Virus record (IMG/VR): IMGVR_UViG_3300013314_000001 | Coordinates: 1 to 64,000 of that record | Direction: 5' to 3' (one strand) | Source: a virus | Length of the DNA stretch: 64,000 bases | Shown here: in pieces, positions 1-64,000 of the stretch | Layout of the letters: each line of letters begins with the position of its first letter | Numbering within the stretch: position 1 is the stretch's first letter | Made by a program: the position numbers and the translations under genes | Notes under the pieces: model-generated | Databases searched by the model: none | The model's input: the letters and a program-made list of their open reading frames with translations, nothing else | Told to the model about the DNA's origin: nothing

Positions 1-5
1 AAGGA

Positions 6-1067
6 ATGAAACTTATAGAATCTGGTAAGATTTTAGATGATAAAGATAATCCAGGTGATTACAAGATATTAAGTAATAACGCACCTAAAGGATATTGGAA
101 TGTGAAAAAGCAAACTCCTACACCTCCATTAACACCACCGTCTCCATTAACACCATTAACAGAAATTACTGTAAAAATAAGAACTAGTTATTTTTATCAA
201 GGTATTCATGATGTTTCTATTGGTGGTAATAATAGTGGTGGATTAGGTGGGACTACTTCTGATGATGGTCCAGTTATACCAAAAACTGTAGAATCAACTT
301 TTTTATTATCTGAAGAATTATACTATGTAGGTATTAAACCACCTCAAACACCATATGGAACGATTCGAGTACCTTTTCCTTTTAATAATACTACTGACCA
401 TGTAGATGTTCAATTAAAAGATTATTCAGGTGTTCTATCTAAGCAAGATTTAGATGGTACTGGAACTCCAATCGGAACAATGATAATTATTTCTAGTGCA
501 GGTCAAGATTATTCATTTGAAATTAATACTTCTTTTGTACCTACATATAGCATACTAGAAACAAATCTTAATCAACTTTATAATATTATTAGTGGAAATA
601 ATGGAAGATTTGGACTATGGCCAGTTAATGTTCATTATGCAATACGATATACAACTCCTATTATTTGTAATAGTGAAATATTAGAAATTAACTATAGCAA
701 TAACGATAGTGTTGGAACTGGCGGAAGTGGGAACAATCATGATTATAAATGTCCTTGTCCAGATGCCACGAAAGAAAAATACCTCTCACCCACAGACACT
801 TCAGGCAATCAGCCACCTTATAAAGAATGGAAAAACAGCGATGCTGGCGCTAAAGATGGAGCTTGTAAACACGTTTGGGGGTTAAGAATTTTAAATAAAT
901 TGGTAGGGACTGACATAGGGCAGTTTCCAATCCCAACTGATATGCCCATTGAGATTTCAGAGTCTACAAGGTTTCCTGGCGAACATAGCCCACAAGTTGC
1001 AAATCCTGGTGGTGGCGGGTTTAAAAACTGGCGCATGAATAAAACAACTCGCGGTGATAAATTCTAG
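6..1067 (+). CDS. structural-module protein, putative tail fibre / host-recognition protein (possibly 5'-truncated by window edge)
   Basis: 353-aa ORF whose frame stays open to nt 1. Has a Pro/Thr linker PTPPLTPPSPLTPLTE and a Gly/Asn-rich body. Tightly packed and co-oriented with the esterase-bearing fibre-like ORF 1483..3108. No catalytic motif recognised; function is by context only. Confidence 0.4.
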   Translation: MKLIESGKILDDKDNPGDYKILSNNAPKGYWNVKKQTPTPPLTPPSPLTPLTEITVKIRTSYFYQGIHDVSIGGNNSGGLGGTTSDDGPVIPKTVESTFLLSEELYYVGIKPPQTPYGTIRVPFPFNNTTDHVDVQLKDYSGVLSKQDLDGTGTPIGTMIIISSAGQDYSFEINTSFVPTYSILETNLNQLYNIISGNNGRFGLWPVNVHYAIRYTTPIICNSEILEINYSNNDSVGTGGSGNNHDYKCPCPDATKEKYLSPTDTSGNQPPYKEWKNSDAGAKDGACKHVWGLRILNKLVGTDIGQFPIPTDMPIEISESTRFPGEHSPQVANPGGGGFKNWRMNKTTRGDKF

Positions 1068-1097
1068 GAATCCTAGCGCATATACACATTAACAAAT

Positions 1098-1478
1098 ATG
1101 CGCTATGACGAGGTAAGCATTTACGGTGTAGATGCTAATGGAAATAGAAAAGTAATTAAAGTTGCATCTGATGGAACTTTAATTATTTCAGTTAGTCCCA
1201 ATAATACCTACACAGTACAGAACTTCAGCATTACAACAAATACAGTTGGAACATCCTTTGCCATTTTTTCTGATATTTTTTGTAAACAAATAGTAATAGC
1301 AAACACTACAAATACTGATATCGAATATCAGCGCAATGCTGCGGGTGTAGCTTTCCCAATCCCTGCTCAATCAGCAAAAACAATAATTGGAATTACCAAC
1401 TCTAATCAAATTGGAATTAGGCGAATTGACCAAAATAATACTCAGATAACTTTATTTGCAGAAATAATTAACTACTAA
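1098..1478 (+). CDS. hypothetical protein (tail-fibre cluster)
   Basis: 126-aa ORF, 30 nt after the preceding stop and 4 nt before the next start. No motif recognised. Confidence 0.5.
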   Translation: MRYDEVSIYGVDANGNRKVIKVASDGTLIISVSPNNTYTVQNFSITTNTVGTSFAIFSDIFCKQIVIANTTNTDIEYQRNAAGVAFPIPAQSAKTIIGITNSNQIGIRRIDQNNTQITLFAEIINY

Positions 1479-1482
1479 ATTT

Positions 1483-3108
1483 ATGAGTTTTTCTTTAAAT
1501 AAATCTTATGTAATTGCTGGTACTTCTGGGAATGTAATTACCCTAATAGGTGTAGGTACTTCTTGGCTTTCAACTAATCCCATTTTTACTTTAACTGGTG
1601 GAACTGGAAATATAATTACAGCACAAAATATTACCACCAATACAAGTGCTACTATTACTATTTCCGTTGGTTTTATAAGCTCTGAATTAACTATTACAGA
1701 TCCCTCTACTTCCAATACCCAAAGTTTGTATGTTGCTGTCAATGTTGCTTTAGCAGGAATAGCTTCAGCTAGTGAAGTTTATGCTGATGGCTATTCTGCA
1801 AATAAAGCAATAGACGACAACTTCAACACTTTTTGGAGTGGCACTACTGACACTAATAGGTCTACTTGGCAGGTTGATTTAAGAGCTAACGTTTTAGTTT
1901 TTGAAACTAGATTCTATTCTATCTCCAATACGTATGATGGCAGAATAAAAAACGCGGATGTTTATTGGAGTCAAAATTCAGATTTATCATCTCCTATTGT
2001 TTCACAAAACATAGGAGGAACGTTATTATCAGATAGTAATGGGAATTATGGAATTGTTTTTAATAATAGTGGAGTAAATGCTAGATATATTCAATTTAAA
2101 GTAGCATTAGGAGAAGCTGGAAGTATTGCTGAATGTCGGGTATATGCTTATCAACCACCTCCACCCCCAACAACATATAATTTATCTGCAAATGTTAGTA
2201 GCATTAGTATTGGGTCAGCTATAAATTTAACTTTATCGCTACCTAACAATACTAAGTTAGCTAGCGTTGTTACTTTTACTCTTTCCGATAATGGCAATGG
2301 CGGGACTTTTAGCAGCAATAATGTTCAGTTAACTCCATTAATTTCTTCAGCAACAGTAACTTACACTCCAAATAGCTCAGGAACCAAGGTAATTTCTTGT
2401 ATTAATAGTGGGGGATTAACAAATCCCTCATCGATTTTTATTACTGCCTTTGCTCCTTCTGTTACTTTAAATGTTGTGTTCGATGGTAATTCTTTGACTG
2501 CGGGGCTTGGCGGTTCTCGACCCTATTCTGTAAATTGTATTCAATCACTTGTCAATGCTCAATATAGTGTAATTTCATCCAACTTCAGTGTATCTGGGCA
2601 AACTACTACCCAAATGATTTCAGATGCAAATTCACAAATTGACGGAGCTTATGATTCCTCAAAAAATTATAATATTGTAGTTTGTTGGGAAGGGATAAAT
2701 GATTTATATTTTGGTGTAACAATTACCCAAGCTTATAATAATATTGTAAATTATTGCTTAGGAAGAAAAGCCAAGGGATTTAAGGTTGTAGTTGTTACTT
2801 TAACACCTCGCCAAAATGTGGGAACTCCAGCTAATCAAGAAGTAAATAGATTAGCTGTAAATGCTTTGATTTTACAAAACTGGAAAACTTTTGCAGATGC
2901 GTTGGCAGATATTGGTAATAATGTTCCTATGGGAGTATTTGAGACTTGTAATAACTCAATCTATTATGCTTCTACCGATTTAGTGCATTTTACAGATGTT
3001 GGATATAATATTTTAGCGGGTATTGTTACTAGTGCGATTTATTCAGCTATTAATAGCAATAGTGTATTAAAACAAAGTTTTAATAGATTTGATGTAGGTA
3101 AAAGCTAG
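1483..3108 (+). CDS. tail-associated protein with discoidin (F5/8 type C)-like domain and C-terminal SGNH/GDSL esterase domain
   Basis: NKAIDDNFNTFWSG...STWQVDL resembles the F5/8-type-C carbohydrate-binding fold. The C-terminus carries SGNH blocks FDGNSLTAG (block I), WEGINDL (block III GxND) and DLVHFTDVGY (block V DxxH). Confidence 0.7.
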   Translation: MSFSLNKSYVIAGTSGNVITLIGVGTSWLSTNPIFTLTGGTGNIITAQNITTNTSATITISVGFISSELTITDPSTSNTQSLYVAVNVALAGIASASEVYADGYSANKAIDDNFNTFWSGTTDTNRSTWQVDLRANVLVFETRFYSISNTYDGRIKNADVYWSQNSDLSSPIVSQNIGGTLLSDSNGNYGIVFNNSGVNARYIQFKVALGEAGSIAECRVYAYQPPPPPTTYNLSANVSSISIGSAINLTLSLPNNTKLASVVTFTLSDNGNGGTFSSNNVQLTPLISSATVTYTPNSSGTKVISCINSGGLTNPSSIFITAFAPSVTLNVVFDGNSLTAGLGGSRPYSVNCIQSLVNAQYSVISSNFSVSGQTTTQMISDANSQIDGAYDSSKNYNIVVCWEGINDLYFGVTITQAYNNIVNYCLGRKAKGFKVVVVTLTPRQNVGTPANQEVNRLAVNALILQNWKTFADALADIGNNVPMGVFETCNNSIYYASTDLVHFTDVGYNILAGIVTSAIYSAINSNSVLKQSFNRFDVGKS

Positions 3109-3164
3109 AGCATAATTTTTTAGCTGAATATTAGGAACTTTATTGGTACCTTCTCTGGTATAAT

Positions 3165-3482
3165 ATGGCTTTTCTAGATTCCTACAATTTATCAAACACC
3201 CCTGCATTTAAAGCTAGAGTAGAAGCCGCTATCGTAGCAGCTGCTATTGATATTAATGGAGAGGCAACAAGTGGGGATACTAATAAAGATACCAAACGTA
3301 AAACATTAGCACTTGCAATTATTAGCAAGACTAATGATTATGTAGCAATCTTTTCTCGCCTTGTAGCAGCTAATCCTACTATTAGTGCTACTTATGCAGC
3401 CACACCTGATCAATCATCTGTCAGTGATAGTAACATTGCTTTTGCAGTAGCTTCAGTATTTGACGATGCTGCTGGCGTGTAA
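3165..3482 (+). CDS. hypothetical protein
   Basis: 105-aa Ala-rich ORF, last gene of the fibre cluster. No motif recognised. Confidence 0.5.
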   Translation: MAFLDSYNLSNTPAFKARVEAAIVAAAIDINGEATSGDTNKDTKRKTLALAIISKTNDYVAIFSRLVAANPTISATYAATPDQSSVSDSNIAFAVASVFDDAAGV

Positions 3483-3805
3483 TACTTCCGACACTTTCGG
3501 TTTAGACTGGAAGTGTCACCGAAAGTATTGGAAACATGGACACAATAGACTCAGAACCAATTAGTATCAAAGATGCCATGCATCGCTACGGAATCAGCAG
3601 CCCTAGCACCTGGGCTGAATGGTTAGAAAAGGCTGGTATACAAAGCTTTAAGAAAGGAAGGGAGCGTTACATTTACACTTATCAGCTAGCCACCCTCGAT
3701 GCGATCGCTCGTGAACGTAACCGTCCCATAAATACTTCCACTCCCAAAAGTATCGAAAGTATCGTAACTGAATACTTCCAGGAACCGAAAGTATTGGAAG
3801 TGTCA
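3481..3805. repeat. cluster of short direct/inverted repeats (GGAAGTGTCA, CCGAAAGTATTGGAA, AATACTTCC)
   Basis: CCGAAAGTATTGGAA occurs at 3519-3533 and 3785-3799. GGAAGTGTCA occurs at 3509-3518 and 3796-3805. AATACTTCC (reverse complement of GGAAGTATT) occurs at 3481, 3731 and 3771. CGAAAGTAT is tandem at 3746-3764. Confidence 0.75.
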
Positions 3806-4048
3806 GACCTTGTAGCGATTATGACATCAATGCTCGGTGTTATGCAGTTTCATTCAGTGCCACCAGTTGACCCAGATGAGAGTTACAAAAGACTTGAACA
3901 GTATGCTGCATACAACTGGCGCATCAAATCAAAAGACCTTGCAGCATTGCTTGAACTAAAAAGTGTTCCAAAATCCCCTTACATGGCTAAAGGGTTTTGG
4001 TTCGAGCGACAGGGGCGTGAATGGAAAGTTTCAAAATTCAAGGAATAA
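3536..4048 (+). CDS. hypothetical protein, possible DNA-binding (HTH-like N-terminus)
   Basis: 170 aa. The N-terminal ISIKDAMHRYGISSPSTWAEWLEKAGI looks like a MerR/excisionase-type HTH. Its leader and coding sequence carry the repeat cluster 3481..3805. Confidence 0.4.
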   Translation: MDTIDSEPISIKDAMHRYGISSPSTWAEWLEKAGIQSFKKGRERYIYTYQLATLDAIARERNRPINTSTPKSIESIVTEYFQEPKVLEVSDLVAIMTSMLGVMQFHSVPPVDPDESYKRLEQYAAYNWRIKSKDLAALLELKSVPKSPYMAKGFWFERQGREWKVSKFKE

Positions 4049-4064
4049 TCAGCTGGCCATATAG

Positions 4065-5024
4065 GTGGTCAACATGGTTACTCAACAAGATTTAGATTTT
4101 ATTCTAGATTGTCAAGTCAAAGAGATTTATAACATTCTCGTTACAAGTTATTCTCTCTGCATTGATATTTATTCCCAAACTTTAATAATTAACGTGAGCA
4201 AATCTGTTTCTATACAAGAGCTTGAAGCACTTGAGAAAGAAATAGGAGTTGCTGCATATCTTAAACTGGGTTGCAAGAAAGTTTCTTTCTATTGTTGTCA
4301 AAATTGGTTATACGACTACAATTCAAATATAGTCGATGAATTAAATAACATGACAACAGCCACATTAACAAATCAAGTTGAAGACGAGTCTGAGTTTCAA
4401 CAACCTTTTCAACAACCACAAACAGACATAGCAGTTGACTGGATAAGCTTTGGTGGGATTGCCCAAAGCCTGGGATGTTCAACGGAAACTGTAAGTAATG
4501 AAGTTCAAGAATATAAAATCTTTGTAACGCTGCACCAAAATAATCTGGGACTATCGGGAGAAAACCTAGAGATATTCCTTAACCGTCGCCATACCGAAAT
4601 GGTGGAGAAGTTTCGGGCTTTACTTACCCGTAATGTTTCTACACCAGCAGCCCAACCATCTCGCGCTGCTGCTAAATTAAAAGCGGTTCCTGATAATAAA
4701 ACTAATGGCTTTGTGCCTACAGCAGAAGGGGGACTAACTTTGCCAGAAGACTTTGATATGATGGATGGGCGTAAGCGTCGCCCTGATATTATCACAGCTT
4801 TAAAGATTGCAATCGCTGCACTGCCTGATGGAGAAACTGAAGATATCAAAAAGATGTATGTGCGCCAAATAGCCATGCGCGAGAATGTAGAAAACTTTGT
4901 GGGAGCGTTAGCATCACAGTTTCAAGGGTCAGCGAAGTTTAAGAGTGTGGCTCAAACTTCCAAGGAGATTTATACAGCAGCCCGTCAACTTTGGGATGAG
5001 TATTTAGACTCTGCTCCAGCGTGA
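4065..5024 (+). CDS. hypothetical protein
   Basis: 319-aa ORF (alternative ATG at 4074), followed by a strong terminator. No motif recognised. Confidence 0.5.
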   Translation: MVNMVTQQDLDFILDCQVKEIYNILVTSYSLCIDIYSQTLIINVSKSVSIQELEALEKEIGVAAYLKLGCKKVSFYCCQNWLYDYNSNIVDELNNMTTATLTNQVEDESEFQQPFQQPQTDIAVDWISFGGIAQSLGCSTETVSNEVQEYKIFVTLHQNNLGLSGENLEIFLNRRHTEMVEKFRALLTRNVSTPAAQPSRAAAKLKAVPDNKTNGFVPTAEGGLTLPEDFDMMDGRKRRPDIITALKIAIAALPDGETEDIKKMYVRQIAMRENVENFVGALASQFQGSAKFKSVAQTSKEIYTAARQLWDEYLDSAPA

Positions 5025-5110
5025 TAAAATAAGCACATCTTCTCAGACCTTTCGTTTATGCGGCGGAGGCACGAGAAGTGCAAGGTACACGATTCTTTTT
5101 GTTGTAGATT

Positions 5111-5142
5111 TCCCGCTGACTTGAGGCTGCGGGATTTTTTTT
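5111..5142 (+). terminator. rho-independent terminator
   Basis: Stem TCCCGC(5111-5116)/GCGGGA(5129-5134) followed by T8. Confidence 0.8.
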
Positions 5143-5179
5143 GGTAGAATCAAGATGAACAAATTCAAAATGATACCCA

Positions 5180-5209
5180 CAGGCTAGTGGTTATTTGCTA
5201 GCCTGTTTT
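5180..5209 (+). terminator. second stem-loop terminator
   Basis: CAGGCTAG(5180-5187)/CTAGCCTG(5198-5205) followed by TTTT. Confidence 0.55.
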
Positions 5210-5238
5210 ACTGGGTTGTACTTGTATCAAATAAAATA

Positions 5239-5586
5239 ATGTGCAACTATCTGCTACAAGTACTAAGAAAAGTTAACAGGCAAAGAAAACTAAACAACCT
5301 GATAAAAACAGCACTTGGCAGAGATGCGCTTACAGCGCTAACTAATTCCCTGAAGATAGATGTTACTCAGGGATACAGACTACTAGTTGAGTTAGTTGAT
5401 TATGACGACAAGACTTTGAAAGTATTGCTAAAGTGCATATGTCAATGTAGCAGAAACGGATTCATTGGAAATGTTGCCTGTGAATTTAACGCTCGTTCCG
5501 CGTATTTGCGCTGTGCTGTTAATCCATCTGGGCCATGTCTCGGTTGTGAGTTTAGCACTGCGGCGACTGGTGTTGATTGGGGATAA
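5239..5586 (+). CDS. hypothetical Cys-rich protein (CAVNP motif)
   Basis: 115 aa. The C-terminal LRCAVNPSGPCLGC shares a CAVNP Cys motif with ORF 38387..38704 (LPCAVNPTFEVNC). Its 3' end overlaps the convergent ORF 5552..5866 by 35 nt. Confidence 0.35.
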   Translation: MCNYLLQVLRKVNRQRKLNNLIKTALGRDALTALTNSLKIDVTQGYRLLVELVDYDDKTLKVLLKCICQCSRNGFIGNVACEFNARSAYLRCAVNPSGPCLGCEFSTAATGVDWG

Positions 5587-5866
5587 GTTGGTGCAGCTTG
5601 TTTGTATCGACTACTTGCCAACCGTCGATTTTGGTTAGGAGCGATCGCAACATTTCATCTGAGGGTATGCAGTTATTTGCTGTTAGATAATCCCAATCGG
5701 TTGAGGAGACTGCACCCAGTTCTGTTGCCACGTTTAAGTAAAACTGTTGCAGCGTGATTACTTCCTCCACGCATAGGTCTATTTGGGCTTGGAGTTGCGA
5801 AGTTGTGGTAAAACTTCGCGCTCCTGGTTTATCAAGCTCCATTGCAATATCAATGTTATCAGTCAT
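5552..5866 (-). CDS. hypothetical protein
   Basis: 104-aa ORF, last gene of the minus-strand operon 6923->5552. Its start overlaps the upstream stop. Confidence 0.5.
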   Translation of the reverse strand: MTDNIDIAMELDKPGARSFTTTSQLQAQIDLCVEEVITLQQFYLNVATELGAVSSTDWDYLTANNCIPSDEMLRSLLTKIDGWQVVDTNKLHQLIPNQHQSPQC

Positions 5867-6077
5867 AAATTATAGAATCCACCATTGATTGAATATTTTC
5901 ACCATGATGGTCTTTATAAAAAGACCACAACTTACCGCCTGTAATTTGTTTTGCAATCAAAGCCTCAAAAATTAATTGCGTTTTCTGAGTAGTGTATTCG
6001 TTATAAATACGTGAGCAAATATCTATTGCGCCAAGGTTTCCTTCACTAACTTTTTGCATGGTGTCAATGTCTGTCAT
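5859..6077 (-). CDS. hypothetical protein
   Basis: 72-aa ORF. ATGA start/stop overlap with the upstream ORF 6074..6454 suggests translational coupling. Confidence 0.5.
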   Translation of the reverse strand: MTDIDTMQKVSEGNLGAIDICSRIYNEYTTQKTQLIFEALIAKQITGGKLWSFYKDHHGENIQSMVDSIIYD

Positions 6078-6454
6078 TGGTTTTGTGGTGGGGTGTATAC
6101 TGTGAACTCCGAATCTTTGAAAGCTTTCATAGCCTGTTGTCGCTGTTGTTCAAGTGCTTCTTGGTGCATTTGCATCTGAGTTTTACCATTAGCCTGAGAC
6201 TTCTTAGGCAAGGCTTGTTGAAATGCAGTGAAATTCTGGTAATAAACCTCCCAACGGTTCTGCCCCGCTTTGTTCTTGGAAGCTAACCAAGCCTCAATGT
6301 CATTCACTGGTTGGCTTAAATTTCTTGTCTTCTCCTCACAGAAATTTAAAAAATTCTCGCTCTCCGTTTCTGAGAGAGTCTTTTTAAATTCTGAATAAGT
6401 CTGAATAGCCTGAGAACTATTTGATATTGTGTACTTGTTTGTGACAATTATCAC
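6074..6454 (-). CDS. paralogue of the C-terminal domain of ORF 41243..42016
   Basis: SETESENFLNFCEEKTRNLSQPVNDIEAWLASKNKAGQNRWEVYY...MQMHQEALEQQRQQAM aligns with SEAESENFLTFCEEKTRNLNQPVNDIEAWLAHTTKAGQKRWEVYY...WQMHQEELEQQRQRAM. The DNA similarity is also visible. Confidence 0.65.
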   Translation of the reverse strand: MIIVTNKYTISNSSQAIQTYSEFKKTLSETESENFLNFCEEKTRNLSQPVNDIEAWLASKNKAGQNRWEVYYQNFTAFQQALPKKSQANGKTQMQMHQEALEQQRQQAMKAFKDSEFTVYTPPQNQ

Positions 6455-6923
6455 ATAAGGTAACTAAGTCATTTAAATGATTTAGTTCATCTTTGTGATG
6501 GTCATAAGTAAGATGATGTACCTGTAATTTCTTTGTTGAAGTACAGCTTTGACAATGCTTATCTCTTTCCAAAACAAGTTCTCTAACAGCTTTCCAGTAA
6601 TCGCTTTGCAAGAATCTTTGGTATTCTGGAGTGTGTAATTTTTCAGTTGTGAGATTTCTAAATCTATCTTCAACTTGAAACTCAAATAAATCAAGCTCTA
6701 ACAGTTTAGCTTTAGCACGATAAAAAGCAGTCTTACTTATTCCACATTCATCAAGGATAATGTCAACGTCAGGCATTTGAACGTAGCGATCGCCAAATGG
6801 ATCAAGAGTAACGAGGTAAGACCATAGCTTCCAGTCCGAAGCAGTTAAAGAACTTTCCCTCAACTTCTTTGTCATTGATGGACTAAGTTTAAAAAAGGGT
6901 TGATTATTTGATAGATTAGTCAT
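6417..6923 (-). CDS. winged-helix DNA-binding protein fused to an HNH endonuclease domain
   Basis: The N-terminus (ILDECGISKTAFYRAKAKLLELDLF) parallels the wHTH of ORF 41243..42016. The C-terminus has the HNH motif CQSCTSTKKLQVHHLTYDH...LVTLCDNCHKQVH. Confidence 0.7.
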   Translation of the reverse strand: MTNLSNNQPFFKLSPSMTKKLRESSLTASDWKLWSYLVTLDPFGDRYVQMPDVDIILDECGISKTAFYRAKAKLLELDLFEFQVEDRFRNLTTEKLHTPEYQRFLQSDYWKAVRELVLERDKHCQSCTSTKKLQVHHLTYDHHKDELNHLNDLVTLCDNCHKQVHNIK

Positions 6924-6947
6924 GTGTCGCTCCTTAACAGCGATAAT

Positions 6948-6991
6948 CCCAGTGGCAGATACGGTGTTGACAGCACCCCTGCACGACTGGG
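6948..6991 (-). promoter_or_regulatory. conserved 5'-leader hairpin downstream of a TAAAAT -10-like box (7010-7015)
   Basis: The CCCAGT/ACTGGG stem sits at the same anchored position as CCCGGC/GCCGGG in the paralogous leader 41185..41214. There are two compensatory pair changes. Confidence 0.5.
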
Positions 6992-7034
6992 CTTTAACTT
7001 ATACATACTATTTTACCATTGTTGCGATCGCAAA

Positions 7035-7289
7035 TTACTTCTCTTCATCTTGCGAGTAATAGTTTTCTTCTTCTAGCCACAGCTTCTCAAGTTCAGCAAC
7101 AGTAATGTTTTGGTCATTGGCAATATCAGACATCATCTCGCCAATGACACCAATATTAGACTCAACCCTTGCACCGATTATCTGAGCTGCATAAGTAGCT
7201 TTTGGTCTACCGTGAGCTTTAGCCCAGCAGATAAGCTTACGCATTTCAAACTCTGACAACTGGATCGTGAACTTATAAACTTTTGCCAT
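7035..7289 (-). CDS. ribbon-helix-helix (CopG/Arc-like) DNA-binding protein
   Basis: Start refined to ATG 7289 (MAKVYKF). FTIQLSEFEMRKLICWAKAHGRPKATYAAQIIGARV fits the beta-alpha-alpha RHH pattern. Divergent from the HTH gene at 7432. Confidence 0.6.
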   Translation of the reverse strand: MAKVYKFTIQLSEFEMRKLICWAKAHGRPKATYAAQIIGARVESNIGVIGEMMSDIANDQNITVAELEKLWLEEENYYSQDEEK

Positions 7290-7431
7290 AAGTATTTTAA
7301 CTCTGTTAATTATCTTTACGGTTGATGTGTTGCTAATCTCGTGGATTTGCATTATATTGCCTATGTTATCATCATTTATAAAAGAGCGTCCCCCAATGTG
7401 ACTAGACATTGAAGGACTTCCCCAACCACAG

Positions 7432-7698
7432 ATGACGCCTGTAGCAGAGGTACAAATCATTATGCTTCAAGAATTACTTCCTTTAATGCACCCAAGGGAG
7501 TTTCTTTGTGAATTTCCCCTAACTTATAAAGAACTGGCGCAGCAACTAGGCGTAACAACTTACGCTGTAGATAACTGGATGGGCAATCGCTGCAAGCCTT
7601 CCAGACAAACTCAGAGACAAGTTGCAGAGTTTGCAGCAAGACTTAAAGAAAACGCCCAGTTAAGAAGGTCTGTATTATCTACAGAAGATGATGAGTAG
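7432..7698 (+). CDS. HTH (Cro/CI-type) DNA-binding protein
   Basis: TYKELAQQLGVTTYAVDNWMGN is a classic HTH. Alternative start at ATG 7462. Followed by a terminator. Confidence 0.5.
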   Translation: MTPVAEVQIIMLQELLPLMHPREFLCEFPLTYKELAQQLGVTTYAVDNWMGNRCKPSRQTQRQVAEFAARLKENAQLRRSVLSTEDDE

Positions 7699-7736
7699 GA
7701 AATAATCATCTGTAGTAATTACAAGTTTTGCTATTG

Positions 7737-7757
7737 CCCAGGACTCCTGGGTTTTTT
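7737..7757 (+). terminator. rho-independent terminator
   Basis: CCCAGG(7737-7742)/CCTGGG(7746-7751) followed by T6. Confidence 0.8.
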
Positions 7758-7797
7758 AATATCTAAAGCATAGTCACAAGAGAGTTACAAAAAACCA

Positions 7798-8058
7798 ATG
7801 CCTACCGAGCGGCTACATCTTGACCCTACTGTGGACTGGCTACCCATGCCCCAGGCGGCTCAGATATTAGAAGTTAACCCTAGCCAAGTTAGACGCGATC
7901 GCGCAGTGTTAGAAGAGTTAGAACTGATTACTTACAACAACCGCAGCAACGGATTTAACCGACAAGTGTTTGAAGTGCTGTGGAGGTTTAGGCAATTGGT
8001 TAGGCAGAGGGGAAGGATTGAAGCGATCGCAGCAATTGTAAACCTAGAAGAAGGTTAA
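7798..8058 (+). CDS. hypothetical protein, excisionase/HTH-like
   Basis: 86 aa. LPMPQAAQILEVNPSQVRRDRAVL resembles MerR/Xis-type HTH. The assignment is weak. Confidence 0.4.
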   Translation: MPTERLHLDPTVDWLPMPQAAQILEVNPSQVRRDRAVLEELELITYNNRSNGFNRQVFEVLWRFRQLVRQRGRIEAIAAIVNLEEG

Positions 8059-8223
8059 TTCAACTGTCTATTAACCGCTAGTTATGAGTCATCTACCAAG
8101 CTACCCATTTGATAAGGACAAGGCAACAGAAAGAGTTAAAGAGTTTTTCGACAAGCTAAAAGTTAACTCTGAGACAACAACAACAGTAAAAACTTCAACA
8201 AGAAAAAGCGAGAGATAAGAGCC

Positions 8224-8601
8224 ATGAATGAGAAAGAACGTCAAGCAGTAGACGCAGTTAAGGCATCCCGACAGCCCGACAGCCGGACAGCCCGACAAAC
8301 AAAGCAAGGAGGTGGCAGGGCTAATGAGTCAGCGCAAGCGGCAGGGTCTAACTTACAGGAAAAACTAAACCTTGTCAGTGACCAGTTAACAAACAATATG
8401 AAACAGCAGATTTTTTCAAAGGCGATTGTCAAAGTGCTAGAAGACTTTGAAAATGGAGACTTTGGAGATTTGGCAGAACAAATGTTTTCAGAGTTAAACC
8501 AGGGTATCAATGCCCCTTTGGAAACAGAATACAGGGTTTTGCAAGCGTGGCAGGACTCCCCAAAGTACGCCTTGCCGTCCGCCGCCGACTTGAGTATATG
8601 A
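8224..8601 (+). CDS. hypothetical protein
   Basis: 125-aa ORF. The antisense ORFs 8101..8307, 8241..8510 and 8507..8692 are judged spurious. Confidence 0.5.
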   Translation: MNEKERQAVDAVKASRQPDSRTARQTKQGGGRANESAQAAGSNLQEKLNLVSDQLTNNMKQQIFSKAIVKVLEDFENGDFGDLAEQMFSELNQGINAPLETEYRVLQAWQDSPKYALPSAADLSI

Positions 8602-8636
8602 TTTTGCTTTCGTTAATCAAACGCAGGGAGGAAACT

Positions 8637-8801
8637 ATGATTATTGATGGAATGGCGGGAGTCTTAGGGCTTACCAGTTTGGTAGGCGGCATTGGGGGAG
8701 CAGCTTGTTTTTTAGCTGTAATGTTGCCTAGTGTAGGGCTTGCCGTAGGTGCGTTAGGAGTAGTGGCTGGGTTACATACATGGATTACAAGGAAAAAATA
8801 A
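8637..8801 (+). CDS. small membrane protein
   Basis: Start refined to ATG 8637, preceded by GGAGG. Hydrophobic Gly/Ala-rich sequence MIIDGMAGVLGLTSLVGGIGGAACFLAVMLPSVGLAVGALGVVAG. Confidence 0.45.
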   Translation: MIIDGMAGVLGLTSLVGGIGGAACFLAVMLPSVGLAVGALGVVAGLHTWITRKK

Positions 8802-8983
8802 CGCCAGAACTAACAGATAAGCAAACAACAACAATATTTGCCATTAACTGTGTTACTGGCATAAATAACGCATCTGATTACAAAGAATGTATTGCCAAGG
8901 CTAACAATTTATTAGCGCAAGGCAAAACCTTTCCTGATGTAGAAAAAGAAATTCGTGGATTTTTATTTTCCAAGTACCCATGA
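8780..8983 (+). CDS. hypothetical protein
   Basis: 67-aa ORF in a tightly packed plus-strand series. Confidence 0.45.
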   Translation: MDYKEKITPELTDKQTTTIFAINCVTGINNASDYKECIAKANNLLAQGKTFPDVEKEIRGFLFSKYP

Positions 8984-9180
8984 AACACGTTTACAGAGTT
9001 AGCTATGAAGATGATGAGGCAAATCCCACTCTAACGATGCAATCTTCTTATCCTCTAACAGTTCAAGATATGGAAGAAGCGATAACTGAACAGCTTAGAA
9101 GCCAGGGGATATTTGCTGGGGATGTTAAAGTCACCAAGTCCAAAGAAATCAAAAACCCCATTGCCAAGTTATTTCTATGA
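8980..9180 (+). CDS. hypothetical protein
   Basis: 66-aa ORF with a 4-nt start/stop overlap on both sides. Confidence 0.5.
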   Translation: MKHVYRVSYEDDEANPTLTMQSSYPLTVQDMEEAITEQLRSQGIFAGDVKVTKSKEIKNPIAKLFL

Positions 9181-9410
9181 AGAAAGAACAGCCCCATGCT
9201 ATTGAGGCTGAGTATTACCCAGACGGAACCCAGAAGCGATACTACAAAAGAGTAGAACAACCATACCCCCAAGTTTTTCAGTTAGTCATAGGTTTGTGTG
9301 CGATCGCAATCGCCATGTCTGGAATTGCGATTACCTTTTACTTATCCAAAAATCAGTGCAATGAAAATTACAATCAAGCTCCACAACCAAGACTATATAG
9401 AAGCGATTAG
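9177..9410 (+). CDS. small membrane protein
   Basis: 77 aa with one hydrophobic helix, VFQLVIGLCAIAIAMSGIAITFYL. Confidence 0.45.
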   Translation: MKKEQPHAIEAEYYPDGTQKRYYKRVEQPYPQVFQLVIGLCAIAIAMSGIAITFYLSKNQCNENYNQAPQPRLYRSD

Positions 9411-9669
9411 GAAACAAACAGGCATGGCGACTCACGCCGAAGCATTAAACCATTTGCTTACTGTACTAAAGACAGATGGTTTCTCACTAATCAAAGGTGA
9501 GAAATATATACCAGTCACAAGGGATGAAGAAGTCACACCGGCACCAAGGAAGGAGATAGTAGTTGAAAAAAAGTCCACAATGTTCAGAGATTATCAAATA
9601 GACGACGAGTACCAAATAGACCCGACAATCCAGAGGTTAATTAACGCTGGACTAGAGATGGAGTTTTAA
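9361..9669 (+). CDS. hypothetical protein, RHH-like N-terminus
   Basis: Start placed at ATG 9361 (MKITIKLHNQDYIEAIRKQTGMATHAEALNHLL, an RHH-like pattern). It overlaps the previous ORF by 50 nt, so the start is uncertain. Confidence 0.35.
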   Translation: MKITIKLHNQDYIEAIRKQTGMATHAEALNHLLTVLKTDGFSLIKGEKYIPVTRDEEVTPAPRKEIVVEKKSTMFRDYQIDDEYQIDPTIQRLINAGLEMEF

Positions 9670-9672
9670 ATA

Positions 9673-10197
9673 ATGCAAGATAGACAAGCAGGGAGTTTTC
9701 GCCCTTCAACAATCAGTGAAAATTTAGCAACAGCCGCTATTATAATCGGCGTGGGTTTTATGGCTGTTGATACTTTTTGTACAGTTAAGAAAGGCTTAGG
9801 AGTATTTAACTCAGGAGACTTTCTAGTAAATTTCGTTGCTGCATTTTTATGGGGCGGTTTTTGTGCAGTAGTTCAGAAGGCAGTCTTTAGCGTCTTGATT
9901 AATCCAGAGAGCAAGAGTACTTTTGACAAGATGTGGCACAGTGGAATTATTGGTAAGGCAGTACTATTTACCCTAACTTGCGTAGCTATAGCTGCAATTC
10001 ATTTCAGCTTTACCTCCACTAGCCAAACACTAGGAATTAATGCTAGTCGTTTGGGAATTAGTTTACCAGAGCAACAATCAACAGCAAGTCTAGGAATAGT
10101 TATTCAATTCTTGATTGGTGCATTTGTAGGCTTTATGGTAGCTTTCATTGACGAGATTTGTTTCTTATGCGCAAGGATTATTAAAGGAAATGGTTAG
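9673..10197 (+). CDS. integral membrane protein (about 4 TM helices)
   Basis: 174 aa with four long hydrophobic segments. Confidence 0.55.
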   Translation: MQDRQAGSFRPSTISENLATAAIIIGVGFMAVDTFCTVKKGLGVFNSGDFLVNFVAAFLWGGFCAVVQKAVFSVLINPESKSTFDKMWHSGIIGKAVLFTLTCVAIAAIHFSFTSTSQTLGINASRLGISLPEQQSTASLGIVIQFLIGAFVGFMVAFIDEICFLCARIIKGNG

Positions 10198-10475
10198 TTA
10201 CTTTTTTACGATTGTAATTGGCGCGGCACTTTTCATCATGATAGTGCGCTTACTTCCTAAAAATTTTAATGGAGAAGAATGGTTCAGAAAGTTATTGAAA
10301 AAGTAAAGTTTAGCTTTGTGACAGCAGGAATATTTGGTTTAGGTTTCCTGCTGTACTACTTGATTTGTTTAGGAAGTTATCAAAGTTATGCAGAATCATT
10401 ACCTGTACTACCAATTAAAAATAATCAAGTCTCACACTAAAACAGCAGTAATCGCTTTTATTATTGGCTGGTTAA

Positions 10476-11909
10476 TTGTCCCTTCCCCAATCTCCCTTAT
10501 ATTTCCCCGTGCAATTCGTGAAACACTACACAACGTTAGCTGCACCACAAACTCAGTCTACAAAACCTTTGGAATCGACTAAGGTAGGGGGGGATGGCAT
10601 ATTATTTGTACTTATGCTGGCTGCGGTTGCTGGCATATTTTTGTTTAAGGGTAAGAAAAGTAATCGTACTCATGATCACATTAATCCCTCAGAAATGGGA
10701 TCAGAAGTAGCACACGTAGAAAAAAACAAACCTCAGTCACATGACAGTGACACAAGGTTAATAACTAATGCCCAACACCCAACGTCCAATACCCAACCTC
10801 CAACACCCAACGACCAAGTAGGTCAACGCATTATTGAGGAGTTGGTCAGCACCAAACTCAGCACCCTATTAGCCGCTCCTTCTGGTGCGGGTAAGTCAGT
10901 CACTCAAGCTTACTGGCTGTCAAAACTTTATGAAAAATTCCCCGGTGCCGATGTCTATGTTATCGCCCGGAAAAACGACAGCTTTAATGGACTGCGGGAA
11001 CAGAGAAAGGTTTTCGTCTACGACACTGACAACCCCAAAGATGCGCTTCAGGCTTTGCAGACAGTCCATGATATTTTCAAAGTGCGATCGCAGTTTTCCG
11101 AAGACGAGCGATCGCAATTCGCAACTCAACCAGTGCGATTAATCTTGGCTGACTGGTACAGCATTCATAACAACCTAGTTAAGTCTCACGAGAAACTGTG
11201 GAAGTCAGAGATTCAAAGCAAGCTGGCGGATATCGTAACTGTAGCCAGAGAATTTAATGTGAGCTTGTTCGCCGATTCCCAGACTTTCAATCTTGCGTCG
11301 CTGGGATTGGCCGAAGATTCCAATATCCGCAATAACTTAAACATCATCAGCCAGGGGCTTATCAGCATTGATGAGGATGGCAATGAGCAGGGTGGATTTG
11401 AGGTTATCCAATCAATTATTAGAAATGCTTACGTTTTTCCTGGGGAAGAAGTGCGGCGGGTGATTAGCTTAGAAGTCGAAAAGTTAATCAAACTTTCTAA
11501 TGCCCAACGCACACCCATAATTTTATCAACGGCTGGGAAGCCCAAAGCAGGGTTACTCCCTAATTTGATGGAGTATAAGGGCAGAAATATTTTTAAGACA
11601 GATTCACCCATTCACCCCAAGACTGATTTAACTTCCCCTCTTGAAGGGGGGAAGTTGTGTGAGTTAACCGCATCATCTGTACTACCTGAGCCACTGCGTA
11701 CCATTTGGCGTGTAGCTCAAGAGAAAGATGACTGGTTGACTGCCCGTGATATTGCTAGAAAAGAATATGCCGTACTCAAGGGAATGAATACAGCAGCAGA
11801 AATTATTCAGTTTGTGCAGCAGCTTGAGAGAATAGAGCTAGTTGAGATTAGTTCTGAAGTTGGGCAAGCTATTAGGTTTCGGCAAGTTCAAAAAGTTAAA
11901 GGTGAGTAG
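10476..11909 (+). CDS. membrane-anchored P-loop NTPase
   Basis: Has an N-terminal TM segment (ILFVLMLAAVAGIFLF), Walker A LAAPSGAGKSVT, a Walker-B-like VRLILADW and a C-terminal wHTH-like tail. Start is uncertain (10476 or ATG 10614). Confidence 0.6.
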   Translation: MSLPQSPLYFPVQFVKHYTTLAAPQTQSTKPLESTKVGGDGILFVLMLAAVAGIFLFKGKKSNRTHDHINPSEMGSEVAHVEKNKPQSHDSDTRLITNAQHPTSNTQPPTPNDQVGQRIIEELVSTKLSTLLAAPSGAGKSVTQAYWLSKLYEKFPGADVYVIARKNDSFNGLREQRKVFVYDTDNPKDALQALQTVHDIFKVRSQFSEDERSQFATQPVRLILADWYSIHNNLVKSHEKLWKSEIQSKLADIVTVAREFNVSLFADSQTFNLASLGLAEDSNIRNNLNIISQGLISIDEDGNEQGGFEVIQSIIRNAYVFPGEEVRRVISLEVEKLIKLSNAQRTPIILSTAGKPKAGLLPNLMEYKGRNIFKTDSPIHPKTDLTSPLEGGKLCELTASSVLPEPLRTIWRVAQEKDDWLTARDIARKEYAVLKGMNTAAEIIQFVQQLERIELVEISSEVGQAIRFRQVQKVKGE

Positions 11910-11918
11910 GCGTTAGCC
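11908..11918 (-). promoter_or_regulatory. motif B copy 1 (GGCTAACGCCT on minus strand)
   Basis: Perfect AGGCGTTAGCC. On the minus strand it lies just after the bidirectional terminator at the distal end of the 17.7->11.9 kb block. It overlaps the TAG stop of the plus-strand gene 10476..11909. Confidence 0.85.
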
Positions 11919-11930
11919 TATAAAAAATAT

Positions 11931-11959
11931 CCCCCAAAGCGTGAGTGCTTGGGGGTTTT
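11931..11959. terminator. bidirectional rho-independent terminator
   Basis: CCCCCAAAG...CTTGGGGG stem flanked by an A-run upstream and a T-run downstream, between convergent genes. Confidence 0.8.
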
Positions 11960-11961
11960 GA

Positions 11962-12225
11962 TTATTGTTCTATGGGGTTGGGCTTTGTTCCTGGATGATA
12001 CTCCCACTCATGGTAAGAGCTACTTTGCCAATAGCCATCTTTAGCTAAAACTTGCTGCCCCACTTGTTCATATATTTCTGCTGGGCATCTGTCTTCTGGA
12101 TTGCTTTGGCGATCTACTTTTTCAGATAATCGCAAAGCATAATCAGACGGTTGTTCGCCATCGTTTGTTGAGAGATGGAACGTATCATGATAAGTTACAT
12201 AGTCTACATTTACTTGGTTTGTCAT
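11962..12225 (-). CDS. hypothetical protein
   Basis: 87-aa ORF, last gene of the minus block. Confidence 0.5.
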   Translation of the reverse strand: MTNQVNVDYVTYHDTFHLSTNDGEQPSDYALRLSEKVDRQSNPEDRCPAEIYEQVGQQVLAKDGYWQSSSYHEWEYHPGTKPNPIEQ

Positions 12226-12293
12226 TTTGTTTTTTGGCTGAATTGAATAAATTTTATCAAGACTAGTATTAGAGTTAGTATCAAAAAATGATG

Positions 12294-12662
12294 CTAACTA
12301 CGTTTATATAATTTAGAATCTGATTTCAAAATTTGTTTTTTTCTTTGTTGCTTTTTTATATCCTCTTCTTCATCTATAAATTTTTCTTCAACTCTAAAAC
12401 CTGACTCTTTAAGGAAAGCGGAAATAAAATCTTGAACTTCCCCTTTTCCTCGCAAAAACAGCAAGGGATTCTGCTTGTCTTCGTTTTTCAAAATATCTTC
12501 TAATTTAAGTTTGACTTTTTTCAACCGATAAGTTATAGCCTCCTTATCCCAATCTTCACTTGTTAGATTATCCAAACCAATAAAATCTTGGTCGAATAGA
12601 TTATTCGACTTTTTTATTTTTTCTGCGCTGTATGCTGTAAACTCGCCAAATACTATTTTCAT
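12294..12662 (-). CDS. hypothetical protein
   Basis: 122-aa Lys/Glu-rich ORF. Confidence 0.5.
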   Translation of the reverse strand: MKIVFGEFTAYSAEKIKKSNNLFDQDFIGLDNLTSEDWDKEAITYRLKKVKLKLEDILKNEDKQNPLLFLRGKGEVQDFISAFLKESGFRVEEKFIDEEEDIKKQQRKKQILKSDSKLYKRS

Positions 12663-12728
12663 AAACCCTCATCAGTACCAGCATTGAGCCATCTGGCAGA
12701 CTAACCAGGGGGTTAGTTTCGGATTGGT

Positions 12729-12926
12729 TTAGTTAATAGATAATCTCAAATTATTTTGAGAATCGACTACAAACTGACCATCAATTTTTACCTTATCCCA
12801 GTCTTGTTGCCAGAACTCTCCACCGCAGCCCATTCCGCCACAACTACCACCAATTCTTACGCATACATCGCAATAGTTTGGATGCTTTGCTTTTTGAACT
12901 AAATTCCAAAAGTTTGTTGATTGCAT
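12729..12926 (-). CDS. small Cys/Gly-rich protein
   Basis: Start refined to ATG 12926, preceded by GAAGGAG. Contains CDVCVRIGGSCGGMGCGG. Confidence 0.5.
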   Translation of the reverse strand: MQSTNFWNLVQKAKHPNYCDVCVRIGGSCGGMGCGGEFWQQDWDKVKIDGQFVVDSQNNLRLSIN

Positions 12927-12970
12927 AATCTTTTTCTCCTTCAATAAACAAAACAATTCACCAAGTTTTT

Positions 12971-12981
12971 AGGCGTTAGCC
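12971..12981 (-). promoter_or_regulatory. motif B copy 2
   Basis: Perfect 11-mer. Its internal TAA is the stop of ORF 12976..13989. It lies 45 nt upstream of the next start. Confidence 0.85.
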
Positions 12982-13989
12982 TATCTTCTTCAAAACAATA
13001 TCTACAACCTCAGTTACAGATAGTAGAGAAGGATTATTCCAAGAGCTACCGCCTACGGCTGCTCTGCCTCCCCACCCTTCAAATGCAGGGTTTTTATTTA
13101 CTTCTGCTGCTGTTAACGCTTCAAAAACTTTCTTGCTCGCGTAGTCTAATTTGTCTGCATTCGGATGAGCCGGGTTACTACCAAGTGTGTAGCGGATGCC
13201 ATCACGCTCTTTGCGCGGTTGCACTACCAAAGTCACGGGCGACAAATCATTTAAGTTTGCCACCTGGGGAATAGCCCGATAAAATGCGCGGGGATCAACA
13301 TAGCGTGTTACGTCTGAAAGCTGCGCGATCGCTACTCCCTTATATACGTCAATCCGCCCATCAGCCAACATTTGAATGTCAGCCTCTACTTGTTCCCAAT
13401 ACTCAGTAGCTTCTCCCTGTTCTCCTGGCCAGAGACACTCACCCTTCATTGCAGCAATTAACCATTCTGTGCCATTTTGGAAGGCAGCAGAATAAAATTC
13501 TTCACGCTGTTCATCCGTCCAATCATTTCTCTTAATTGGCAAACCTAATTGATTAGCTAAGTTGTTGCCTGTAGACTTCATTGCAGCTACCGCTTGCGCT
13601 GCAAAGTCTGCTAAATCAGACAAGTCTTCAGGTATGTAAAGGTAATCGCAATCGAATGCGATTGCCCTTAGCTTTCTAAAATTATCATCGGATATTAAAG
13701 CTTTTGGATCATAGCCATAACGCGGTTGATATTTACCCCAAAGAATCCAAGCTGCTGCTACGCAAGCGTCAGCATCAGTTTGAGTTGTTACTATGACAGC
13801 ATCATCTTTGATATCTTCATAGAACATAGAGTTAATTTCGTCCATCTGGATTTTGGAACCACCTGGGCGATGGTGGTCAAAATGTAAATCACCTGGCTTC
13901 TTTTCCCACTTGGGAACTGTGCCATCAAGCATGATAATTTGCTTGTCTGTGGGAAGTTGATCTATCTTGGTTGTGGTCAAAAACTGCAT
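12976..13989 (-). CDS. hypothetical protein (weak DHH/DHHA1-phosphoesterase-like motifs)
   Basis: 337 aa. HFDHHRPGG, TDADACVAAAW and C-terminal GWGGRAAVGGS loosely recall the DHH, DxD and GGGH motifs, but their order is atypical. Confidence 0.3.
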   Translation of the reverse strand: MQFLTTTKIDQLPTDKQIIMLDGTVPKWEKKPGDLHFDHHRPGGSKIQMDEINSMFYEDIKDDAVIVTTQTDADACVAAAWILWGKYQPRYGYDPKALISDDNFRKLRAIAFDCDYLYIPEDLSDLADFAAQAVAAMKSTGNNLANQLGLPIKRNDWTDEQREEFYSAAFQNGTEWLIAAMKGECLWPGEQGEATEYWEQVEADIQMLADGRIDVYKGVAIAQLSDVTRYVDPRAFYRAIPQVANLNDLSPVTLVVQPRKERDGIRYTLGSNPAHPNADKLDYASKKVFEALTAAEVNKNPAFEGWGGRAAVGGSSWNNPSLLSVTEVVDIVLKKIG

Positions 13990-14426
13990 AATAATTCACC
14001 AATCCTGTTTGTTACAAAATCACCAAAAGTTGCTTTTTCTGCCAAGAAAACTAATTCACCAGTTCCCTTAACAGTCTCTAAATCTTTCGCTTTTCCAATG
14101 TAATAATTACCGTTTAACAACTCATCCTCAAATAAGTGTGTGAGTTTCCACGGTTTTCTAGTTGTATCGAAATAATCAATATTGGGTATCCCGTCTCCAT
14201 AAAGGGATAAAACAATGGGGCAATCATCGCTTAGATGAACTTCGATAATCGCATCATCTACTTCTGTTGCCCAACATTCAGGAAGATAACTATAGGCAAA
14301 TCCTACTAGACCTCCCATAAATTCAGATAGTTTTTCTCTATCTGAGCCTAAGTATGCTTGTCCTTTTAGGGGAGTCTTGTCACCATATCTGCTATGAAAC
14401 ACTGTAATCATTTTTGTTAAGGGCAT
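13977..14426 (-). CDS. hypothetical protein
   Basis: 149-aa ORF overlapping the downstream start by 13 nt. Confidence 0.5.
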   Translation of the reverse strand: MPLTKMITVFHSRYGDKTPLKGQAYLGSDREKLSEFMGGLVGFAYSYLPECWATEVDDAIIEVHLSDDCPIVLSLYGDGIPNIDYFDTTRKPWKLTHLFEDELLNGNYYIGKAKDLETVKGTGELVFLAEKATFGDFVTNRIGELLCSF

Positions 14427-14446
14427 CTACTTGGATGCCCACTAAT

Positions 14447-14746
14447 TTAACCGCAATAACTCGAATTAACTGAACAGGAAGCCCAAGGTTCGCCGCTACC
14501 ACAATTGCAAGGGCGGGAATTAGCTTTATCATCTTCTATTTCCTGCAATCGAAGTGATAGATATTCATCTGTGTAACTTCCGTCATCCTGAAACCTGTCG
14601 GCATCAGGGATATAGTTATCTTGACCTTCTTCAACTAAATGGCAGTCGCAAGCAAAAGCACCGGAACCGCAAAAACATAAACCTTGTGTTCTCATTGTTT
14701 CTAGATTATACAGACGATCGGAAGAGGGGTATTCCAAACCCCTCAA
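14447..14746 (-). CDS. SEC-C-motif (CxCGSG) metal-binding protein
   Basis: Contains CFCGSGAFACDCH and CNCGSGEPWASC. The likely true start is ATG 14695 (MRTQGL), since the upstream part overlaps a hairpin. Confidence 0.5.
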   Translation of the reverse strand: MRGLEYPSSDRLYNLETMRTQGLCFCGSGAFACDCHLVEEGQDNYIPDADRFQDDGSYTDEYLSLRLQEIEDDKANSRPCNCGSGEPWASCSVNSSYCG

Positions 14747-14753
14747 TCTAATG

Positions 14754-14764
14754 AGGCGTTAGCC
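14754..14764 (-). promoter_or_regulatory. motif B copy 3
   Basis: Perfect 11-mer, 4 nt after the stop of ORF 14769..15317. Followed by the hairpin GAGGGGT..ACCCCTC and a TATAAT box. Confidence 0.85.
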
Positions 14765-14768
14765 TTCT

Positions 14769-15317
14769 TTACTTCCAACCAATCAAGGTTTTACCCTTCT
14801 CAGAAAACTTAGCAAAGCCAAGCTCTATTCCAACTCTAAGCGCATCTGCTATAGCAGTCTTACTAATCTCCCTAGCTTTAATAGGCTTAAGAAACCTTTC
14901 AGGAATTTCCTCAATGGGAAAGTTAGGGTCAACAATAACTGACGCTTGAGTTGCTTTTAGTTTAAGCTTAGGAAAATCCTTAGTTGGCAGTGTGCCACCT
15001 TTGGATTCAATGATGCGCTCAACAAACTTCTTGAGAGAACTTTGACGACGCTCTGTTGCCCGTGACAAACTTAAGAACCTTTCAGCTTGGTCATCATAGT
15101 ACTCAGTCTCTTTTTCAAGCCGTGCCAGATAATAGCAAGCACGAGAGATTTTATCCTTAAGTTGTTCTTCATTCGTAATAAACTGCTGGAAGAATTCTTC
15201 AATCTGCTGCTGCTGTTCCTCTGGAGTGAGTAATGAATCTTCCAAACCCTCAAGAAAGTCTTGAAGGTCTTGGGAAATTTGATATTCAGCTAGTTGGATT
15301 TGTGGAAGAGTAGGCAT
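14769..15317 (-). CDS. Siphovirus Gp157-like protein
   Basis: 182 aa. An acidic coiled-coil N-terminus and the C-terminal pattern ...VIVDPNFPIEEIPERFLKPIKAREISKTAIADALRVGIELGFAKF resemble the Gp157 family of phage replication modules. Confidence 0.45.
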   Translation of the reverse strand: MPTLPQIQLAEYQISQDLQDFLEGLEDSLLTPEEQQQQIEEFFQQFITNEEQLKDKISRACYYLARLEKETEYYDDQAERFLSLSRATERRQSSLKKFVERIIESKGGTLPTKDFPKLKLKATQASVIVDPNFPIEEIPERFLKPIKAREISKTAIADALRVGIELGFAKFSEKGKTLIGWK

Positions 15318-15460
15318 TAGATATAATCCTTGTGAATTAAAGTTACTTCTCTACGACCTTGACCACGATGCTTAGGTGCATCATCTGGGGCTTGTTCAGC
15401 TAATGCAGAAGAGATTTGTACAAAGACTAAAAGCAAAGCGAGTATAATTGTTTTCATCAT
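15317..15460 (-). CDS. small secreted peptide (signal-peptide-like), not in ORF track
   Basis: 47 aa, MMKTIILALLLVFVQISSALAEQAPDD... Its stop overlaps the next ATG (TAATG). Confidence 0.35.
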   Translation of the reverse strand: MMKTIILALLLVFVQISSALAEQAPDDAPKHRGQGRREVTLIHKDYI

Positions 15461-15531
15461 TTACGTGAGGTATAGTGGTGTATTGCGATCGCCACGCCAG
15501 GAAAGCAAACGATCGCAATTTCAAATCTTTT

Positions 15532-15542
15532 AGGCGTTAGCC
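15532..15542 (-). promoter_or_regulatory. motif B copy 4
   Basis: Perfect 11-mer, 13 nt after the stop of ORF 15556..16356. Confidence 0.85.
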
Positions 15543-15555
15543 TTCTAATCAGATG

Positions 15556-16356
15556 CTATTTAGCCTTGCCATTAGCTTTAGCTTCTGCAAGAATCTGCTC
15601 ACTGCCAGGGAAAGGCTTAAACTCTGGGAACTCTTCAGGCACGTAGCCTTCAGCAGCTTTAAGTGCAGCCTTTTCTACTACATCATTGAATAGTCGGTTG
15701 CTATACTGACTTGCAATAATATTTGCAATTTCCAAAAACTCTTTCTCTGTATCTGTAGCTGGTGGACGCATAGACCAGTCGAGATAAAAGTAAGACTTGA
15801 CTCCTTCACCTTTGCATACAGTAAAACTGTAGATAGAATTCTGGAGAGTTTCAGTCATGCGTATCTGAACATAATCTACAATGTTTGGATATTGCGCTTT
15901 AACTTCTGGGTTCAGTTGCCAAGAAATAAAAGCATCTTCTTCAATGGGCTGCAACAAATTGTTGAACTCTTCCATTGACTGTCCACGCATTAAGAAAGAA
16001 GAGAGAATACCAGGGCTCATCTGACCATCAATAAACTCACCCTTTTTTTTAGGATGTGCGATCGCAGATGAAACAGGTAGACACCAAACCTCACGGAAAA
16101 GTTCATTTACATAGAACTCACCCAAAGTTAGGTGACGCTCGGCAGAATAGTTAGGACGCTGGGGGAATACCAAAACTACATCAGCCTTATGAGCAACGAT
16201 GCTGTCTTGAAATTCCCCTGACTGCATAGCTTCCATCAAATCTGGGCCAAAGCCTTTGTCAACCAACGCGCCACCGTCTCCCCTAAAGAAATACTGGCGA
16301 ACCATAGACCCAATTAATGCAGAGGTCTTACCTGAAGCAGATGTGATTACTTTCAT
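15556..16356 (-). CDS. hypothetical protein (degenerate P-loop-like N-terminus)
   Basis: 266 aa. ITSASGKTSAL lacks the first Gly/Ala of Walker A, so an ATPase call is not supported. Confidence 0.45.
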   Translation of the reverse strand: MKVITSASGKTSALIGSMVRQYFFRGDGGALVDKGFGPDLMEAMQSGEFQDSIVAHKADVVLVFPQRPNYSAERHLTLGEFYVNELFREVWCLPVSSAIAHPKKKGEFIDGQMSPGILSSFLMRGQSMEEFNNLLQPIEEDAFISWQLNPEVKAQYPNIVDYVQIRMTETLQNSIYSFTVCKGEGVKSYFYLDWSMRPPATDTEKEFLEIANIIASQYSNRLFNDVVEKAALKAAEGYVPEEFPEFKPFPGSEQILAEAKANGKAK

Positions 16357-16413
16357 ATTTCTAAGTAGCGAGTAAATTTGTACTAGAGCTAGATTAAATC
16401 TAGCTCACAATTT

Positions 16414-16722
16414 TTAGGCGTTAGCCTTTACCAAATCAGTTACTAAAACTGAATTTTCTGAATAGTTGCTTTCCCATTCATAACCATACTGATTGACTAA
16501 ATAGTAGCTCCAGTATGGGTGACGAATACACTCAGTTGAATGCACTGAGAAAACTTCAAAATTAGCTTTGATTCCTGAGATGTAATATACATTAGTCTTA
16601 TTAGAGCCAATGCCCGACTCACTAAATCTTACAGCTTGAAATTGCACAAACGCTGGAGTTCCTAAAACTTCTGCAAGTGGTTGCCCTTTGTATGTAACGT
16701 TTTCCAGAGTATTCATTTTCAC
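16414..16722 (-). CDS. hypothetical protein
   Basis: 102-aa ORF. Confidence 0.5.
   Translation of the reverse strand: MKMNTLENVTYKGQPLAEVLGTPAFVQFQAVRFSESGIGSNKTNVYYISGIKANFEVFSVHSTECIRHPYWSYYLVNQYGYEWESNYSENSVLVTDLVKANA
16416..16426 (-). promoter_or_regulatory. motif B copy 5
   Basis: Perfect 11-mer. It is read in frame as A-N-A-stop at the end of ORF 16414..16722 and is followed by the hairpin GAGCTAGATTTAATCTAGCTC. Confidence 0.85.
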
Positions 16723-16745
16723 CTTATATAGTTCAGGTTTTGTAA

Positions 16746-16754
16746 ACGTTAGCC
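16746..16754 (-). promoter_or_regulatory. motif B, degenerate copy
   Basis: ACGTTAGCC (9 of 11), just after the stop of ORF 16757..16987. Confidence 0.5.
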
Positions 16755-16756
16755 TC

Positions 16757-16987
16757 TTAGTTTACAGAACCAAGTCTCTGCATTTTGCCCCAGCACTCAT
16801 TACAAGTTTCTGGGTAATCATCATTAGCCGTTCCCAAACACCAAGGCATTTCTCTTTTACACTGGTCACATTCCCAGGTATGCCCAGGCTCACACTGATT
16901 GCAGGTACAAAGCAGTGGAGCTTGGTTATTGTTCTGCCGGAGTAGCTGGTGCTTGTTAAATTCGTCAGTGTTTGCAAGTATAGTCAT
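16757..16987 (-). CDS. small Cys-rich (zinc-binding-like) protein
   Basis: CTCNQCEPGHTWECDQCKREMPWC...CNEC. The other-frame ORF 16762..16977 is judged spurious. Confidence 0.5.
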   Translation of the reverse strand: MTILANTDEFNKHQLLRQNNNQAPLLCTCNQCEPGHTWECDQCKREMPWCLGTANDDYPETCNECWGKMQRLGSVN

Positions 16988-17020
16988 AACTTCAAAGGGG
17001 AATAATCCCCCAACAATTAT

Positions 17021-17332
17021 CTAAGCTGCCCCTGGAGTCTGGTTAACATCTTTATTTAACACCAAAGTTCTACCACCAAAACTATCATGCAACCAACCAT
17101 TTACTAACCTTAGCCCTGGTTGTGGTAGTGGGTCTACAGTTATTGGTTGATTCAATAATTCATCCACTTCAGCCGACCATGCCCAGAATAATTTGCCCAT
17201 TGCAATCTCAGCTTGCTTAAGCTGCGAATTTAACCCCGGCAACAGCACCGCATCCTGGCACTGGCGTATCTGCTGTTCCAATATTTCATAGCTTACCTTA
17301 GCGTCAAGGTAAGTATCCTTTATCTGACTCAT
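17021..17332 (-). CDS. hypothetical protein
   Basis: Start refined to ATG 17332 (MSQIKD). Confidence 0.5.
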   Translation of the reverse strand: MSQIKDTYLDAKVSYEILEQQIRQCQDAVLLPGLNSQLKQAEIAMGKLFWAWSAEVDELLNQPITVDPLPQPGLRLVNGWLHDSFGGRTLVLNKDVNQTPGAA

Positions 17333-17402
17333 GGTACAATAACCTTTGTAATTTAAACACATTTTTCCTACCCAAGTCCTATCAATTGCCTTGGGTAGAT
17401 TT

Positions 17403-17702
17403 CTAAACCGTATAAACTATCTCAGCATCAATCTTTAATTGATGTGGAACCGAAACATTCGCAATAATGCCATCTTCAGTATTGAACGTTACCAAAATAA
17501 TTTCATACTCAAGTTTGAGTATAAGTTCGTCCGGTATGCAATCAAAGTGGTTATGAACATCACTTACAAAATTCTCCTCAGCTATTACAAGCTCTTTAGT
17601 CAAAGCTCGTAGACTCTCTCGCATCTGTTCTTGCTTACGCTTTAACTCAAGCATTTTTATTGCAGACTGCTCTATTGGTTTTAGAGGAATAATCGTATCC
17701 AT
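17403..17702 (-). CDS. hypothetical protein (first gene of minus block)
   Basis: Start refined to ATG 17702 (MDTIIP), preceded by AGGAG. Confidence 0.5.
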   Translation of the reverse strand: MDTIIPLKPIEQSAIKMLELKRKQEQMRESLRALTKELVIAEENFVSDVHNHFDCIPDELILKLEYEIILVTFNTEDGIIANVSVPHQLKIDAEIVYTV

Positions 17703-17739
17703 TGCTAATCTCAAACTCCTAATAAATCTCACAGACCCC

Positions 17740-17750
17740 AGGCGTTAGCC
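17740..17750 (-). promoter_or_regulatory. motif B copy 7 (head of minus-strand block)
   Basis: Perfect 11-mer in the divergent region, 38 nt upstream of ATG 17702. Confidence 0.85.
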
Positions 17751-17777
17751 TTCTTCAGCTATCTTAGTACTGACACT

Positions 17778-17795
17778 TATCAGCATATAACGATA
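17778..17795. promoter_or_regulatory. operator-like site O1 (TATCAGCATATAACGATA)
   Basis: The 13-nt core CAGCATATAACGA recurs inverted at 17835-17847 and directly at 30364-30376. Confidence 0.6.
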
Positions 17796-17834
17796 TTAAC
17801 CAAAGGTCAACCCCCTCTAGTATTTTTCTGATTG

Positions 17835-17848
17835 TCGTTATATGCTGA
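17835..17848. promoter_or_regulatory. operator-like site O2 (inverted copy)
   Basis: TCGTTATATGCTG is the exact reverse complement of the O1 core, 41 nt away. Confidence 0.6.
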
Positions 17849-17850
17849 AG

Positions 17851-17967
17851 AAAGGCAGAGGGCAGAGGGCAGAGGGCAGAAGGGAAGAGGTTATATAAGA
17901 CCTTAAGACTTCTGACACTATATTAAATCCATCCTTCTGCCTTCTGCCTTCTGCCCTCTGCCTTTCC
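17851..17967 (-). mobile_element. miniature hairpin element: inverted heptamer arrays (GGCAGAG/GGCAGAA)n without an ORF
   Basis: The left arm 17851-17890 and right arm 17933-17967 are reverse complements. The 42-nt loop contains GACACTATAT, matching (in reverse complement) ATATAGTGT next to the left arm of cassette 42966..43439. Confidence 0.65.
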
Positions 17968-17971
17968 TACT

Positions 17972-18415
17972 ATGACCCGTAGCACACATCAGAAAAAATT
18001 ATATTCAATGGAAGAGATTTTTGGCGAGAAGCCGAGCGAGTTCTTTTTTACGATCACGCCTACGTCTCAGAAAAAGTTATTACAGGCTGCAAAAAAATTA
18101 GAGATTACAGAATCCTTTTTAGTCGAGGCGATAATAAGAGTTGGTGCTGGAGCAGCGATCGAATACTACTTAGAAAAAGGTTTTAACACTAAAGAGAACA
18201 AAAGGTTTAAATCACTTAATCGTCATGGAGAGAACAAGAGTAAGCGACATAAATCTTTATCCCTCACTAACTATGCACACGAGGCATTGAGCAAGTACGC
18301 ATCATTACTCAATGAATCACGTTCCGAAGTATTAGAATGTGCTATTCGTTCAAAGACCGCAATAATTGAAGCTACAGAGTTTGTTAAATTCTTGATTCAA
18401 CAGCAGTTAACTTGA
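17972..18415 (+). CDS. tandem ribbon-helix-helix DNA-binding regulator
   Basis: Two RHH-like units: FFFTITPTSQKKLLQAAKKLEITESFLVEAIIRVG and KSLSLTNYAHEALSKYASLLNESRSEVLECAIRSK. It lies next to the operator-like sites. Confidence 0.5.
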   Translation: MTRSTHQKKLYSMEEIFGEKPSEFFFTITPTSQKKLLQAAKKLEITESFLVEAIIRVGAGAAIEYYLEKGFNTKENKRFKSLNRHGENKSKRHKSLSLTNYAHEALSKYASLLNESRSEVLECAIRSKTAIIEATEFVKFLIQQQLT

Positions 18416-18512
18416 CTTCTGCTTTGTTACTGACATCAATCTTTTATAAACATTGCGTATATATACACTGTACTTTCAAGATAAAAAATTTAATCATTAT
18501 ACAAAGCAAGGA

Positions 18513-18540
18513 ATCTTACCATAAAATCCTATGGTAAGAT
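18513..18540. promoter_or_regulatory. perfect 10-bp inverted repeat ATCTTACCAT-N8-ATGGTAAGAT
   Basis: Seen in the intergenic region upstream of ORF 18610..19749. Confidence 0.5.
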
Positions 18541-18609
18541 ACACTTACACAAAAAAAACCGAGGGCGCGAACCCAACGGTTTAAACATTTCAAATCAAAT
18601 AAGATCCTT

Positions 18610-19749
18610 ATGCTATATACATCTCAGACACAAGACAATAGTACATTCGATGATTGCCTAGAAAAATTATACAGCGAAGAGAAGTTTAATGCAATCGTTA
18701 GGTTTTTAAAAGTCCGAATCTCGCCTTACGCAAGGGCTGTAGGAGACACGCTGTTAGTAGCTGGACTTGAAAAAGATTTTGAAACTGACTTAACAATAAA
18801 CGAGATAGCTAGCAATAGTGGTGTTAGTCGCAGTATGACTATTCAATCTCTGAAGCTGCTGGTCGATTTACAGATTTTCCATAAGCAGGAGGAAATTAAT
18901 AAACCTTGTACGTATAAGTTCAATCCTGGGGAATGGCTCCAGTATAGTACACCTGAACCAAGAAAGAAAGTTGTGAGGATTTTTGGGGAAGATGCGGGGA
19001 GTAAGGAAGTTGGGGATAGGGGGGGAAGTGAGAATGATTCTTGCAGTCCACCAGATACACCCCAGGAACAGAGTATAAATGCTTATCCTGAACCGATGAA
19101 TGAGGGGGATGTGGTGCCGGCGTATGAACAGCCACATCTTGACTATGCGAGCGACCCGTTGTTTGCTCAGGCTCATACTGCGCGAATGGAAGCATTGAAG
19201 TCAAAGCCACAAAAGGTATTAAAGATAAAGGATGGTGACTGGTTCTGGGAAATGCCCTGCAACACTGATGTAGATTCAGGAAAGGTAATTGACCAGATTA
19301 TAGAAAAGGAAGGCATCACAGTTCAGAGAGCGGTCGCGCAGGTGGTAAAGCTGGCCAAGAAAGTTATGGATATCTTTGCAGAGTTAAAGATTCCCTTCAA
19401 GATTACCGAGTCACCGGAGGCTGCTTGTGAAAAGTTGTTGGCGGCGATCGCAAAAAAGCAACCTATTGTTCGTGATGAGTTTAAAGAGCGCCGCATTGGA
19501 AAAGTTGAAAAGCTTGAAGATTATTACCAAAAGCTTCAGAAGCTAGGTTATGCCAAACAAAGCGTTAAGCTTTCTGAATGCAATGGACAAATAAACTTAG
19601 TACCTATTGGTGGAGTGACACCGCAACCAGTAGCCATTGCAGACTTGATGAAAAATCACTCAGACCCAAGCGCAACCCTTAGATTGGAATACTACACTTT
19701 TGCTGAAGTAATTGAAAATTATGAGCGAGGCTCATTACGTACTATTTAA
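18610..19749 (+). CDS. winged-helix DNA-binding protein, possible replication/regulatory protein
   Basis: 379 aa. INEIASNSGVSRSMTIQSLKLLVDLQIFHKQ is MarR/wHTH-like. Function is by context only. Confidence 0.4.
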   Translation: MLYTSQTQDNSTFDDCLEKLYSEEKFNAIVRFLKVRISPYARAVGDTLLVAGLEKDFETDLTINEIASNSGVSRSMTIQSLKLLVDLQIFHKQEEINKPCTYKFNPGEWLQYSTPEPRKKVVRIFGEDAGSKEVGDRGGSENDSCSPPDTPQEQSINAYPEPMNEGDVVPAYEQPHLDYASDPLFAQAHTARMEALKSKPQKVLKIKDGDWFWEMPCNTDVDSGKVIDQIIEKEGITVQRAVAQVVKLAKKVMDIFAELKIPFKITESPEAACEKLLAAIAKKQPIVRDEFKERRIGKVEKLEDYYQKLQKLGYAKQSVKLSECNGQINLVPIGGVTPQPVAIADLMKNHSDPSATLRLEYYTFAEVIENYERGSLRTI

Positions 19750-19848
19750 AAAGGCAGACGGTGTAACCCATCTGCCCTAGCCGTTGTTGGAGTCGGCCAC
19801 TCCGCTTTTTGGTGAATCCTAATCTCGGCTCTGTGCCTGAGTGAAACC

Positions 19849-20289
19849 ATGTTAACACAGCTTCGACATTTTTATCTAGTGGGAGAAGAGGAAACCATTC
19901 CCTACTCCAAACGACTGCGACATTTTACTGGGAGCGTCGCCGCCACAATTCTAATGCAGAGGTTAGAATATCACTTTAGAAAATATCCTGATGGCTTTCA
20001 TAAATTCCTTACTAAAAGTAGCAAGACTACATTGCATAGAGCTACTTATAGTTGGGAAGAAGAACTAGGTTTTGGTAAGGAGGAATTTGTTAGAACCTTT
20101 AGTTATATTGGAGTGAAGCATACAACCAAAGACCAATACCAGAAAGCGATGCAGCCGTTCTTTAATAGTAGGAATGAAGAGAAGTATTACTGTAGTTACT
20201 CTGACCGAAACACGGGAATGACATGGTACTATCGTAACCATTTTTTAGTTGATGCGTTAGGTGAAAAGTTGTTAATTTATAAGGATTAA
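19849..20289 (+). CDS. hypothetical protein
   Basis: 146-aa ORF. Confidence 0.5.
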   Translation: MLTQLRHFYLVGEEETIPYSKRLRHFTGSVAATILMQRLEYHFRKYPDGFHKFLTKSSKTTLHRATYSWEEELGFGKEEFVRTFSYIGVKHTTKDQYQKAMQPFFNSRNEEKYYCSYSDRNTGMTWYYRNHFLVDALGEKLLIYKD

Positions 20290-20290
20290 T

Positions 20291-21304
20291 ATGATTGCAG
20301 ATTTAGTTAAGGTATGGGATAATAAAGAGAATGCCCCCGCGTTGTTAGAAGCAACCGAGAGCGTGACATCCTATAATGCAGGACATAATATGATTTTAAC
20401 TGAAGATGTACTTCAGCGCTACCGTGCTAACCAAGGTTACGTTTATTTAATCCATGCGATTGGAACAGACCGATACAAGATAGGTCGCAGTGTAAGCCCC
20501 CCAGTAAGGCTGGAAACGCTCAAGAAGCAATCACCATACCCGCTACAGATGACGGATGTCATTGGCATTTGGAAAAAGTATCTTGACCAACATCTAGACG
20601 ATGACCAATTTTCTACAGCTGTGGACAAGGCAATTCTGTCTACTCCGTTCATGCCGGTGCCAGAGAAGCTAATCGAATTTGCCAGTGGCAGTCTACAAAC
20701 CAAAGCTATGGAAGAATGGCGCGTCTGTGTTCTACGTTGGGCTGCATCAAGCGTAGAGAACCAAGAAAAGATATGGCCATCACTTTCCCCCCGGTGTCGC
20801 GCAGCTGTGCAAATCATTGGTGGTTTTTATCCAGTGGGCATTGCTGAGTATGGGGAACTGCGCCAACTTGAGCAACAGTTCATCGCAGCTTACTGCCAAT
20901 GTGCGCCGAATGCCAAAGCTTTGCCCCCAGGTAAAATCCCACCCATAAGTTTTGAAGGTGAAGAGAAAGTTACAGAGCGTTCAGCTTCAGTGTCAGAACC
21001 AATTGCTGAAGTGTTAGAAATTATTGAGGAGCGCATTGGGGGGAAAAAAGCAACAGACGAACAGGCAGCCGCAAATATGTTCAGGTTTAAATACGGCTGG
21101 ACAATTGACACTGGACGGTTAGCCCATTACCTTGAATTGGATTTAGTTGGCAAGCAGCGCTTTATCAGCAGGTTTGGTTTTCTGATGCGGAACCGTCCAG
21201 ACTGGAAATCTGCGGTTAGCCAATTTGACAAAGCAACTGGTTATCAAGCACCACCCCCAGAAATTGATTCACGAGCGATTGCAAAACAATGGCTACAAAA
21301 CTAA
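20291..21304 (+). CDS. protein with N-terminal T5orf172 (GIY-YIG-related)-like segment
   Basis: GYVYLIHAIGTDRYKIGRSVSPPVRLETLKKQSPYPL matches the start of the T5orf172/MUG113 pattern. The rest is unrecognised. Confidence 0.4.
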   Translation: MIADLVKVWDNKENAPALLEATESVTSYNAGHNMILTEDVLQRYRANQGYVYLIHAIGTDRYKIGRSVSPPVRLETLKKQSPYPLQMTDVIGIWKKYLDQHLDDDQFSTAVDKAILSTPFMPVPEKLIEFASGSLQTKAMEEWRVCVLRWAASSVENQEKIWPSLSPRCRAAVQIIGGFYPVGIAEYGELRQLEQQFIAAYCQCAPNAKALPPGKIPPISFEGEEKVTERSASVSEPIAEVLEIIEERIGGKKATDEQAAANMFRFKYGWTIDTGRLAHYLELDLVGKQRFISRFGFLMRNRPDWKSAVSQFDKATGYQAPPPEIDSRAIAKQWLQN

Positions 21305-21585
21305 CCATCCGTGCGCGTCGTCGCCAACGACAACGTAGAAAAAATGACTTGGATATTTTGAACTTGAAAAGGATTAGGGAAAATTTTCTTTGGTCTATGG
21401 CTACCTGGAATGGTACACGCTGCGGTAGCTGTGGGAAAAAAGTTCGCGCTCATTGGCTAGAGAACCATAGCGGGTCATTTCTTGGGGGATGGATAACTGC
21501 TTTTGGTTCTGCATGCCACAAGACTAAATGCCCTGGTGAAAACCCTAACTGGGAAATTCAAATTAAGGAACACGAGATATGTTAA
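21289..21585 (+). CDS. small basic Cys-rich protein
   Basis: 98 aa with RARRRQRQRRKN and CGSCGKK...CHKTKC. Confidence 0.4.
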   Translation: MATKLTIRARRRQRQRRKNDLDILNLKRIRENFLWSMATWNGTRCGSCGKKVRAHWLENHSGSFLGGWITAFGSACHKTKCPGENPNWEIQIKEHEIC

Positions 21586-21950
21586 ATGCAATGTTTGGTG
21601 AGAGTGAATTTGATTCTAGCAATTCAGAGATTAAATCCCCGGTAATCGAACCAGTAGTGATAAAGGTCTTTGACATTATTGGGGAGAATGGAATATTTAT
21701 AAAGGATGGACAGCAGCTTTACTCAGTAGCTAAAACAGTTTTGGAAATTGATGGTGAAGTTGTACTTGATTTTGATGGTGTACTTCACGTAGACACTGCT
21801 TTCTTTAGCTATTCAGTTGGACACTTGATTAAAGATTACGGTCGCAATCAAATTAAGATAACTGGGCTTTCCCCACTTCAGCAACAGTTGGTAGAAAAAG
21901 TTATCCAGAACGCTGAGACTTACTATCAAAAGCAGGAACATCAACAGTAG
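21579..21950 (+). CDS. STAS-like DUF4325-type protein
   Basis: IKDGQQLYSVAKTVLEIDGEVVLDFDGVLHVDTAFFSYSVGHLIKDYG matches the DUF4325 pattern (..v.lDF.gv..vts.Fl....g.l). Confidence 0.5.
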   Translation: MLNAMFGESEFDSSNSEIKSPVIEPVVIKVFDIIGENGIFIKDGQQLYSVAKTVLEIDGEVVLDFDGVLHVDTAFFSYSVGHLIKDYGRNQIKITGLSPLQQQLVEKVIQNAETYYQKQEHQQ

Positions 21951-23178
21951 TCCAGCCCACATTCTTGTTAATGACTTTTTTCTCTAAACTTTTGATATGT
22001 GTAAAAGCAATATGGTGTAAGTTATGCCAATGCTCTAAATTCCCTAGCAGATTACGCAATGGGCTTTTAGAATTTAATGCTACCCACCTATGCAATTCTT
22101 CCTTGTGCGCCACCCATAATTTCTTGAGCAATGGCTTGTAGTACTTTTCCTCCCAAGGTATAATCCAGTTCCAGCACTCAGCTTTTTTGTCATATTCAAT
22201 CAAGACACGAAACGCACTAATAGCTGGGAAAAGGGTACTACGTGGGGCGTGAATACCTGGAACAATATATTCTGGGTTGCAGTGCATTACTTCAAATTCA
22301 CTACCAGTTTTAACTGTGGGTATACCTGATAGTAAATTATCTCTATCATCTCTAACTATCAGCCAGAATAAATATTCAAGATAACCAATGTCCTCAATCA
22401 AGTTTCCTATTAGCTGTGCATTCTCCAGCATAGAATCGTAGTAGCCGCTAAGATTGCTTATGTAAGTAATTGGGAATCTACCTGACCCAGAGTTAAGCCA
22501 ATAGAAACGGGGGGCTATCATACCAGCAACTTGCAGAACATGGTCAACACTGCAACGTGGATCGAGAGAGGTATCTGCTTGATTTTGATGATAAGCTACC
22601 TTCCAAGTTCCTGGTATATAAGTTTTTAACGTGTCAAATTTCCCCTCAGAATCGTAACGAGTTTTTTTGTCATGCCGATAAACTATCTGCCGATGTGAAG
22701 CAATGCGTCTATCATCCTTTGTGGGCTGTGCCAGCTTGATTGTCAATGGCACTCGCACTAAACTTAGGTCAACACCTTTCAAGGAAAAGTCATGTAGTGC
22801 CAGCATAGTATGCCTACCATCGGCGTGACCCTGCTGAATTTCGTTTTTACAGGTTCCAGGATTAAATATTAGAGTTACGGCTTTTATGCCGTCCTCTAAC
22901 TCTTCTACATGGTTAATATTGGCATAAAGGTATACACCCATATTTAACTCATGAAAGCGTTCTGGTTCATCTATTAAGCTTTGAACTATCATCTTGTAGA
23001 CAGTTTGCTTAGTGTTTGCTTTCCGTGGGTTAGGTGCATCAGGAATGTGCTGCTCATGCGGAAAGTACTTACCCAGTGCTAAACATCTAATCTCGGTGTG
23101 AGTTTCCCAATCACTAGGAAAATTGACTACTTGAAATGTTACTGTAGGTGCTAGGGTATTAGTTGGTAGTATTTTCAT
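21901..23178 (-). CDS. AIPR/DGQHR (ParB-fold)-like protein, candidate abortive-infection / exclusion gene
   Basis: 425 aa. NPRKANTKQTVYKMIVQSLIDEPERFHELNMGVYLYAN...IQQGHADGRHTMLAL parallels the AIPR pattern N.R....vn..I..tL..eP..F...NNGiti...i.NG.QT. It converges on and overlaps ORF 21579..21950 by 50 nt. Confidence 0.4.
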   Translation of the reverse strand: MKILPTNTLAPTVTFQVVNFPSDWETHTEIRCLALGKYFPHEQHIPDAPNPRKANTKQTVYKMIVQSLIDEPERFHELNMGVYLYANINHVEELEDGIKAVTLIFNPGTCKNEIQQGHADGRHTMLALHDFSLKGVDLSLVRVPLTIKLAQPTKDDRRIASHRQIVYRHDKKTRYDSEGKFDTLKTYIPGTWKVAYHQNQADTSLDPRCSVDHVLQVAGMIAPRFYWLNSGSGRFPITYISNLSGYYDSMLENAQLIGNLIEDIGYLEYLFWLIVRDDRDNLLSGIPTVKTGSEFEVMHCNPEYIVPGIHAPRSTLFPAISAFRVLIEYDKKAECWNWIIPWEEKYYKPLLKKLWVAHKEELHRWVALNSKSPLRNLLGNLEHWHNLHHIAFTHIKSLEKKVINKNVGWTTVDVPAFDSKSQRSG

Positions 23179-23229
23179 AGGGGAGCGGCTATGGTGTATT
23201 AGATACCATCATAGCCGTTTATTTTATTA

Positions 23230-23436
23230 TTAATACTTGTCCATTACAATCATACAAGTTTGGATTCCACAAGGTACATCACTATCTTTAAAACCATCAT
23301 CTGGCATTTTAGTAATGCGTGATTGACCTCCTAACCAATCAGTAAACTGTTGAAACACTCTGCCTCTTTTGCTATCAAATCCCCGTGGGGCGATCGCAAC
23401 TAATCTTCCCCCAGGTACAAGGCAAGCGTAAGCTAC
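23230..23436 (-). pseudogene. 3' remnant of a class I SAM-dependent methyltransferase gene
   Basis: An open frame without a start codon reads (V)AYACLVPGGRLVAIAPRGFDSKRGRVFQQFTDWLGGQSRITKMPDDGFKDSDVPCGIQTCMIVMDKY. L.PGGRLV.I is the typical motif-III region near an MTase C-terminus. Confidence 0.4.
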
Positions 23437-23723
23437 TTATTCACCTTATCAAGTTCCGCTTCTGTCACCCAACCCCACTCACGCCACCATTCATCGTCTC
23501 TGTGGTAATAGTAAATCTGGTACTCACAGCCTCTAGTAACCCATGTACGCTGACCTTCGACTAAATCATAATCGTTAAGGTAACGAATAGATTTGATAAT
23601 AGTAGGAAGGTTGCAGTTTGGTACTACTACTACTTGATTGACTTTGTATTTGAACTGAATAGTTGACTCAATATCAACTATCGTATTTTCAACTTTCACG
23701 TTATTATCTCCAAAACAATTCAT
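23433..23723 (-). CDS. hypothetical protein
   Basis: 96-aa ORF. Its ATG lies 8 nt after motif B copy 8. Confidence 0.5.
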   Translation of the reverse strand: MNCFGDNNVKVENTIVDIESTIQFKYKVNQVVVVPNCNLPTIIKSIRYLNDYDLVEGQRTWVTRGCEYQIYYYHRDDEWWREWGWVTEAELDKVNK

Positions 23724-23730
23724 ACTTTTT

Positions 23731-23741
23731 AGGCGTTAGCC
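23731..23741 (-). promoter_or_regulatory. motif B copy 8
   Basis: Perfect 11-mer. Its internal TAA is the stop of ORF 23736..23930. Confidence 0.85.
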
Positions 23742-23930
23742 TCTACCAATTAATTTTCTAGTGTTCCGTGAATACTTCCTAAGAATAGTCCTGCGCTGCT
23801 TGTGGCAGAACTCGATAACAGAGCTATAGAAGAGATTGTCACCCTCCTCTAATAGTTTTCTGCATCGGTGTTCGTGACTGGCTAGGATGCGTAGAAAATC
23901 TATGTTATGGCATCCAGTGTTATGTTTCAC
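23736..23930 (-). CDS. small basic protein (RKYSRNT family, paralogue of 24297..24506)
   Basis: The C-terminus RRTILRKYSRNTRKLIGRG compares with KERKLIIRKYSRNTLRIIK. Confidence 0.5.
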   Translation of the reverse strand: MKHNTGCHNIDFLRILASHEHRCRKLLEEGDNLFYSSVIEFCHKQRRTILRKYSRNTRKLIGRG

Positions 23931-24045
23931 TTGAGTAGCAATGCTTCCTTGTGTTGCTCACTCAATATACTATTGTTAGTGATTAACTCAGGATTAGCAG
24001 AATAGTAAAGGTATGAGTAAGCGAGTAACCCAGTCCAGGGTTTAA

Positions 24046-24300
24046 TTACTTTGACTGTTGACCTATCAAAATATCCCTCAGCATGCCCTCACTAATCTCA
24101 GCAGACATAAATCTATTCGGTGAGTCTAGCCCATTGCTTAATGCTAAATCAAAGATGATTGTACCATTAAAACCCTTAAGGATTCGTTCAATCTCGTTAA
24201 GGGAAACATGACTTATGTTACTCTCAGGGGAATTAGAGAAAGCAACATAAGTACTGGGAACCCACAAGCGTAATCTAAAATGTGTTGTGTGAATGCTCAT
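24046..24300 (-). CDS. hypothetical protein
   Basis: 84-aa ORF with a 4-nt overlap with the upstream gene. Confidence 0.5.
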   Translation of the reverse strand: MSIHTTHFRLRLWVPSTYVAFSNSPESNISHVSLNEIERILKGFNGTIIFDLALSNGLDSPNRFMSAEISEGMLRDILIGQQSK

Positions 24301-24506
24301 TTGATTATTCTTAAGGTATTGCGTGAGTATTTGCGAATGATAAGCTTACGCTCTTTTTTTATTTGCTTAACCCAGTCACAGTTAAATTTAGTATTACCCT
24401 CTGACGTATGAGAGAGCCTGATTGCATCTGTCTGAAGCCATCCTAAACTTTTGAAATAGAGTAATTTATGTACCCTATTAAGCGGATATCTAAATCTGTT
24501 TATCAT
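24297..24506 (-). CDS. small basic protein (RKYSRNT family)
   Basis: Start placed at ATG 24506 (the ORF track starts at TTG 24512). Confidence 0.5.
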   Translation of the reverse strand: MINRFRYPLNRVHKLLYFKSLGWLQTDAIRLSHTSEGNTKFNCDWVKQIKKERKLIIRKYSRNTLRIIK

Positions 24507-24628
24507 AAGCAAACCTCAACAAACTCAGTTTTTCTTGGCTTACCAATTTCTGGCGGTTGTTTTTTCCCTGCCATTGCAGCAGGAATTAACAACACAAACA
24601 GCAACATTGTGACAATAAAATATTTCAT
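24503..24628 (-). CDS. small signal-peptide-bearing peptide, not in ORF track
   Basis: 41 aa, MKYFIVTMLLFVLLIPAAMAGKKQPPEIGKPRK... Has an ATGA overlap with the next gene. Confidence 0.35.
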   Translation of the reverse strand: MKYFIVTMLLFVLLIPAAMAGKKQPPEIGKPRKTEFVEVCL

Positions 24629-24636
24629 GTTGGTCA

Positions 24637-24662
24637 ATAAAAACCCCCAGATAAACTAGGGG
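24637..24662 (-). terminator. rho-independent terminator after the helicase gene
   Basis: Minus strand reads CCCCTAG-TTTAT-CTGGGGG followed by TTTTTATT. Confidence 0.7.
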
Positions 24663-24681
24663 TAAAAAGTTCACCAACACT

Positions 24682-24692
24682 AGGCGTTAGCC
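24682..24692 (-). promoter_or_regulatory. motif B copy 9
   Basis: Perfect 11-mer between the helicase stop and the terminator. Confidence 0.85.
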
Positions 24693-24770
24693 TGAATTAG
24701 ACATGGTATAATTTCCTTAGAATTATTGAGTGTGTAGTCCGTGAGATTGCAACCTTACGGACTATGTTTT

Positions 24771-26324
24771 TTAGAAATCGTCGTCGATCTCACCAATCTC
24801 AAATCTAGAAACTGAGTTAGAAACAGAACTAGATGGTTTGTCGCACTGCCTAACCATAAACAAAGTTTTCTTTGCTCTTGTGTGCGCTACAAAGCAAATA
24901 TTATATTCTTGATCCAACTCGGAAGGTTTTTGATTCTTCCAAGTCAAAGGAAGCTTTTCAGGATAGAGAATAAACACGGTGTCATTTTCCAAACCTTTTG
25001 ACCTGTGGATTGTAGACAAGATTACGCAATCCTCCGAGTTGCGATCGCTGAACAATCTATCAATGTCCTGACATAACCAATCAATAGTCCTACTCTTAAA
25101 CCACTGGTAGCAATAGCGCACACCGTCAACCTTATCCAAAAATGCGGTGAGTATTAAAGTTGAGTCTTCATTAACTGACAGCTTCATAGCTTTATCCCTA
25201 GAGTAATCCTCTAAGAATTTCTCAAACAGCCTGTAGTCAAACCCTGGCATCTTTGCCACATCATTAATTACATCAATCAACTGCTTGGCTACATCCACTC
25301 CCTTCACCTGGGCTGGAACTTGTTTGGCTATGAGTTCAAGGCAAACTCTAATTAGTGGCGCAGTCATCCGGCACAGTACTAAATCCCCAACCTCAACAGA
25401 GTTAGCCAGTTCAAGCTCACTGATATACTTGACTTCTCCTTCAATCGCTCCTGGCGCGGGTTCAATATTTGGTGAGAATTCTTTTGCTAACTTAATGTGA
25501 GATGTTGGGCATCTATAGCAAATCGACAATGGCAAAGTCTTGGCATTAGTACGCTCAATGATTCTATCCATGCTGTCAGAATTGCTACCAGCAAACGCCA
25601 TAATAGCCTGAAAACGATCACCGACGAAGACTTTACGACCTCTGCCGTTGCAGCATTTAATTACAAGTTCAAGCTGTGCAGAATTCAAATCCTGGGCCTC
25701 GTCTACAAGCACCACAGGATAAGCACTGGGATTCAGCTTAAAACTATGAGGCAACCAGAGCATATCAGTAAAATCAATCTCACCTCTAGTTTTGGCCAGT
25801 AAATCACCATCAGCAATTACTTGACCAATAATAGGCAATATTAATTCTTGCTCTGTTACTTCTAAAGCAAACTGCCCAATCATTCTTTTTAGGTCATCAA
25901 CACTATTAGGGTCAGTCAAAGTAAGTCGAGCAAACCGACTAACGTTATTAATCTCCTTGGCAATTTTGAAAGGTTCTAGCTGAAAATTATTAGCTTTTTG
26001 GATAACTTGATTTGCGTAAGCTTTGCTAATCTCACGGTACTTATTATCGTTAGGGCTTTGCAGTCCTCTTATGAACTCACGCACACAACCATAGCCAACT
26101 GCATGAATGGTTTTAACTGTAATGTTTCTCGCAACTTTAGGCTGAATTGCTTGCACAATATGCTTATTAAAGGCAAGCAATAATCCCCTAGTCTGAATGC
26201 GCTTGGTTACTTCTACTAAAGTAGTGGATTTCCCAGACCCCGCAGTTGCCTCAACTACGATATCAGTATTACCATTCTCAACTTCATTGAATACTGCAAG
26301 TTGATATTTAGATGGTGTAAACAT
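24771..26324 (-). CDS. UvrD/Rep/PcrA-like SF1 DNA helicase
   Basis: Walker A EATAGSGKST, Walker B VLVDEAQDL and motif VI TIHRSKGLE, with order and spacing typical of SF1A helicases. Confidence 0.85.
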   Translation of the reverse strand: MFTPSKYQLAVFNEVENGNTDIVVEATAGSGKSTTLVEVTKRIQTRGLLLAFNKHIVQAIQPKVARNITVKTIHAVGYGCVREFIRGLQSPNDNKYREISKAYANQVIQKANNFQLEPFKIAKEINNVSRFARLTLTDPNSVDDLKRMIGQFALEVTEQELILPIIGQVIADGDLLAKTRGEIDFTDMLWLPHSFKLNPSAYPVVLVDEAQDLNSAQLELVIKCCNGRGRKVFVGDRFQAIMAFAGSNSDSMDRIIERTNAKTLPLSICYRCPTSHIKLAKEFSPNIEPAPGAIEGEVKYISELELANSVEVGDLVLCRMTAPLIRVCLELIAKQVPAQVKGVDVAKQLIDVINDVAKMPGFDYRLFEKFLEDYSRDKAMKLSVNEDSTLILTAFLDKVDGVRYCYQWFKSRTIDWLCQDIDRLFSDRNSEDCVILSTIHRSKGLENDTVFILYPEKLPLTWKNQKPSELDQEYNICFVAHTRAKKTLFMVRQCDKPSSSVSNSVSRFEIGEIDDDF

Positions 26325-26390
26325 AATCTTCCCCCATGATTTAATATTGTAATATCTAGCATGCTACCATTTTACATACTAGATAAATCT

Positions 26391-26996
26391 TTAAACAAGT
26401 GCAGGTTTCAAACCTAGTAACTCTATGCGATTAGCTACTACAAAAAGCTTTTGCTTTTGTTGATAGTCCTGTTCCCACTGACTGATGGATAGCCTACCGT
26501 CAACCCCTAAGAACTGACCTTTAACACCCCAATCCTGAAGGACTTCAGCCTGTCTATCCCAACAATCAACCTTGAAGAAGTAGGGTTCATTCTCCCTACG
26601 GTTGAGAGCTAAACTGGTAGTAGAAACCCTTTGACCCCCCTGCAAGAACTTGTGGTCTGGTTCAATTGTCTGACGACCGACAAGGGAAATCATATTGATT
26701 TGTTCCCCCATATAGCCTAAGATTAAATGATTGACCTCAAGCCATACTACTTTACCAATCCATAACTTACCTATTGTTAGGATGAGTTCACCTTGCTGAA
26801 GTGCTAGTAGGTTTCTAGCATTGTTTTTGTAGGCGTGAAGGTAAATGATTTGCTCACCTACTTGACCACGCCTACCGTCAAGGATAAGGCAACACTCAGC
26901 AATAACTAAGTCTGACTCGTCAACGTAAGCAGCACTGATGAACGCTAGAGAGAGGATGCAGATATTCATAGAGATTAGAATTAACATCACCCTCAT
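26391..26996 (-). CDS. ssb: single-stranded DNA-binding protein with two OB-fold-like halves
   Basis: The C-terminal half MISLVGRQTIEPDHKFLQGGQRVSTTSLALNRRENEPYFFKVDCWDRQAEVLQDWGVKGQFLGVDGRLSISQWE fits the bacterial SSB pattern. The N-terminal half repeats a similar pattern. Start is uncertain (26996 or ATG 26969). Confidence 0.65.
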   Translation of the reverse strand: MRVMLILISMNICILSLAFISAAYVDESDLVIAECCLILDGRRGQVGEQIIYLHAYKNNARNLLALQQGELILTIGKLWIGKVVWLEVNHLILGYMGEQINMISLVGRQTIEPDHKFLQGGQRVSTTSLALNRRENEPYFFKVDCWDRQAEVLQDWGVKGQFLGVDGRLSISQWEQDYQQKQKLFVVANRIELLGLKPALV

Positions 26997-26997
26997 T

Positions 26998-27008
26998 AGG
27001 CGTTAGCC
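26998..27008 (-). promoter_or_regulatory. motif B copy 10
   Basis: Perfect 11-mer. Its internal TAA is the stop of the ArdC-like gene, and the motif ends in TAATG overlapping the SSB ORF start. Confidence 0.85.
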
Positions 27009-27911
27009 CTCAGTCTCCTCGTACTCTTCTTTAATCCCCGCATTCTCAAGCAGGTAGCGACACGCCTTTTGAGCGAGAGACGCTGCTTTCATAAACGCTT
27101 TGTTATCATCTTTAAGAACTGATATCCAGTTATTCAGATAGTTAGCATGGTTCTGCAACTCGTAGTCCATGCCCAAAGCATTGGTCACAAACACCGAACC
27201 CAACTCAGCAACCAACTCCTCAAACGCATACTTGGGAGTTCCAAACCTGCCATGTTCCCGTGCTAACCGTTTCTCATGCCCAGTCCAGTGAACGTGTTCA
27301 TGTGCCAGGGTTGAGTAATACTCGTTAGCACTGGTGAAGTTTTCAAACTCTGGCATAAGAATAGTATCCTCACTTGGGATATAACAAGGTTGGTCGCCCA
27401 TGTGCTTGAGTTGCGATCGCTGGGCTTTGATAAACTCCTCAATGGTAATGATGCGCTTATCTGGGTTCATACCCTGAGCAACTTTCTTTTTAGCAAGCCA
27501 GTCAGCGATCGTAATCTTTCCGTTGGAATCATCAAACTGGTGGATGCTGAAAAGGTTGTACCACTTGGCAGTACGGTAAAACTCCTTCTCGCCAGTATCC
27601 TTGTTTTCCTTGCAGCCGGTGCCACCCCAATATAACCAAACACTCTTAGAGCCTCGTGTCACTTGCCAACCAACCTCACTAGCTTGTTTAAATGTGAGAA
27701 AGTAAGGATGCTCCCAATCATTAATCAACATCTCAATGGAACAAAGCAATGGGTTAACGCCCCGGTAGACATGACCAGTAATCGCATTCTGACAAGGGTT
27801 GCCATGCCATGACTTAACCCAAGGTTTCTTTCCTTGCTCCATTAAAGTTATCAACTTGGTAGTGAGTAGTTCATACTTGTCAATAGCTGGGTGTTTAACT
27901 TTAGTAGCCAT
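27003..27911 (-). CDS. ArdC-like protein (N-terminal ssDNA-binding domain plus zincin HExxH domain)
   Basis: ITGHVYRGVNPLLC...YFLTFKQASEVGWQVTRGSKS matches the ArdC/DUF1738 N-domain. LAHEHVHWTGH...YAFEELVAELGSVF matches the metalloprotease domain. Confidence 0.8.
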   Translation of the reverse strand: MATKVKHPAIDKYELLTTKLITLMEQGKKPWVKSWHGNPCQNAITGHVYRGVNPLLCSIEMLINDWEHPYFLTFKQASEVGWQVTRGSKSVWLYWGGTGCKENKDTGEKEFYRTAKWYNLFSIHQFDDSNGKITIADWLAKKKVAQGMNPDKRIITIEEFIKAQRSQLKHMGDQPCYIPSEDTILMPEFENFTSANEYYSTLAHEHVHWTGHEKRLAREHGRFGTPKYAFEELVAELGSVFVTNALGMDYELQNHANYLNNWISVLKDDNKAFMKAASLAQKACRYLLENAGIKEEYEETEG

Positions 27912-27941
27912 GAGAGTTAGTCCGAAAACTTCATAGCTACT

Positions 27942-27952
27942 AGGCGTTAGCC
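27942..27952 (-). promoter_or_regulatory. motif B copy 11
   Basis: Perfect 11-mer. Its internal TAA is the stop of ORF 27947..28366, 31 nt upstream of ATG 27911. Confidence 0.85.
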
Positions 27953-28366
27953 TACTTCATAAAAAGTACATTTCTCAGCTATCAAATCTAAATCATGCTC
28001 AGTTGTTATCTCCTCATAATTTAATTCAACAGAAGGATGATTGCAATAAAATAATAGTTGTGGTTCTGCTTCTGGATTTTGTGGAACATCCCATGAATGC
28101 TCATGATATTTACACTCTAAACAAGTTAATGTAACATCTGTTGATTTCATGAATCGATTGGCTGCTTCTTTGTAAATATATCCAGCAGTAACATCTAACC
28201 ACCTACCAGTATAACCACCGTAAAATTGTACGCTTGTTTTGCAAAGCTTAGATTCTAAATCAAAATCTCCTTGTTCATCAAAAATGTTGCACTCTTTAAC
28301 TGCTTGACATAATTCTTCATCACCCCAAGTTTTAAGTAAATCTGCTAAATCATCAATAATAGTCAT
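27947..28366 (-). CDS. hypothetical protein
   Basis: 139-aa ORF. Confidence 0.5.
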   Translation of the reverse strand: MTIIDDLADLLKTWGDEELCQAVKECNIFDEQGDFDLESKLCKTSVQFYGGYTGRWLDVTAGYIYKEAANRFMKSTDVTLTCLECKYHEHSWDVPQNPEAEPQLLFYCNHPSVELNYEEITTEHDLDLIAEKCTFYEVG

Positions 28367-28755
28367 CCCATTAACCTCAGTTGTCTACAATAAATTTGAT
28401 GCCCATTCTCTTTAGTCATTGACGCATAAACTAAAGCAAAAGAAATGTTAACTTCCTTCCACCATTTTGCTAATGGATGCCCTTGTTCATCCATTAACCC
28501 AGCGTACTTGTCAAGATAATCAGCAGCAGTCAGAAAGTGAGTAAAGCAATCAAATGCAAGGTCATGCAATCGCTCTCTCACGTTACGTTTAACTGATGCC
28601 CTAGACCCATTCCAGTAAATAGAATGCCAAGTTTTAGTATAGTTATCGGCGCACTCAATAGCTATAGTCAAATGTTCCTTGGCAGATATTAAATATTGAT
28701 GGGTGCTAGGTATTTGATTTTCAGCAGAAGCCAAGCAAGCCCAGGTGCTAATCAC
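28363..28755 (-). CDS. hypothetical protein
   Basis: 130-aa ORF with a 4-nt overlap with the downstream gene. Confidence 0.5.
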   Translation of the reverse strand: MISTWACLASAENQIPSTHQYLISAKEHLTIAIECADNYTKTWHSIYWNGSRASVKRNVRERLHDLAFDCFTHFLTAADYLDKYAGLMDEQGHPLAKWWKEVNISFALVYASMTKENGHQIYCRQLRLMG

Positions 28756-28785
28756 TATTTAAGTAATACGTCTATCACTCAAATT

Positions 28786-28796
28786 AAGCGTTAGCT
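28786..28796 (-). promoter_or_regulatory. motif B, degenerate copy
   Basis: AAGCGTTAGCT (9 of 11), immediately after the stop of ORF 28797..29441. Confidence 0.5.
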
Positions 28797-29441
28797 TTAT
28801 GCAATTTCATAAGAAGCACAAAGTCCAGGATTAAAAAGCTGTCCGTCAAGACATAGTTTTTTACCAGATGCAACATCTAAATAATCTATTAATTCTTGAG
28901 TGCGCCTTGGGTGACGAAACCAGCCCGTACCATCAACTGACTCAGCACCCGAATTATGGCAAACCCAAAGCCAGCGCAAAGTATTGATTCTTGCTATGTG
29001 AACACGAGGAAAACCAGCACAAAAATATTTAATATTGCTACGCTTCCAATCAGTAGAACCTCCAACAAAAACTACATCAGCCTTATCAGGAACATCATTC
29101 AAGGTATGACCATTTTGAACGGCAAAAGCACAAGTAAAGCCAAACTCATACTTGATTATTGGATACCATTCTTTCCATAATTTAGAAGTAGTTGCAGCAT
29201 CTCCGACAGCATCAGGGACAACAACCCAACGAGGCTGATATCCTAAGGATTTAATTTTTGTTAACAAAGTAATAAAAGGATTTTGCTGAAACTCTAGCCC
29301 TTTACGCCACAAAGCGTAAACCCCATTATCAGCAGCGAAATCACAGTGAGCATTCCACCAACCACCAGGGCTAATAAGCATGGCTAAATTGCTATAGCCA
29401 AGTTTAATAACCATACTGTTATTCCCAGGCATGACTATCAT
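28797..29441 (-). CDS. hypothetical protein, possibly DpdA/TGT-like DNA-guanine transglycosylase
   Basis: 214 aa. FAADNGVYALW, VVVPDAVGD, VVFVGGSTDWK and AESVDGTGWFR recall, from memory, conserved blocks of phage DpdA-type transglycosylases. This is unverified. Confidence 0.3.
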   Translation of the reverse strand: MIVMPGNNSMVIKLGYSNLAMLISPGGWWNAHCDFAADNGVYALWRKGLEFQQNPFITLLTKIKSLGYQPRWVVVPDAVGDAATTSKLWKEWYPIIKYEFGFTCAFAVQNGHTLNDVPDKADVVFVGGSTDWKRSNIKYFCAGFPRVHIARINTLRWLWVCHNSGAESVDGTGWFRHPRRTQELIDYLDVASGKKLCLDGQLFNPGLCASYEIA

Positions 29442-30287
29442 CTAAAACTTAACCTCCACTTTTCCATTAACAACTTCCAACCCCCGACGCTTGGCAAACT
29501 CTACCATCGCATTCTCAGCTTTACCCCCTCTGTTGCAGTCGTACATTTTCTGACAAATCTTAAGCCACTGTTCAATAGTCACCTCATCTTCTGCTACAAG
29601 TTGCTCTTTCTTGAAAGTTGCTTTGCCTGGAGAACCATCTATTTCAGCAAAGACGTAACTACCCTTATCCGTAGTAACCTTCCCACTACTACCAACCCAC
29701 CCGTCTGGGTTATCTACTACAACAAACCTATCTCCAACTGCTACGTTGGATACTGCAATAGGCTTTGTTGTCTGGTCTTTAGTGAGTAACTTCATCAGCG
29801 TATCTTTATCAATTTCCCATACCTTTACTTCATACTCAAACCCATAAGGCTTAAGTCTATCAGCTTTACGAATAGAGCTTAAAGTACAAACACCTTTAAC
29901 ACCTAAGTACTTCTGGAACCGATTAGCATTCTGCAACGCTGTACCATCGACACTCTTATTCATCCCAAAATAGTAAACGTGCGCTTCACCATCACAAAGC
30001 ATAGCAAAAATACGTTGTGTTAACTGGCGCAAATCAAACTTACCTTTGGGCGCTGCAAGTTGTAGTGAACGTACCCACCAGATAGCATCTGTTAACTCTT
30101 TCTTTTTCATGTTGGACATACACTTGCCGAATGTTGCCTTACAAATAATCTGCCCCAGTTCATGATTCATCTTAGAAGCGATCGCTTTCAATTGGCGAAT
30201 GGTAAAACTTTGAATATTCTCAATGAATCGAATGGAACTTAGATTAAAACTCTTGACCCAGTTGTAAGCTTCTTTAATGTATGACAT
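29442..30287 (-). CDS. hypothetical protein (HeH/SAP-like N-terminal motif)
   Basis: 281 aa. FTIRQLKAIASKM...KKKELTDAIW resembles the helix-extension-helix motif also seen in ORFs 54397 and 54866. Confidence 0.45.
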   Translation of the reverse strand: MSYIKEAYNWVKSFNLSSIRFIENIQSFTIRQLKAIASKMNHELGQIICKATFGKCMSNMKKKELTDAIWWVRSLQLAAPKGKFDLRQLTQRIFAMLCDGEAHVYYFGMNKSVDGTALQNANRFQKYLGVKGVCTLSSIRKADRLKPYGFEYEVKVWEIDKDTLMKLLTKDQTTKPIAVSNVAVGDRFVVVDNPDGWVGSSGKVTTDKGSYVFAEIDGSPGKATFKKEQLVAEDEVTIEQWLKICQKMYDCNRGGKAENAMVEFAKRRGLEVVNGKVEVKF

Positions 30288-30359
30288 AATAAACCTTATA
30301 CTTTTTGATGAACATTGATTATTTAGCTTCAGCCCCCTGAAGCTATTACCTTATCCTTA

Positions 30360-30379
30360 GTATCAGCATATAACGATAC
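30360..30379. promoter_or_regulatory. operator-like site O3 (GTATCAGCATATAACGATAC)
   Basis: Third copy of the O1 core, in the 145-nt intergenic region upstream of ORF 29442..30287. Flanked by the hairpins GAGGAAATTAATATTTCCTC and AGCTTCAGGGGGCTGAAGCT. Confidence 0.6.
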
Positions 30380-30422
30380 CTTGGAAAAAGCAAGAGGAAA
30401 TATTAATTTCCTCAAAGTTATT

Positions 30423-30433
30423 AGGCGTTAGCC
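30423..30433 (-). promoter_or_regulatory. motif B copy 13
   Basis: Perfect 11-mer abutting the TAG stop of ORF 30433..30825. Confidence 0.85.
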
Positions 30434-30825
30434 TACTTCTTATTCATTTCTAGTTTTGTTTTAAGCTCTTGAATTGAGTATCCTTGAAGCCAAAAAGATT
30501 CTGTGCTAATGCCTTCTAACAGTTCTGAGCTTACTAATTGATTTAAACTAGAAAGCCAATCACGATAAATGATTGAATTTTTAGTTTCTGGATGTCTAGG
30601 GCTAGACCCTCCTTTCATGCCATAAATGTTTAAACCCTGATTAGTCCAGGACTCTAATATTTTTTCCATCTCAGCAACTACCATTTCTGGGGTTTTGCCT
30701 TGGTCGTAAGCAGTACTAGCATCATATTGTATTTCTATAGTACTTAGCTTGTCTCCATGTTTTAGCTCACAAATCTCAGAAATTTTATCACTCCAATCTC
30801 GCCAACTCATTTGATAGTTATTCAT
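30433..30825 (-). CDS. hypothetical protein
   Basis: 130-aa ORF. Confidence 0.5.
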   Translation of the reverse strand: MNNYQMSWRDWSDKISEICELKHGDKLSTIEIQYDASTAYDQGKTPEMVVAEMEKILESWTNQGLNIYGMKGGSSPRHPETKNSIIYRDWLSSLNQLVSSELLEGISTESFWLQGYSIQELKTKLEMNKK

Positions 30826-30854
30826 CTTTTAACACAATAGCATTCTCTTATTTT

Positions 30855-30865
30855 AGGCGTTAGCC
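30855..30865 (-). promoter_or_regulatory. motif B copy 14
   Basis: Perfect 11-mer. Its internal TAA is the stop of the 1429-aa ORF. Confidence 0.85.
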
Positions 30866-33800
30866 TCCATAAAGTTTTTTTAGTCCTGCTTCGTCTTGTT
30901 GACGCTTCTGTTCTTGTTGACGTTGATATTCATTTATTCCCGCAGCTGCTAGGTAAACACCTCCTGCTGTGGGTAGCGCCCAATTAGGTATCTGGTATTG
31001 GGCGTTGGGTGTTGGAGATTGGGCATTAAAATTATCAGCAGTTACGTACTGGGGTTCTGGTAAGCCTGTAGGTGTTGGTGCTAATTGAGAGGGTATGTAC
31101 TGCTCTTTCTGTGGACTAGCATACTGAATACTACGTTGTGATGGTTGTACTGTGTAACTTTGATCGTAGTCTTGCTGGGTGGGTGGGCGTTGTGCTGGTT
31201 GAGAACTTAATAAACTGTTAACGTTAAAACTTCTACGGGCTGCGGTATCTGCTGGGGGAGTTTCTAGCAATTGGCTTAATGCCGCTTCACTGCTAGCTGG
31301 AATTAATAAAGGTTTGTCACGGTAAAAAGTAGGGTCAAATTTGTTGGAACTTTTAACTTCATAACCTGCATTATTAATTGCTGGGTCAGGACGAGTATCA
31401 ACAATTTTAATAGTGCCATCAGGTTGAACTACTTGTTTAAAATTGCTTAATAATTGGGCATTAGACTGTGGTTGAAGTAATCCAAGTGAGCCTCTGTAAG
31501 TATTCCCCATGTCAACAATTTGTTGAGTAGCCCTGCCTGTATCAACCATTGTTTGCACTTCAGGGTCAATCACTTCTTGAGAGTTATACTTTACAGGCAA
31601 GCTGACAGAGCGCTCTGAAGGTAAACCAATTGGTAATGAACCCGTGCCAACAGTAATACCTGGTTCAGACTCCTGTAAGTTTAACCCCGCTTGCTGCATC
31701 TGCTCTGCTAGATTAGCGGCGCGGCGCTTACCAGTGGTAGTAGTAATCTGAATCTCTGGCGCAGGTTCTATGCCCATCAGTTGAGAGTAAGCATTGGTTG
31801 CATTACCTATTTCACTTTGCAGGTGTTCCGCCCTCGCTTGAAGTTCGGCGGGGTTCATTCTTCTGGTGCTATCAAAAATATCTAATAAATCTTTTTGATT
31901 GACATAATCTACATCTTCCTCATGAGTTGTTCCATCAGCAGCCGTTATAGTTTTTCGCTTGTTAAAATAGTTTGCAGGAACTACTTGCTCAAGCCCAGCT
32001 TGGTTAGTATACTTTATAGTGCTACCAGTAAAGTTATTATCTTGGTAAACCGGACTATTAGCTGTAGGTGAAGTTTGGTAATTTGTCAACAGTGCATTAG
32101 TTCTGTTTAACTCTTGTTTTTTAGCTTCTATTGCAGAGACAATATCAGTAGGAGCAATGCTAGGGTCAGCATAGGCAGAAGCTAATCCTTTACCCGATTT
32201 CCTAATGTTGGTAATGTCATCCGCAGGGTTAAAGTTTAATTCTCCATCACGAGCGATCGCACCAAGTTCAGCGTCACTCGGTCCGTCTTGATTCCACCAC
32301 TGAACTTTGTCATCAAGTCCTACACGGGTTCTGCTATGCAGTTGAGTTTTTTCTGCTGAAAGTTGGTTAGTGCTTGGTAAATATTCGGTAGCAGTAGCTT
32401 CAGGGGTTAATGGATACTTTGCCCCATCTATGCCAACTCTAACATCAGCTAAATGTTGGTCAAGTAGAGTTTGCTTACTGTTGTCAACCGCAGGTGTAAG
32501 ATTTGTTGGTATACCTTTCTTTTGTAGTGACCTGCCTATCTCTCTTGCATAAGATAAGTCATCAGCATCTTTTGACTTAATCAAACTTTGATATTGTTGC
32601 AGTTCAGCAATTGTTTCTGGGTCTAAATATTTTGATGAATCCCCAGTAACAGTATCAAGTGGTGCTACAGATGGAGTGTATGGCATAAACTCTGGTTCAC
32701 TCATAACTCCCCCTGGTATTCTCTCTTCATGCATTACAGGGAGAGTCACACCCTGAATCTGACCACTGGGTATAACTGGCGCAATCTCATTACCAGTTTG
32801 AGTGATAGAATACTGCCGAGTGAACGGGTTTACTTGTGGCGGTTCTTGGTACTGCGCTGCTGCATCTCGCGCTACTTTATCAACTGCTTGCGATTCCAAA
32901 GTTAACGTGTCAGTGTCAGAACGCAGTCGTAAATAACTACCACCTTTGGGAGTTTCAATTTTAAGATAGCTAGGTTCTAGTGGATCGTAAAGCGTCTGGT
33001 CACGACTCTTGTATCTTGGACTTGGTTGTATCCCTCCACCCATCCATCGCCCACGGCTGCTAAGTTGTGTAGGGTCTAGTGTACCATTATTGCGCTGCAC
33101 TGAAAGAGATGCTATGCGCCTACCTTGATAATTGTCTGGATAGTGATAAGCATTGTCAGGATTGCCAGGATACTCAGCAACACCGTAGTCATTAACTGCG
33201 GCGAGGGTTAGGGGAGTTTCAGGAGTTGTTGGGAATCTTATAACGTCAGGACTATTAATTATGTTTTCCCTAACCTGATCGTAAGGAGCTATACTGTTTA
33301 ATGCTTGCTTTTGACTATGGTTATAATAATCTCCAAGGTTTGCTCTACGTGGTAAATTTAAAGCATTAACTCTGTCATTAAACAATTGTTCTTTAGCTTG
33401 TAAAAAACTTGCGTCAACTGAATCTAAATTAGAGATGATTTCATTACGTGCTTTGTTCTTAGTATAATATCTATCCTCATCATATTGACGCTTTAGTTTA
33501 TCAAAATTGTCTGCTTCTATATATGCACTTTGTTGTTGAATCTCTGCATCATTTGACCTGTCAATATTGCTGATAGTTCTTTGTGGTGTTGGTTCTAAAA
33601 ATTCAGATGCAGGTGTAAGGGCTGTTACTCCCTTGGGAACATAGTGGGTATTATCATTTAAACCATAATTAAACCCTGGATCTAAAACTATTCTATTTTG
33701 CCCTTTTTGAGTCAGTGTATTATTAACTGTTTCACTCAAAGCAAACAGAGGGTTAGCTGCTAGTAAATTTAGATTAATTTTGTTTCCATCTAAAAAGTTA

Positions 33801-35149
33801 CCGCGAAGTAAATTAACTTCGTCACTATCCATCCTTTCTAAATGCTGTCTTTTAACAACATTTCTTGGAACATCTACAGGATATCCCCCTTGAGAATAAG
33901 CCATGCGATCGCTGATAAAATCTTCTTGAGTTAAATCTGGTAGTGCTGCACTAGGTTGGTTTCTTCCCGATTGCCAAGTACCCCCTCGCGCTAAATCAGC
34001 AGCCGTCATACTAGCCCCTTGGCTTTGCTTGTTAGCACTAAAATAATTTAGGTATGGTTGCTGTCTATCCTCTACCCAAGTACCACTACCCCCAGCCCGT
34101 GCTACTGCGTCAATGGCATCTTTCCCTGGTTCATCAGGTGAACCCCAGTAAACAGGAATTGAATCGCTAGAACGATTTCTTAATGCTTCTTTCTGCAAGT
34201 CATCAATACTTTTTAGCTCCAGTCCTAATCCTTGTAATTCACCTCTATTAGGTAGAATAAATTCACCATCAGCTATAGTGTTACGTTTAACTAATTGATA
34301 TTTTCCTGTAGCATCTGTAGGTCTAATCTCATCATAGTTATTTAAGTTAGGGCTAGTTTTTAGAAACCTTTTATAAGTTCCCTCATTCATATACTGAGGA
34401 ACATTAACACCAGCCATTACATCTTGATACTGTTGCGGTGAAACAACTTCGCTTAAATGAACTTTAGCTGTGCTATTCTTATCAAAAATATAAGGTTGTA
34501 CTCCTTGATTATTTCTGCCTGCATTAACCCAGCGAATATCTCTATACTCACCATTAACTAAAACCTTATCAATCCCTGCCATTGTAGTATCTGAATACTG
34601 GGGATTCTTTAGGTTAGATTTAACAAAAGGTAAACTACCCCGTTGGTTGGGTACTGGTGAATCACCATAGCCAATAGCATTAGGGTTAAAAAATTGATTC
34701 TGTGCATCAGTCTTTTCATAACTATTATTTTTAGGATTAGTTTTACTTAATATAAAGGCTTGTTCTTGAGGCGTAAAAGAACTAAAGGGAATCGCTTCAG
34801 TTTCTAATGAACTAACCGGCAACCCATTTGTTGCAGTATCTCTGCCATATCCTTGTACCTTTGCATAGCGAACACCTGTTGGTTGCTTATCACCTGGATT
34901 AGTATAAACAACTCCTACCTTATCTTCAGGTTGTAAACGTCCTACCTGCGCTTTTGCAGAGTAGCTTTGAGTATCTACGCTCCCATCAAGCCCTGCTTTA
35001 AAAAAAGCTTTTGGTTGAGCCTGTGTATATTTTAATTCTGGATTAGCAGCAATATTAGCAGTCCGTGTCTGATTGTTTCTATTTACCATGTAAGCATCAA
35101 ACGCTTCTTTGGTTGCTAGTGATGCTTGTGAAAATGGATTAATAGCCAT
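30860..35149 (-). CDS. giant orphan protein (1429 aa, N/Q/P-rich, C-terminal hydrophobic segment)
   Basis: Longest ORF in the window, uninterrupted and immediately downstream of the polymerase-like gene. No catalytic motif recognised. The C-terminus WALPTAGGVYLAAAGI is followed by a Q/E/K-rich tail. Confidence 0.7.
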   Translation of the reverse strand: MAINPFSQASLATKEAFDAYMVNRNNQTRTANIAANPELKYTQAQPKAFFKAGLDGSVDTQSYSAKAQVGRLQPEDKVGVVYTNPGDKQPTGVRYAKVQGYGRDTATNGLPVSSLETEAIPFSSFTPQEQAFILSKTNPKNNSYEKTDAQNQFFNPNAIGYGDSPVPNQRGSLPFVKSNLKNPQYSDTTMAGIDKVLVNGEYRDIRWVNAGRNNQGVQPYIFDKNSTAKVHLSEVVSPQQYQDVMAGVNVPQYMNEGTYKRFLKTSPNLNNYDEIRPTDATGKYQLVKRNTIADGEFILPNRGELQGLGLELKSIDDLQKEALRNRSSDSIPVYWGSPDEPGKDAIDAVARAGGSGTWVEDRQQPYLNYFSANKQSQGASMTAADLARGGTWQSGRNQPSAALPDLTQEDFISDRMAYSQGGYPVDVPRNVVKRQHLERMDSDEVNLLRGNFLDGNKINLNLLAANPLFALSETVNNTLTQKGQNRIVLDPGFNYGLNDNTHYVPKGVTALTPASEFLEPTPQRTISNIDRSNDAEIQQQSAYIEADNFDKLKRQYDEDRYYTKNKARNEIISNLDSVDASFLQAKEQLFNDRVNALNLPRRANLGDYYNHSQKQALNSIAPYDQVRENIINSPDVIRFPTTPETPLTLAAVNDYGVAEYPGNPDNAYHYPDNYQGRRIASLSVQRNNGTLDPTQLSSRGRWMGGGIQPSPRYKSRDQTLYDPLEPSYLKIETPKGGSYLRLRSDTDTLTLESQAVDKVARDAAAQYQEPPQVNPFTRQYSITQTGNEIAPVIPSGQIQGVTLPVMHEERIPGGVMSEPEFMPYTPSVAPLDTVTGDSSKYLDPETIAELQQYQSLIKSKDADDLSYAREIGRSLQKKGIPTNLTPAVDNSKQTLLDQHLADVRVGIDGAKYPLTPEATATEYLPSTNQLSAEKTQLHSRTRVGLDDKVQWWNQDGPSDAELGAIARDGELNFNPADDITNIRKSGKGLASAYADPSIAPTDIVSAIEAKKQELNRTNALLTNYQTSPTANSPVYQDNNFTGSTIKYTNQAGLEQVVPANYFNKRKTITAADGTTHEEDVDYVNQKDLLDIFDSTRRMNPAELQARAEHLQSEIGNATNAYSQLMGIEPAPEIQITTTTGKRRAANLAEQMQQAGLNLQESEPGITVGTGSLPIGLPSERSVSLPVKYNSQEVIDPEVQTMVDTGRATQQIVDMGNTYRGSLGLLQPQSNAQLLSNFKQVVQPDGTIKIVDTRPDPAINNAGYEVKSSNKFDPTFYRDKPLLIPASSEAALSQLLETPPADTAARRSFNVNSLLSSQPAQRPPTQQDYDQSYTVQPSQRSIQYASPQKEQYIPSQLAPTPTGLPEPQYVTADNFNAQSPTPNAQYQIPNWALPTAGGVYLAAAGINEYQRQQEQKRQQDEAGLKKLYGG

Positions 35150-35244
35150 AGGATTTTTACTAATAATTTTTATTAGTTTTCCTTGGCTTGCCCTAAATAA
35201 AAAAATCTCCCACCCGAAAGTAGGAGAGTATATGCATCTCGGCT

Positions 35245-37563
35245 CTAGAAATTATCTAGAACCAACACCTCATTAAAGCCATTCTTGGTAGTTACTTGTC
35301 CTTCAAACCAAACATCTTTTAGCAATGTCGGTGAATCATTAACTGACAAGTAGCCTAAGTACTTACCATCCTCATCCTGTGCAAACAGATACCCATTAGT
35401 ATGAACAACCAAACGTAGGGGCATAACCTCACCCTGCCACTGATACCCAGGATAATCGCTGTGATTAGTCCCTGCTGCTGTCTCACAAACTTGGAGTTTA
35501 TTAATTCTCAATGTCTGCAAGCGTTCACAGATTTCCTCAAGCCCTACCAAAAAACAAATGAATGTGTTACTCTGGTCTATGCTATTGCTATGGTGCTTGG
35601 CGTACCAAAACGCGCCTACTGCATCAACGCGACTCTTCTTAGATGTGCAACCATCTAGAAGGGTTTTCCACTTTTTAACTACTGCCTTACGTTTCTCAAC
35701 GTAGGTTGTCACTGTGCTGCTATAAACAAACTCACCTTTTTGTACAGAGTCTATTTCTTCTTTTGAAACAGTTCTGATTGCCGCAGTGTACTCAGCACAC
35801 CGCAGTTTGGCTTTTTTCAGCCAATTGGCGTGAGGCTGGGGGAACAGTGGTTTAAACACACTGAACTTTGACTTACGCAGATTTGGCGCAACCCAGAGTT
35901 TATTCATCTCACGCACTAACCGAGAGATAGTATCACCGCGACCGTCATCTGTTACCAACTGAGTTAGATAACATTCCTTGTTCTTATTCTCGTTAAGCCA
36001 AGCGATATCTCCTTTCAGTTGTTTGGATATTTCGTTAAGCAGTTTTTTATCTGGTGGTGTCGCACCCTTGAGAGAGTCAACAGCCGCTTGCAACTGGGGA
36101 ACAAGCTTGTTAACTAAATCCTCTCTACCCATTGCCCAAGCCTTAGCAATTAACCAAGTAATAAGCCCAGTGTCATTAGCCATTGACTTAGTTGCTATTT
36201 CGCCAAGCGTTCCAACTACGGGCTGTTTCTTAGGTTTGATGTCGCCTTGATTCATGGGAGATTCACCAAAGTTCTTGACTGCGATCGCAACGTTAGGTAA
36301 CTTGTAAGTAGGTAGCCATTGAAGGTGGTCCCCATCAAAATCTCGACCTAATTTAAGTGCAGTAGCTTGATTAACTACTAACACGCCTTCGCAATCTTCC
36401 CAAGTTTCAAGGTGAACATTGCGCCAAACCTTGATGTCGTATTTCCAACGGCAAGGGTAAGGGAAAACTATTACCTCTTCTCCCTCTGGTAGCCCTGGAA
36501 TGTAGATGCAATCGTTAGGTAACGACTCATCGGGCATCACCATGCTGGAATTGAACTTGACCGAGCCAGCAGTTGCTAGAGTTATCCAACGACCACGGAA
36601 CATTTCAGTTACCTTGTCAACTACCCAAGGATGACTGGTTAGCTGACCATGAATATCAGCACCTACAAGCCGCGCTAGTGTAGACTTGTATTCATTCTCC
36701 TCTATTTCAGTATCGTAATCCTCACTACCCAGTAGACACTCTGCCAGTTTCCTCTGGTTAGTGAGTGTTTCATTTATGCCATTAGCAGCCTTGATGGTTG
36801 CTGGCAAGATATCTTTCTCAACAGCATCCCAAGGAAGATACTGAAGGACTGAGTAACTGAGACTGCAACGTCGCCAGTCTAAGCGCTTGGTAGCGTGCTT
36901 AATCTCAGGGGAGGCAAACACTAAACCAAGTGTTAATTCTGGTAAGTCATACTCACCGGGAGCTACCTTGTTGCCTTTGAAGCAACTCACTGGTAGCACT
37001 AAGTCATAGTCAGAGTTTTCAACCTTCTCACTGTAAGCAATAGTGCCTTTAGCAATCCAAGCTGGAAACTGGCTAGCAGCACGGAATTGGAACGGATTGT
37101 TTACCGATTCGGTTAATAAATATGAAAGTCGAAAACCTGTTTTTCCGTGGCAATCCCCTACATCGTACTCAGTATCATCATCAGCAACTACCAATAACTT
37201 AACTGCGATCGTAATTATCTCCTTACACTCAGTCGTTAAGTTACTACCATAGCTGATTGCATTGGCATTGCTTCCAAAGAACCGAGTGAAATAATCCCCG
37301 CCTCCCTTGGCAAATAAAACCCTACCATGCTTTCTAGCACCAGACGCACCGACTAAGTGGTAATCTTCAAAACCAGTGTCAAGGATTTTTGCGATCGCAG
37401 CATAGTTAGGTTTCTTCTCTGCTAGCATTGAGGAGACATCCCCAACTGCAAACTTAACATCTGGGTAAAGATGCCCTAGTAAGGTATTGCGATAGCTAAT
37501 CTCACAACCTTCAGGCAACCAAACCTTATCTACCAAATCAAAAATGGGAAGTATTAAACTCAC
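35245..37563 (-). CDS. two-barrel (double-psi beta-barrel) polymerase-like protein, cellular-RdRP / YonO-like
   Basis: GTG start preceded by AGGAG. EEVIVFPYPCRWKYDIKVW...VLVVNQATALKLGRDFDGDHLQW (DFDGD at nt 36328-36342) matches the catalytic barrel of RNAP beta-prime (NADFDGD) and RdRPs (NPCLHPGDVRV...DLDGD). PFQFRAASQFPAWIAKGTIAY (nt 37033-37095) matches the first RdRP barrel (FQIR..G.KG). Confidence 0.6.
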   Translation of the reverse strand: MSLILPIFDLVDKVWLPEGCEISYRNTLLGHLYPDVKFAVGDVSSMLAEKKPNYAAIAKILDTGFEDYHLVGASGARKHGRVLFAKGGGDYFTRFFGSNANAISYGSNLTTECKEIITIAVKLLVVADDDTEYDVGDCHGKTGFRLSYLLTESVNNPFQFRAASQFPAWIAKGTIAYSEKVENSDYDLVLPVSCFKGNKVAPGEYDLPELTLGLVFASPEIKHATKRLDWRRCSLSYSVLQYLPWDAVEKDILPATIKAANGINETLTNQRKLAECLLGSEDYDTEIEENEYKSTLARLVGADIHGQLTSHPWVVDKVTEMFRGRWITLATAGSVKFNSSMVMPDESLPNDCIYIPGLPEGEEVIVFPYPCRWKYDIKVWRNVHLETWEDCEGVLVVNQATALKLGRDFDGDHLQWLPTYKLPNVAIAVKNFGESPMNQGDIKPKKQPVVGTLGEIATKSMANDTGLITWLIAKAWAMGREDLVNKLVPQLQAAVDSLKGATPPDKKLLNEISKQLKGDIAWLNENKNKECYLTQLVTDDGRGDTISRLVREMNKLWVAPNLRKSKFSVFKPLFPQPHANWLKKAKLRCAEYTAAIRTVSKEEIDSVQKGEFVYSSTVTTYVEKRKAVVKKWKTLLDGCTSKKSRVDAVGAFWYAKHHSNSIDQSNTFICFLVGLEEICERLQTLRINKLQVCETAAGTNHSDYPGYQWQGEVMPLRLVVHTNGYLFAQDEDGKYLGYLSVNDSPTLLKDVWFEGQVTTKNGFNEVLVLDNF

Positions 37564-37626
37564 TGAGAACTCCTAGTAACTAGAAGCCCCAAGTAATTAA
37601 ATTACTCAGGGCAAATTAGCTACTAA

Positions 37627-37659
37627 CAGCGCGAAGCGTTTAAAAGAAAAATATTTCTT
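37627..37659 (-). promoter_or_regulatory. motif A copy 1 (promoter-like), upstream of the polymerase-like gene
   Basis: Minus strand AAGAAATATTTTTCTTTTAAACGCTTCGCGCTG, 63 nt before GTG 37563. A stem-loop lies in the leader. Confidence 0.75.
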
Positions 37660-37667
37660 TATTTGAT

Positions 37668-38174
37668 TTAGATATGCTTCCAAGAATGGCGATTAATTAT
37701 TCGTGATGCAGTAGATTGATTAATAGCGTATAACTTTGCTAATTCTTCAATATTCATTATCCCTTGAGAATGTATTTCTCTCATACGAATAACTTCTTTT
37801 TCTGTCAATTTACTGACAGGACTTTTGGAACCACACCTTAACTCAGACTTGGAATTCTGAATTACTTTTCCTCTCCCCTTAGCCCACATATCTTTAATAT
37901 TTTCTGACTGTGTACCTAATCGTAAGTGCTGAGGATTAACACAGGCTGGCACATCACATTCGTGTAATATCACCAAGCCTTTTGGCACATCTTTTTTATT
38001 TGCAATAATCCAGCTAATTCTGTGGGAAGGAACAGAAATGCCTAATATACTAAGGCAACCATACTTCATTGACGTAGTTGTTCCAGCCTTCCAAAGCCAA
38101 CAACCATCAGCCTTTTCAACTTTACTCCAAAATCTTTCTAACACATCAGGAGTAAGATGCTCTAATATATTCAT
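37668..38174 (-). CDS. free-standing HNH homing-type endonuclease
   Basis: GCWLWKAGTT...HRISWIIANKKDVPKGLVILHECDVPACVNPQHLRLGTQSENIKDM is the HNH_3 pattern, with a C-terminal HTH (INQSTASRIINR). Paralogue of the partial ORF 63835..64000. Confidence 0.8.
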   Translation of the reverse strand: MNILEHLTPDVLERFWSKVEKADGCWLWKAGTTTSMKYGCLSILGISVPSHRISWIIANKKDVPKGLVILHECDVPACVNPQHLRLGTQSENIKDMWAKGRGKVIQNSKSELRCGSKSPVSKLTEKEVIRMREIHSQGIMNIEELAKLYAINQSTASRIINRHSWKHI

Positions 38175-38296
38175 GTTGACGTACCGTAATTACGTTGACC
38201 GCTTGGGTGTGCGACTAACACACTCAGGCATATAACTATTATCCACTATTTTGGTAACAGCATCCGGGAACTCCCACAATTAGTACGAGTTCTTTT

Positions 38297-38324
38297 CAGC
38301 GCGAAGCGTTCAGAGAAAAATATT
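38297..38324 (-). promoter_or_regulatory. motif A copy 2 (variant), upstream of the HNH gene
   Basis: Minus strand AATATTTTTCTCTGAACGCTTCGCGCTG. Confidence 0.7.
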
Positions 38325-38381
38325 AAAGACTGTTCCACCCCAAGCGTATTGGAGTAGAACAGTCTTATATTCACAATCGTT

Positions 38382-38392
38382 AGGCGTTAGCC
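38382..38392 (-). promoter_or_regulatory. motif B copy 15
   Basis: Perfect 11-mer. Its internal TAA is the stop of ORF 38387..38704. Confidence 0.85.
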
Positions 38393-38704
38393 TTTCAAGT
38401 ACTTGTCAGCAGCATCTAGAAATAAAGTGATGTCAGGAAAAATCTCAGCACGTTCTTTAAGATAAGGTAATGCCCTATCATTCAAAGAAGTTGGTATCCA
38501 TGCAAACTCTAGTTTCCCATCAATTCGTTCTTCTAACAAAGGTTCATTGCAAGGTGACAAACAAAACAAATACGCAACGTTTGCTAGGTCTACTACTGAA
38601 TCTCTTACTTGTTCGTAGTCTCTGCAATTCACTTCAAATGTAGGATTGACAGCACAAGGAAGAATCTGACTACCGGAATAGTATTTACAGGTATAACAAA
38701 GCAT
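38387..38704 (-). CDS. hypothetical Cys-rich protein (CAVNP motif)
   Basis: MLCYTCKYYSGSQILPCAVNPTFEVNCRDYE shares a motif with ORF 5239..5586. Confidence 0.5.
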   Translation of the reverse strand: MLCYTCKYYSGSQILPCAVNPTFEVNCRDYEQVRDSVVDLANVAYLFCLSPCNEPLLEERIDGKLEFAWIPTSLNDRALPYLKERAEIFPDITLFLDAADKYLKG

Positions 38705-38735
38705 TTTTTAATTCCCAAAATCTACACTTCCTCCA

Positions 38736-38767
38736 CGACGCGAAGCGTTTCAAGAAAAATATTTCTT
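38736..38767 (-). promoter_or_regulatory. motif A copy 3
   Basis: Minus strand AAGAAATATTTTTCTTGAAACGCTTCGCGTCG, 31 nt before ATG 38704. Confidence 0.75.
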
Positions 38768-38874
38768 CCAGGGTCTATGTCACTCAGCGACAAATAAAAA
38801 ATCCCCCGACGCAAATCAGGAGATGAAGAGTTATATATTTATAAACATTAGTCTTTACAGTCTTAACACAAAAA

Positions 38875-39204
38875 TTATTCAGTAGCAGGTTCTCTAGATT
38901 CATAATCTTCTACCGCTTTACTGATAATTTCTTCTAATTCTGAAGGAAGATTAGAGCTACTAATTATACGGCCTCCTCTTGCTATAGCCATTCCAGACAT
39001 ACTAGGCATTGCAATCGCACCAGCTTGCGCCATGCAAGTGTGACGAGGCTCACCATAGCACTCACTTAAAATGCCCAATGTTTGTACCAAAGCACCTAGA
39101 GTATAATGTGTAGCGCCATACTCTATCAAGTCCTGCATTAACTTTCGAGTAGCTGTTTGATGTGCTGCGATCGCTTCTATAATCTTTTCGTTATCTGGTT
39201 GCAT
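38875..39204 (-). CDS. hypothetical protein
   Basis: 109-aa ORF. Confidence 0.5.
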   Translation of the reverse strand: MQPDNEKIIEAIAAHQTATRKLMQDLIEYGATHYTLGALVQTLGILSECYGEPRHTCMAQAGAIAMPSMSGMAIARGGRIISSSNLPSELEEIISKAVEDYESREPATE

Positions 39205-39238
39205 AGAATTTTAAATTACGTCAAATCTAGTGTACCCA

Positions 39239-39733
39239 CTACTTTGACAAAACGAACATCCCAGCCCCTAATCTTTTTGGTTCAGCTATCTGACGTAGAT
39301 ACTGCGCGAGTTCTGCCTGTGGTGGGAACCATTCAAAGGTGTTTCGTTTGGTGAGGTAGCCATCAGCAAATTTTACTTGACCACTGGTATGTTGAATCTG
39401 ATTGGCCACCACAAGCGATTGCTTTGTCAACTCCCAACATTTCTGCAAAACTTCCAGCCGCTCACCTGGGTTTTCAATCACACCCAGGACAAACGAGAGT
39501 TGCACCACATCAGCAGGGTCTAACTGGGTATCTGGAAAGTAGTAGGGGTCATACCCTACAGCCTCATATCCCGCTTGACCCAACAGACTTACATCGTCGC
39601 CATACCCACAGCCGTAGTCTAGAAAGGTTTGCCCAGGTTTGAGAATACCATTTGCGATCGCAGTCTCAAGAGGGCGAGAATACTTGGTGCGACGCATAGC
39701 TGCACGGTGGCGTTCGATAACTAGAGGGGTCAT
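39239..39733 (-). CDS. class I SAM-dependent methyltransferase (resembles N-domain of DNA-phosphorothioation-associated methyltransferases)
   Basis: Motif I FLDYGCGYGDD, and FVLGVIENPGERLEVLQKCWELTKQSLVVA. The RT.YSRP..A N-terminus is as I recall for that family. Confidence 0.6.
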   Translation of the reverse strand: MTPLVIERHRAAMRRTKYSRPLETAIANGILKPGQTFLDYGCGYGDDVSLLGQAGYEAVGYDPYYFPDTQLDPADVVQLSFVLGVIENPGERLEVLQKCWELTKQSLVVANQIQHTSGQVKFADGYLTKRNTFEWFPPQAELAQYLRQIAEPKRLGAGMFVLSK

Positions 39734-39775
39734 ACTTGCGTTATGTGAGTACGCAAGTATGGTTCCTATTGGTTT

Positions 39776-39922
39776 TTAATCATCAGGCAAGTCGATATCT
39801 TCCTTTTCTGTTTCTTCGTCATTATCATAATCAGTTAACGCTGACCACGCAGCGCTTGGGGTGTCTCCATCATCTTCATCATTATCCCATGATGGGCTGT
39901 AATCGCCTGGTGTGCTTGTCAT
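39776..39922 (-). CDS. small highly acidic protein, not in ORF track
   Basis: 48 aa, MTSTPGDYSPSWDNDEDDGDTPSAAWSALTDYDNDEETEKEDIDLPDD. The N-terminus is repeated at 41097 (MTSTPSDYS). Confidence 0.35.
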   Translation of the reverse strand: MTSTPGDYSPSWDNDEDDGDTPSAAWSALTDYDNDEETEKEDIDLPDD

Positions 39923-40152
39923 TTTTTTAGGTGTTCGTAAGGTATATGAACGTTATGCTCAACGCACTTTTGCTTTGCTTTCGTAAAGTGTAAATCTACA
40001 ACCACAGTACTGAAAGACAGTCTGGTTATAACCATTTCACACAAGGCATAAGGCATAAATCCAAGCTCGTTAATTACAACCCACTGCCCAACGCTAAAGT
40101 GAGAGGCTAGTGGATTGTATAGTGCTTGAGTCTCAAGAGAAATTTGCGGCAT
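39919..40152 (-). CDS. hypothetical protein
   Basis: 77-aa ORF. Confidence 0.45.
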   Translation of the reverse strand: MPQISLETQALYNPLASHFSVGQWVVINELGFMPYALCEMVITRLSFSTVVVDLHFTKAKQKCVEHNVHIPYEHLKK

Positions 40153-40164
40153 GGCTAACTACTA

Positions 40165-40584
40165 TCAAATTGAAAAGATATGCTTTAACTCTGGGTCTGA
40201 CTTAGCTAATTGAATTAACCAACTCAACAAAGCTTGCTGAGGTTTATCAAGCTTATCAACTCGAGCATTTGCTAGTAATGCAGCAGTTGTTAAACAAGTT
40301 GACCTTCGCTTAAGTCCATCCTTCATTGCAGCAAGTGCCGCCTCATGTCCATCTCCTTGCGCGTTCTGTTTTAACCCTGGATAGTTTTCTTCTAGAGCGT
40401 CGCCGTAAGTTCTCTCATCAAACGTAGGAGAGTTGCGACCCCCGTAATTTTTCCAGGTTCGATAAGATGCACCACCACGAAAAGAACAAATCAACTGCCA
40501 TCTGTCAGCACTAGAAAACTTAATCTTTGTTATCATCTGTTCCTTGTTCTGCATTATCGTCAATGCCCAGGACGTTGTAAGCAT
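40165..40584 (-). CDS. hypothetical protein
   Basis: 139-aa ORF. Alternative start at ATG 40554. Confidence 0.5.
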   Translation of the reverse strand: MLTTSWALTIMQNKEQMITKIKFSSADRWQLICSFRGGASYRTWKNYGGRNSPTFDERTYGDALEENYPGLKQNAQGDGHEAALAAMKDGLKRRSTCLTTAALLANARVDKLDKPQQALLSWLIQLAKSDPELKHIFSI

Positions 40585-40602
40585 CGCTGGGCAATTAAAG
40601 AA

Positions 40603-41046
40603 TTATTGGTAAGCTCTCTTCTCTGATTCAGCAAGTAACCTGGGTTGTTCCAATCCACTTACTGTTGACTTGCAGAACTTAATAAAATCTTCAGCACTTT
40701 TGTACCAGTCCCAAGGCAAAGGTCTGTTACTCTTTTCGGCAGATATCCGCAAGCGTTCGCTCTCAACAATTAGTGGTGAACCTAGCTGAGAAAACTTTTC
40801 ATTGTGATTATTGGTGCTGTACCAGTGTTCACAAATCACCCAGCCAATCTCATGCTTATCAACCACAATAAATTGAGGTTTCCATTTCCCCCAATAATTT
40901 AATAAATCAACGTGAGCATATAGCCCAATTTCAACTACCTGCTTTTCTTCCCCATCCTCTGTTAACGTCCTGCTTTGCGTCTTTTTCGTACTGCTTGGAT
41001 TTTTCTTGTTCTTCGCTTTTGTCTTCGTCTGCTTTAAGTCTTCCAT
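40603..41046 (-). CDS. hypothetical protein (Lys-rich N-terminus)
   Basis: 147-aa ORF. A 57-codon ORF in another frame starts upstream at 41097 (MTSTPSDYS...), so the 5' end is unresolved. Confidence 0.45.
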   Translation of the reverse strand: MEDLKQTKTKAKNKKNPSSTKKTQSRTLTEDGEEKQVVEIGLYAHVDLLNYWGKWKPQFIVVDKHEIGWVICEHWYSTNNHNEKFSQLGSPLIVESERLRISAEKSNRPLPWDWYKSAEDFIKFCKSTVSGLEQPRLLAESEKRAYQ

Positions 41047-41139
41047 CGTTAAGCCTATCCTTTTCTTGCTTGCTGTAATCGCTTGGTGTTGAAGTCATCT
41101 TTATGAATCGACATAGTTTTATTAGACATCACACACTCT

Positions 41140-41150
41140 AGGCGTTAGCC
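41140..41150 (-). promoter_or_regulatory. motif B copy 16 (head of the 41.1->21.9 kb minus block)
   Basis: Perfect 11-mer in the divergent intergenic region. Confidence 0.85.
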
Positions 41151-41184
41151 TTCTTCCGTTATGATAAAATAGTATAAGTTGAAA

Positions 41185-41214
41185 CCCGGCCATGTAGTGC
41201 CAACTACTGCCGGG
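41185..41214 (+). promoter_or_regulatory. conserved 5'-leader hairpin downstream of a TAAAAT box (41165-41170)
   Basis: CCCGGC(41185-41190)/GCCGGG(41209-41214). Paralogous to 6948..6991. Confidence 0.5.
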
Positions 41215-41242
41215 AGTATCGCTGTATAGGACAGCAACACAA

Positions 41243-42016
41243 ATGAACGTTAAATCTAATGCTAGTCTAGCAACAAATCAAGCTGAACACAAGCCACGAT
41301 TTTTTAAGATGACTGCTGAAAGAGCTAAAGCTGATTACAAGGAAAAACTTATTACCACCGAAGCATACATACTTTACTTACTAGATGCTCATCGGTCTAT
41401 CGGTTGGAAGTGGAAAGTTGAGCCTAAAGAATTCTGTAAAACCTGGGACATCCCCCGTAGCACATTCTATAAAGCAATATCAAAACTAAAAACTAAGGGC
41501 AAGCTCAACTGGGAACTTGAAGGCACAATAACTTTGTGGAGAGGTTCGGACATTGGGATGCAAGACAGTCTCATTGATGAGCCATCTAGTCCAACTCATG
41601 AGACTAATAGTCTCGTTGATGAGACTAATAGTCTCGTTGATGAGACTGTAGTCTCACTCACGCGCAAGCAGGGTACTCAAACCCTTACGCAGCAAGAGGT
41701 TGAAAACCCAATAGATATTAAACAGACTTATACAGATTTTATAAACTCTCTCTCAGAAGCGGAGAGCGAGAATTTTTTAACTTTCTGTGAGGAAAAAACA
41801 AGAAATTTAAACCAGCCAGTAAACGACATTGAGGCATGGTTAGCGCACACCACTAAAGCTGGACAGAAACGCTGGGAAGTTTATTACAATAAGTACAAAG
41901 CTTCTCAGCAGAGCAAACCTAAGAAGTCTCAGGCTAATGTTAAAACTCAATGGCAAATGCACCAAGAAGAACTTGAACAGCAACGCCAACGGGCTATGGC
42001 ACACCTAGAACTCTAG
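41243..42016 (+). CDS. winged-helix DNA-binding protein, candidate lambda-O-like replication initiator
   Basis: wHTH FCKTWDIPRSTFYKAISKLKTKGKL. The central coding region carries three 21-bp-spaced palindromes. The C-terminal domain is paralogous to ORF 6074..6454. Confidence 0.45.
   Translation: MNVKSNASLATNQAEHKPRFFKMTAERAKADYKEKLITTEAYILYLLDAHRSIGWKWKVEPKEFCKTWDIPRSTFYKAISKLKTKGKLNWELEGTITLWRGSDIGMQDSLIDEPSSPTHETNSLVDETNSLVDETVVSLTRKQGTQTLTQQEVENPIDIKQTYTDFINSLSEAESENFLTFCEEKTRNLNQPVNDIEAWLAHTTKAGQKRWEVYYNKYKASQQSKPKKSQANVKTQWQMHQEELEQQRQRAMAHLEL
41600..41655. repeat. three tandem palindromic iterons GAGACT-N2-3-AGTCTC with 21-bp period (ori-like)
   Basis: Copies at 41600-41614, 41621-41635 and 41642-41655. 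An AT-rich tract follows at about 41710-41746. Confidence 0.7.
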
Positions 42017-42925
42017 CAAGTCAACAGCTTTCAGCTTGGCATAGTCACCACGCCGATCATATTTTTGAGTCACATTTGCTGACGCATGGCCAGCTAATTT
42101 TTGAATGCTGCTGATATCCGCCCCAGCGTCAAACAAATCACTAATGAAGGTACGCCGAAAATCATGCGCTGTAAAATCCTGGGCAATGCCAGCAAGCAGC
42201 GCAAGTCTACGAACAATAATAGGCACGGCTTGGTCAGTTAACCGTTGAGTAAAGATGATGTTATCCCCCCGTGAAATAGCCATGAACAGAGGGGAGATAG
42301 GGGGAATGGCATTAAGCCAGGGAACAAGAACATCGACCCGTGATTTGGGGATAAATACCACCCTTGCTTTATTTCCTTTCCCTTTACGGATAGTTACGCT
42401 TCGTTCTGGGATGCTAATGTCACTCACGTTCAACGCAACTATCTCCGAACGCCTTAACCCAATCCGCAGCATAACCAGCATCGCGCTGTCTCTCAACCCT
42501 GCATTTGATGTATCATTAATACAAACTGAGAATAAACCTTTAACCTCGTCTTCACTCAAAGCCCTACCTTTGGGTGGGGATTCCCCTTTTACTTGCTTTA
42601 AATCTGTGGCGCGATCGCAATCGTCAACACTCATTAGTCCCAGGCGCTTGCACTCAATCAAAGTTTTCTTGAGAGCGGCCAGCATTTTATTAGCTGTGGC
42701 TGGTGCATATTTCTCAGCCAGGAGCGAACGCACAGCTTGAGTATGTTGGTAGCGTAAATCTTGCCAAGGAAAGCTAACTAAGGTTGCACCTTCCATAATC
42801 ATGCTGGCAATCATGTTAAGGGATTGCGTCATTGTGAGCCGACTACCTGGGGCAAGAGAGGCTAAGTAGATTATTGCAGGGCTTTGAATTAGTAGTTGAG
42901 ACTTCCCTTCTTTAAGGGTTAGCAT
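42005..42925 (-). CDS. int: tyrosine recombinase / phage integrase (XerC/D-like)
   Basis: GLRRSEIVAL (Arg I), HDFRRTFISDL (H-x-x-R) and LAGHASANVTQKYDRRG (catalytic Tyr region). Confidence 0.85.
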   Translation of the reverse strand: MLTLKEGKSQLLIQSPAIIYLASLAPGSRLTMTQSLNMIASMIMEGATLVSFPWQDLRYQHTQAVRSLLAEKYAPATANKMLAALKKTLIECKRLGLMSVDDCDRATDLKQVKGESPPKGRALSEDEVKGLFSVCINDTSNAGLRDSAMLVMLRIGLRRSEIVALNVSDISIPERSVTIRKGKGNKARVVFIPKSRVDVLVPWLNAIPPISPLFMAISRGDNIIFTQRLTDQAVPIIVRRLALLAGIAQDFTAHDFRRTFISDLFDAGADISSIQKLAGHASANVTQKYDRRGDYAKLKAVDLLEF

Positions 42926-42965
42926 AGCGGTTGTAGTTTTAGATATGGTTCCTAGTATGTCAGAA

Positions 42966-43439
42966 AAAGGCAGAAGGTAGAAGGCAGAAGGCAGAAGGTA
43001 AGAGGATTAGATATGATATAGTGTAAATACTTCAAACTTTTAGCCTTCAAACTTATGAGTTATAAGACTCAGTTCATTTGGAAAAGAGCAGTTCAGTTAT
43101 CAGTTAACTGCTATAAATTTACTGAAGACTTTCCTAAAACAGAAGCATACGGATTAGTTAGTCAAATTAGACGCGCATCTGTTTCTGTACCTAGCAACAT
43201 AGCTGAAGGATATGGACGAAAAACAACAGGTGAATATGTTCATTTTTTGCATATATCACTTGGTTCTTTGCGTGAACTAGATACACAATTAATAATTGCA
43301 AGAGAAGTTGGTTTAAAAAACAGGAATCTCTTTGAACAAATTTTGAATGAAGTAGAAGAAATGCAAAGCATATTAGTCTCTTCACTTAATAAAATTAAAT
43401 CCTAACCTTCTGCCCTCTGCCTTCCCCCTTCTGCCTTCT
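42966..43439 (+). mobile_element. hairpin-bounded cassette: inverted heptamer arrays flanking a four-helix-bundle gene
   Basis: The left arm 42966-43005 (GGCAGAAGG repeats) is the reverse complement of the right arm 43406-43439 (CCTTCTGCC repeats). A miniature ORF-less copy lies at 17851..17967. Confidence 0.6.
43055..43405 (+). CDS. four-helix-bundle protein (23S rRNA intervening-sequence protein / Avd-like family)
   Basis: WKRAVQLSVNCYKFTEDFPKTEAYGLVSQIRRASVSVPSNIAEGYGRKT..EYVHFLHISLGSLRELDTQL is the signature of this family. Confidence 0.8.
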   Translation: MSYKTQFIWKRAVQLSVNCYKFTEDFPKTEAYGLVSQIRRASVSVPSNIAEGYGRKTTGEYVHFLHISLGSLRELDTQLIIAREVGLKNRNLFEQILNEVEEMQSILVSSLNKIKS

Positions 43440-43549
43440 TTAGCGTTGGGAAGACCCCTTCTCAATGGTGACTTTTCAGAAGTTAAGTAATACTACTGAA
43501 CTAGGTGCGAGAAAGATAACGCACGATAGTAATTACTTGAAATATTCTG

Positions 43550-44497
43550 ATGCTAGCCATTAAGGAAAATTTTAAACTAATCAATGGACTAGGGGTTGCA
43601 ATTGTCTCTCGCAACCTAGAATTAATTCAGCAAATTATACAGGATTTAGGCTCAAGAAACAAGGGAGAAATTCAACGCCTTTGGATAAGTATTGAGTCTG
43701 ACTTATCTGAGGAGGATATTAAGTGGTTCTACGTAACAGTCAAAGAACTTTTCTCGACTGAATTAGAAGAATTACCTCCATTATCTCCTCAAGAAAACCA
43801 CATTAAAGCTGAGATTGAAAACCGACTCTCATTATTTTTGGCATCTTTTCTTGAGAGAGGAACAGACTTATCGGTTCTGAGAAGCGACAAATTATATCGT
43901 GAAGACTATCCTACCTGGGGAAGTTACTGCCGTTTTGCTCTTGGAATTCACCCTGCCTACGCTGACAGATTGATCCGGGCTGCTGATATTGTTAAGGATT
44001 TGAAGCCAATTGGCGTGAATAGTATTCTCCCTGGCAATGAACTTATTGTCAGAGAACTCAGCAGAATTGAGCCTGAGCTACGGCAAGTTGTATGGGAACA
44101 GGTGGTTAGGTCTGGGGATAAAATCACAGCTGACAACGTGCGTCGGGTTCATGATACCTACGAAGTTGTCAAACCCATTGAATTAATTGTTGGGGATTTT
44201 AAACCAGGACAAATAGTAGCAATCAATTCACCCGATACAAAACTATCTATTGGAAGAGTCATAAGTATTACTCCCAATAAAAGATATAAGATTAAATCTG
44301 GTATTGAAATATTTACTTTTGTCCCAAAAAGTATTGAGGCATTAGATTTTAGTCAGTATATATTTAGCAGAATTGAAAAGCTAACTACATCTGATAAATT
44401 GCAAGTTCAATTAATAGGTCAATCATTCTTTTACTGCAAAGTAATTGAAGATTGGCAAATTAAACTACTATCTTTTTTAGAGGAAATATGTCTTTAG
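43550..44497 (+). CDS. hypothetical DNA-binding protein (ParB/KorB-like HTH segment)
   Basis: LRSDKLYREDYPTWGSYCRFALGIHPAYADRLIRAADIVKDL resembles the HTH module of ParB-like phage proteins. The assignment is weak. Confidence 0.35.
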   Translation: MLAIKENFKLINGLGVAIVSRNLELIQQIIQDLGSRNKGEIQRLWISIESDLSEEDIKWFYVTVKELFSTELEELPPLSPQENHIKAEIENRLSLFLASFLERGTDLSVLRSDKLYREDYPTWGSYCRFALGIHPAYADRLIRAADIVKDLKPIGVNSILPGNELIVRELSRIEPELRQVVWEQVVRSGDKITADNVRRVHDTYEVVKPIELIVGDFKPGQIVAINSPDTKLSIGRVISITPNKRYKIKSGIEIFTFVPKSIEALDFSQYIFSRIEKLTTSDKLQVQLIGQSFFYCKVIEDWQIKLLSFLEEICL

Positions 44498-45138
44498 AAT
44501 TGTTTATTGCTTACGCTAATACTAGAGATATTCCTACTCGTAATATGCTAGTCAAGCTTAATCTAAACCTTGCACGAAAGGTAGCGCACTCTATAAAAAA
44601 GTTTTGTGCTGAACCCTATGAAGACTTAGAACAAGAGGCGGCGATTGGATTAGTAAGAAGTGTAGAGCATTTCGATCCACATCGCGGATTAAAGTTTAGT
44701 AGCTTTGCAGTGCCATATATTCATGGCAAACTCTTGCAGTATCTCAGGGACAAAGGGCATTCAATTAGGCTTACTCAAGCTATGCAAACCCTTAATAACA
44801 AAGGGAAAAAAGCAGCAGCATTGTTATCTCAAAAGCTAGGACGTACAGCGACACTCTCAGAGGTGGCAGCACATCTTGGATGTTGTGCTGATGAGTATAG
44901 AGCAGCAGTTCAGGCAAATATCATCTCTTCTAACTGTGAGCCTATTAATTTAGACTCAGAAGAAGTAATGAGAATTGAGAGTAATAACCAGTACATTTAT
45001 TACGCCCCTGAGATTAAGATTAATTGGGATTCTTTGACTCAGAGTGAACTAGGAACGCTAGAAAACAAAAGCGGTGAACGCCGGAGACTATGGCACAGCC
45101 TAGCGAAAATGAATGCCCCCTATAATAACGACGGCTAG
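44488..45138 (+). CDS. sigma-70 family RNA polymerase sigma factor
   Basis: Region 2: EDLEQEAAIGLVRSVEHFDPHRGLKFSSFAVPYIHGKLLQYLRD. Has a region 3/4-like HTH TLSEVAAHLGCCADEY. Confidence 0.8.
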   Translation: MSLELFIAYANTRDIPTRNMLVKLNLNLARKVAHSIKKFCAEPYEDLEQEAAIGLVRSVEHFDPHRGLKFSSFAVPYIHGKLLQYLRDKGHSIRLTQAMQTLNNKGKKAAALLSQKLGRTATLSEVAAHLGCCADEYRAAVQANIISSNCEPINLDSEEVMRIESNNQYIYYAPEIKINWDSLTQSELGTLENKSGERRRLWHSLAKMNAPYNNDG

Positions 45139-46636
45139 CGGTTTACCTGGAGGAGAAGGTAATCTTGGTAAATTCTATTCTCAAGCTTGGCACGATGAAC
45201 AAGCTCGTATATTTGCTGCGTCTAAGCAAGGTAGACGAGCGCAAATTGTCGTTGATAAATATTCTAATAATCCACAAGTAAATAATATAGTTGACAATAC
45301 TCATTTTGAACCTTGGACTAATTATGATGCTCAAACTGTTCAGCCTGTAAATAAATCAGCAGGGCGAGTGATTGCTGATAAAAATAATGATTTAAATATA
45401 GATGACCCTTGGACTACGCAAGAATCCACATTACCTGCATCAATTTTAGAAAGTAATATTTTTCCTGGGGCTAAAGCTGCTAGTCCAATTATCAATGACC
45501 CAATAGCAGGGCGTAGTCCTTGGTTACATGATGACTCAGCGCCTCAAATTCCCACGGGCTATCAATCTATTCCTATACAATCACACATCCCAGAGTTTGA
45601 AAAGTTTGACCAAAGCTACAGACAAGTAAGCAATAATCCACCTGACGCAATACCTACAGGCTATCAAAAAGAATCTACTCAACCCCATATCCCAGGCTTT
45701 GAAAAGTTTGACCAAAGCTATCGCAATGTATCTACTGCACCCGGACAGATCCCAACCACTTCACCTTACTATGTAGAACAAGCTGCATTGCCTTTGGAAA
45801 CTGGACATGAGCAAACAGAACTTCCTTTGTATTCTCAAACCTACGATCCAACTGCTCAAGTTCCCTACGAAGCTTTTATAAAACCTCAGTATGGTTTTTT
45901 TGATAGTATTCGCAAGGGCTTAAGTAGTGGGTTTGATTATAGCATTAACAGTGAAGAACATCCACACGCTAAATCAGTTGTCTTTGAGCGCGCTCCTAGT
46001 TATGAATATGATTACTTACCCCCATCTGGACAAGCCGCTTATTTTGCAGGAAGAATCGCCGGAGATGCAGCTGGATATGGAACTAAACATTTTCTCTGGA
46101 GAACTCAACCAGAAGATATTGCTGGCACATATTCAGGTAAAGGTATTAGAGAAGCTGGCGGCTCTCGATTTGCTAATGTAGTAGGTCCAGTTGCCGTTAC
46201 TTCAGCAATGGCACTAGGTTCTAACATTTATAATCCATTTAATTTAGCGCAAGGTGGTAGACCTTTAGGCTACGCTGCATCTTCCCCAGACCCTAACGAC
46301 CCAAGAGAATCGACAGCGCCAATCTATGATATGGCAATTGAGAAAGGATTTCTTGGGCATCGGGGACGGTTACTACCTTGGGAACAATTTAAACAAGAAC
46401 GCCCTGACGTAAGCTACCAACAATATTCTGATTATCAAAGTTATCTCAGTAATAAAGATGATAACTTTCTGCGTAATGCAACACTAGGCATAGTCAAAGG
46501 TGACATGAATGGTGTTAATGGCCCAGAGATTTCTATTGGTGGATACTCTGTTACTCCGATGGGGGCAGCTGCTGCACTGGGAACTTATGCGGCGATTCGT
46601 CATGGCATTGGTCGGGTTGGGATGTTGACTCGGTAA
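45113..46636 (+). CDS. hypothetical protein (507 aa), probable virion/morphogenesis-associated
   Basis: Contains an internal duplicated segment IPTGYQ..S.Q.HIP.FEKFDQSYR. Function is by context only. Confidence 0.45.
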   Translation: MPPIITTASGLPGGEGNLGKFYSQAWHDEQARIFAASKQGRRAQIVVDKYSNNPQVNNIVDNTHFEPWTNYDAQTVQPVNKSAGRVIADKNNDLNIDDPWTTQESTLPASILESNIFPGAKAASPIINDPIAGRSPWLHDDSAPQIPTGYQSIPIQSHIPEFEKFDQSYRQVSNNPPDAIPTGYQKESTQPHIPGFEKFDQSYRNVSTAPGQIPTTSPYYVEQAALPLETGHEQTELPLYSQTYDPTAQVPYEAFIKPQYGFFDSIRKGLSSGFDYSINSEEHPHAKSVVFERAPSYEYDYLPPSGQAAYFAGRIAGDAAGYGTKHFLWRTQPEDIAGTYSGKGIREAGGSRFANVVGPVAVTSAMALGSNIYNPFNLAQGGRPLGYAASSPDPNDPRESTAPIYDMAIEKGFLGHRGRLLPWEQFKQERPDVSYQQYSDYQSYLSNKDDNFLRNATLGIVKGDMNGVNGPEISIGGYSVTPMGAAAALGTYAAIRHGIGRVGMLTR

Positions 46637-46892
46637 ACTCTTTCTCTGCCAAGAATGCAATCACAACTGCAACCCTAGCAAGAATAAATTCATGGTCTAC
46701 ATTTTCTTCTTCTAAATGTCTTGCTACTTCTCTTAACAATTCCATACACCGATTGTTGTCAAGAGTTTTATAAAGTTCCCCAGGCTCAATCGGTAATTGA
46801 ATAGTCCAAGTCTCACCTTCAGCGCAACACTGTTCAATTTCCCCATTCTTAAGTTGACGTTTAACTAGCTCAATCTTATCGGCTTCTGTCAT
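46551..46892 (-). CDS. hypothetical protein (lone minus-strand ORF)
   Basis: 113 aa. It overlaps ORF 45113..46636 by 86 nt, and its start codon overlaps the divergent start of ORF 46891 (CATG). It may be spurious. Confidence 0.3.
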   Translation of the reverse strand: MTEADKIELVKRQLKNGEIEQCCAEGETWTIQLPIEPGELYKTLDNNRCMELLREVARHLEEENVDHEFILARVAVVIAFLAEKEFTESTSQPDQCHDESPHKFPVQQLPPSE

Positions 46893-47643
46893 GGTATTAC
46901 CCTACTTAACTCCTAAGATTAATCCACCACCAAGGTTTGCTAATATTGGCTTTGATACTCGTAACTATATTAACCCTAATATCCTTGAAAATGTTCATGC
47001 AATAAACGGTAAGTTCACAAAAGATGAACTACAATCTAATTACACTTCAGGTAATGCAAAATTAAAATCAGCACCCGCCTATGGTGTAACTCAAGCAGCA
47101 CAAATAATTATTGATGCTAATCCTAATATAGATGTTTACTCTGGAAGTATTGGTAATGAAATGCTTGCAGACGAATCTCCAACAATTAAGGGCGCTCATG
47201 GAAGAAGACTAAACCCTTTAGATGATGAAACTGATTACATTACTTTAATCCGTGATGATCTTAATAATTTAGGCGCATTGCAAACATTGAATCATGAGAC
47301 TGGGCATTACCGTATGGGACACAGTACACCACTAGGGTCTGTTGCTATGCCTGAATCTATCAATGGTCGAAACAATACCGATAAAGCACTGAAGGAAATA
47401 GAAGCTGAAAGCGTAGCGGCTGCTACGATGAATCGGTTGGGCTATGGGTATGCCCCTGGATTAGTTGATAGAAGCAGTTCATATATTGCTAGGTGGTATA
47501 ATGACTTACCGCGCCAATGGCAAACACCAGTTTTAACAGACAGAGTAAACAATAGAGCGAATGAATTGGCTACTCAACTTGTGCCAGAACCTATCAGAAG
47601 ATTCGGCCCCATTTCTACACGAATAGCTAACTTAGCTTTTTAG
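46891..47643 (+). CDS. HExxH zinc-metallopeptidase-like protein
   Basis: LNHETGHYRMGH followed by EIEAESVAAATMNRLGY, an ImmA/IrrE/ArdC-C-like pattern. Confidence 0.5.
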   Translation: MVLPYLTPKINPPPRFANIGFDTRNYINPNILENVHAINGKFTKDELQSNYTSGNAKLKSAPAYGVTQAAQIIIDANPNIDVYSGSIGNEMLADESPTIKGAHGRRLNPLDDETDYITLIRDDLNNLGALQTLNHETGHYRMGHSTPLGSVAMPESINGRNNTDKALKEIEAESVAAATMNRLGYGYAPGLVDRSSSYIARWYNDLPRQWQTPVLTDRVNNRANELATQLVPEPIRRFGPISTRIANLAF

Positions 47644-47672
47644 GAAAACTAACTTTAACAATTTATACTTTT

Positions 47673-48179
47673 ATGAACATAGGCAACCCATTAGAGGCAC
47701 TACCCCGTTATGCCAAAATTGTAGATGTAGGACTTAGAAACAAACCATTCTCAGCATATCAGCCCGGCATGAATGCTCCCGTAGGTAGAGCAGATTCAGC
47801 GCTTTATAATGCTGCTAACTGGGCGACTAATCACAGACCAATAGCTGCTGCTGGGGTAATTGGTGCGGTTGCTGCTAATCAAATGCTGGGCAATCCCGTT
47901 GGTGGTATTACAGATGCTTTAACTTTTGGGATGACAAACTTTCGCCCTGACACAGTAGTAGGTGCTGAACCAGTACAGCAAAGTATAATTATGCAACAGC
48001 CGGGAATGCCTACTTCAAATCAAGCTGGTGTACCAACTGTACCAATAAGTTTACCAGCTTTGAACGAGGAAGACCGGAAGCGGCAACTACAATATCTGCA
48101 ACGACAAATGGCTACTAGCCTAATTACAATGCAGGGATTACAGCAAGCGGGAGGTGGTGATAATGGCGGGAATTATTAA
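47673..48179 (+). CDS. hypothetical protein
   Basis: 168-aa ORF, Gly/Ala/Gln-rich. Confidence 0.5.
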   Translation: MNIGNPLEALPRYAKIVDVGLRNKPFSAYQPGMNAPVGRADSALYNAANWATNHRPIAAAGVIGAVAANQMLGNPVGGITDALTFGMTNFRPDTVVGAEPVQQSIIMQQPGMPTSNQAGVPTVPISLPALNEEDRKRQLQYLQRQMATSLITMQGLQQAGGGDNGGNY

Positions 48180-48369
48180 TTTTTTCTTTGAGCTTTATTC
48201 CTCACTAGAATTTTGGAAAGTCCTTGGAATTCTTTTTCTAGTTGATAATATTTTTGATTTACAAAGTCATCCATCTAATGTATATCCTGCGATTAGCTTA
48301 TTTGTAAATCTTGCGGCTGGAATTCTTTGTCATTTTGTTAAAAGGAGTATTGATAATGGGAATAGTTGA
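48154..48369 (+). CDS. small membrane protein
   Basis: 71 aa with two hydrophobic helices. Confidence 0.4.
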   Translation: MVIMAGIINFFFELYSSLEFWKVLGILFLVDNIFDLQSHPSNVYPAISLFVNLAAGILCHFVKRSIDNGNS

Positions 48370-48847
48370 TGCACTTAAACTAGGCTGGCGTAGTATAGGT
48401 GATGATGCTGCTCGTGTTGCACTTGGACATGATGTAGCAGGAGCAATCAAAACTGCCAGTATTAATGATGCTGTAAGCCGTGGTGTTAGTGGACAAGACT
48501 TAGCACAACTTTATCCCCAAATTCAAAGTAATGCTGAAGATTTTCTTACCAATTTTCATGCAGCATATAAACCACCGACTTTTGATTCAGTACCACAGAA
48601 TTTAGCTTATGGTGCTACTCGCAAAGTTGCTGGTGGTTTGAATGCGATTAATCAAGGACTAGAAGGTGTAGGTGGTATACCTGGGGCAGCATTACAAGCA
48701 GCCTTTGTTGCACCTATGTTTATGCAGGGAGGGGGTCAACAGCAAGCACAGCAAAATAGCTATACAAATGATGATGTTGATATGATGCGTCGCCAACAAG
48801 CAATGCAGCAGCAACAACAGCAACAACAAACACAATATTATGGGTAG
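48356..48847 (+). CDS. hypothetical Q-rich protein
   Basis: Start refined to ATG 48356, preceded by AAAGGAG. C-terminal QQAMQQQQQQQQTQYYG. Confidence 0.5.
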   Translation: MGIVDALKLGWRSIGDDAARVALGHDVAGAIKTASINDAVSRGVSGQDLAQLYPQIQSNAEDFLTNFHAAYKPPTFDSVPQNLAYGATRKVAGGLNAINQGLEGVGGIPGAALQAAFVAPMFMQGGGQQQAQQNSYTNDDVDMMRRQQAMQQQQQQQQTQYYG

Positions 48848-49901
48848 AATAGCTAGCTTACTTGGTAAAGCTGCTCCTGTCGTTGGTGGTTATATGGATT
48901 ATCAAACTAGCAAAAATGCGGGTTATGACGATATCCATTCAATCGCAAATGCCACCGGTTCAACTGCTGGTGGTTGGGCTGGTGCTGAAGCTGGAGGACT
49001 AGCTGGTGGTGCTATTGGTACTGCCATTTTACCAGGCATAGGGACTGCAATAGGTGCTGGCATTGGTGGGATTGGTGGAGCGATCGCTGGCTCTGGTATT
49101 GGCAGTTGGTTGACAGGTAGTACAGATGATTTAATAAGAGGAAAACAAATGCAACACTTTGATCGTAACGGTAATTATCTTGGTGATGATGGTGCTGCTG
49201 AACCTAGCGGTAGCAGTAGTAATAATTCTTTTAGTCAACAACCAGACTATGTGCATGCTGGGCTTAATACAGTTGCAGGTGCTACTCTTCTGGGTACAGG
49301 AATAGCAGCAGGTAAAAACTTATTGCAAAATGGTGTTAACCCTATAAGTAATTATCAAGTTGCTAGAGGTTTAGGTTCAAGCGCTCCACAAGCAGCCAAA
49401 GCTGTAGGAAATACACTTTTTAGTGATGCGGGTCGTGCTTTAACAAAACTTCCAGGATGGGGCAAACTATTAGGTGGCGCTGCACTAGCTTATGATGCTG
49501 ACCAACTTGCTGGGCAACCAATAGAAAAAGGAATTGATAGTTTAACTAATCAGCGTACTAATTTAGACAACGACCCCGTTAATAGACAGAAGCAGCAGCA
49601 GCTACAGCAGTTACAACAAGACCAACAAAATGGTATGGCTCAACAGACAAGTGATGCTCAGTTGCAGCAAATGAATGATGACCCTAAAAATAGATTTATT
49701 CAGCAGCAAACTGATCGAGCGCATGGAATACAACAGCAAGATTATTGGAACCAGTATAACCGTGTACAGCAAGACGCTCAAGAACAATCTCGTAATCAGT
49801 TATCAGCAAATCTTGGTATAGGTTTAATGAACAATTGGAATACTTCAGCCCAAAATGTTAACGCCGCTATGCAAACTATTGGAAAGGCAAGCTACTTATA
49901 A
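48840..49901 (+). CDS. glycine-zipper / Q-rich protein
   Basis: GGWAGAEAGGLAGGAIGTAILPGIGTAIGAGIGGIGGAIAGSGIGSW, and a Q-rich C-terminal half. Confidence 0.5.
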   Translation: MGRIASLLGKAAPVVGGYMDYQTSKNAGYDDIHSIANATGSTAGGWAGAEAGGLAGGAIGTAILPGIGTAIGAGIGGIGGAIAGSGIGSWLTGSTDDLIRGKQMQHFDRNGNYLGDDGAAEPSGSSSNNSFSQQPDYVHAGLNTVAGATLLGTGIAAGKNLLQNGVNPISNYQVARGLGSSAPQAAKAVGNTLFSDAGRALTKLPGWGKLLGGAALAYDADQLAGQPIEKGIDSLTNQRTNLDNDPVNRQKQQQLQQLQQDQQNGMAQQTSDAQLQQMNDDPKNRFIQQQTDRAHGIQQQDYWNQYNRVQQDAQEQSRNQLSANLGIGLMNNWNTSAQNVNAAMQTIGKASYL

Positions 49902-50578
49902 TGCCAGTATCAACACAGCAAGACGCTCTAGATATGTCAAAACAATGGCAGGGTTGGCAAGGTGTTAATAATAATAACAGCCAAAATTTTATTGACAATA
50001 GAGTTGGAAAAGCACAACAACAACAGAAAGCTGATTATAATCAACAGTATAATCAGCAGCTAACTGATATGACTAACTGGGCACAGAATGCTAACTCAAT
50101 AAAAACTAACACTGATATTATTGCAAGACAAAGACAAGATAATCAGCAAGCTGCACAATTACAACAAAGTACTTTAGATAGAGCAGATGCAAACAAAAAT
50201 AGTTACGGTGGTAGTTCATCTACTTCTTATGGTATGAATGCGGCTCCTCCGTCTGGCTATGGTACTAATGTTTATGGACAAAGAACTCCATATAATCCTG
50301 ATACCGTATCTGACTGGCAAGATAACCAAGATAGGGTTGCAACTAATAATGCTCGAATGAGTCAAGCAAATGCGGCAGGAGATATAGCCCGTACTCAAGC
50401 TCAAACTGATGCTCAGTCAAGACTAACAACACAGCAAGCTGGAATTGATGCAGCGAAACAATCTCAGCAGAATAATTTTAATTCTCAGCAAGCTGCTGCT
50501 GATAGAGCATCACAACTAAACTTAGCTACTTTACAAAGCTATTCAATCAATCCAGGTAGTTTTAAATATTGGGGATAA
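49901..50578 (+). CDS. Q/N-rich protein
   Basis: 225 aa, low-complexity Q/N-rich. Its start overlaps the previous stop. Confidence 0.5.
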   Translation: MPVSTQQDALDMSKQWQGWQGVNNNNSQNFIDNRVGKAQQQQKADYNQQYNQQLTDMTNWAQNANSIKTNTDIIARQRQDNQQAAQLQQSTLDRADANKNSYGGSSSTSYGMNAAPPSGYGTNVYGQRTPYNPDTVSDWQDNQDRVATNNARMSQANAAGDIARTQAQTDAQSRLTTQQAGIDAAKQSQQNNFNSQQAAADRASQLNLATLQSYSINPGSFKYWG

Positions 50579-50584
50579 AATATT

Positions 50585-51142
50585 ATGGGAAGTGTAACAT
50601 TAACTGGAATTTCTACACCATTTAGCACATCATATGGTACGTCTCAAAAACCTATTAATCAAATGACTGATGAAGAGTTTGCAGCTTATGCATCAGGGCA
50701 ACAGACAAATCAAAATAGAACTAATCAATTAAATACTATTGCTGGAAGTGGTGTTAGTGCTGTTCAATTGCAAGCTCAACAACAAGCTAAAGACTTAGCA
50801 CAGACTCAACTAGATAATTCTGACAAACAAATGGCTCTCTCAAGTAAGTATCGGTCAGCAGAGTCAGAACAGAATAATCAAATAACTCAACAGCAAAACA
50901 CACAAAAATATGGTATTCAAACTGGGTTAAATACTCAAGAAAATACGCAGCAAACTGCTATGCAGAATAATCAAAATACACAGCAAACTGCTATGCAGAA
51001 TAATCAGAATACACAGCAAACTAATATGTTTAATCTTCAAAATCAAGCCAAGCAACAAGATACTCAAAGCGCTCGTAATGCTGCTAGTAGTTTATATTTT
51101 GGTCGAGCTAGGAATGGTAGTGGATTCCAAGGGCGGGGTTAA
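50585..51142 (+). CDS. Q/N-rich protein with tandem 11-aa repeat
   Basis: NTQQTAMQNNQ x2.5, encoded by the 33-bp tandem repeat. Confidence 0.5.
   Translation: MGSVTLTGISTPFSTSYGTSQKPINQMTDEEFAAYASGQQTNQNRTNQLNTIAGSGVSAVQLQAQQQAKDLAQTQLDNSDKQMALSSKYRSAESEQNNQITQQQNTQKYGIQTGLNTQENTQQTAMQNNQNTQQTAMQNNQNTQQTNMFNLQNQAKQQDTQSARNAASSLYFGRARNGSGFQGRG
50942..51028 (+). repeat. 33-bp tandem repeat, about 2.6 copies
   Basis: AATACGCAGCAAACTGCTATGCAGAATAATCAA (50942-50974), a near-identical copy at 50975-51007 and a partial copy at 51008-51028. Confidence 0.85.
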
Positions 51143-51336
51143 TGTACAAAGCTGGTAGCTACTCTCAGAATGTTTCAAGTGTCGATAGCAAAACTGTCAA
51201 TGACTTTGGTGGTGATTGGCATAAGGGGAATCCTAACTTTAGTGATGATAATAGCACTCACCTCAAGGCTAAGGATATGGCACAGCAGCAGCTTGATAAA
51301 AGAAAGTTTAATAAAACTGTTATCCCAGAAACTTAA
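51142..51336 (+). CDS. hypothetical protein
   Basis: 64-aa ORF with TAATG coupling to the upstream gene. Confidence 0.45.
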   Translation: MYKAGSYSQNVSSVDSKTVNDFGGDWHKGNPNFSDDNSTHLKAKDMAQQQLDKRKFNKTVIPET

Positions 51337-51443
51337 TCACGTCTTGTAGCAGAAGATAATGAACCTAGACCATTAACAAGTTACTCTAACCCAGTGCCTC
51401 CACCAATCAATTAACCAACAACATCCAACAATATCCAGGAACT

Positions 51444-51479
51444 ATAAGGGAAAGTTAATATACTATCCCTTATATTTTT
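51444..51479 (+). terminator. rho-independent terminator
   Basis: ATAAGGGA(51444-51451)/TCCCTTAT(51466-51473) followed by ATTTTT. Confidence 0.75.
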
Positions 51480-52043
51480 GTGCGTAAACAAAGACCTACT
51501 CTTGTCGATGAATTCAGGCAAGGGTTATCAGAAGAATTAGATAGCGAACTATTACGAATAGCTGAACTACCTAACGTTGCAGTTCCAGAGATTTATAACT
51601 GGCTAATTGTTAATCACTTCAAAGGTAGTCTCAGCGCTACTTATACTTGGTTTAACAACCATAAAAAAACAGGAGCGATTGCTGAGAAGTTCAACCTACT
51701 CCTGAAAGATTACGATGGTGTAGCCACAGAAAGGGTGCTACAAAAGCTACTCGTAATTTTAACAGAACAGATTGATGTAGCTATTACTAATATTGGGAAT
51801 GCTGAAGAACCAATTAGTGCAACCGAATATTTAAGGGCATTGCCTAACCTTGGCCGCGAGATTCGTTCTGTTATCCAGGCTTGTAACTCCCTTCAAGCGG
51901 TGCGCGATCGCAGAAGTTTGGAAGTAGCGGGAGCCTACAGATTATCCCAAGAATTATTAGTCACCTTTAAAGATTCCCCATTTGCTGATGCGCTTGATGA
52001 AGCGGTGCGTTCAGCCATGATTCTGATTGAAGATGAGGGGTAA
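51480..52043 (+). CDS. terS: putative terminase small subunit
   Basis: 187 aa with a GTG start, immediately upstream of and abutting TerL. Has an N-terminal HTH-like segment. The call is positional. Confidence 0.45.
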   Translation: MRKQRPTLVDEFRQGLSEELDSELLRIAELPNVAVPEIYNWLIVNHFKGSLSATYTWFNNHKKTGAIAEKFNLLLKDYDGVATERVLQKLLVILTEQIDVAITNIGNAEEPISATEYLRALPNLGREIRSVIQACNSLQAVRDRRSLEVAGAYRLSQELLVTFKDSPFADALDEAVRSAMILIEDEG

Positions 52044-53549
52044 GTGGGGAGAGCCAGCCGCAGTAGAAGAGATGCCCATCGGACTAAGGCTAGAGAGTTA
52101 GCACGGGCAGCAGGGATTAATAAACCTTCTGCTGAATCTCTTAGGGCGCGGCATGATTTTAGCTTTTTCTGTTACTGGATTACAAGAAATTCTTCTGAAC
52201 CAGCAACACCAGCAGAACACCATAAAGAATGGCATAAACACTGGGTTACTGAGCAAGATAGTAAATACTTGCTTCGTATTGCAGGGGACAATGTAGATTT
52301 GCTGGCACCACGAGGTTCAGGAAAATCTACATCGCTGGGTTTATTTGTGGCATGGGCGATTGGCTACCATACCATGCACAAAAAATTATTGCAGATATTG
52401 TACATATCCTACTCATTATCTGCGGCTCGCGGTAAATCAAAAACCATCAGAAGCATTATCGAATCTCCCGAATATGCTGAGATATTTCCGATGGTTGCGC
52501 CTGGACTTGAATGGTCAAACGATAACTGGAGCATAGACTTTAAACTTGCTGGCATTAAATCAACTGGTGCTGAAAGATTCACGATGATATGCGCTGGTGC
52601 AGCAGGAAGTATTACGTCAAAACGTGCGATGCTAATTATCCTGGATGATATTATCAAAAGCGCTGAACAAATAGCCAATCCAAGTGTTAGAGAAAAGATT
52701 GAGCGTAACTTTGTTAGTGTTATCCGTCCAACACTATTAGAAGGCGGAAGGATAATAGGACTAGGCACAAGGTTCAGACCAGATGATATTCACGTTACTA
52801 GATTTAATTCTAAAAAAGGCTGGATACAAATAGAACAGCAAGCAATCCTTGTTGATGAGTATGGAATTGAGCGTTCATACTGGGAAAGTTTCTGGTCATT
52901 AGCATATTTAAAACAGTTACAAAAAGATGATCCTTTATCTTTCAGCTACCAATTTCAAAACAAAATTGTACCACTTGATGAGATGGGTTTACATCCATCT
53001 TGGATACACTTTGAAGATATTCCAGAATCATTTGATTGCTACGCTGTGGGGATTGACTTAGCATCATCACTAAAACAAAAAGCCGATTTCACAGTTATGA
53101 CTTTAATCGGCAAGCTTAATGATAAATATTATGTGCTTGACTATCGGCGTGGTAAATGGAATGGGAACTTAGAAAAGTGTCAGCAGTTAGTTGAGCTATA
53201 CGAAGAATGGATAGAGCCAGGTATACCATTCACTGTGTTCTGCGAAGATACAAGTTACCAAAGTTCATTCCAAGGTGACTTCACAAACTATGTTGTTAAT
53301 GACTTAAAAATTTATGATATGCAGTGCAGGGGAGCAAGAATGAAAGGAGACAAATTAGCTCACTTGTTAAGTATCTCAGGCATCTTTGCCAATGGTGCAG
53401 TTGCCTACAATAGATTCAGATTTCATATAGAAGATGACATGATAAAAGAGCTTACACAATTTGGTGCAATGCCTCACGATGATGCGCTTGATAGCCTTGT
53501 ACTTGCTTTACAAGGATTAGGCTCTAGACGAAAGTTGCTTGCAGTGTGA
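52044..53549 (+). CDS. terL: terminase large subunit
   Basis: Walker A LLAPRGSGKST, Walker B MLIILDD, and nuclease-domain acidic motifs VGIDLA and PHDDALDSL. Confidence 0.9.
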   Translation: MGRASRSRRDAHRTKARELARAAGINKPSAESLRARHDFSFFCYWITRNSSEPATPAEHHKEWHKHWVTEQDSKYLLRIAGDNVDLLAPRGSGKSTSLGLFVAWAIGYHTMHKKLLQILYISYSLSAARGKSKTIRSIIESPEYAEIFPMVAPGLEWSNDNWSIDFKLAGIKSTGAERFTMICAGAAGSITSKRAMLIILDDIIKSAEQIANPSVREKIERNFVSVIRPTLLEGGRIIGLGTRFRPDDIHVTRFNSKKGWIQIEQQAILVDEYGIERSYWESFWSLAYLKQLQKDDPLSFSYQFQNKIVPLDEMGLHPSWIHFEDIPESFDCYAVGIDLASSLKQKADFTVMTLIGKLNDKYYVLDYRRGKWNGNLEKCQQLVELYEEWIEPGIPFTVFCEDTSYQSSFQGDFTNYVVNDLKIYDMQCRGARMKGDKLAHLLSISGIFANGAVAYNRFRFHIEDDMIKELTQFGAMPHDDALDSLVLALQGLGSRRKLLAV

Positions 53550-53550
53550 G

Positions 53551-53598
53551 ATAATAATAGAAAGCCCAGCGTTCTTTCTTGGCGGTCAGAACCTGAGC
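53551..53598 (+). repeat. 48-nt repeat, copy 1 (partner at 58400..58448)
   Basis: ATAATAGAAAGCCCAGCGTTCTTTCTTGGCGGTCAGAACCTGAG versus ATAATAGTTAAAGCCCAGCGTTCTTTTACTTGGCAGTTGAGAACCTGGG. Confidence 0.75.
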
Positions 53599-53766
53599 CC
53601 CCCGATTGCATTGTCTGTCTACCTGGGTGGGAGGAAAACCCACGCTATGATGTTGAAATGATTAAAGAAACATTTAAACTAATGGGCTATGACCTTGACA
53701 AAGGTTTGCAGGTTGATTGGGTAAAAGCTAAAGTTGTAAGTTGCGATCGCCCACACACCCGCACAT

Positions 53767-54159
53767 ATGAGACAACAGATAGTCAAACTATTACTTAAGC
53801 TAGCAATCTACTTCAGCCGCAGAAGATGGCGATTCATGCGTGACTGGACAGTGCGATTAAAGTTGTTTGTTGATGGTACATATTTCTGGCAACAATACAC
53901 AGTTAAGTTATGGAATCCTGCCACTGGTGAAACTAATCTAATCCCTGAGATTTCACCAAGCGATAAAACAATGCTTGAGACTTGGACTGTTGGTGATATG
54001 TCAAATAATCTCTATCGCTCAATCTACTTGAATGGTGGAGATAAAGATGATGACAAAATTTTAGTGACTATCCTTAATAAAAAAGGCTATATTATCTTAG
54101 ATGAAATCGCGTCAGCCACCAAAAAAAAAAGACAAATAGCCTTATCATTCTCAGCTTAG
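53767..54159 (+). CDS. hypothetical protein
   Basis: 130-aa ORF. Start is uncertain, and it competes with a frameshifted MAVENL-type reading frame upstream. Confidence 0.4.
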   Translation: MRQQIVKLLLKLAIYFSRRRWRFMRDWTVRLKLFVDGTYFWQQYTVKLWNPATGETNLIPEISPSDKTMLETWTVGDMSNNLYRSIYLNGGDKDDDKILVTILNKKGYIILDEIASATKKKRQIALSFSA

Positions 54160-54275
54160 GACTTCTTGTAGTTAATCTCTACTCATTCTTAATAGACCGT
54201 AGTTTCAATTCCATTCTACTAAGTTTGCTAAACTTAGTATCTTTGCTAGTAGCTGTAAATACAAAAATAAAATAT

Positions 54276-54286
54276 GAGCGTTAGCC
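54276..54286 (-). promoter_or_regulatory. motif B, degenerate copy at the distal end of the accessory island
   Basis: GAGCGTTAGCC (10 of 11). On the minus strand it directly follows the terminator hairpin ACCCCAG..CTGGGGT plus a T-rich run. Confidence 0.55.
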
Positions 54287-54295
54287 ACCAAAAGA

Positions 54296-54330
54296 AAATA
54301 GACCCCAGACATAATGCCTGGGGTGTACTG
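54296..54330 (-). terminator. terminator of the minus-strand island
   Basis: ACCCCAGGCATTATGTCTGGGGT followed by CTATTTTCTTTT on the minus strand. Coordinates are approximate. Confidence 0.6.
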
Positions 54331-54396
54331 ATGAAATAGACCCCACCTCTGTAAGCAGGGTCTATGGGTATCAATTTAGTTGATACCATTCTATCA

Positions 54397-54789
54397 TCAG
54401 CAAAGCGCTGCAATGAGTTCAGCCTTTCTCATATTGCTGTAACCTTTCAGCTTGCGATCGCTCGCCAACTTCTTAAGTTCTCTGATACCCAACCCCGCAA
54501 TATTTAGCCGAGGCATACGAGCCTTAGCCATTTGCACAATGTCAGGCATCTCATTGACTGCCTCCTCTGTATCAGGGACTTGATGAACCCACTCAAGGGT
54601 TGCATAAACAACTGGTTCAGTAACTGGAATAATTGGACTCTGAACTACTAAAGCGACTGATTCAATTGAGCTTTCAACTATTGCGTTGACCTGGGGTGTA
54701 TGGAGTAAACCCCGAATGAATAGACCAACAAATAATGTAACTGAACTGACAAGAATGATAACGAATAAATGTGTTAAAATGACTTGCAT
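54397..54789 (-). CDS. membrane-anchored protein with C-terminal HeH/SAP (Rho-N-like) motif
   Basis: N-terminal TM LFVIILVSSVTLFVGLFI. C-terminal IRELKKLASDRKLKGYSNMRKAELIAAL. Confidence 0.5.
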   Translation of the reverse strand: MQVILTHLFVIILVSSVTLFVGLFIRGLLHTPQVNAIVESSIESVALVVQSPIIPVTEPVVYATLEWVHQVPDTEEAVNEMPDIVQMAKARMPRLNIAGLGIRELKKLASDRKLKGYSNMRKAELIAALC

Positions 54790-54865
54790 GATAAGCTCCT
54801 AAGTATTGGTAAGTTGTTAATTATGTTGCGAGAACTCCGTAAGATATACTACGGAGTTCTTTCTA

Positions 54866-55453
54866 TTAATGAGATTGAATCTTGGCGATGATTTCAGCTT
54901 TAGTGCCATCAGCCTTAAAGCCAAGTTTCTTAGCAATGACTTTCAACTGCTTGACTGTACAAGCCCAAAGTTCTTCGGTTGTCCAATCGCTAGCAAAGAT
55001 TGCAGGTGCAACTTCAGCCCAATCATCAAAGTTATTACCAGAAGTAATACCTGGAAATAATTTAACAACGCTGATGGACATATCCCACTCATCACGAATG
55101 ATAGGACGTACAGCCGCAGGTGCAGCTAGACACTTCTCAAGTAACTTGAAAGTATTAATACGGTTAGAGGGAAGATTAGATTTACCGCATGACTTGTAGA
55201 GTGTGCTGTAAACTTCGGGAGTAGCCAAAAACTCGATAGCACGGCACTTACGATTAGCTGAGTAAGGCGCACCGGACTGCCATGAATCCTTGATGATTGT
55301 ACCCTTGAATGAACCAGTAACTTCGCATGCTTCCGAGAAGTACAAGCGACCGTAAACTGTACCGACTTTAACTAGAATACCAGATGCAGAGATAAAGTCA
55401 AGTCCAGCTACGATAAGTTGGAATTCAGGGCGAACGATTGTAGATGTAGACAT
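54866..55453 (-). CDS. protein with C-terminal HeH/SAP motif
   Basis: Start refined to ATG 55453, preceded by AGGAG. C-terminal TVKQLKVIAKKLGFKADGTKAEIIAKI. Confidence 0.5.
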   Translation of the reverse strand: MSTSTIVRPEFQLIVAGLDFISASGILVKVGTVYGRLYFSEACEVTGSFKGTIIKDSWQSGAPYSANRKCRAIEFLATPEVYSTLYKSCGKSNLPSNRINTFKLLEKCLAAPAAVRPIIRDEWDMSISVVKLFPGITSGNNFDDWAEVAPAIFASDWTTEELWACTVKQLKVIAKKLGFKADGTKAEIIAKIQSH

Positions 55454-55499
55454 GATTGAAACTCCTAAAAAATATGAAACTGATTTACAACAAAACATC

Positions 55500-55530
55500 C
55501 ACGCGAAGCGTTTAAAGAAAAATATTTCTT
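55500..55530 (-). promoter_or_regulatory. motif A copy 4
   Basis: Minus strand AAGAAATATTTTTCTTTAAACGCTTCGCGTG, 46 nt before ATG 55453. Confidence 0.75.
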
Positions 55531-55601
55531 ATGAGTGGATGTAGTACAAAGAAGAAGGCTATTGCGGTGCAATCGCCTTCTGTCCGAGTACAATTGATTG
55601 A

Positions 55602-56054
55602 TTAGGCGTAGACTTTTAACGCATCAAGTGCATCGTTATATTGAGAGTTGAGTAATGCAAAGTCTTCAGCGTTGCCACCAGCGTCGGGGTGCATAGTCTT
55701 AGCAGCGTTACGATATTCGGCTTTAACTTCAGCGATTGTAGAAAAGTTGCTAAAGCGAGTACGAGGTCTTAACCAACCACGTAAGAACTGCTCAAACTCA
55801 TTCTCGTCGTCATTGTAGTTATCATCGCAGCCGTAATCTTCCCACTCAGTAGAAGGAAATTTAGAGTACAAAGCATCAATTACTGAGTCAGATGCTTTGA
55901 TAATTTCAATCAAGATATAGCGACTGAATGAAGTTAAGTTGAAGCGAACGCCGAACTTCTGCAACCAAGCAACTGTTACATCAAACTTGGAACCGTCTAT
56001 CTTAAGTTCGTATTGGCTGTAGTCAAAGTTGTAGTTGAATGTGGTGTTAAACAT
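55602..56054 (-). CDS. J-domain (DnaJ-like) protein
   Basis: C-terminal AEVKAEYRNAAKTMHPDAGGNAEDFALLNSQYNDAL with the HPD tripeptide. Confidence 0.7.
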   Translation of the reverse strand: MFNTTFNYNFDYSQYELKIDGSKFDVTVAWLQKFGVRFNLTSFSRYILIEIIKASDSVIDALYSKFPSTEWEDYGCDDNYNDDENEFEQFLRGWLRPRTRFSNFSTIAEVKAEYRNAAKTMHPDAGGNAEDFALLNSQYNDALDALKVYA

Positions 56055-56088
56055 GATTGAATCCTTGAGATGATTGACACCACATCAA

Positions 56089-56116
56089 CAGCGCGAAGCG
56101 TTTAAAGAAAAATATT
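56089..56116 (-). promoter_or_regulatory. motif A copy 5
   Basis: Minus strand AATATTTTTCTTTAAACGCTTCGCGCTG, 34 nt before ATG 56054. Confidence 0.75.
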
Positions 56117-56146
56117 CTCCCTGGCGTTGTACCAGAGAGAAGCGCA

Positions 56147-56632
56147 TCATAAGCCTTTGTATTTAACCCAAGACTTCCAAACATTATCAGTCGGGACATC
56201 TTTGCGAATGGCATAATTAACACAATTGCCAGTGCCACCACTAGAGCCATCATGTAATGCAAGAAGGCGATCGCAATGGTCAACCATCCAAGCATTACGA
56301 ACCATCATCTTAGATGCAGAGTAGCCACCATCGGAAACAATCACAATCTCAGATGCAACAGAAAGAATGTAATTGAAACGCTCACGGTCAGGTAATTGCC
56401 AGCGAGACTCTTGACCCTTGAAAGGAACAGCAGCAATCAAAGGGATATGCAATTTAATAGCAGCCAAAGCAATCGCAGTATCCCAACCCAATGCCATGCC
56501 AGAGATGACCTTTGTAGGATTGCGAGATGATAAATAAGCAGCAGCCAAGTCAGTCAAACGCTCACGCACTGTATTAGAATAACCGCCCAATTTCTCAGGA
56601 CGATGACCAGTACCAGCAATTATTAAAGTCAT
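56147..56632 (-). CDS. SLOG-superfamily protein (DUF1273/YpsA-like)
   Basis: LIIAGTGHRPEKLGGY...VISGMALGWDTAIALAA...IAAVPFKGQESRW...VRNAWMVDHCDRLLALHDG matches the DUF1273 pattern. The overlapping ORF 56047..56295 is judged spurious. Confidence 0.6.
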   Translation of the reverse strand: MTLIIAGTGHRPEKLGGYSNTVRERLTDLAAAYLSSRNPTKVISGMALGWDTAIALAAIKLHIPLIAAVPFKGQESRWQLPDRERFNYILSVASEIVIVSDGGYSASKMMVRNAWMVDHCDRLLALHDGSSGGTGNCVNYAIRKDVPTDNVWKSWVKYKGL

Positions 56633-56662
56633 AATGAACCCTCATTAATTACACCTCCTTAT

Positions 56663-56690
56663 CAGCGCGAAGCGTTTAAAGAAAAATATT
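56663..56690 (-). promoter_or_regulatory. motif A copy 6
   Basis: Identical 28-nt core, 30 nt before ATG 56632. Its upstream flank is also shared with copy 7. Confidence 0.75.
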
Positions 56691-56721
56691 CCCTGAACTA
56701 TTTAGCTCAAGGAAAAACTTT

Positions 56722-57048
56722 CTACACTTGCTCACTTGCAATTAACCAGTTAACCGCACTCACAATAATATCTGCATGACAGGCGAGGGGCTTGCACCAA
56801 CACACAAGCCTAATGCTCTCACCAGCTTTTACTCTACGAGCGATCGCAAACAACTCCGCACGAGCCTTAGAGCTTTCGTTCTTAATCTCAGCCCATAGCC
56901 AAATACGATAAGCAGCAACTACAGTTTCTCTGTCTGCTTCACTTTTCATAGCAAATGGATTGCCTAGTGGAAAAGGTCTACCCACATAAACATCAGACCA
57001 GCCTAGCTCACTACTTAAGTTCCGTTTGCTAACAACTTTGATATTCAT
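56722..57048 (-). CDS. DUF4326-family protein
   Basis: VYVGRPFPLGNPF...VAAYRIWLW...IRLVCWCKPLACHADII matches the DUF4326 pattern. Confidence 0.65.
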   Translation of the reverse strand: MNIKVVSKRNLSSELGWSDVYVGRPFPLGNPFAMKSEADRETVVAAYRIWLWAEIKNESSKARAELFAIARRVKAGESIRLVCWCKPLACHADIIVSAVNWLIASEQV

Positions 57049-57079
57049 AATTGAACTCCTACTGATTACACTTCCCCTT

Positions 57080-57107
57080 CAGCGCGAAGCGTTTAAAGAA
57101 AAATATT
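57080..57107 (-). promoter_or_regulatory. motif A copy 7
   Basis: Identical 28-nt core, 31 nt before ATG 57048. Confidence 0.75.
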
Positions 57108-57295
57108 CACGCTTGACTAATTAGCTCAAGCAAAAACTCACCACCCATATTTACCCATGCGTAGTTCTATTTCTGAGTTGTACTCATCATCATAAAAAGC
57201 ATCCATGAATATTTGACATAGTGAATTGAGTAGCAGTAGTCTCATGGTGGTCAATTCGTAGTTGAGGATTCACGCCAATTGGCATCACATTATTC

Positions 57296-57306
57296 AGGCG
57301 TTAGCC
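57296..57306 (-). promoter_or_regulatory. motif B copy 18 (head of the accessory island)
   Basis: Perfect 11-mer in the divergent region next to plus-strand ORF 57360. Confidence 0.85.
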
Positions 57307-57359
57307 TCTTTCCCCAACAGCTAGGAACACTCAACGCGTAGTACGTTAAAGCTTAAACC

Positions 57360-57842
57360 ATGAGTGTAATTGAGAACCAAGAACATTTAATCGCTCAAAC
57401 CCAACAGTTGTATGGTGATTTGTTGAATGCTGGTAAGTATGCTGAGGCGATCGCAATCGGTAAACTGATTCTGGATTTGTCAGTTGCCTACAAAGAACTA
57501 GGCACTGTTTATCCATCAATTGCTAAGTCTAGTGAAACTGGCTGGATAAAGAGTGAACCATTTGGTACAGCTTTTGGTCAGACAAACTTCGCAAGTATTA
57601 GTCCTATCAGCCAAAGAATTAAGAGAATTAGTAATCACCCATCTCCAGAAATTATGGAGGAATTATATAAACAAAAAATAAATAATAGTCAACCATACCA
57701 ACCTGCTCAGTATGCGTGGGCTGATGGTTTTGAGGGAGTAACAGTACCTCCACGAGAAACTGAGGCACCCAATTTACCAAATCCCAATGGCATCTCATCA
57801 CAGCCTAGACCCGACTACTGGGAAGATAATCGTCGCCAATGA
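57360..57842 (+). CDS. hypothetical protein
   Basis: 160-aa ORF. Confidence 0.5.
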   Translation: MSVIENQEHLIAQTQQLYGDLLNAGKYAEAIAIGKLILDLSVAYKELGTVYPSIAKSSETGWIKSEPFGTAFGQTNFASISPISQRIKRISNHPSPEIMEELYKQKINNSQPYQPAQYAWADGFEGVTVPPRETEAPNLPNPNGISSQPRPDYWEDNRRQ

Positions 57843-58270
57843 CACAACCCGTAGAGAATACAAGTCGATACACAAGTGTTACAACGTCTACGCAACCAGA
57901 GGGGATTGTTTTAACCTTTCAGAATATCTCTGTGTTCTTGGGTATCTTGGTTAGCTTAAGCGTTTTATCCACGATTGTTATTAGACTTATTACCAGTCAG
58001 AATAAAGTATCGACTGCAATTGACCAAATAGAAAAAGCGCTTAAAGAATATGCTGCAAACTTTGACAAGCTTCGTGAAGTTGAAAGAACTCTAGACTTTC
58101 ACGTTAGAGATTACACGAATCAAAATAAAATACTTCAGTTGGTACTTGAACAAACAAATCAAAAGTCAGAAGATAAGATTCAGCGATTACAGTTAGAAGT
58201 GAAAGAGATGCAGTCGTTTCTAAAGCGTGATTTGAAATTTGTTATTCGTAATAAGAATGAAGCTGAGTAA
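57839..58270 (+). CDS. membrane-anchored coiled-coil protein
   Basis: TM segment ISVFLGILVSLSVLSTIVIRLI followed by heptad-like repeats. Confidence 0.5.
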   Translation: MTQPVENTSRYTSVTTSTQPEGIVLTFQNISVFLGILVSLSVLSTIVIRLITSQNKVSTAIDQIEKALKEYAANFDKLREVERTLDFHVRDYTNQNKILQLVLEQTNQKSEDKIQRLQLEVKEMQSFLKRDLKFVIRNKNEAE

Positions 58271-58399
58271 TAAAGCAAGACAATCTTTAAGCACAGTTAG
58301 GCAATTACGCCAAGCTAAAAAGTATTTGGGTGTTGATGCAATATATTTGTTTGTCTCAGATGTTGATAGTGATTGGTTAAAAAGGTGGGTTGATGTGGG

Positions 58400-58448
58400 A
58401 TAATAGTTAAAGCCCAGCGTTCTTTTACTTGGCAGTTGAGAACCTGGG
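58400..58448 (+). repeat. 48-nt repeat, copy 2
   Basis: See 53551..53598. Contains the TTG start of ORF 58429. Confidence 0.75.
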
Positions 58449-58665
58449 GATGGTACACCTAATTACGGTAGGCGACATGAATCATTATAACTCCGATGTG
58501 CATATTCTTGATGTGCTTTGCAAGAATGGACATGACTGGAATAACACTGGTAAAAGTTTAAGGTATAAGGTTAATGGACTTTGCATAGGTTGTCAGCAAG
58601 CCAGAAGGTTAGCTAATCGTTGCCATTGTTTTAATAGGAACTATAGCCATGATGTTAAGTATTAA
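58429..58665 (+). CDS. small Cys-rich protein (MAVENL family)
   Basis: 78 aa with a TTG start. Contains C..GH...C.GC. Its 5' end is duplicated after terminase, where it is frameshifted. Confidence 0.4.
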   Translation: MAVENLGMVHLITVGDMNHYNSDVHILDVLCKNGHDWNNTGKSLRYKVNGLCIGCQQARRLANRCHCFNRNYSHDVKY

Positions 58666-58670
58666 CTTTC

Positions 58671-60791
58671 ATGGCTCATGGCATCCTCGACCAAATAATT
58701 GAATCAATACTTGACCCTACGAGTAAGGGGATGTCAGGCAATACACTAATTGTTGCAAATCATTTGCAGCAAATGAAATTATTCTCACTAAGAGGCGGGG
58801 TTGAAATTCTTCCTACACAAGACGATGATTATGATTCGAGGAAGAAGTTCATTGACAACATCTGGAAACAAAATCAGCTTGACCTTTACTTAGATAAAAT
58901 CTGGGACTTCACATTACTCAAAGGTCAAATTCTTTTATACCTCAGACCAACTAAAGATGGAACATATAAAATATATTTCTATCCCAAAGACAGCTTCCGT
59001 GCCTACTATAACAGCGACGGTGATTTGGCTGAGGTGGTCATCCGATACAACTTTAAAGTACGTGGACAATTTGACAACGCTCAGAACTTGCACTGGATTA
59101 AACTCAGAATCACCTCAGAAACAGTAGAGCAAACCGAGACTGACCAGCAGCCTAGTTTTGATGGCGAGTATCTAACTAGCATGAATGCAAAAACCTATAC
59201 CAACACACTCAAGTTTATACCTTGTGTAGTAGTTAGAAATGCACCAACTGGACCAGGTGAAGATGGGGTGTGCGAGTTTGAACATTTGCGATCGCAGATT
59301 GAGACCCATGACAAATTGATGGGTGCTATCAATGCAAACTTAGCATTCTTTGGTAATCCCTCACTGGTAACTACTCGTTCTCCAACAGAGATTATGGAGG
59401 CGATAGAGGATGACACACCAGCACTTAATAAAAGTCGTACTCTTTCAAGCGCTGGCGGCTGGTATGGGGATACTACAAATAGCAGTCGCAAACAAGACCC
59501 CTTTGCTTATCGTGCAGGACAAGAAGGCATTAGGGTTAAGCGTGTAGTCGGTAACGTGTCGAATGATGAGCGATTTGGTTACATTGCACCTGACCCTATA
59601 TCACCTGACCATACCCAACACGTTAGGGAAATGCGAGAAGCAATTCACTTTGCACTAGGGGGAATTGATGAACGGGGGATGACGGCAACCGCTACAGCTT
59701 ACGAGATGAAAAGTATCTACGGTCGAGTTGCTGCAACTGCTATTAAAAAGTGCAGGGCTATTTACGATCATGGACTATGTAAGTTATTTGAAATGGCGTT
59801 AGCTGCTGAAGAAGATTTATTCAAGCAATCTCTAGCAGTTGCACTTAAGAAAACTCCTGAAGAAATGACAGAGGGTTTTATTCAAGACTTAACAAACAAA
59901 GGAAAGATTCCACCTAATGTATTTGGACTACCACCAATAGGTAATCGTCAAATCAAATGGCGTTGGACTGGGCCAGTGTTTGAACCCAGCCCAACAGACA
60001 TGAGAGATAAGACAATTGCAGCTCGTAACTATCAAGAACTTGGTGTGCGATCGCTCGAAAGTCTCAAGACTATTTTTGATAATAAAACTGATAAAGAATT
60101 AGAAGGAATGCTAAAAGGTGGATATCCTTTTAGATACATGAGTAGCGTTGGTAATACGACTTCTCAGTTCTTAGGATTATATCAACAAATGCTTAACTTA
60201 CCTAATGGACAAGGACAGTCATTAGCCCAAACAGTACAGATGCCTCCACTAATTAGTAGAAGTATTGATACCCTTTATAAGGAACTAAACTATGACCCAA
60301 GATTCGACGCAGTACAACCAGGGGACATCCCCGACTATCGAGTCGGCGCAAGCTCCTACAGTAATTTCCTTTCCCCAGGTGGCGGCGCAATACCAGGGGC
60401 AGCAGGTAGCACAACCCCAGCAGGGACAAGTAGTACAATTCCCGGTATATCAAACGCCCCAAGTCCTCTCGCAGCCTCCGGTATCCTCCCCTTCCCAGTC
60501 CAAACCTTCGGAGGACAACCCATGGAAACAGGCGTTCGAGTCGGTAACATCCTTCCTGAGTACGCCGCTGACCTCCCCATATCAGGGTCAACAGTCACAA
60601 TCCCAAACACGCCAATTGCCGGGGGCTTACAACCCAACCAATCCATACTCAGCAGCCAATTACCGCCAGGGTCAGCAATCCCCCCAGACCTCGCAGTCGG
60701 CGCAGAACAACCAGGCTCAATCTGGAGTCAGCTATTCCCCACAGTCGCAGCAGCAACAAGTAAGCTACGCAAACATACCTCAAAGAAGTAG
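58671..60791 (+). CDS. portal protein (putative) with P/G/S-rich C-terminal extension
   Basis: 706-aa ORF in the canonical position between terminase and the scaffold/capsid genes. No exact motif recognised. The last ~165 codons overlap ORF 60292..61242. Confidence 0.55.
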   Translation: MAHGILDQIIESILDPTSKGMSGNTLIVANHLQQMKLFSLRGGVEILPTQDDDYDSRKKFIDNIWKQNQLDLYLDKIWDFTLLKGQILLYLRPTKDGTYKIYFYPKDSFRAYYNSDGDLAEVVIRYNFKVRGQFDNAQNLHWIKLRITSETVEQTETDQQPSFDGEYLTSMNAKTYTNTLKFIPCVVVRNAPTGPGEDGVCEFEHLRSQIETHDKLMGAINANLAFFGNPSLVTTRSPTEIMEAIEDDTPALNKSRTLSSAGGWYGDTTNSSRKQDPFAYRAGQEGIRVKRVVGNVSNDERFGYIAPDPISPDHTQHVREMREAIHFALGGIDERGMTATATAYEMKSIYGRVAATAIKKCRAIYDHGLCKLFEMALAAEEDLFKQSLAVALKKTPEEMTEGFIQDLTNKGKIPPNVFGLPPIGNRQIKWRWTGPVFEPSPTDMRDKTIAARNYQELGVRSLESLKTIFDNKTDKELEGMLKGGYPFRYMSSVGNTTSQFLGLYQQMLNLPNGQGQSLAQTVQMPPLISRSIDTLYKELNYDPRFDAVQPGDIPDYRVGASSYSNFLSPGGGAIPGAAGSTTPAGTSSTIPGISNAPSPLAASGILPFPVQTFGGQPMETGVRVGNILPEYAADLPISGSTVTIPNTPIAGGLQPNQSILSSQLPPGSAIPPDLAVGAEQPGSIWSQLFPTVAAATSKLRKHTSKK

Positions 60792-61242
60792 TACAGCATT
60801 TGCTAGTACAGAAGAACTAATCGGTCAACTTGGCCCACGGGCTGCTGAGATTTTAAACGAGTCTCATTGTAAAACTGAAGACCAGTTACAGTTAGTTACT
60901 CAACAAGCGCAGATATTACATCGTTTTGCATTAGAGTCTGTACAGACAATGCAACAGCTTGCACCGCACATTGAGCGTTACGCTCGGATGGAAAGTTTGT
61001 TAACTGACCCAGATAGATTAGCTGCTTACACAGTTGACTATTTTACTTATATTAAACCACTTCCTGAAAGACCTAATGCAGCCGCTTCTCTAGTACGCCC
61101 CGACTTTCCTTCTATGCCTACTAATTCTGGAGGCAACGGACAAATGCGATTAGCTAATGTGCGGCCTGACCAGCGATGGATGGTTGCTGACAGGATGGAA
61201 GCACAAGGGCTGATGAATGGTAAAACTATTATTGTGCAGTAA
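60292..61242 (+). CDS. Q/P-rich protein with helical C-terminal domain, scaffold-like
   Basis: 316 aa. An AGGA box lies 8 nt upstream of the ATG. Its Q-rich composition matches other proteins of this phage. Positioned between portal and capsid genes. Confidence 0.45.
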   Translation: MTQDSTQYNQGTSPTIESAQAPTVISFPQVAAQYQGQQVAQPQQGQVVQFPVYQTPQVLSQPPVSSPSQSKPSEDNPWKQAFESVTSFLSTPLTSPYQGQQSQSQTRQLPGAYNPTNPYSAANYRQGQQSPQTSQSAQNNQAQSGVSYSPQSQQQQVSYANIPQRSSTAFASTEELIGQLGPRAAEILNESHCKTEDQLQLVTQQAQILHRFALESVQTMQQLAPHIERYARMESLLTDPDRLAAYTVDYFTYIKPLPERPNAAASLVRPDFPSMPTNSGGNGQMRLANVRPDQRWMVADRMEAQGLMNGKTIIVQ

Positions 61243-61421
61243 TGGATAATAAATCTCGTCTAAGTTTATCAATTGATTATCTCAATCAAATTGATAAAGA
61301 GCTTAACCAAGAACAAAAAGAAAATGGTTCTCGTGAAGTTGCTATCGCTATAACTCATTTACAAACAGCCATTCTTTGGCTTCAGAAATCTGAGTTTATT
61401 GTAAGTGAGGTTGTGAAGTAA
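61242..61421 (+). CDS. small protein, not in ORF track
   Basis: 59 aa, MDNKSRLSLSIDYLNQIDKELNQEQKENGSREVAIAITHLQTAILWLQKSEFIVSEVVK. TAATG coupling at both ends. Confidence 0.4.
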   Translation: MDNKSRLSLSIDYLNQIDKELNQEQKENGSREVAIAITHLQTAILWLQKSEFIVSEVVK

Positions 61422-61939
61422 TGACCCCACAAGAATATTTAAGAATGCAGCAGATAGACCAAATGCAAGCTGCACAAGAAGCTGCACGACGACAACCCCA
61501 ACCTAATAGATTAGTTCAAGCTTTACCCTATGCTGCTGCTGCAATTCCTGTAGCTGCTGGTTTATATGGTGCTAATGCTTTAGCCTCTGATGGTAATGAA
61601 ACTTGGCAGCGCACTGCTGAGAACACCGCAGGTAACTTAGCTGGTGGTTTAGCTGGTGCTTACGCTGGTTCTAGGTTTGGTCTTCCTGGCGCTGTAGTTG
61701 GTGGGATAGCTGGTGCTTTGGGCGGTGGTTATGTGAGCGATCGCATTGCTGACCAGTTCGACCCAAACGACGGACAAGCAATGAGTTTACTTGATGCACA
61801 CTTACAAGCTCAACCGGGAAATCCCTATGAGCAAGAGGCACAGCTGCGTCAACAGATACAACAAGTGCAAATGGCTCAACGTCAGCAACAAGCCGCAATG
61901 AGACAACAAGCGATGCAACAGTATCAAGGACAGCAGTAA
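61421..61939 (+). CDS. glycine-zipper / Q-rich protein
   Basis: GGLAGAYAGSRFGLPGAVVGGIAGALGGGYV, and a C-terminal QQIQQVQMAQRQQQAAMRQQAMQQYQGQQ. Confidence 0.5.
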   Translation: MTPQEYLRMQQIDQMQAAQEAARRQPQPNRLVQALPYAAAAIPVAAGLYGANALASDGNETWQRTAENTAGNLAGGLAGAYAGSRFGLPGAVVGGIAGALGGGYVSDRIADQFDPNDGQAMSLLDAHLQAQPGNPYEQEAQLRQQIQQVQMAQRQQQAAMRQQAMQQYQGQQ

Positions 61940-62082
61940 TGGAACTTTTAATTAAGCAACAAACCGATTTACTTTTAGCACTTCAGCTAATAAGACCATC
62001 TCATTGTGAAGAAGCTGAACAGTTAGCTAATGCTATTCATACAGCTTACGGAATTTTAATCAGATTGAAAACTGCTAATTAA
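61939..62082 (+). CDS. small protein, not in ORF track
   Basis: 47 aa, MELLIKQQTDLLLALQLIRPSHCEEAEQLANAIHTAYGILIRLKTAN. TAATG coupling with the upstream gene. Confidence 0.3.
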   Translation: MELLIKQQTDLLLALQLIRPSHCEEAEQLANAIHTAYGILIRLKTAN

Positions 62083-62091
62083 TAATAAATT

Positions 62092-62121
62092 CCCCCTAGA
62101 TTAACCACAGGTACTAGGGGG
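62092..62121 (+). promoter_or_regulatory. hairpin enclosing the capsid-gene Shine-Dalgarno sequence
   Basis: CCCCCTAG(62092-62099)/CTAGGGGG(62114-62121). The 3' arm is the SD, 2 nt before ATG 62124. Confidence 0.5.
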
Positions 62122-62123
62122 AA

Positions 62124-62315
62124 ATGTCAAACCAATCATGTCTGCCTTTAACATTCCTTATAAGAGGTAGACAATTGTTTATTGATCCAGATTTTCCAAT
62201 CTTACTTGGACAAGAACTTTACCGTCCTGATGCCAAGTACATTCTCAAGTATGTTACCCGCCCTCGTGTTAAACATGAGTTCTTTAAGGGACCGGGTGAC
62301 AACGTTCAACTCGAT
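62124..62315 (+). CDS. major capsid protein, exon 1
   Basis: 64 codons ending ...GPGDNVQLD. The TAA that closes the ORF is the first triplet of a group I intron. The last exon bases ACTCGAT pair with GTCGAGT (62323-62329) to form P1 with a terminal U.G. Confidence 0.65.
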
Positions 62316-62687
62316 TAAATTTGGTCGAGTATAAACGGGATGAATTGCTGGAACCCCACGTAACCAAAGGGCAATCAGCAGCCAAGCTTAACCAGGAATG
62401 GTTTTGAAGGTTCAGAGACTAACAGCCGAGTCTAGAACAGACAGTAATGTTGACACGAGCCTCCCGGTACTAAAGTTAAAGGAAGAAGGAGAGAATCGAA
62501 CTCCCTGCATCAGGGTATTGAATATTTGGCTTCACCCCTATGTCTAGCCAATTACAGCCTTACAGATTCGGCATCAATCACTAACCATTACTGATTGCTT
62601 CTTCCACGCTTAGTATATGATATAGTCCCAGCCTTCAGCGATCGCAAAGCTGGAGTTACAGGATAAAGAGCCTGTATATAAGGAATG
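62316..62687 (+). ncRNA. group I self-splicing intron (no internal ORF)
   Basis: The core elements occur in canonical order: P AATTGCTGGAA (62343-62353), Q AATCAGCAGCC (62373-62383), R GGTTCAGAGACTAACA (62409-62424) and S GATATAGTCC (62619-62628). P4 pairs TTGCTG/CAGCAG and P7 pairs GACTA/TAGTC. P9-like hairpins lie at 62628-62653 and 62658-62675. The 3' boundary (G62687 or G62702) is inferred. Confidence 0.7.
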
Positions 62688-63698
62688 CGTTACAAATTTT
62701 GGGGTACCGGCGATGACGGTTACACCAAAGCATCACGAGAACGGTCTGATACTCAGACCATCGGCGTAAGCAGTTCTCGACGGATTGAGAAAGATAAAAT
62801 CATTCTGACGCTTAAGGAATATACGGGTCCAGCCGACGAGAATGATCCAAATTCTCCTTCCACTTTCCAAATTCCCCTGCGTGTAATCTTAACTGCTCAA
62901 CGCGCACTCTGGGAGTATGGCCAAAAAGCGTTTCATGATTCTATTGGAAGTTCAAATTTATTACAAGACTTCCGCCGTTGGGAAGATAGACTTTATTGCA
63001 ATGAGTTATTAAAGACTAGCTTCACCTATAACCCACGGGGTTTTGCTGATGGTGCAACTGTTAATCTAACTGCTGCTGATACTAATTTTAAAGGACAGCC
63101 ACCTAAGTTTAACGTTGATGACTTAGAGCAAGTAGTTGCGGATATGACGACTAGGAATTGCCCTTCGTTCGAGGACGGCAATTACGTTTGTGTTTGCGAC
63201 CCATACTTCCTCAAAGACCTTCGCGCTGATAGCAAGTTCTTAGAAGTAAGTCGTTACCCGACGATGGTTCCCATTGGCGCGATGACTCCCGGTGCTGGTA
63301 GTATGTCACCTCCGCAAGTACCCTTTAACTCACCTTGGGCACAAGGGTTAATGGCTGGACAAGCCGTTGATGTGCAGGGTCAAACAATGATGCCTTCGGG
63401 CTTTTGCTTCGATGGTGTGCGGTTCTTCGTAAGCACTAATCTACCTAAAGCACAAGTCACAGTCAACTATACTAATCCAGTAAGCGCGGTCGCTGGCAGT
63501 GCTACTCGCGTTGGTAACTTAGGCATCTTCTTTGGTGCTGAAGCGATTGGCGTTGGTCTGGGTGGGGCTGGGCCAGAAATACTTCTCAACAACAATGACG
63601 ATTTTCAGAGGTTCGTGATTGCTATTTGGAGACTCTACGGAAGTTGGGAACTCCTTGATGAACGGTTCGTCTCGGTTTGTAGGTCTTATACAACCTAG
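62688..63698 (+). CDS. major capsid protein, exon 2 (HK97-fold-like)
   Basis: 336 codons. Placed last in the portal-scaffold-capsid order and followed by a strong terminator. The in-frame junction ...GDNVQLD|RYKFWGTGDD is predicted. An in-frame TAA at 62679-62681 blocks any earlier junction. Confidence 0.65.
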   Translation, partial: RYKFWGTGDDGYTKASRERSDTQTIGVSSSRRIEKDKIILTLKEYTGPADENDPNSPSTFQIPLRVILTAQRALWEYGQKAFHDSIGSSNLLQDFRRWEDRLYCNELLKTSFTYNPRGFADGATVNLTAADTNFKGQPPKFNVDDLEQVVADMTTRNCPSFEDGNYVCVCDPYFLKDLRADSKFLEVSRYPTMVPIGAMTPGAGSMSPPQVPFNSPWAQGLMAGQAVDVQGQTMMPSGFCFDGVRFFVSTNLPKAQVTVNYTNPVSAVAGSATRVGNLGIFFGAEAIGVGLGGAGPEILLNNNDDFQRFVIAIWRLYGSWELLDERFVSVCRSYTT

Positions 63699-63783
63699 TA
63701 TAGAGCTTTTAAAGCTAGTTGCTCAAGTTATGAAAAAGATTATTTGAGCATTGTATTTGAGATGATGCCATGATAATATAAAG

Positions 63784-63812
63784 AAAGCCCGGTGAGTTAG
63801 ACCGGGCTTTTA
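63784..63812 (+). terminator. rho-independent terminator after the capsid gene
   Basis: AAAGCCCGGT(63784-63793)/ACCGGGCTTT(63801-63810) plus a T-run. Confidence 0.85.
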
Positions 63813-63834
63813 ATTAATTACTGGATTTAATCTC

Positions 63835-64000
63835 ATGCTAGTTGATCAAGAAACTCTGCGACGCTTTTGGTCTAAGGTAGATGTCAAAGGTGAAGATGAC
63901 TGTTGGCTATGGACTGCTGCAACTTCTACAGTCGGTAAATCTGTAATGGGTAAGTGGTCGCCACCCCGATACACAGACTTAAGCTTTCAAGCAGTAAGAG
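63835..64000 (+). CDS. HNH homing-type endonuclease, 5' part (truncated by window end)
   Basis: MLVDQETLRRFWSKVDVKGEDDCWLWTAATST... parallels the N-terminus of ORF 37668..38174 (LTPDVLERFWSKVEKADGCWLWKAGTTT). Confidence 0.6.
   Translation, partial: MLVDQETLRRFWSKVDVKGEDDCWLWTAATSTVGKSVMGKWSPPRYTDLSFQAVR

Follow-up and report, generated by a model that had tools for sequence, protein, structure and literature searches.

The virion RNA polymerase (vRNAP) of phage N4 uses promoters defined by a template-strand hairpin, SSB and a fixed distance to the start site (PMC4496689). The enzyme exploits DNA mini-hairpins of the GCGNNAGC/GCGNAGC class, which are hyperstable and explicitly tolerate a GTTA loop (PMC13037366). 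In Thermus phage P23-45, each of the two-barrel RNA polymerases relies on a conserved motif of its own, located just 5' of the mapped start sites (PMC10770324), and YonO of the Bacillus prophage SPbeta is responsible for transcribing one defined set of phage genes (PMC5467207).

The window analysed here, a 64,000-nt stretch of viral DNA (positions 1 to 64,000 of IMG/VR record IMGVR_UViG_3300013314_000001), comes from a phage or prophage whose cyanobacterial host is rich in HIP1. Its minus-strand gene blocks contain a repeated 11-mer, motif B, that had been recognised in a first-pass annotation. Sequence comparison makes it likely that this motif forms the core of a middle-class, hairpin-type promoter for the phage's own YonO/QDE-1-like RNA polymerase (35245-37563, minus strand), in which case the cyanobacterial branch of the YonO-like RNA polymerase family would gain its first promoter consensus. 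Three features had been overlooked in the first reading: a conserved TGA downstream of the motif, the covariation of its inverted repeat and the phage RNA polymerase gene.

Position, orientation and fixed geometry of motif B

Motif B (GGCTAACGCCT) occurs in 15 perfect copies in the window, all of them on the minus strand, compared with ~0.01 expected by chance. A recount in plus-strand coordinates (AGGCGTTAGCC) reproduced each of the annotated positions and their single orientation, and the window holds no copy of the 11-mer with one mismatch. The copies precede co-oriented ORFs, including minus-strand replication and recombination genes, and are absent, as noted before, from the plus-strand blocks encoding the terminase, the portal-like protein and the tail lysin. 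All three minus blocks are headed by a perfect copy, again in agreement with the first-pass annotation (57296, 41140 and 17740). The first (57285-57307) lies in a divergent gap with ~55 nt upstream and precedes block 57048-54246, with its TGA in register; the second (41129-41151) precedes the long block 41046-21901 and has a TGATG after the spacer; and the third (17729-17751) heads block 17732-11962.

The 11-mer belongs to a larger unit, AGGC-TAAC-GCCT followed by N8 and TGA, whose register is exact in 13 of the 15 copies, with the TGA placed exactly 9-11 nt past the 11-mer. Coding does not explain this register, because the three head-of-block copies, which all share it, have no upstream ORF. 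The variable distance to the next start codon, previously held against a promoter, loses its force as an argument, since the fixed distance is the one from motif to TGA and leader length is free. Five putative transcripts have a predicted 5' hairpin that begins at the GA of the TGA, as seen for the perfect copies at 30412-30434 (5' of gene 29442-30287), 16405-16427 and 14743-14765 (5' of gene 14447-14746). Among the other perfect copies, that at 12958-12982 (5' of gene 12729-12956) has its TGA shifted by 2 nt, and that at 30844-30866 (5' of the 130-aa gene 30433-30825) has AGA instead. Further perfect copies lie at 15521-15543, at 23720-23742 (5' of gene 23433-23723) and, followed by a terminator-like hairpin, at 24671-24693, past the UvrD-like helicase gene. 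The three degenerate copies listed in the first-pass annotation all exist, with two mismatches each; two were placed correctly (28786 and 54276), whereas 16746 should read 16744. They are not equivalent. The copies at 28786 (28775-28797; AAGC-TAAC-GCTT, a compensated double change 5' of gene 28363-28755) and 16744 (16733-16755; the weaker variant GGCTAACGTTT, 5' of gene 16414-16722) have TGA in register; the copy at 54276 (54265-54287; GGCTAACGCTC) has no TGA and is a doubtful member of the family.

The perfect copy at 11908 (11897-11919) is situated, as annotated, past the terminator that ends a minus block. It lacks the TGA and points antisense into the plus-strand gene 10476-11909, which counts against a promoter, and it may be an inactive or antisense one. 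Its location at a block tail, past the last gene, would suit a termination or pause signal for the phage polymerase at gene ends, as would the many copies that overlap or adjoin the stop of the preceding gene. We nevertheless regard such a role as highly improbable: the three head-of-block copies have nothing upstream to terminate, L014, L046 and other related loci carry canonical hairpin and T-run terminators before the motif that are not replaced by it, and the conserved TGA is followed in L014 by SD-ATG, pointing to a start signal.

The contact with stop codons is genuine in itself. Six ORFs stop at the motif-internal TAA (ends at 12976, 23736, 27003, 27947, 30860 and 38387), as in the perfect copy at 38371-38393, which terminates ORF 38387-38704, and ORF 16414 ends in Ala-Asn-Ala-stop within the motif, both as described previously. 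Six of 15 is close to one reading frame in three, however; the overlap is an unselected product of tight packing, and termination at the loop TAA is a by-product of the motif's position at upstream gene ends. At 30844-30866, the ORF terminated in this manner encodes 1429 aa.

Stem covariation and a putative template-strand mini-hairpin

The inverted repeat AGGC/GCCT, sometimes extended to 5-6 bp, surrounds the loop TAAC. Over 67 distinct sites, stem covariation amounts to 0.271, compared with 0.118 for shuffled sites (0/500 reach the observed value) and <=0.141 for slid controls, and the stem pair 10-19 occurs as GC47/CG7/AU4/UA3. The 4-bp repeat pointed out in the first-pass annotation is thus real and under selection. 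On the template strand, the core of motif B reads 5'-GCGTTAGC-3' and fits the mini-hairpin DNA consensus, and the DNA loops complementary to the various motif loops (GTTA, GATA, GCTA, GGTA and GAA) all obey the G...A mini-hairpin rule. Against this reading, the stem has only 4 bp, its nearest-neighbour energy (~-3.2 kcal/mol) is almost the same on both strands, and a wobble test for the pairing strand gave similar counts, 5 G-T versus 4 A-C.

These properties recall promoters P1-P3 of N4, which likewise contain a short inverted repeat with stem positions that may vary as long as pairing is kept, a template-strand mini-hairpin loop (GCGGAGC/GCGAAGC) that is C:G-closed and has a G...A pair, and a fixed A/T-rich spacer that acts as a ruler (~8 nt in N4, 8-9 nt here); the window phage also has an SSB gene. 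By analogy, the template-strand hairpin of motif B may be extruded and recognised as in N4, with loop and stem providing specificity and the spacer measuring the distance to the start site. The bipartite promoter would then consist of the hairpin AGGC/TAAC/GCCT, 8 nt and the TGA, at whose G or A transcription probably starts; the 772-aa polymerase alone may recognise it, and the minus-strand replication, recombination and accessory genes would be driven as a middle class. There are also clear differences. The enzyme of N4, with its T7-like right-hand fold, is packaged in the virion and serves three promoters, whereas the candidate here is a two-barrel YonO/QDE-1-like protein with 16-17 sites; moreover, the loop numbers 4 nt (GTTA) instead of 3 nt, with a stem of 4-6 bp.

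Alternatively, the transcribed AGGC-UAAC-GCCU could be an RNA-level signal, namely a processing or cleavage site or a binding site for an RNA-binding protein, with 5' ends near the TGA generated by cleavage of a polycistronic RNA. The majority of copies lie within co-oriented operons and hence would be transcribed, the covarying repeat is compatible with such a signal, and the downstream hairpins from the conserved GA suit a processed 5' end and a primary one equally. However, neither UAAC nor UUC belongs to a stable class of RNA loops, whereas their DNA complements do fit the mini-hairpin rule. In addition, no Rfam match was obtained, the head-of-block copies in divergent gaps leave scant space for a separate promoter, and the motif tracks the polymerase gene rather than a nuclease. 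We consider an RNA-level signal unlikely.

The phage polymerase and the motif forms of its relatives

The proposed reader of motif B, a single-subunit two-barrel RNA polymerase of 772 aa, contains the sequence GRDFDGDHLQW, in which D408, D410, G411 and D412 are invariant, and is the only ORF product of the window with DxDGD. Its AF2 model (pLDDT 86.7) matched RDR2 and QDE-1 in Foldseek (E 1e-17 to 1e-14) together with the phage RNAPs 8f72, 8f5m, 8h2m and 6vr4, and the predicted fold resembles the phage two-barrel enzymes gp64, gp96 and crAss gp66. P23-45 gp64 and gp96 are similarly small, single-subunit enzymes that lie close to the window protein in structure (8f72, 8f5m, 8h2m); however, their motifs are AT-rich and GC-rich, hairpin covariation is not described for them in the portion of the report considered, and ONT-cappable-seq and ChIP-seq served to map their promoters (PMC10770324), whereas those proposed here are predicted from sequence. 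YonO, a single-chain homologue of multisubunit RNAP and kin to cellular RdRPs, belongs to the same superfamily. It drives late genes, whereas motif B avoids the structural blocks, and a single start site is known for it. The SPbeta region between the published primers, which covers the mapped YonO promoter region, contains no GCGNAGC or GCGNNAGC element, a result that counts against the promoter reading. So does the finding that the polymerase gene of the window is preceded not by motif B but by a class A element (37630-37654, minus strand; minus AATATTTTTCTTTAAACGCTTCGCG, template CGCGAAGCG), which lies directly 5' of it and has six further copies, at 38300, 38739, 55502, 56092, 56666 and 57083.

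The class II/III promoters of the T7 group are highly conserved, strictly oriented gene-boundary elements with ~15 copies per genome, which are specific for the phage's own polymerase and diverge with it. Motif B shares the number, the orientation and the location of its copies with them, and its type also varies with the polymerase between relatives. However, the T7 promoter is read as a duplex from -17 to +6, has no selected inverted repeat and is served by an unrelated polymerase family.

Relatives were gathered by polymerase homology alone, and ~10 kb on either side of each homologue were examined. The loci share the motif architecture CGC, N10-11, TGR. The form GGCTAACGCC is found in L001, L004-8 and L066 (46-77% identity), GGGAC-TAAC-GTCCC in L069, GCC-TAAC-GGC in L068, the forms GCTATCGC, GCTAGCGC and GCTACCGC in L014, L020, L021, L025, L046 and L047, and a GCTTCGC form in ~20 Microcoleus loci. 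The distribution of motif types agrees with the polymerase tree, with loop or stem shifting by polymerase clade; among 80 IMG/VR stretches listed, the five contigs that bear the polymerase were the only ones to match AGGCTAACGCCT-N8-9-TGA more than once. In related genomes, to which the first-pass annotation had pointed, the motif is thus conserved, and its orientation tracks that of the genes on both strands; where it lies in divergent gaps, only 5-55 nt remain upstream (a range that includes the window copy). Counting against the promoter reading, no motif B was found in the 14 kb examined of L002/L003, whose polymerase is 50% identical.

Motif B might instead be read by the host RNA polymerase with a phage SigF-like sigma factor (44488-45138, plus strand), leaving the YonO-like enzyme to serve another gene class. 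The sigma gene and the motif are conserved together in the window clade, and in L004-8, L066 and L069 a motif B copy stands 5' of the polymerase gene, as if another enzyme activated the latter. However, the sigma factor comprises regions 2 and 3 only and lacks region 4, and motif B shows neither -35/-10 geometry nor a conserved A(-11)/T(-7) hexamer; the region is not enriched in sigma-70-type promoter matches, and covarying hairpins are not a property of sigma promoters. Outside the window clade, the sigma gene and the motif family do not co-occur: a phage sigma HMM detected no homologue within ~10 kb to either side of the polymerase at 56 other loci, dozens of which contain the motif family, and the family is absent from 43 IMG/VR phage loci with a sigma gene but no polymerase. 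In the loci examined, the motif is independent of sigma, whose involvement in reading it we judge very unlikely; a role at the late plus-strand genes is more likely for this factor.

Gene boundaries and cassette exchange

In T4-type phages, PeSL promoter elements at gene boundaries reportedly coincide with gene gain and loss, as attributed to Arbiol et al. 2010. The repeats of motif B behave in a similar manner: between the window and its 77%-identity relative L001, synteny breakpoints coincide with motif B copies, one of them exactly at the variant 28775-28797, and the two copies that flank the 130-aa gene in the window correspond to a single copy in L001, the copy at 30844-30866 being one of the two around the cassette absent there. 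However, PeSLs consist of an early promoter for host sigma-70 and a stem-loop distinct from it, whereas motif B is an element of the phage-polymerase type. The cassette-junction role considered earlier thus holds with respect to the breakpoints but only as a secondary effect, since promoters sit at gene boundaries and breakpoints are expected there anyway; the exchange is a by-product of the motif's position at upstream gene ends.

A dedicated replication or recombination signal, such as a site for priming or nicking by a phage primase or nuclease or a cassette-exchange site akin to integron attC or T4 PeSL, is very unlikely in our view. It could draw on these breakpoints, on the tyrosine recombinase encoded at 42005-42925 and on the known occurrence of mini-hairpin DNA at priming sites (PMC13037366), such as G4-type origins and ssiA. 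The recombinase is an ordinary phage integrase of the Xer-like type, though, scoring 66 bits on the integron-integrase model (cutoff 265), and the 12-nt palindrome lacks attC architecture. Furthermore, the copies track gene orientation on both strands, shortly 5' of start codons, and are associated with a transcription enzyme in >60 loci. Among the alternatives listed in the first-pass annotation, the middle-class promoter for a phage polymerase is the one favoured here, and primase or nicking sites and RNA processing fit the comparative data less well. The perfect copies 5' of the ArdC-like gene 27003-27911 (27931-27953) and the SSB-like gene 26391-26996 (26987-27009) are syntenic in L001, and the TGATG of the latter overlaps a possible start codon.

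Anatomy of motif B and the conserved TGA

Motif B (AGGCGTTAGCC, read as GGCTAACGCCT on the minus strand) is an 11-mer within an AGGC-TAAC-GCCT element, and its 15 perfect copies occur in a single orientation at exactly the coordinates reported in the first-pass annotation, compared with a chance expectation of 0.01 copies in dinucleotide-preserving shuffles. No copy in the window carries exactly one mismatch. The three sites previously listed as degenerate do exist, each with two mismatches (16744, 28786 and 54276), although the first of them lies at 16744 rather than 16746. A co-oriented ORF is found downstream of every copy but that at 11908, and the plus-strand blocks, whose products include a terminase, a portal-like protein and a tail lysin, are indeed devoid of the motif. 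Inspection of the ORF ends verified that the internal TAA is the stop codon of all six genes for which this had been claimed and that ORF 16414 ends in Ala-Asn-Ala-stop. Since 6 of 15 copies corresponds to about one reading frame in three, we regard this stop-codon use as a by-product of dense gene packing.

A second conserved feature is a TGA located exactly 9-11 nt past the 11-mer in 13 of the 15 copies (minus-strand reading); deviating copies have AGA (one case), a TGA shifted by 2 nt (one case) or, at 11908, TAA. A function of this triplet as a stop codon was rejected, because the three copies at the heads of minus-strand blocks retain it without any upstream ORF, so that coding does not explain its conservation, and because six upstream ORFs already end inside the motif. 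At positions +9 to +11 from motif B, it is instead a candidate mark of the transcription start. In five copies, a downstream hairpin has its 5' edge at the GA of the TGA, and these hairpins would resemble the 5'-terminal stabilising stem-loops of transcripts that start at GA. The copy at 11908-11918, which lacks the TGA, runs antisense into the 3'-terminal part of a convergently oriented gene. Antisense copies are also present in four of the comparison loci (L004, 3948; L005, 4413; L007, 4464; L008, 3961), where they keep the TGA and are conserved from contig to contig. Such copies could act as antisense promoters or could simply reflect conservation of the coding sequence.

A conserved, oriented motif that lies upstream of co-oriented genes at a frequency far above chance is what would be expected of a promoter. 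The mutual complementarity of AGGC and GCCT could also suit a signal in the transcribed RNA. In several loci, however, the motif heads an operon within a divergent gap, and the space left upstream of it is very short (L046, 5 nt; L069, 18 nt; L020, 25 nt; L021, 36-44 nt; window copy 57296, 55 nt; all based on approximate gene calls), so that an RNA signal would require a promoter inside the neighbouring gene. Canonical terminators directly precede the motif in L014 and L046, giving a terminator-then-promoter order, and Rfam returned no family match in the window. Motif B itself does not qualify as an intrinsic terminator, in which a T-run comes after a GC-rich stem of 5 bp or more, because its 4-bp stem runs into A-rich sequence; a terminator scanner produced weak matches, and these only in the reverse-strand reading. 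An integron cassette array was likewise rejected: attC sites span 57-141 bp and are served by an IntI-type integrase, whereas motif B is a 12-nt palindrome and the integrase of the window, an ordinary Xer-like phage enzyme, scores 66 bits against the integron-integrase model (cutoff 265). Nor does the consensus correspond to a sigma-70-type promoter, as it contains neither -35 and -10 boxes at a spacing of 16-18 bp nor an extended -10 element with A(-11) and T(-7), and a scan with the sigma-70 consensus revealed no enrichment (41 sites found, 44 expected).

The YonO-like polymerase and its relatives

The product of ORF 35245-37563 (-), a protein of 772 aa, contains the sequence GRDFDGDHLQW, in which D408, D410, G411 and D412 are invariant across 23 homologues; it is the only large ORF of the window with a DxDGD motif. 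A search of PDB sequences with this protein gave no significant match, making a comparison of folds necessary. Its AlphaFold model, built with the homologue alignment (mean pLDDT 86.7), was matched best by Foldseek, with probability 1.00, to the cellular RNA-dependent RNA polymerases RDR2 and QDE-1 (E 1e-17 to 1e-14) and to phage RNA polymerases, namely the two-barrel enzymes of the P23-45 group (8f72, 8f5m, 8h2m) and crAss-like gp66 (6vr4); the beta-prime subunits of multisubunit RNA polymerases came next. One homologue carries Pfam PF05183. The DxDGD metal-binding loop and the predicted double-psi beta-barrel fold thus identify the protein as a YonO-like single-subunit two-barrel RNA polymerase of predicted activity. 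In 50,697 phage records, tblastn with the polymerase recovered only marginal matches (E 0.05 or worse), to genes of Lactococcus and Streptomyces phages that are annotated as RNA-dependent RNA polymerases in some records. A near-identity DNA search and tblastn with a 1429-aa window protein found no match in the same records, among which the window is without a cultured close relative. This Q/N/P/S-rich protein (30860-35149, minus strand) also lacks Pfam, PHROG or phage-database matches, and in the relatives examined a giant-protein gene (855-1967 aa) similarly lies downstream of or near the polymerase gene. Other genes of the window encode a tyrosine integrase, a single-stranded DNA-binding protein (SSB), a UvrD-like helicase, ArdC-like and Gam-like proteins and a SigF-like sigma factor without region 4. 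The HIP1 palindrome GCGATCGC is present in 35 copies (0.22 expected), which points to a HIP1-rich filamentous cyanobacterium as the host, in agreement with the homologues in Rivularia, Microcoleus and Coleofasciculus.

For comparison, 69 loci were gathered purely via homology to the polymerase, with flanks of about 10 kb on each side. The closer relatives carry GGCTAACGCC on the gene strand at syntenic places, with five copies in L001 (77% polymerase identity), six in L066 (58%) and six to eight within 22 kb in each of L004-L008 (46-50%); motif B was not found in the short stretch covered for L002 and L003. More distant loci keep the architecture, namely CGC, 10-11 nt and TGR, often followed by a T-rich stretch, a Shine-Dalgarno sequence and ATG, and differ in loop or stem: GGGAC-TAAC-GTCCC in L069, GCC-TAAC-GGC and CAC-TAAC-GTG in L068, GGC-TCGC-GCC in L067, GGC-TATC-GCC in L014 (11 copies), L020 and L025, GC-TAGC-GC in L021, C-TACC-G in L015, L046 and L047, and GC-TTC-GC in about 20 Microcoleus loci. 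The most frequent k-mers of the Microcoleus loci, ATCGCCTTT and AATTCCTTG, were discarded as collagen-like coding repeats. Motif types agree with the grouping of the polymerases in a neighbour-joining tree. Within the genus Microcoleus alone there are two types, each tracking its polymerase clade, which argues for a reader that is encoded by the element rather than the host. Conversely, a scan of 2.9 million viral contigs for AGGCTAACGCCT-N8-9-TGA gave scattered single matches and, among the 80 stretches listed, more than one match only in the five polymerase-bearing contigs, where copies lie on either strand and are invariably oriented like the flanking genes.

The phage sigma factor (44488-45138, plus strand) would be another conceivable reader. 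The homologues recovered by a hidden Markov model of this protein were confined to the window and L001-L008, and the remaining 56 polymerase loci of the set searched yielded no match even at E = 1. In 43 IMG/VR loci with a sigma homologue and no polymerase within 10 kb, no repeated element of the motif architecture was detected, whereas the five sigma loci that also contain the polymerase carry GCTAACGC four or five times. The motif family hence exists without the sigma factor and the sigma factor without the motif. The polymerase is encoded by the same element as the motif, which varies with it among relatives, as is characteristic of phage-polymerase-specific promoters. Overall, we consider it likely that motif B is a middle-class promoter for the YonO-like polymerase of the phage. 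A literature search found the motif string in no relevant paper, and the promoter of YonO was stated to be undetermined in the study of that enzyme (PMC5467207). The related two-barrel polymerases of the P23-45 group use conserved promoter motifs of their own (PMC10770324). In SPbeta, the interval between the published primers for P_YonO (L070, ~30550-30365, minus strand), within which the start site lies, contains no mini-hairpin consensus, and this locus speaks neither for nor against the proposed promoter type.

One of the comparison loci, L014 from Spirulina sp. CS-785/01 (9285-12532), is a chromosomal element in which a response-regulator receiver-domain gene precedes the polymerase homologue. 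Upstream of the latter, eleven GGCTATCGCC-N9-TGATG-T-rich-GGAG-ATG units lie ahead of a row of small genes, which these putative promoters may drive, and the arrangement suggests a signal-controlled island rather than a lytic phage module.

Stem covariation and a possible template-strand hairpin

In a set of 67 distinct sites drawn from 14 loci, compensatory changes maintain pairing at the four inner stem positions of the motif. Pair 11-18 is never unpaired (GC in 63 sites, AU in 4), pair 10-19 comprises GC (47), CG (7), AU (4) and UA (3), and pair 9-20 comprises AU (37), GC (8), GU (5) and CG (4). The covariation score of 0.271 exceeds that of shuffled alignments (0.118; none of 500 shuffles reached 0.271) and of slid controls (maximum 0.141). 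Window copy 28786 is itself a compensated double mutant (AAGC-TAAC-GCTT), and compensated variants also occur in L069 and L068. At the variable stem positions, it is pairing rather than sequence that is conserved, as in N4-type hairpin promoters.

The template-strand cores of the different motif types (GCGTTAGC, GCGATAGC, GCGCTAGC, GCGGTAGC and GCGAAGC) all match the mini-hairpin DNA consensus GCGNNAGC/GCGNAGC, with a C:G closing pair and a loop that has a 5' G and a 3' A. Mini-hairpins of this class are formed by two G-C pairs and a sheared G-A pair, a GTTA loop being given as tolerated, and the mini-vRNAP of phage N4 binds GCGGAGC/GCGAAGC mini-hairpins within its single-stranded promoter (PMC13037366). 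In N4, supercoiling extrudes the template-strand hairpin and SSB melts its non-template counterpart, while a four-base run serves as a ruler to the start site 8 nt past the hairpin (PMC4496689). Motif B similarly has a spacer of 8 nt from stem to TGA, in many cases with AAAA adjoining the stem. Nearest-neighbour calculations gave modest energies that are the same for both strands (-3.2 vs -3.1 kcal/mol), and wobble asymmetry did not single out a strand, so it is the loop rule by itself that would assign the pairing to the template strand. Relevant to the putative supercoil-driven extrusion and SSB-dependent activation are a predicted stability that is modest (-3.2 kcal/mol) and the SSB gene in the window. 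Unlike the N4 system, the window encodes no T7-like polymerase detectable in Pfam and PHROG scans of its large ORFs. Its sole polymerase is of the two-barrel type, which makes motif B a putative functional analogue of the N4 promoters and not a member of that family.

A second repeated element, class A, has seven copies upstream of minus-strand genes of the window (37630-37654, 38300-38324, 38739-38763, 55502-55526, 56092-56116, 56666-56690 and 57083-57107). Its parts are, in this order, a variable terminator-like hairpin, AATATTTTTCTTTAAACGCTTCGCG, about 12 nt and a TGTAAT-like box. The element precedes the polymerase gene in both the window and L001, and in the window it is found directly upstream of this gene and of small genes that look early. 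The canonical mini-hairpin CGCGAAGCG is present on its template strand, and relatives have CC-TTC-GG, CAC-TTC-GTG or similar sequences in the corresponding position ahead of the polymerase gene. In the window, an HNH endonuclease gene (37668-38174, minus strand) has a class A element on one side and the polymerase gene region on the other; L001 has an RNase H gene at this position and no HNH counterpart, and the HNH gene is probably a mobile insertion.

It is tempting to speculate, with some reservation, that throughout this lineage, comprising phages, prophages and genomic islands of filamentous cyanobacteria, small two-barrel RNA polymerases read extruded template-strand mini-hairpins of the GCGNNAGC/GCGNAGC type together with a fixed start-site ruler. 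Loop nucleotide and stem would then set orthogonal clade specificities (TAAC, TATC, TAGC, TACC and TTC), and hairpin recognition would have arisen convergently with that of the N4 virion polymerase, an unrelated enzyme and to our knowledge the only one for which this promoter architecture was previously known. Such a mechanism would account for promoter finding and opening by a minimal relative of cellular RNA polymerase that lacks a sigma factor. Motif B would belong to the known phage-polymerase-specific promoters, its putative hairpin architecture being new for this type of enzyme. The window and its relatives supply both a concrete hypothesis, template-strand mini-hairpin recognition, and a testable consensus, consisting of a 772-aa enzyme, an element of ~22 nt and natural specificity variants. 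If this is confirmed, hairpin promoters would have been invented independently a second time and could serve as compact, orthogonal parts for transcription in cyanobacteria. In genome annotation, motif B would define the middle-gene regulon of uncultured 55-80-kb cyanophage-like contigs.

Cassette junctions and further repeats

The suspicion raised in the first-pass annotation that motif copies mark junctions of gene gain and loss is borne out by the comparison with L001, as homology between the two sequences breaks at such copies. Window copies 30855 and 30423, which bracket a 130-aa gene missing from L001, both correspond to a single L001 copy at 17137. A 214-aa gene (28797-29441) is also missing from L001, and homology restarts exactly at the copy at 28786; further breaks lie at 27956 and 27013. 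The repeated putative promoters thus appear to double as junctions of gene gain and loss.

Several other repeats were noted in the window. Inverted arrays of the heptamers GGCAGA(G/A) and CCTTCTG occur at 17854-17890 and 17933-17964, flanking a short AT-rich spacer upstream of plus-strand gene 17972, and at 42967-42998 and 43406-43439, flanking a gene of the 23S_rRNA_IVP family (43055-43405); this layout resembles that of a small inserted cassette with heptamer-repeat arrays at its borders. The 14-mer TCGTTATATGCTGA, a candidate operator or host-type promoter element, is present in three exact copies, two of them divergent in the intergenic region near 17.8 kb (17780-17793, minus; 17835-17848, plus) and the third (30363-30376, minus) beyond motif B copy 30423 and its hairpin. 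Finally, two plus-strand ORFs contain tandem repeats, one at 41567-41656 with 4.3 copies of a palindromic 21-nt unit (AGTCTCATTGATGAGACT) and the other at 50940-51022 with 2.5 copies of a 33-nt unit.

Follow-up and report, generated by a model that had tools for sequence, protein, structure and literature searches.

The locus examined here raises the question of whether a cyanophage encodes a single-chain two-barrel RNA polymerase (RNAP) and, if so, whether such an enzyme transcribes phage genes or serves DNA replication. Single-subunit two-barrel RNAPs are thought to be phage-borne ancestors of the eukaryotic RNA interference (RNAi) polymerases, and to our knowledge studies cover only a few of them: YonO, P23-45 gp64 and gp96, crAss gp66 and QDE-1. 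We analysed a 64,000-nucleotide stretch of DNA (the window) from a cyanophage of temperate type, whose genes include those for terminase, portal, capsid and integrase; in this stretch, a preliminary description had singled out one 772-aa open reading frame as a two-barrel polymerase that could be either the phage transcriptase or a primase-like enzyme.

Identity and predicted fold of the polymerase

The reading frame is present as described at 35245..37563 on the minus strand, with a GTG start, and both barrel motifs occur at the residues given for them. The first-barrel motif, PFQFRAASQFPAWIAKGTIAY (aa 157–177; 37033..37095, minus strand), holds the conserved basic residues R161 and K172. The catalytic barrel extends from EVIVFPYPCRWK to GRDFDGDHLQW (aa 363–416; 36316..36477, minus strand), with EVIVFPYPCRWKYDIKVW at residues 363–380 and GRDFDGDHLQW at residues 406–416. 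The codons of the metal-binding Asp triad, D408-F-D410-G-D412, occupy 36328..36342 on the minus strand (DFDGD reads from 36342 to 36328), where the triad had been placed before; this is the sole DxDxD of the protein and is invariant in 35 of 35 family members.

Direct searches with the 772-aa query gave nothing useful, so the fold relationship is visible only through profiles and structure. Pfam returned no PF05183 match at E ≤ 1 and only a sub-threshold TcpC hit, phmmer against the PDB gave noise (eS21), and none of 50,697 phage records matched in tblastn at E ≤ 1e-5; the distant homologue P0051 likewise had no tblastn match in the phage collection. By contrast, the protein matched PHROG 34895 (E 6e-36) and, over aa 326–420, PHROG 4291, annotated 'RNA-dependent RNA polymerase' (E 7e-4). 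A profile of its family matched QDE-1 with an E value of 0.004 in the catalytic barrel, where the alignment spans aa 363–416 and sets DFDGD against the DYDGD of QDE-1. The orthologue P0032, which is 41% identical, scored 24.7 bits against the Pfam RNA-dependent RNA polymerase (RdRP) family PF05183 over aa 129–504, covering both barrels (cut-off 23.8), and 5 of 35 family members matched PF05183 at E ≤ 0.01. Judged by these sequence profiles, homology to PF05183 is genuine, yet the query itself lies outside the curated family.

We then compared an AlphaFold2 model of the protein (pLDDT 88.4, pTM 0.84) with known structures using Foldseek. The comparison with QDE-1 that the preliminary description had proposed gave a match with an E value of 2.5e-14 and a probability of 1.00, and plant RDR2 (7w82) reached 2.8e-16 in the PDB; matches to RDR2 and QDE-1 ranged from 2.8e-16 to 1e-12 over about 800 columns, with TM about 0.5 and probability 1.00. 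The Thermus phage polymerase gp64 (8f72) followed with E 1.7e-11 and TM 0.58 normalised to the target, and gp62 (8f5m) was also matched. The probability was 1.00 for RDR2, QDE-1, gp64, gp62 and the crAss-like phi14:2 gp66, after which came β′/Rpb1-type chains of multisubunit RNAPs (msRNAPs). Resemblance to crAss-like virion RNAPs, as originally suggested, was thus found for gp66 (6vr4, E 1.3e-5), but it is weak (TM 0.28/0.11). Matches in BFVD were uncultured-phage proteins named 'RNA dependent RNA polymerase' and the P23-45 protein A7XX94, and the 50 best fold matches in the PDB and in BFVD included none named YonO. Two helices that follow the catalytic barrel in the model (464–477 and 481–497) carry the invariant residues G466, Q492, D496 and K499 (LQxAVDSLK); they lie in the region where a bridge helix and trigger loop would be expected.

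The likeness to two-barrel polymerases is far beyond chance. We conclude that the predicted structure, the Foldseek matches, the family profile and the orthologue's Pfam score uphold the original double-psi-beta-barrel (DPBB) assignment and, at the level of sequence and model, confirm the protein as a single-chain two-barrel polymerase of the RdRP/QDE-1-like type. The best explanation is a presumably active single-subunit enzyme of the clade that unites the eukaryotic RNAi polymerases (QDE-1, RDR2) with single-subunit RNAPs of phages and plasmids; by predicted fold, its closest characterised phage relatives appear to be the non-virion RNAPs of Thermus phages, gp64 and gp62 (8f72, 8f5m).

Relatives and the active-site arginine

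P23-45 gp64 and P74-26 gp62 (8f72, 8f5m; PMC10770324) are also single-chain two-barrel phage enzymes and are comparable in length (about 600 aa as against 772), but they share only 12–14% sequence identity with the cyanophage polymerase. The best structural matches, QDE-1 (2j7n), RDR2 (7w82) and the PF05183 family, have the QFR...KG first-barrel motif and the D(F/Y)DGD loop in common with it, whereas the cyanophage protein is 150–250 aa shorter than these eukaryotic RdRPs and belongs to a double-stranded DNA phage with no RNAi context. The phi14:2 gp66 (6vr4) shares the two-barrel catalytic core and the RdRP-like clade; it is, however, a 2,180-aa virion protein, and the cyanophage gene lies in a cluster with SSB, UvrD and ArdC genes. 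RdRP-like polymerases of bacterial mobile elements and of phages of Firmicutes and Actinobacteria (Iyer and Aravind 2011; PHROG 4291; Lactococcus phage 1706, Streptomyces phage Scap1) are members of this superfamily too, with the catalytic loop in common. Matches to proteins of the 1706/Scap1 type were weak in tblastn (E 0.05–3), and beyond the catalytic barrel the sequences show no significant similarity; unlike the cyanophage polymerase these proteins have HTH domains at both ends and are encoded at a genome end.

Computational work has already described RdRP-like polymerases of cyanobacteria and phages (Iyer and Aravind 2011, as summarised in PMC3417536), and the novelty of the present protein is therefore smaller than first judged. 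Supplementary Data 4 of PMC10770324 carries the label 'Cyano_RUMTOR_01356' for a family with a DFDGD motif. The enzyme class is thus not new, since its members are on record from phages and cyanobacterial elements; the cyanophage lineage that carries this one is previously unstudied.

The family extends over more than 1,000 clusters (about 1,200), and the Asp triad and the first-barrel residues R161 and K172 are conserved in it. In an alignment of 35 members, D137, K172, P370, N382, D408, D410 and D412 do not vary, while conservation at Q159, F160, R161 and G173 is 94% or higher. R161 (34/35) and K172 (35/35) both lie within QFR...AKG; in two-barrel RNAPs, a pair of conserved basic residues in the active site comes from the second barrel (PMC7824862). 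The signature [RK]xP...DxDxD, which has been used to recognise and filter two-barrel RNAPs (PMC10770324 Supplementary Data 4), had no regular-expression match in the 772-aa protein, in which the Arg present in the gp64/gp62 type is replaced by Pro368; this counts against a transcriptase. Residue 368 is Pro in 18 of 35 members and Arg in 12 of 35. All members without R368 have an Arg at 407, whereas only one of the 12 with R368 (P0053) has both. We take position 368 to be that of the residue contacting the NTP ribose in bacterial RNAP structures. From the alignment, the exchange looks like the same side chain relocated rather than lost.

Genomic neighbourhood and the priming alternative

The lineage comprises at least 10 near-complete genomes of 55–80 kb. 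The polymerase gene clusters with genes for SSB, a UvrD-like helicase and ArdC-like proteins, away from the head genes, and homologues of SSB and UvrD lie within 10 kb of it in 7 of 9 relatives. In L001, the gene directly upstream of the polymerase encodes RNase H; in L004, RNase H is two genes upstream, and a DNA ligase and an HU gene are next door. The same RNase H also occurs near the polymerase gene in L015. L005 is a plasmid-like contig, on which the neighbours of the homologue are a Toprim topoisomerase, ParB, ParA and a large helicase, a setting in which a primase is often found on conjugative plasmids.

These neighbours count against a transcriptase (SSB, UvrD and ArdC being replication-type, with RNase H in two relatives) and raise the possibility that the enzyme is a replication primase or an origin-priming RNAP, which would synthesise RNA primers or, alternatively, an R-loop transcript for processing by RNase H. 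Its template would possibly be SSB-coated single-stranded DNA, the host DNA polymerase would extend the product, and the enzyme would take the place that a DnaG/AEP primase has in other phages and in conjugative plasmids. Consistent with this, and again counting against a transcriptase, Pfam and PHROGs HMMs found no primase or DNA polymerase among all window ORFs of at least 200 aa and eleven shorter ones, a scan in which many ORFs had no annotation and beyond which about 11.7 kb of the 75.7-kb contig extends; nor was there a T7-like RNAP or msRNAP subunit, which agrees with the first inspection of the window. Temperate phages often borrow the entire host replisome, so the missing primase proves little. 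RNase H, moreover, is absent from the window, where an HNH gene takes its place, and from most members of the lineage. The polymerase itself had no Toprim or AEP domain by Pfam or PHROG, so that a primase function would need a fold different from that of DnaG or AEP. We know of no characterised two-barrel single-subunit enzyme that is a dedicated primase. Iyer and Aravind put forward a primase role for such RdRP-like polymerases, for which a primase or RNAP role is so far only a proposal, and reported RNase H fusions in cyanobacterial versions (PMC3417536). Of the phage relatives that have been characterised, gp64 and gp66 both transcribe DNA templates (PMC10770324). We regard a priming role as the serious rival to transcription, though the less likely of the two.

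The only related isolate, S-EIV1, encodes PolA and a canonical primase but has no two-barrel polymerase gene of this family, which speaks for priming. Its common genes with the lineage are those for head and packaging only, so the comparison is one of a module swap and not of a one-for-one replacement. S-EIV1 was also considered as a natural experiment separating the polymerase from a sigma factor found in the window; because it lacks both, as well as the X hairpins described below, it does not discriminate between them.

This sigma-70-family factor (44488..45138, plus strand; Pfam Sigma70_r2, E 7e-14, and Sigma70_r3) is unmentioned in the preliminary description. Its homologues lie within 10 kb of the polymerase gene in 9 of 9 related phage loci. 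Since the window encodes it, the polymerase need not be the sole phage-encoded determinant of transcription.

Two further proteins accompany the polymerase in all nine loci. The downstream partner, a 1,429-aa protein of no assigned family (30860..35149, minus strand), adjoins the polymerase gene or lies a few small genes away, and across ten related phages the protein measures 1,300–1,600 aa. We rejected this giant neighbour as a second polymerase: a conserved DxDxD is absent, and searches with Pfam, PHROG and PDB profiles gave no match. The other is a 281-aa protein (29442..30287, minus strand) with an N-terminal LTIRQLKA..LGQVI motif and no family match in Pfam or PHROG.

Repeated elements and the likely function

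The preliminary description had suggested assay templates carrying a 'motif A' or 'motif B'. Both are real repeated elements, here called Y and X, but one of them, the hairpin X, is not placed like a promoter in several copies. Y, AATATTTTTCTTTTAAACGCTTCGCGC on the minus strand, lies at 37625..37650, about 62 nt upstream of the polymerase start codon, and occurs seven times in the window against 0.06 copies expected. All copies of this 26-nt block are upstream of minus-strand genes, most of them just before a Shine-Dalgarno sequence and start codon. In L001, a relative with 77% identity, the Y core is found four times, one copy being 44 nt before the polymerase gene. In L006 and L007, the region upstream of the polymerase gene has terminator-like hairpins and no Y-like motif, which counts against a transcriptase. 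We rejected Y as a sigma-70 promoter because it shows no consistent −35/−10 pair with 16–18-nt spacing; the apparent 'TGTAAT' downstream of Y is the Shine-Dalgarno region. Y is the best candidate for a phage-specific promoter and a putative promoter of the polymerase gene.

Between Y and the start codon, the 5′ leader contains a hairpin of 12 pairs (37586..37612, minus strand) that was picked up as a terminator-like match. At the other end, 18 nt past the stop codon of the polymerase and ahead of the following gene, an intrinsic-terminator-like hairpin, TCTCCTACTTTCGGGTGGGAGA, is followed by the T-run TTTTTTTATT (35206..35227, minus strand). This terminator suggests that the polymerase gene is its own, separate transcription unit.

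Were the polymerase to read Y as its own promoter, a supply of enzyme made beforehand would be required. The position of Y is in this respect compatible with a virion-delivered RNAP, as in crAss-like phages and N4, that would be packaged, perhaps with the adjacent giant protein, injected, and set to transcribe the first genes from Y. The co-conserved neighbour is of low complexity, which gives us the impression of an ejected internal virion protein, and one record annotates the distant homologue in Lactococcus phage 1706 as a 'structural protein'. However, the gene sits in the SSB/helicase cluster apart from head and tail genes, the crAss virion RNAP is a weak fold match, and the protein is small, with what the better match to gp64 suggests is a full clamp-type architecture like that of gp64. 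We consider virion delivery improbable.

For the second element, X, the window holds 15 exact copies, or 18 when one mismatch is allowed, where 1.8 would be expected; one copy is at 27935–27965. It is a hairpin of the transcribed strand with a conserved C-TAAC-G loop (UAAC), a variable stem with compensated changes, and GTGAT about 12 nt downstream. Its presence at the head of each minus-strand cluster had first suggested an N4-like hairpin promoter. We rejected this and regard X as a poor promoter candidate because several copies sit between a stop codon and an intrinsic terminator, and one, at 17741, follows a sigma-70-like promoter. The TAA of the loop is moreover an actual stop codon in 6 of the 15 exact copies. 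Repeats in L004 were set aside as collagen-like coding repeats. Because the polymerase and the sigma factor are both conserved in every phage of the lineage, neither X nor Y is attributable to one over the other.

X also bears on whether the enzyme has another substrate or template, either as a true RdRP on phage or host RNA (for example, X hairpins), making antisense or double-stranded RNA, or as a PolD-like enzyme that uses dNTPs and replaces the missing DNA polymerase. The best fold matches, RDR2 and QDE-1, are RNA-templated, X is a transcribed-strand hairpin with compensated stem changes, Arg368 has become Pro in the lineage with Arg at 407 instead, and no DNA polymerase was detectable in the window. 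We know, however, of no need for an RdRP in double-stranded DNA phages, PolD is absent from the top 50 fold matches, and the R368/R407 exchange looks like relocation of a side chain. QDE-1 itself also uses DNA templates (PMC9508822), which likewise counts against another substrate or template. We consider this alternative improbable as well. A broader proposal, which we consider rather unlikely, is that the enzyme acts on single-stranded nucleic acid at X-type hairpins, as a primase/initiator or an RNA-templated polymerase, and is not a conventional promoter-driven transcriptase. As a primase/initiator working alongside the SSB and UvrD-like helicase of the phage, it may stand in for the primase and polymerase functions that are missing; if true, this would be a bacterial-virus counterpart of the Neurospora trio of QDE-1, RPA and RecQ helicase.

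The choice first posed, between a transcriptase and a primase-like enzyme, is still the right one. We infer that a non-virion DNA-dependent RNAP with a transcriptase role is the most likely function, with a probability of roughly one in two. The window holds strand-specific, gene-proximal conserved motifs off the sigma-70 consensus and two phage-encoded candidate readers for them; Y precedes the polymerase gene in both the window and L001, and an intrinsic terminator closes the unit. The gene is grouped with early or replication-type genes and lies apart from those for the head, a position that fits a non-virion enzyme. In the scheme we propose, the polymerase would be made from its own small transcription unit, comprising Y, the leader hairpin and the terminator, and would transcribe phage genes of one temporal class; host RNAP would be redirected to another class by the sigma factor of the phage; the polymerase might also supply RNA to start DNA replication. 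Such a scheme of two polymerases would resemble the division of labour in Thermus phage P23-45, in which transcription of the early and middle genes falls to gp64 and that of the late genes to host RNAP (PMC10770324). P23-45 has conserved phage-specific promoter motifs where the cyanophage has candidate motifs, and a host RNAP serving another gene class is likewise proposed here. The cyanophage differs in being temperate-type, in having its own sigma factor, and in that no virion RNAP fused to TMP was detected.

The polymerase marks a well-conserved cyanophage lineage. With a two-barrel enzyme, a sigma factor and abundant conserved cis-elements, and without a recognisable primase or DNA polymerase, these phages offer a compact study system. 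The lineage-specific exchange of an active-site arginine, from R368 to R407, is a point of structure and function open to testing. The lineage bears on how gene classes are split between two phage-encoded transcription devices, and on whether two-barrel enzymes can prime replication, as was proposed years ago.

Identity of the polymerase

The preliminary description had proposed, from the sequence alone, that a 772-aa ORF encodes a single-chain polymerase carrying both barrels of the cellular RdRP type. The reading frame (35245–37563, minus strand, GTG start) stands as described, as do the positions of its peptides PFQFRAASQFPAWIAKGTIAY (residues 157–177), EVIVFPYPCRWKYDIKVW (363–380) and GRDFDGDHLQW (406–416). 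The Asp triad likewise proved to be present, DFDGD (408–412; codons at nt 36342–36328) being the sole DxDxD in the protein. Direct searches with the polymerase found nothing significant in Pfam, noise only in the PDB (phmmer) and no match at E ≤ 1e-5 by tblastn against 50,697 phage genomes; the isolated phages of that collection lack a close homologue. Among PHROGs, the unannotated family phrog_34895 matched strongly (E 6e-36) and phrog_4291, ‘RNA-dependent RNA polymerase’, weakly (aa 326–420). A metagenome protein search returned 62 homologues, the majority from uncultured sources and a few assigned to bins of filamentous cyanobacteria (Rivularia, Coleofasciculus and Microcoleus).

In a 35-member family alignment, D137, K172, G203, P370, N382, D408, D410, D412, G466, Q492, D496 and K499 are invariant, and Q159, F160, R161 and G173 almost so. 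The profile of this alignment matches Neurospora QDE-1 at the catalytic barrel (E 0.004), with DFDGD aligned to DYDGD, and gathers 1,199 clusters (50% identity) at E ≤ 1e-3 and 386 at E ≤ 1e-30, with lengths of ~370 to 2,700 aa among the 150 matches listed. The Pfam RdRP family PF05183 is matched by 5 of the 35 members; a 41%-identical orthologue, P0032, scores 24.7 bits (gathering cut-off 23.8), its residues 129–504 aligning to profile positions 162–538 of 582, so that both barrels are covered. The window polymerase stays below the Pfam RdRP threshold.

We used Foldseek to compare an AlphaFold2 model built from the alignment (mean pLDDT 88.4, pTM 0.84) with the PDB and with predicted viral structures. 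Maize RDR2 was the top PDB match (E 2.8e-16, TM 0.52), followed by QDE-1 (E 2.5e-14) and Arabidopsis RDR2, and then by the non-virion RNAPs of Thermus phages, 8f72 (gp64) and 8f5m (gp62) (E 1.7e-11, TM up to 0.58 on the target). The crAss-like phi14:2 virion RNAP gp66 (6vr4) came after these (E 1.3e-5, TM 0.28/0.11), and β′/Rpb1-type subunits of cellular and viral multisubunit RNAPs ranked lower again. The best predicted viral structures were P23-45 A7XX94 and proteins from uncultured phages, a number of these proteins bearing the name ‘RNA dependent RNA polymerase’. The comparison with QDE-1 and gp66 that had been suggested as a structural check gave a strong match to QDE-1 and a weaker one to gp66; on the modelled structure, QDE-1 and RDR2 are closest in fold. 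An enzyme delivered with the virion, as gp66 is, seems unlikely here. Because of the family profile, PF05183 and Foldseek matches, we assign the polymerase, on sequence and predicted structure, to the RdRP/QDE-1-like clade as a real single-chain two-barrel enzyme, and its recognition in the preliminary description was correct. The active site is intact and strongly conserved, and the cyanophages that encode the enzyme form a distinct lineage.

One active-site feature sets this lineage apart. An [RK]xP arginine ahead of the Asp loop has served as a filter for two-barrel RNAPs (PMC10770324), and the window polymerase fails this filter. Distant family members keep the arginine (TRSP, VRYP), whereas the cyanophage group has Pro368 (FPYPCRWK). 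All members of the alignment without R368 carry R407, directly ahead of the first catalytic Asp (GRDFDGD), and 11 of the 12 with R368 lack R407 (QADFDGD, GGDFDFD); the twelfth, P0053, has both. The correlated exchange of residues 368 and 407 (nt 36460–36462 and 36343–36345) runs through the family and looks like the relocation of one functional side chain, which may affect NTP versus dNTP or template selectivity. Use of an unusual template or substrate is about as improbable as virion delivery.

Host and gene neighbourhood

The window is phage DNA, with genes for a large terminase (52044–53549), portal (58671–60791) and major head protein (62685–63698), and an F5/8 type C and GDSL-lipase domain protein (1483–3108, plus strand) that is probably a tail or host-recognition enzyme. 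It also encodes a tyrosine integrase, a methyltransferase, SSB, a UvrD-like helicase, an AIPR (abortive-infection-type) protein (21901–23178, minus strand), a homologue of ‘23S rRNA intervening sequence protein’ (43055–43405, plus strand) and an ArdC-like protein (27003–27911, minus strand) whose combination of ssDNA-binding and metalloprotease domains is typical of conjugative plasmids. Cyanophage S-EIV1 (polar, freshwater; KJ410740.1) is the sole isolated phage with common head genes: its TerS-like protein, TerL, portal (36% identical), MCP and a 507-aa protein (45113–46636) are 30–46% identical to those of the window. The likeness is confined to packaging and head genes, the remaining genome being unrelated; S-EIV1 has a conventional primase, PolA and SSB, but lacks homologues of the polymerase and of the sigma factor and giant protein described below. 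10-mers containing GCGATCGC, which we take to be the cyanobacterial HIP1 palindrome, rank with the most frequent 10-mers of the window, and the relative L007 has an NblA gene. Together with the cyanobacteria-binned homologues and the S-EIV1 head genes, these support a cyanobacterial host.

We read nine related phage loci (L001, L002, L006, L007 and L010–L014) with polymerases 41–77% identical. They have a common arrangement of polymerase, giant protein of 1,300–1,600 aa and ~280-aa protein. The giant protein (1,429 aa in the window, 30860–35149, minus strand) always adjoins the polymerase within the lineage, is Q/N/P/S-rich and has a hydrophobic stretch and a charged tail at its end; it gave no family, PDB or catalytic-motif signal, no polymerase motif and no annotated homologue. 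On the other flank lie a ~310-aa protein and a sigma factor. In the window this pair (43550–45138, plus strand) comprises an unannotated 315-aa protein and an overlapping sigma-70-family factor with regions 2 and 3 detected (44488–45138); all nine loci keep the pair, which is oriented divergently to the polymerase cluster. It is unusual for phages of such size to encode a sigma factor.

SSB and UvrD both occur near the polymerase in seven of the nine loci; the UvrD of L001, the 77%-identical relative, has an intein (Pfam Intein_splicing) and that of the window has none. RNase H adjoins the polymerase gene in L001 and is nearby in L004, a more distant locus, where DNA ligase and HU genes are also adjacent; the same RNase H lies near the polymerase in L015. 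The window lacks RNase H, and the position that it holds in L001 is occupied by an HNH endonuclease gene (HNH_3; 37668–38174, minus strand), directly upstream of the polymerase and probably a homing-endonuclease insertion or replacement. On a plasmid-like cyanobacterial contig (L005), the genes flanking the homologue encode a Toprim topoisomerase, ParB, ParA and a large helicase. As the preliminary description had stated, no DNA polymerase, primase, T7-type RNAP or multisubunit RNAP subunit was found among the scanned ORFs (all of at least 200 aa and eleven shorter). Priming of replication is a serious, if less probable, rival to transcription, given the SSB, UvrD, ArdC, RNase H and ligase genes found around the polymerase in one locus or another, the plasmid setting of the L005 homologue and the lack of a detectable primase or DNA polymerase; Iyer and Aravind proposed it earlier, as summarised in PMC3417536. 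The two roles are not exclusive.

Repeat elements around the polymerase gene

Of three repeat elements noted in the window, two accompany the minus-strand genes. Y, AATATTTTTCTTTAAACGCTTCGCGC, occurs seven times in the window against 0.06 expected (37625–37650, 38295–38320, 38734–38759, 55497–55522, 56087–56112, 56661–56686 and 57078–57103, all minus strand), always upstream of minus-strand genes: the polymerase, HNH, a 105-aa ORF and four small ORFs at 54866–57048. An intrinsic terminator often precedes it, and a Shine-Dalgarno sequence usually comes 10–25 nt after it; one copy is 62 nt ahead of the polymerase start codon, and a terminator-like hairpin (35227–35206, minus strand) closes the gene. 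L001 has the Y core ahead of four consecutive genes, including RNase H and polymerase, and L002 has three copies of a different repeat, TAAGTGACCTGTCTTTGACTTA, upstream of its polymerase gene. To judge by sequence, Y has the layout of a phage-specific promoter. Sigma-70-like promoters are also present: two in the divergent intergenic region 17770–17970 have a common CGTTATATGCTGA (the Z motif, at 17780 and 17837), with a third copy at 30363. The same region contains a long inverted repeat, GGCAGAGGGCAGAGGGCAGAGGGCAGAAGG (17856–17885) and CCTTCTGCCTTCTGCCTTCTGCCCTCTGCC (17933–17962); its CCTTCTGCC repeat recurs at 43406–43439, upstream of the sigma-factor operon, and may be an operator, origin or bidirectional terminator.

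The second element, X (GGCGTTAGCC in plus-strand coordinates), reads AGGC-TAAC-GCCT on the minus strand, followed 11–13 nt later by GTGA(T/A). Its 15 exact copies (11909, 12972, 14755, 15533, 16417, 17741, 23732, 24683, 26999, 27943, 30424, 30856, 38383, 41141 and 57297; variant at 28788) share a single orientation and lie solely in minus-strand gene clusters; 18 copies are within one mismatch, against 1.8 expected. X also occurs in all nine related loci, one conserved copy lying inside the giant ORF in L006 and L010–L014, and is absent from the more distant polymerase-bearing loci L004, L005, L015 and L016. Across the ten phages the loop and closing pair (C-TAAC-G) are invariant and the stem varies with compensation: GGGAC/GTCCC in L002, AGCC/GGCT in L007, and TGGC/GCCA, GGGC/GCCC, ATGC/GCAT and AAGC/GCTT within L006 and L010–L014. 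Three of the four stem pairs have two-sided changes, of which the variety of pair types alone is informative since instances were picked for pairing. In the window, L001, L002, L006 and L007, a perfect 4-bp stem is found at 30 of 70 CTAACG sites on the polymerase-sense strand and at 0 of 19 on the opposite strand; L004, L005 and S-EIV1 have it at 0 of 33. The invariant loop, compensated stems and strand-specific counts mark X, at the level of sequence, as a real stem-loop element.

X is not positioned as a simple promoter would be. At 6 of the 15 exact copies the preceding ORF uses the loop TAA as its stop codon; after several copies an intrinsic terminator comes within 20–40 nt, with Y or a sigma-70-like promoter beyond it; and the copy at 17741 is downstream of the sigma-70-like TTGACC-17-TATGCT. 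It is at least as likely that X acts at the RNA level or signals polymerase-specific termination or pausing. Its candidate roles are those of an RNA element, a terminator or pause site specific to the polymerase, a hairpin promoter and a priming site. A conserved 26-nt motif marks terminators of the P23-45 virion RNAP (PMC10770324).

Function and place in the family

Characterised relatives polymerise ribonucleotides on DNA templates (PMC10770324; PMC9508822), and by analogy we infer that the window polymerase would make RNA from ribonucleotides on a DNA template, with a mode of action like that of P23-45 gp64. At roughly even odds (about 0.5), it is a non-virion transcriptase that would serve one class of phage genes, the phage sigma factor serving another. 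We favour transcription because the closest characterised phage enzymes have that function, because conserved non-sigma-70 motifs coexist with two phage-encoded candidate readers, and because the polymerase gene appears to form a self-contained early-type transcription unit.

RdRP-like polymerases of phages, transposon-like elements and cyanobacteria have already been described computationally (summarised in PMC3417536), and a family labelled ‘Cyano_RUMTOR_01356’ with DFDGD appears in PMC10770324 and may be the one to which the window polymerase belongs. No paper in the literature searched joins a cyanophage with a two-barrel RNAP. The class is thus already known and the cyanophage enzyme adds a member to it, one whose function is open to direct testing.
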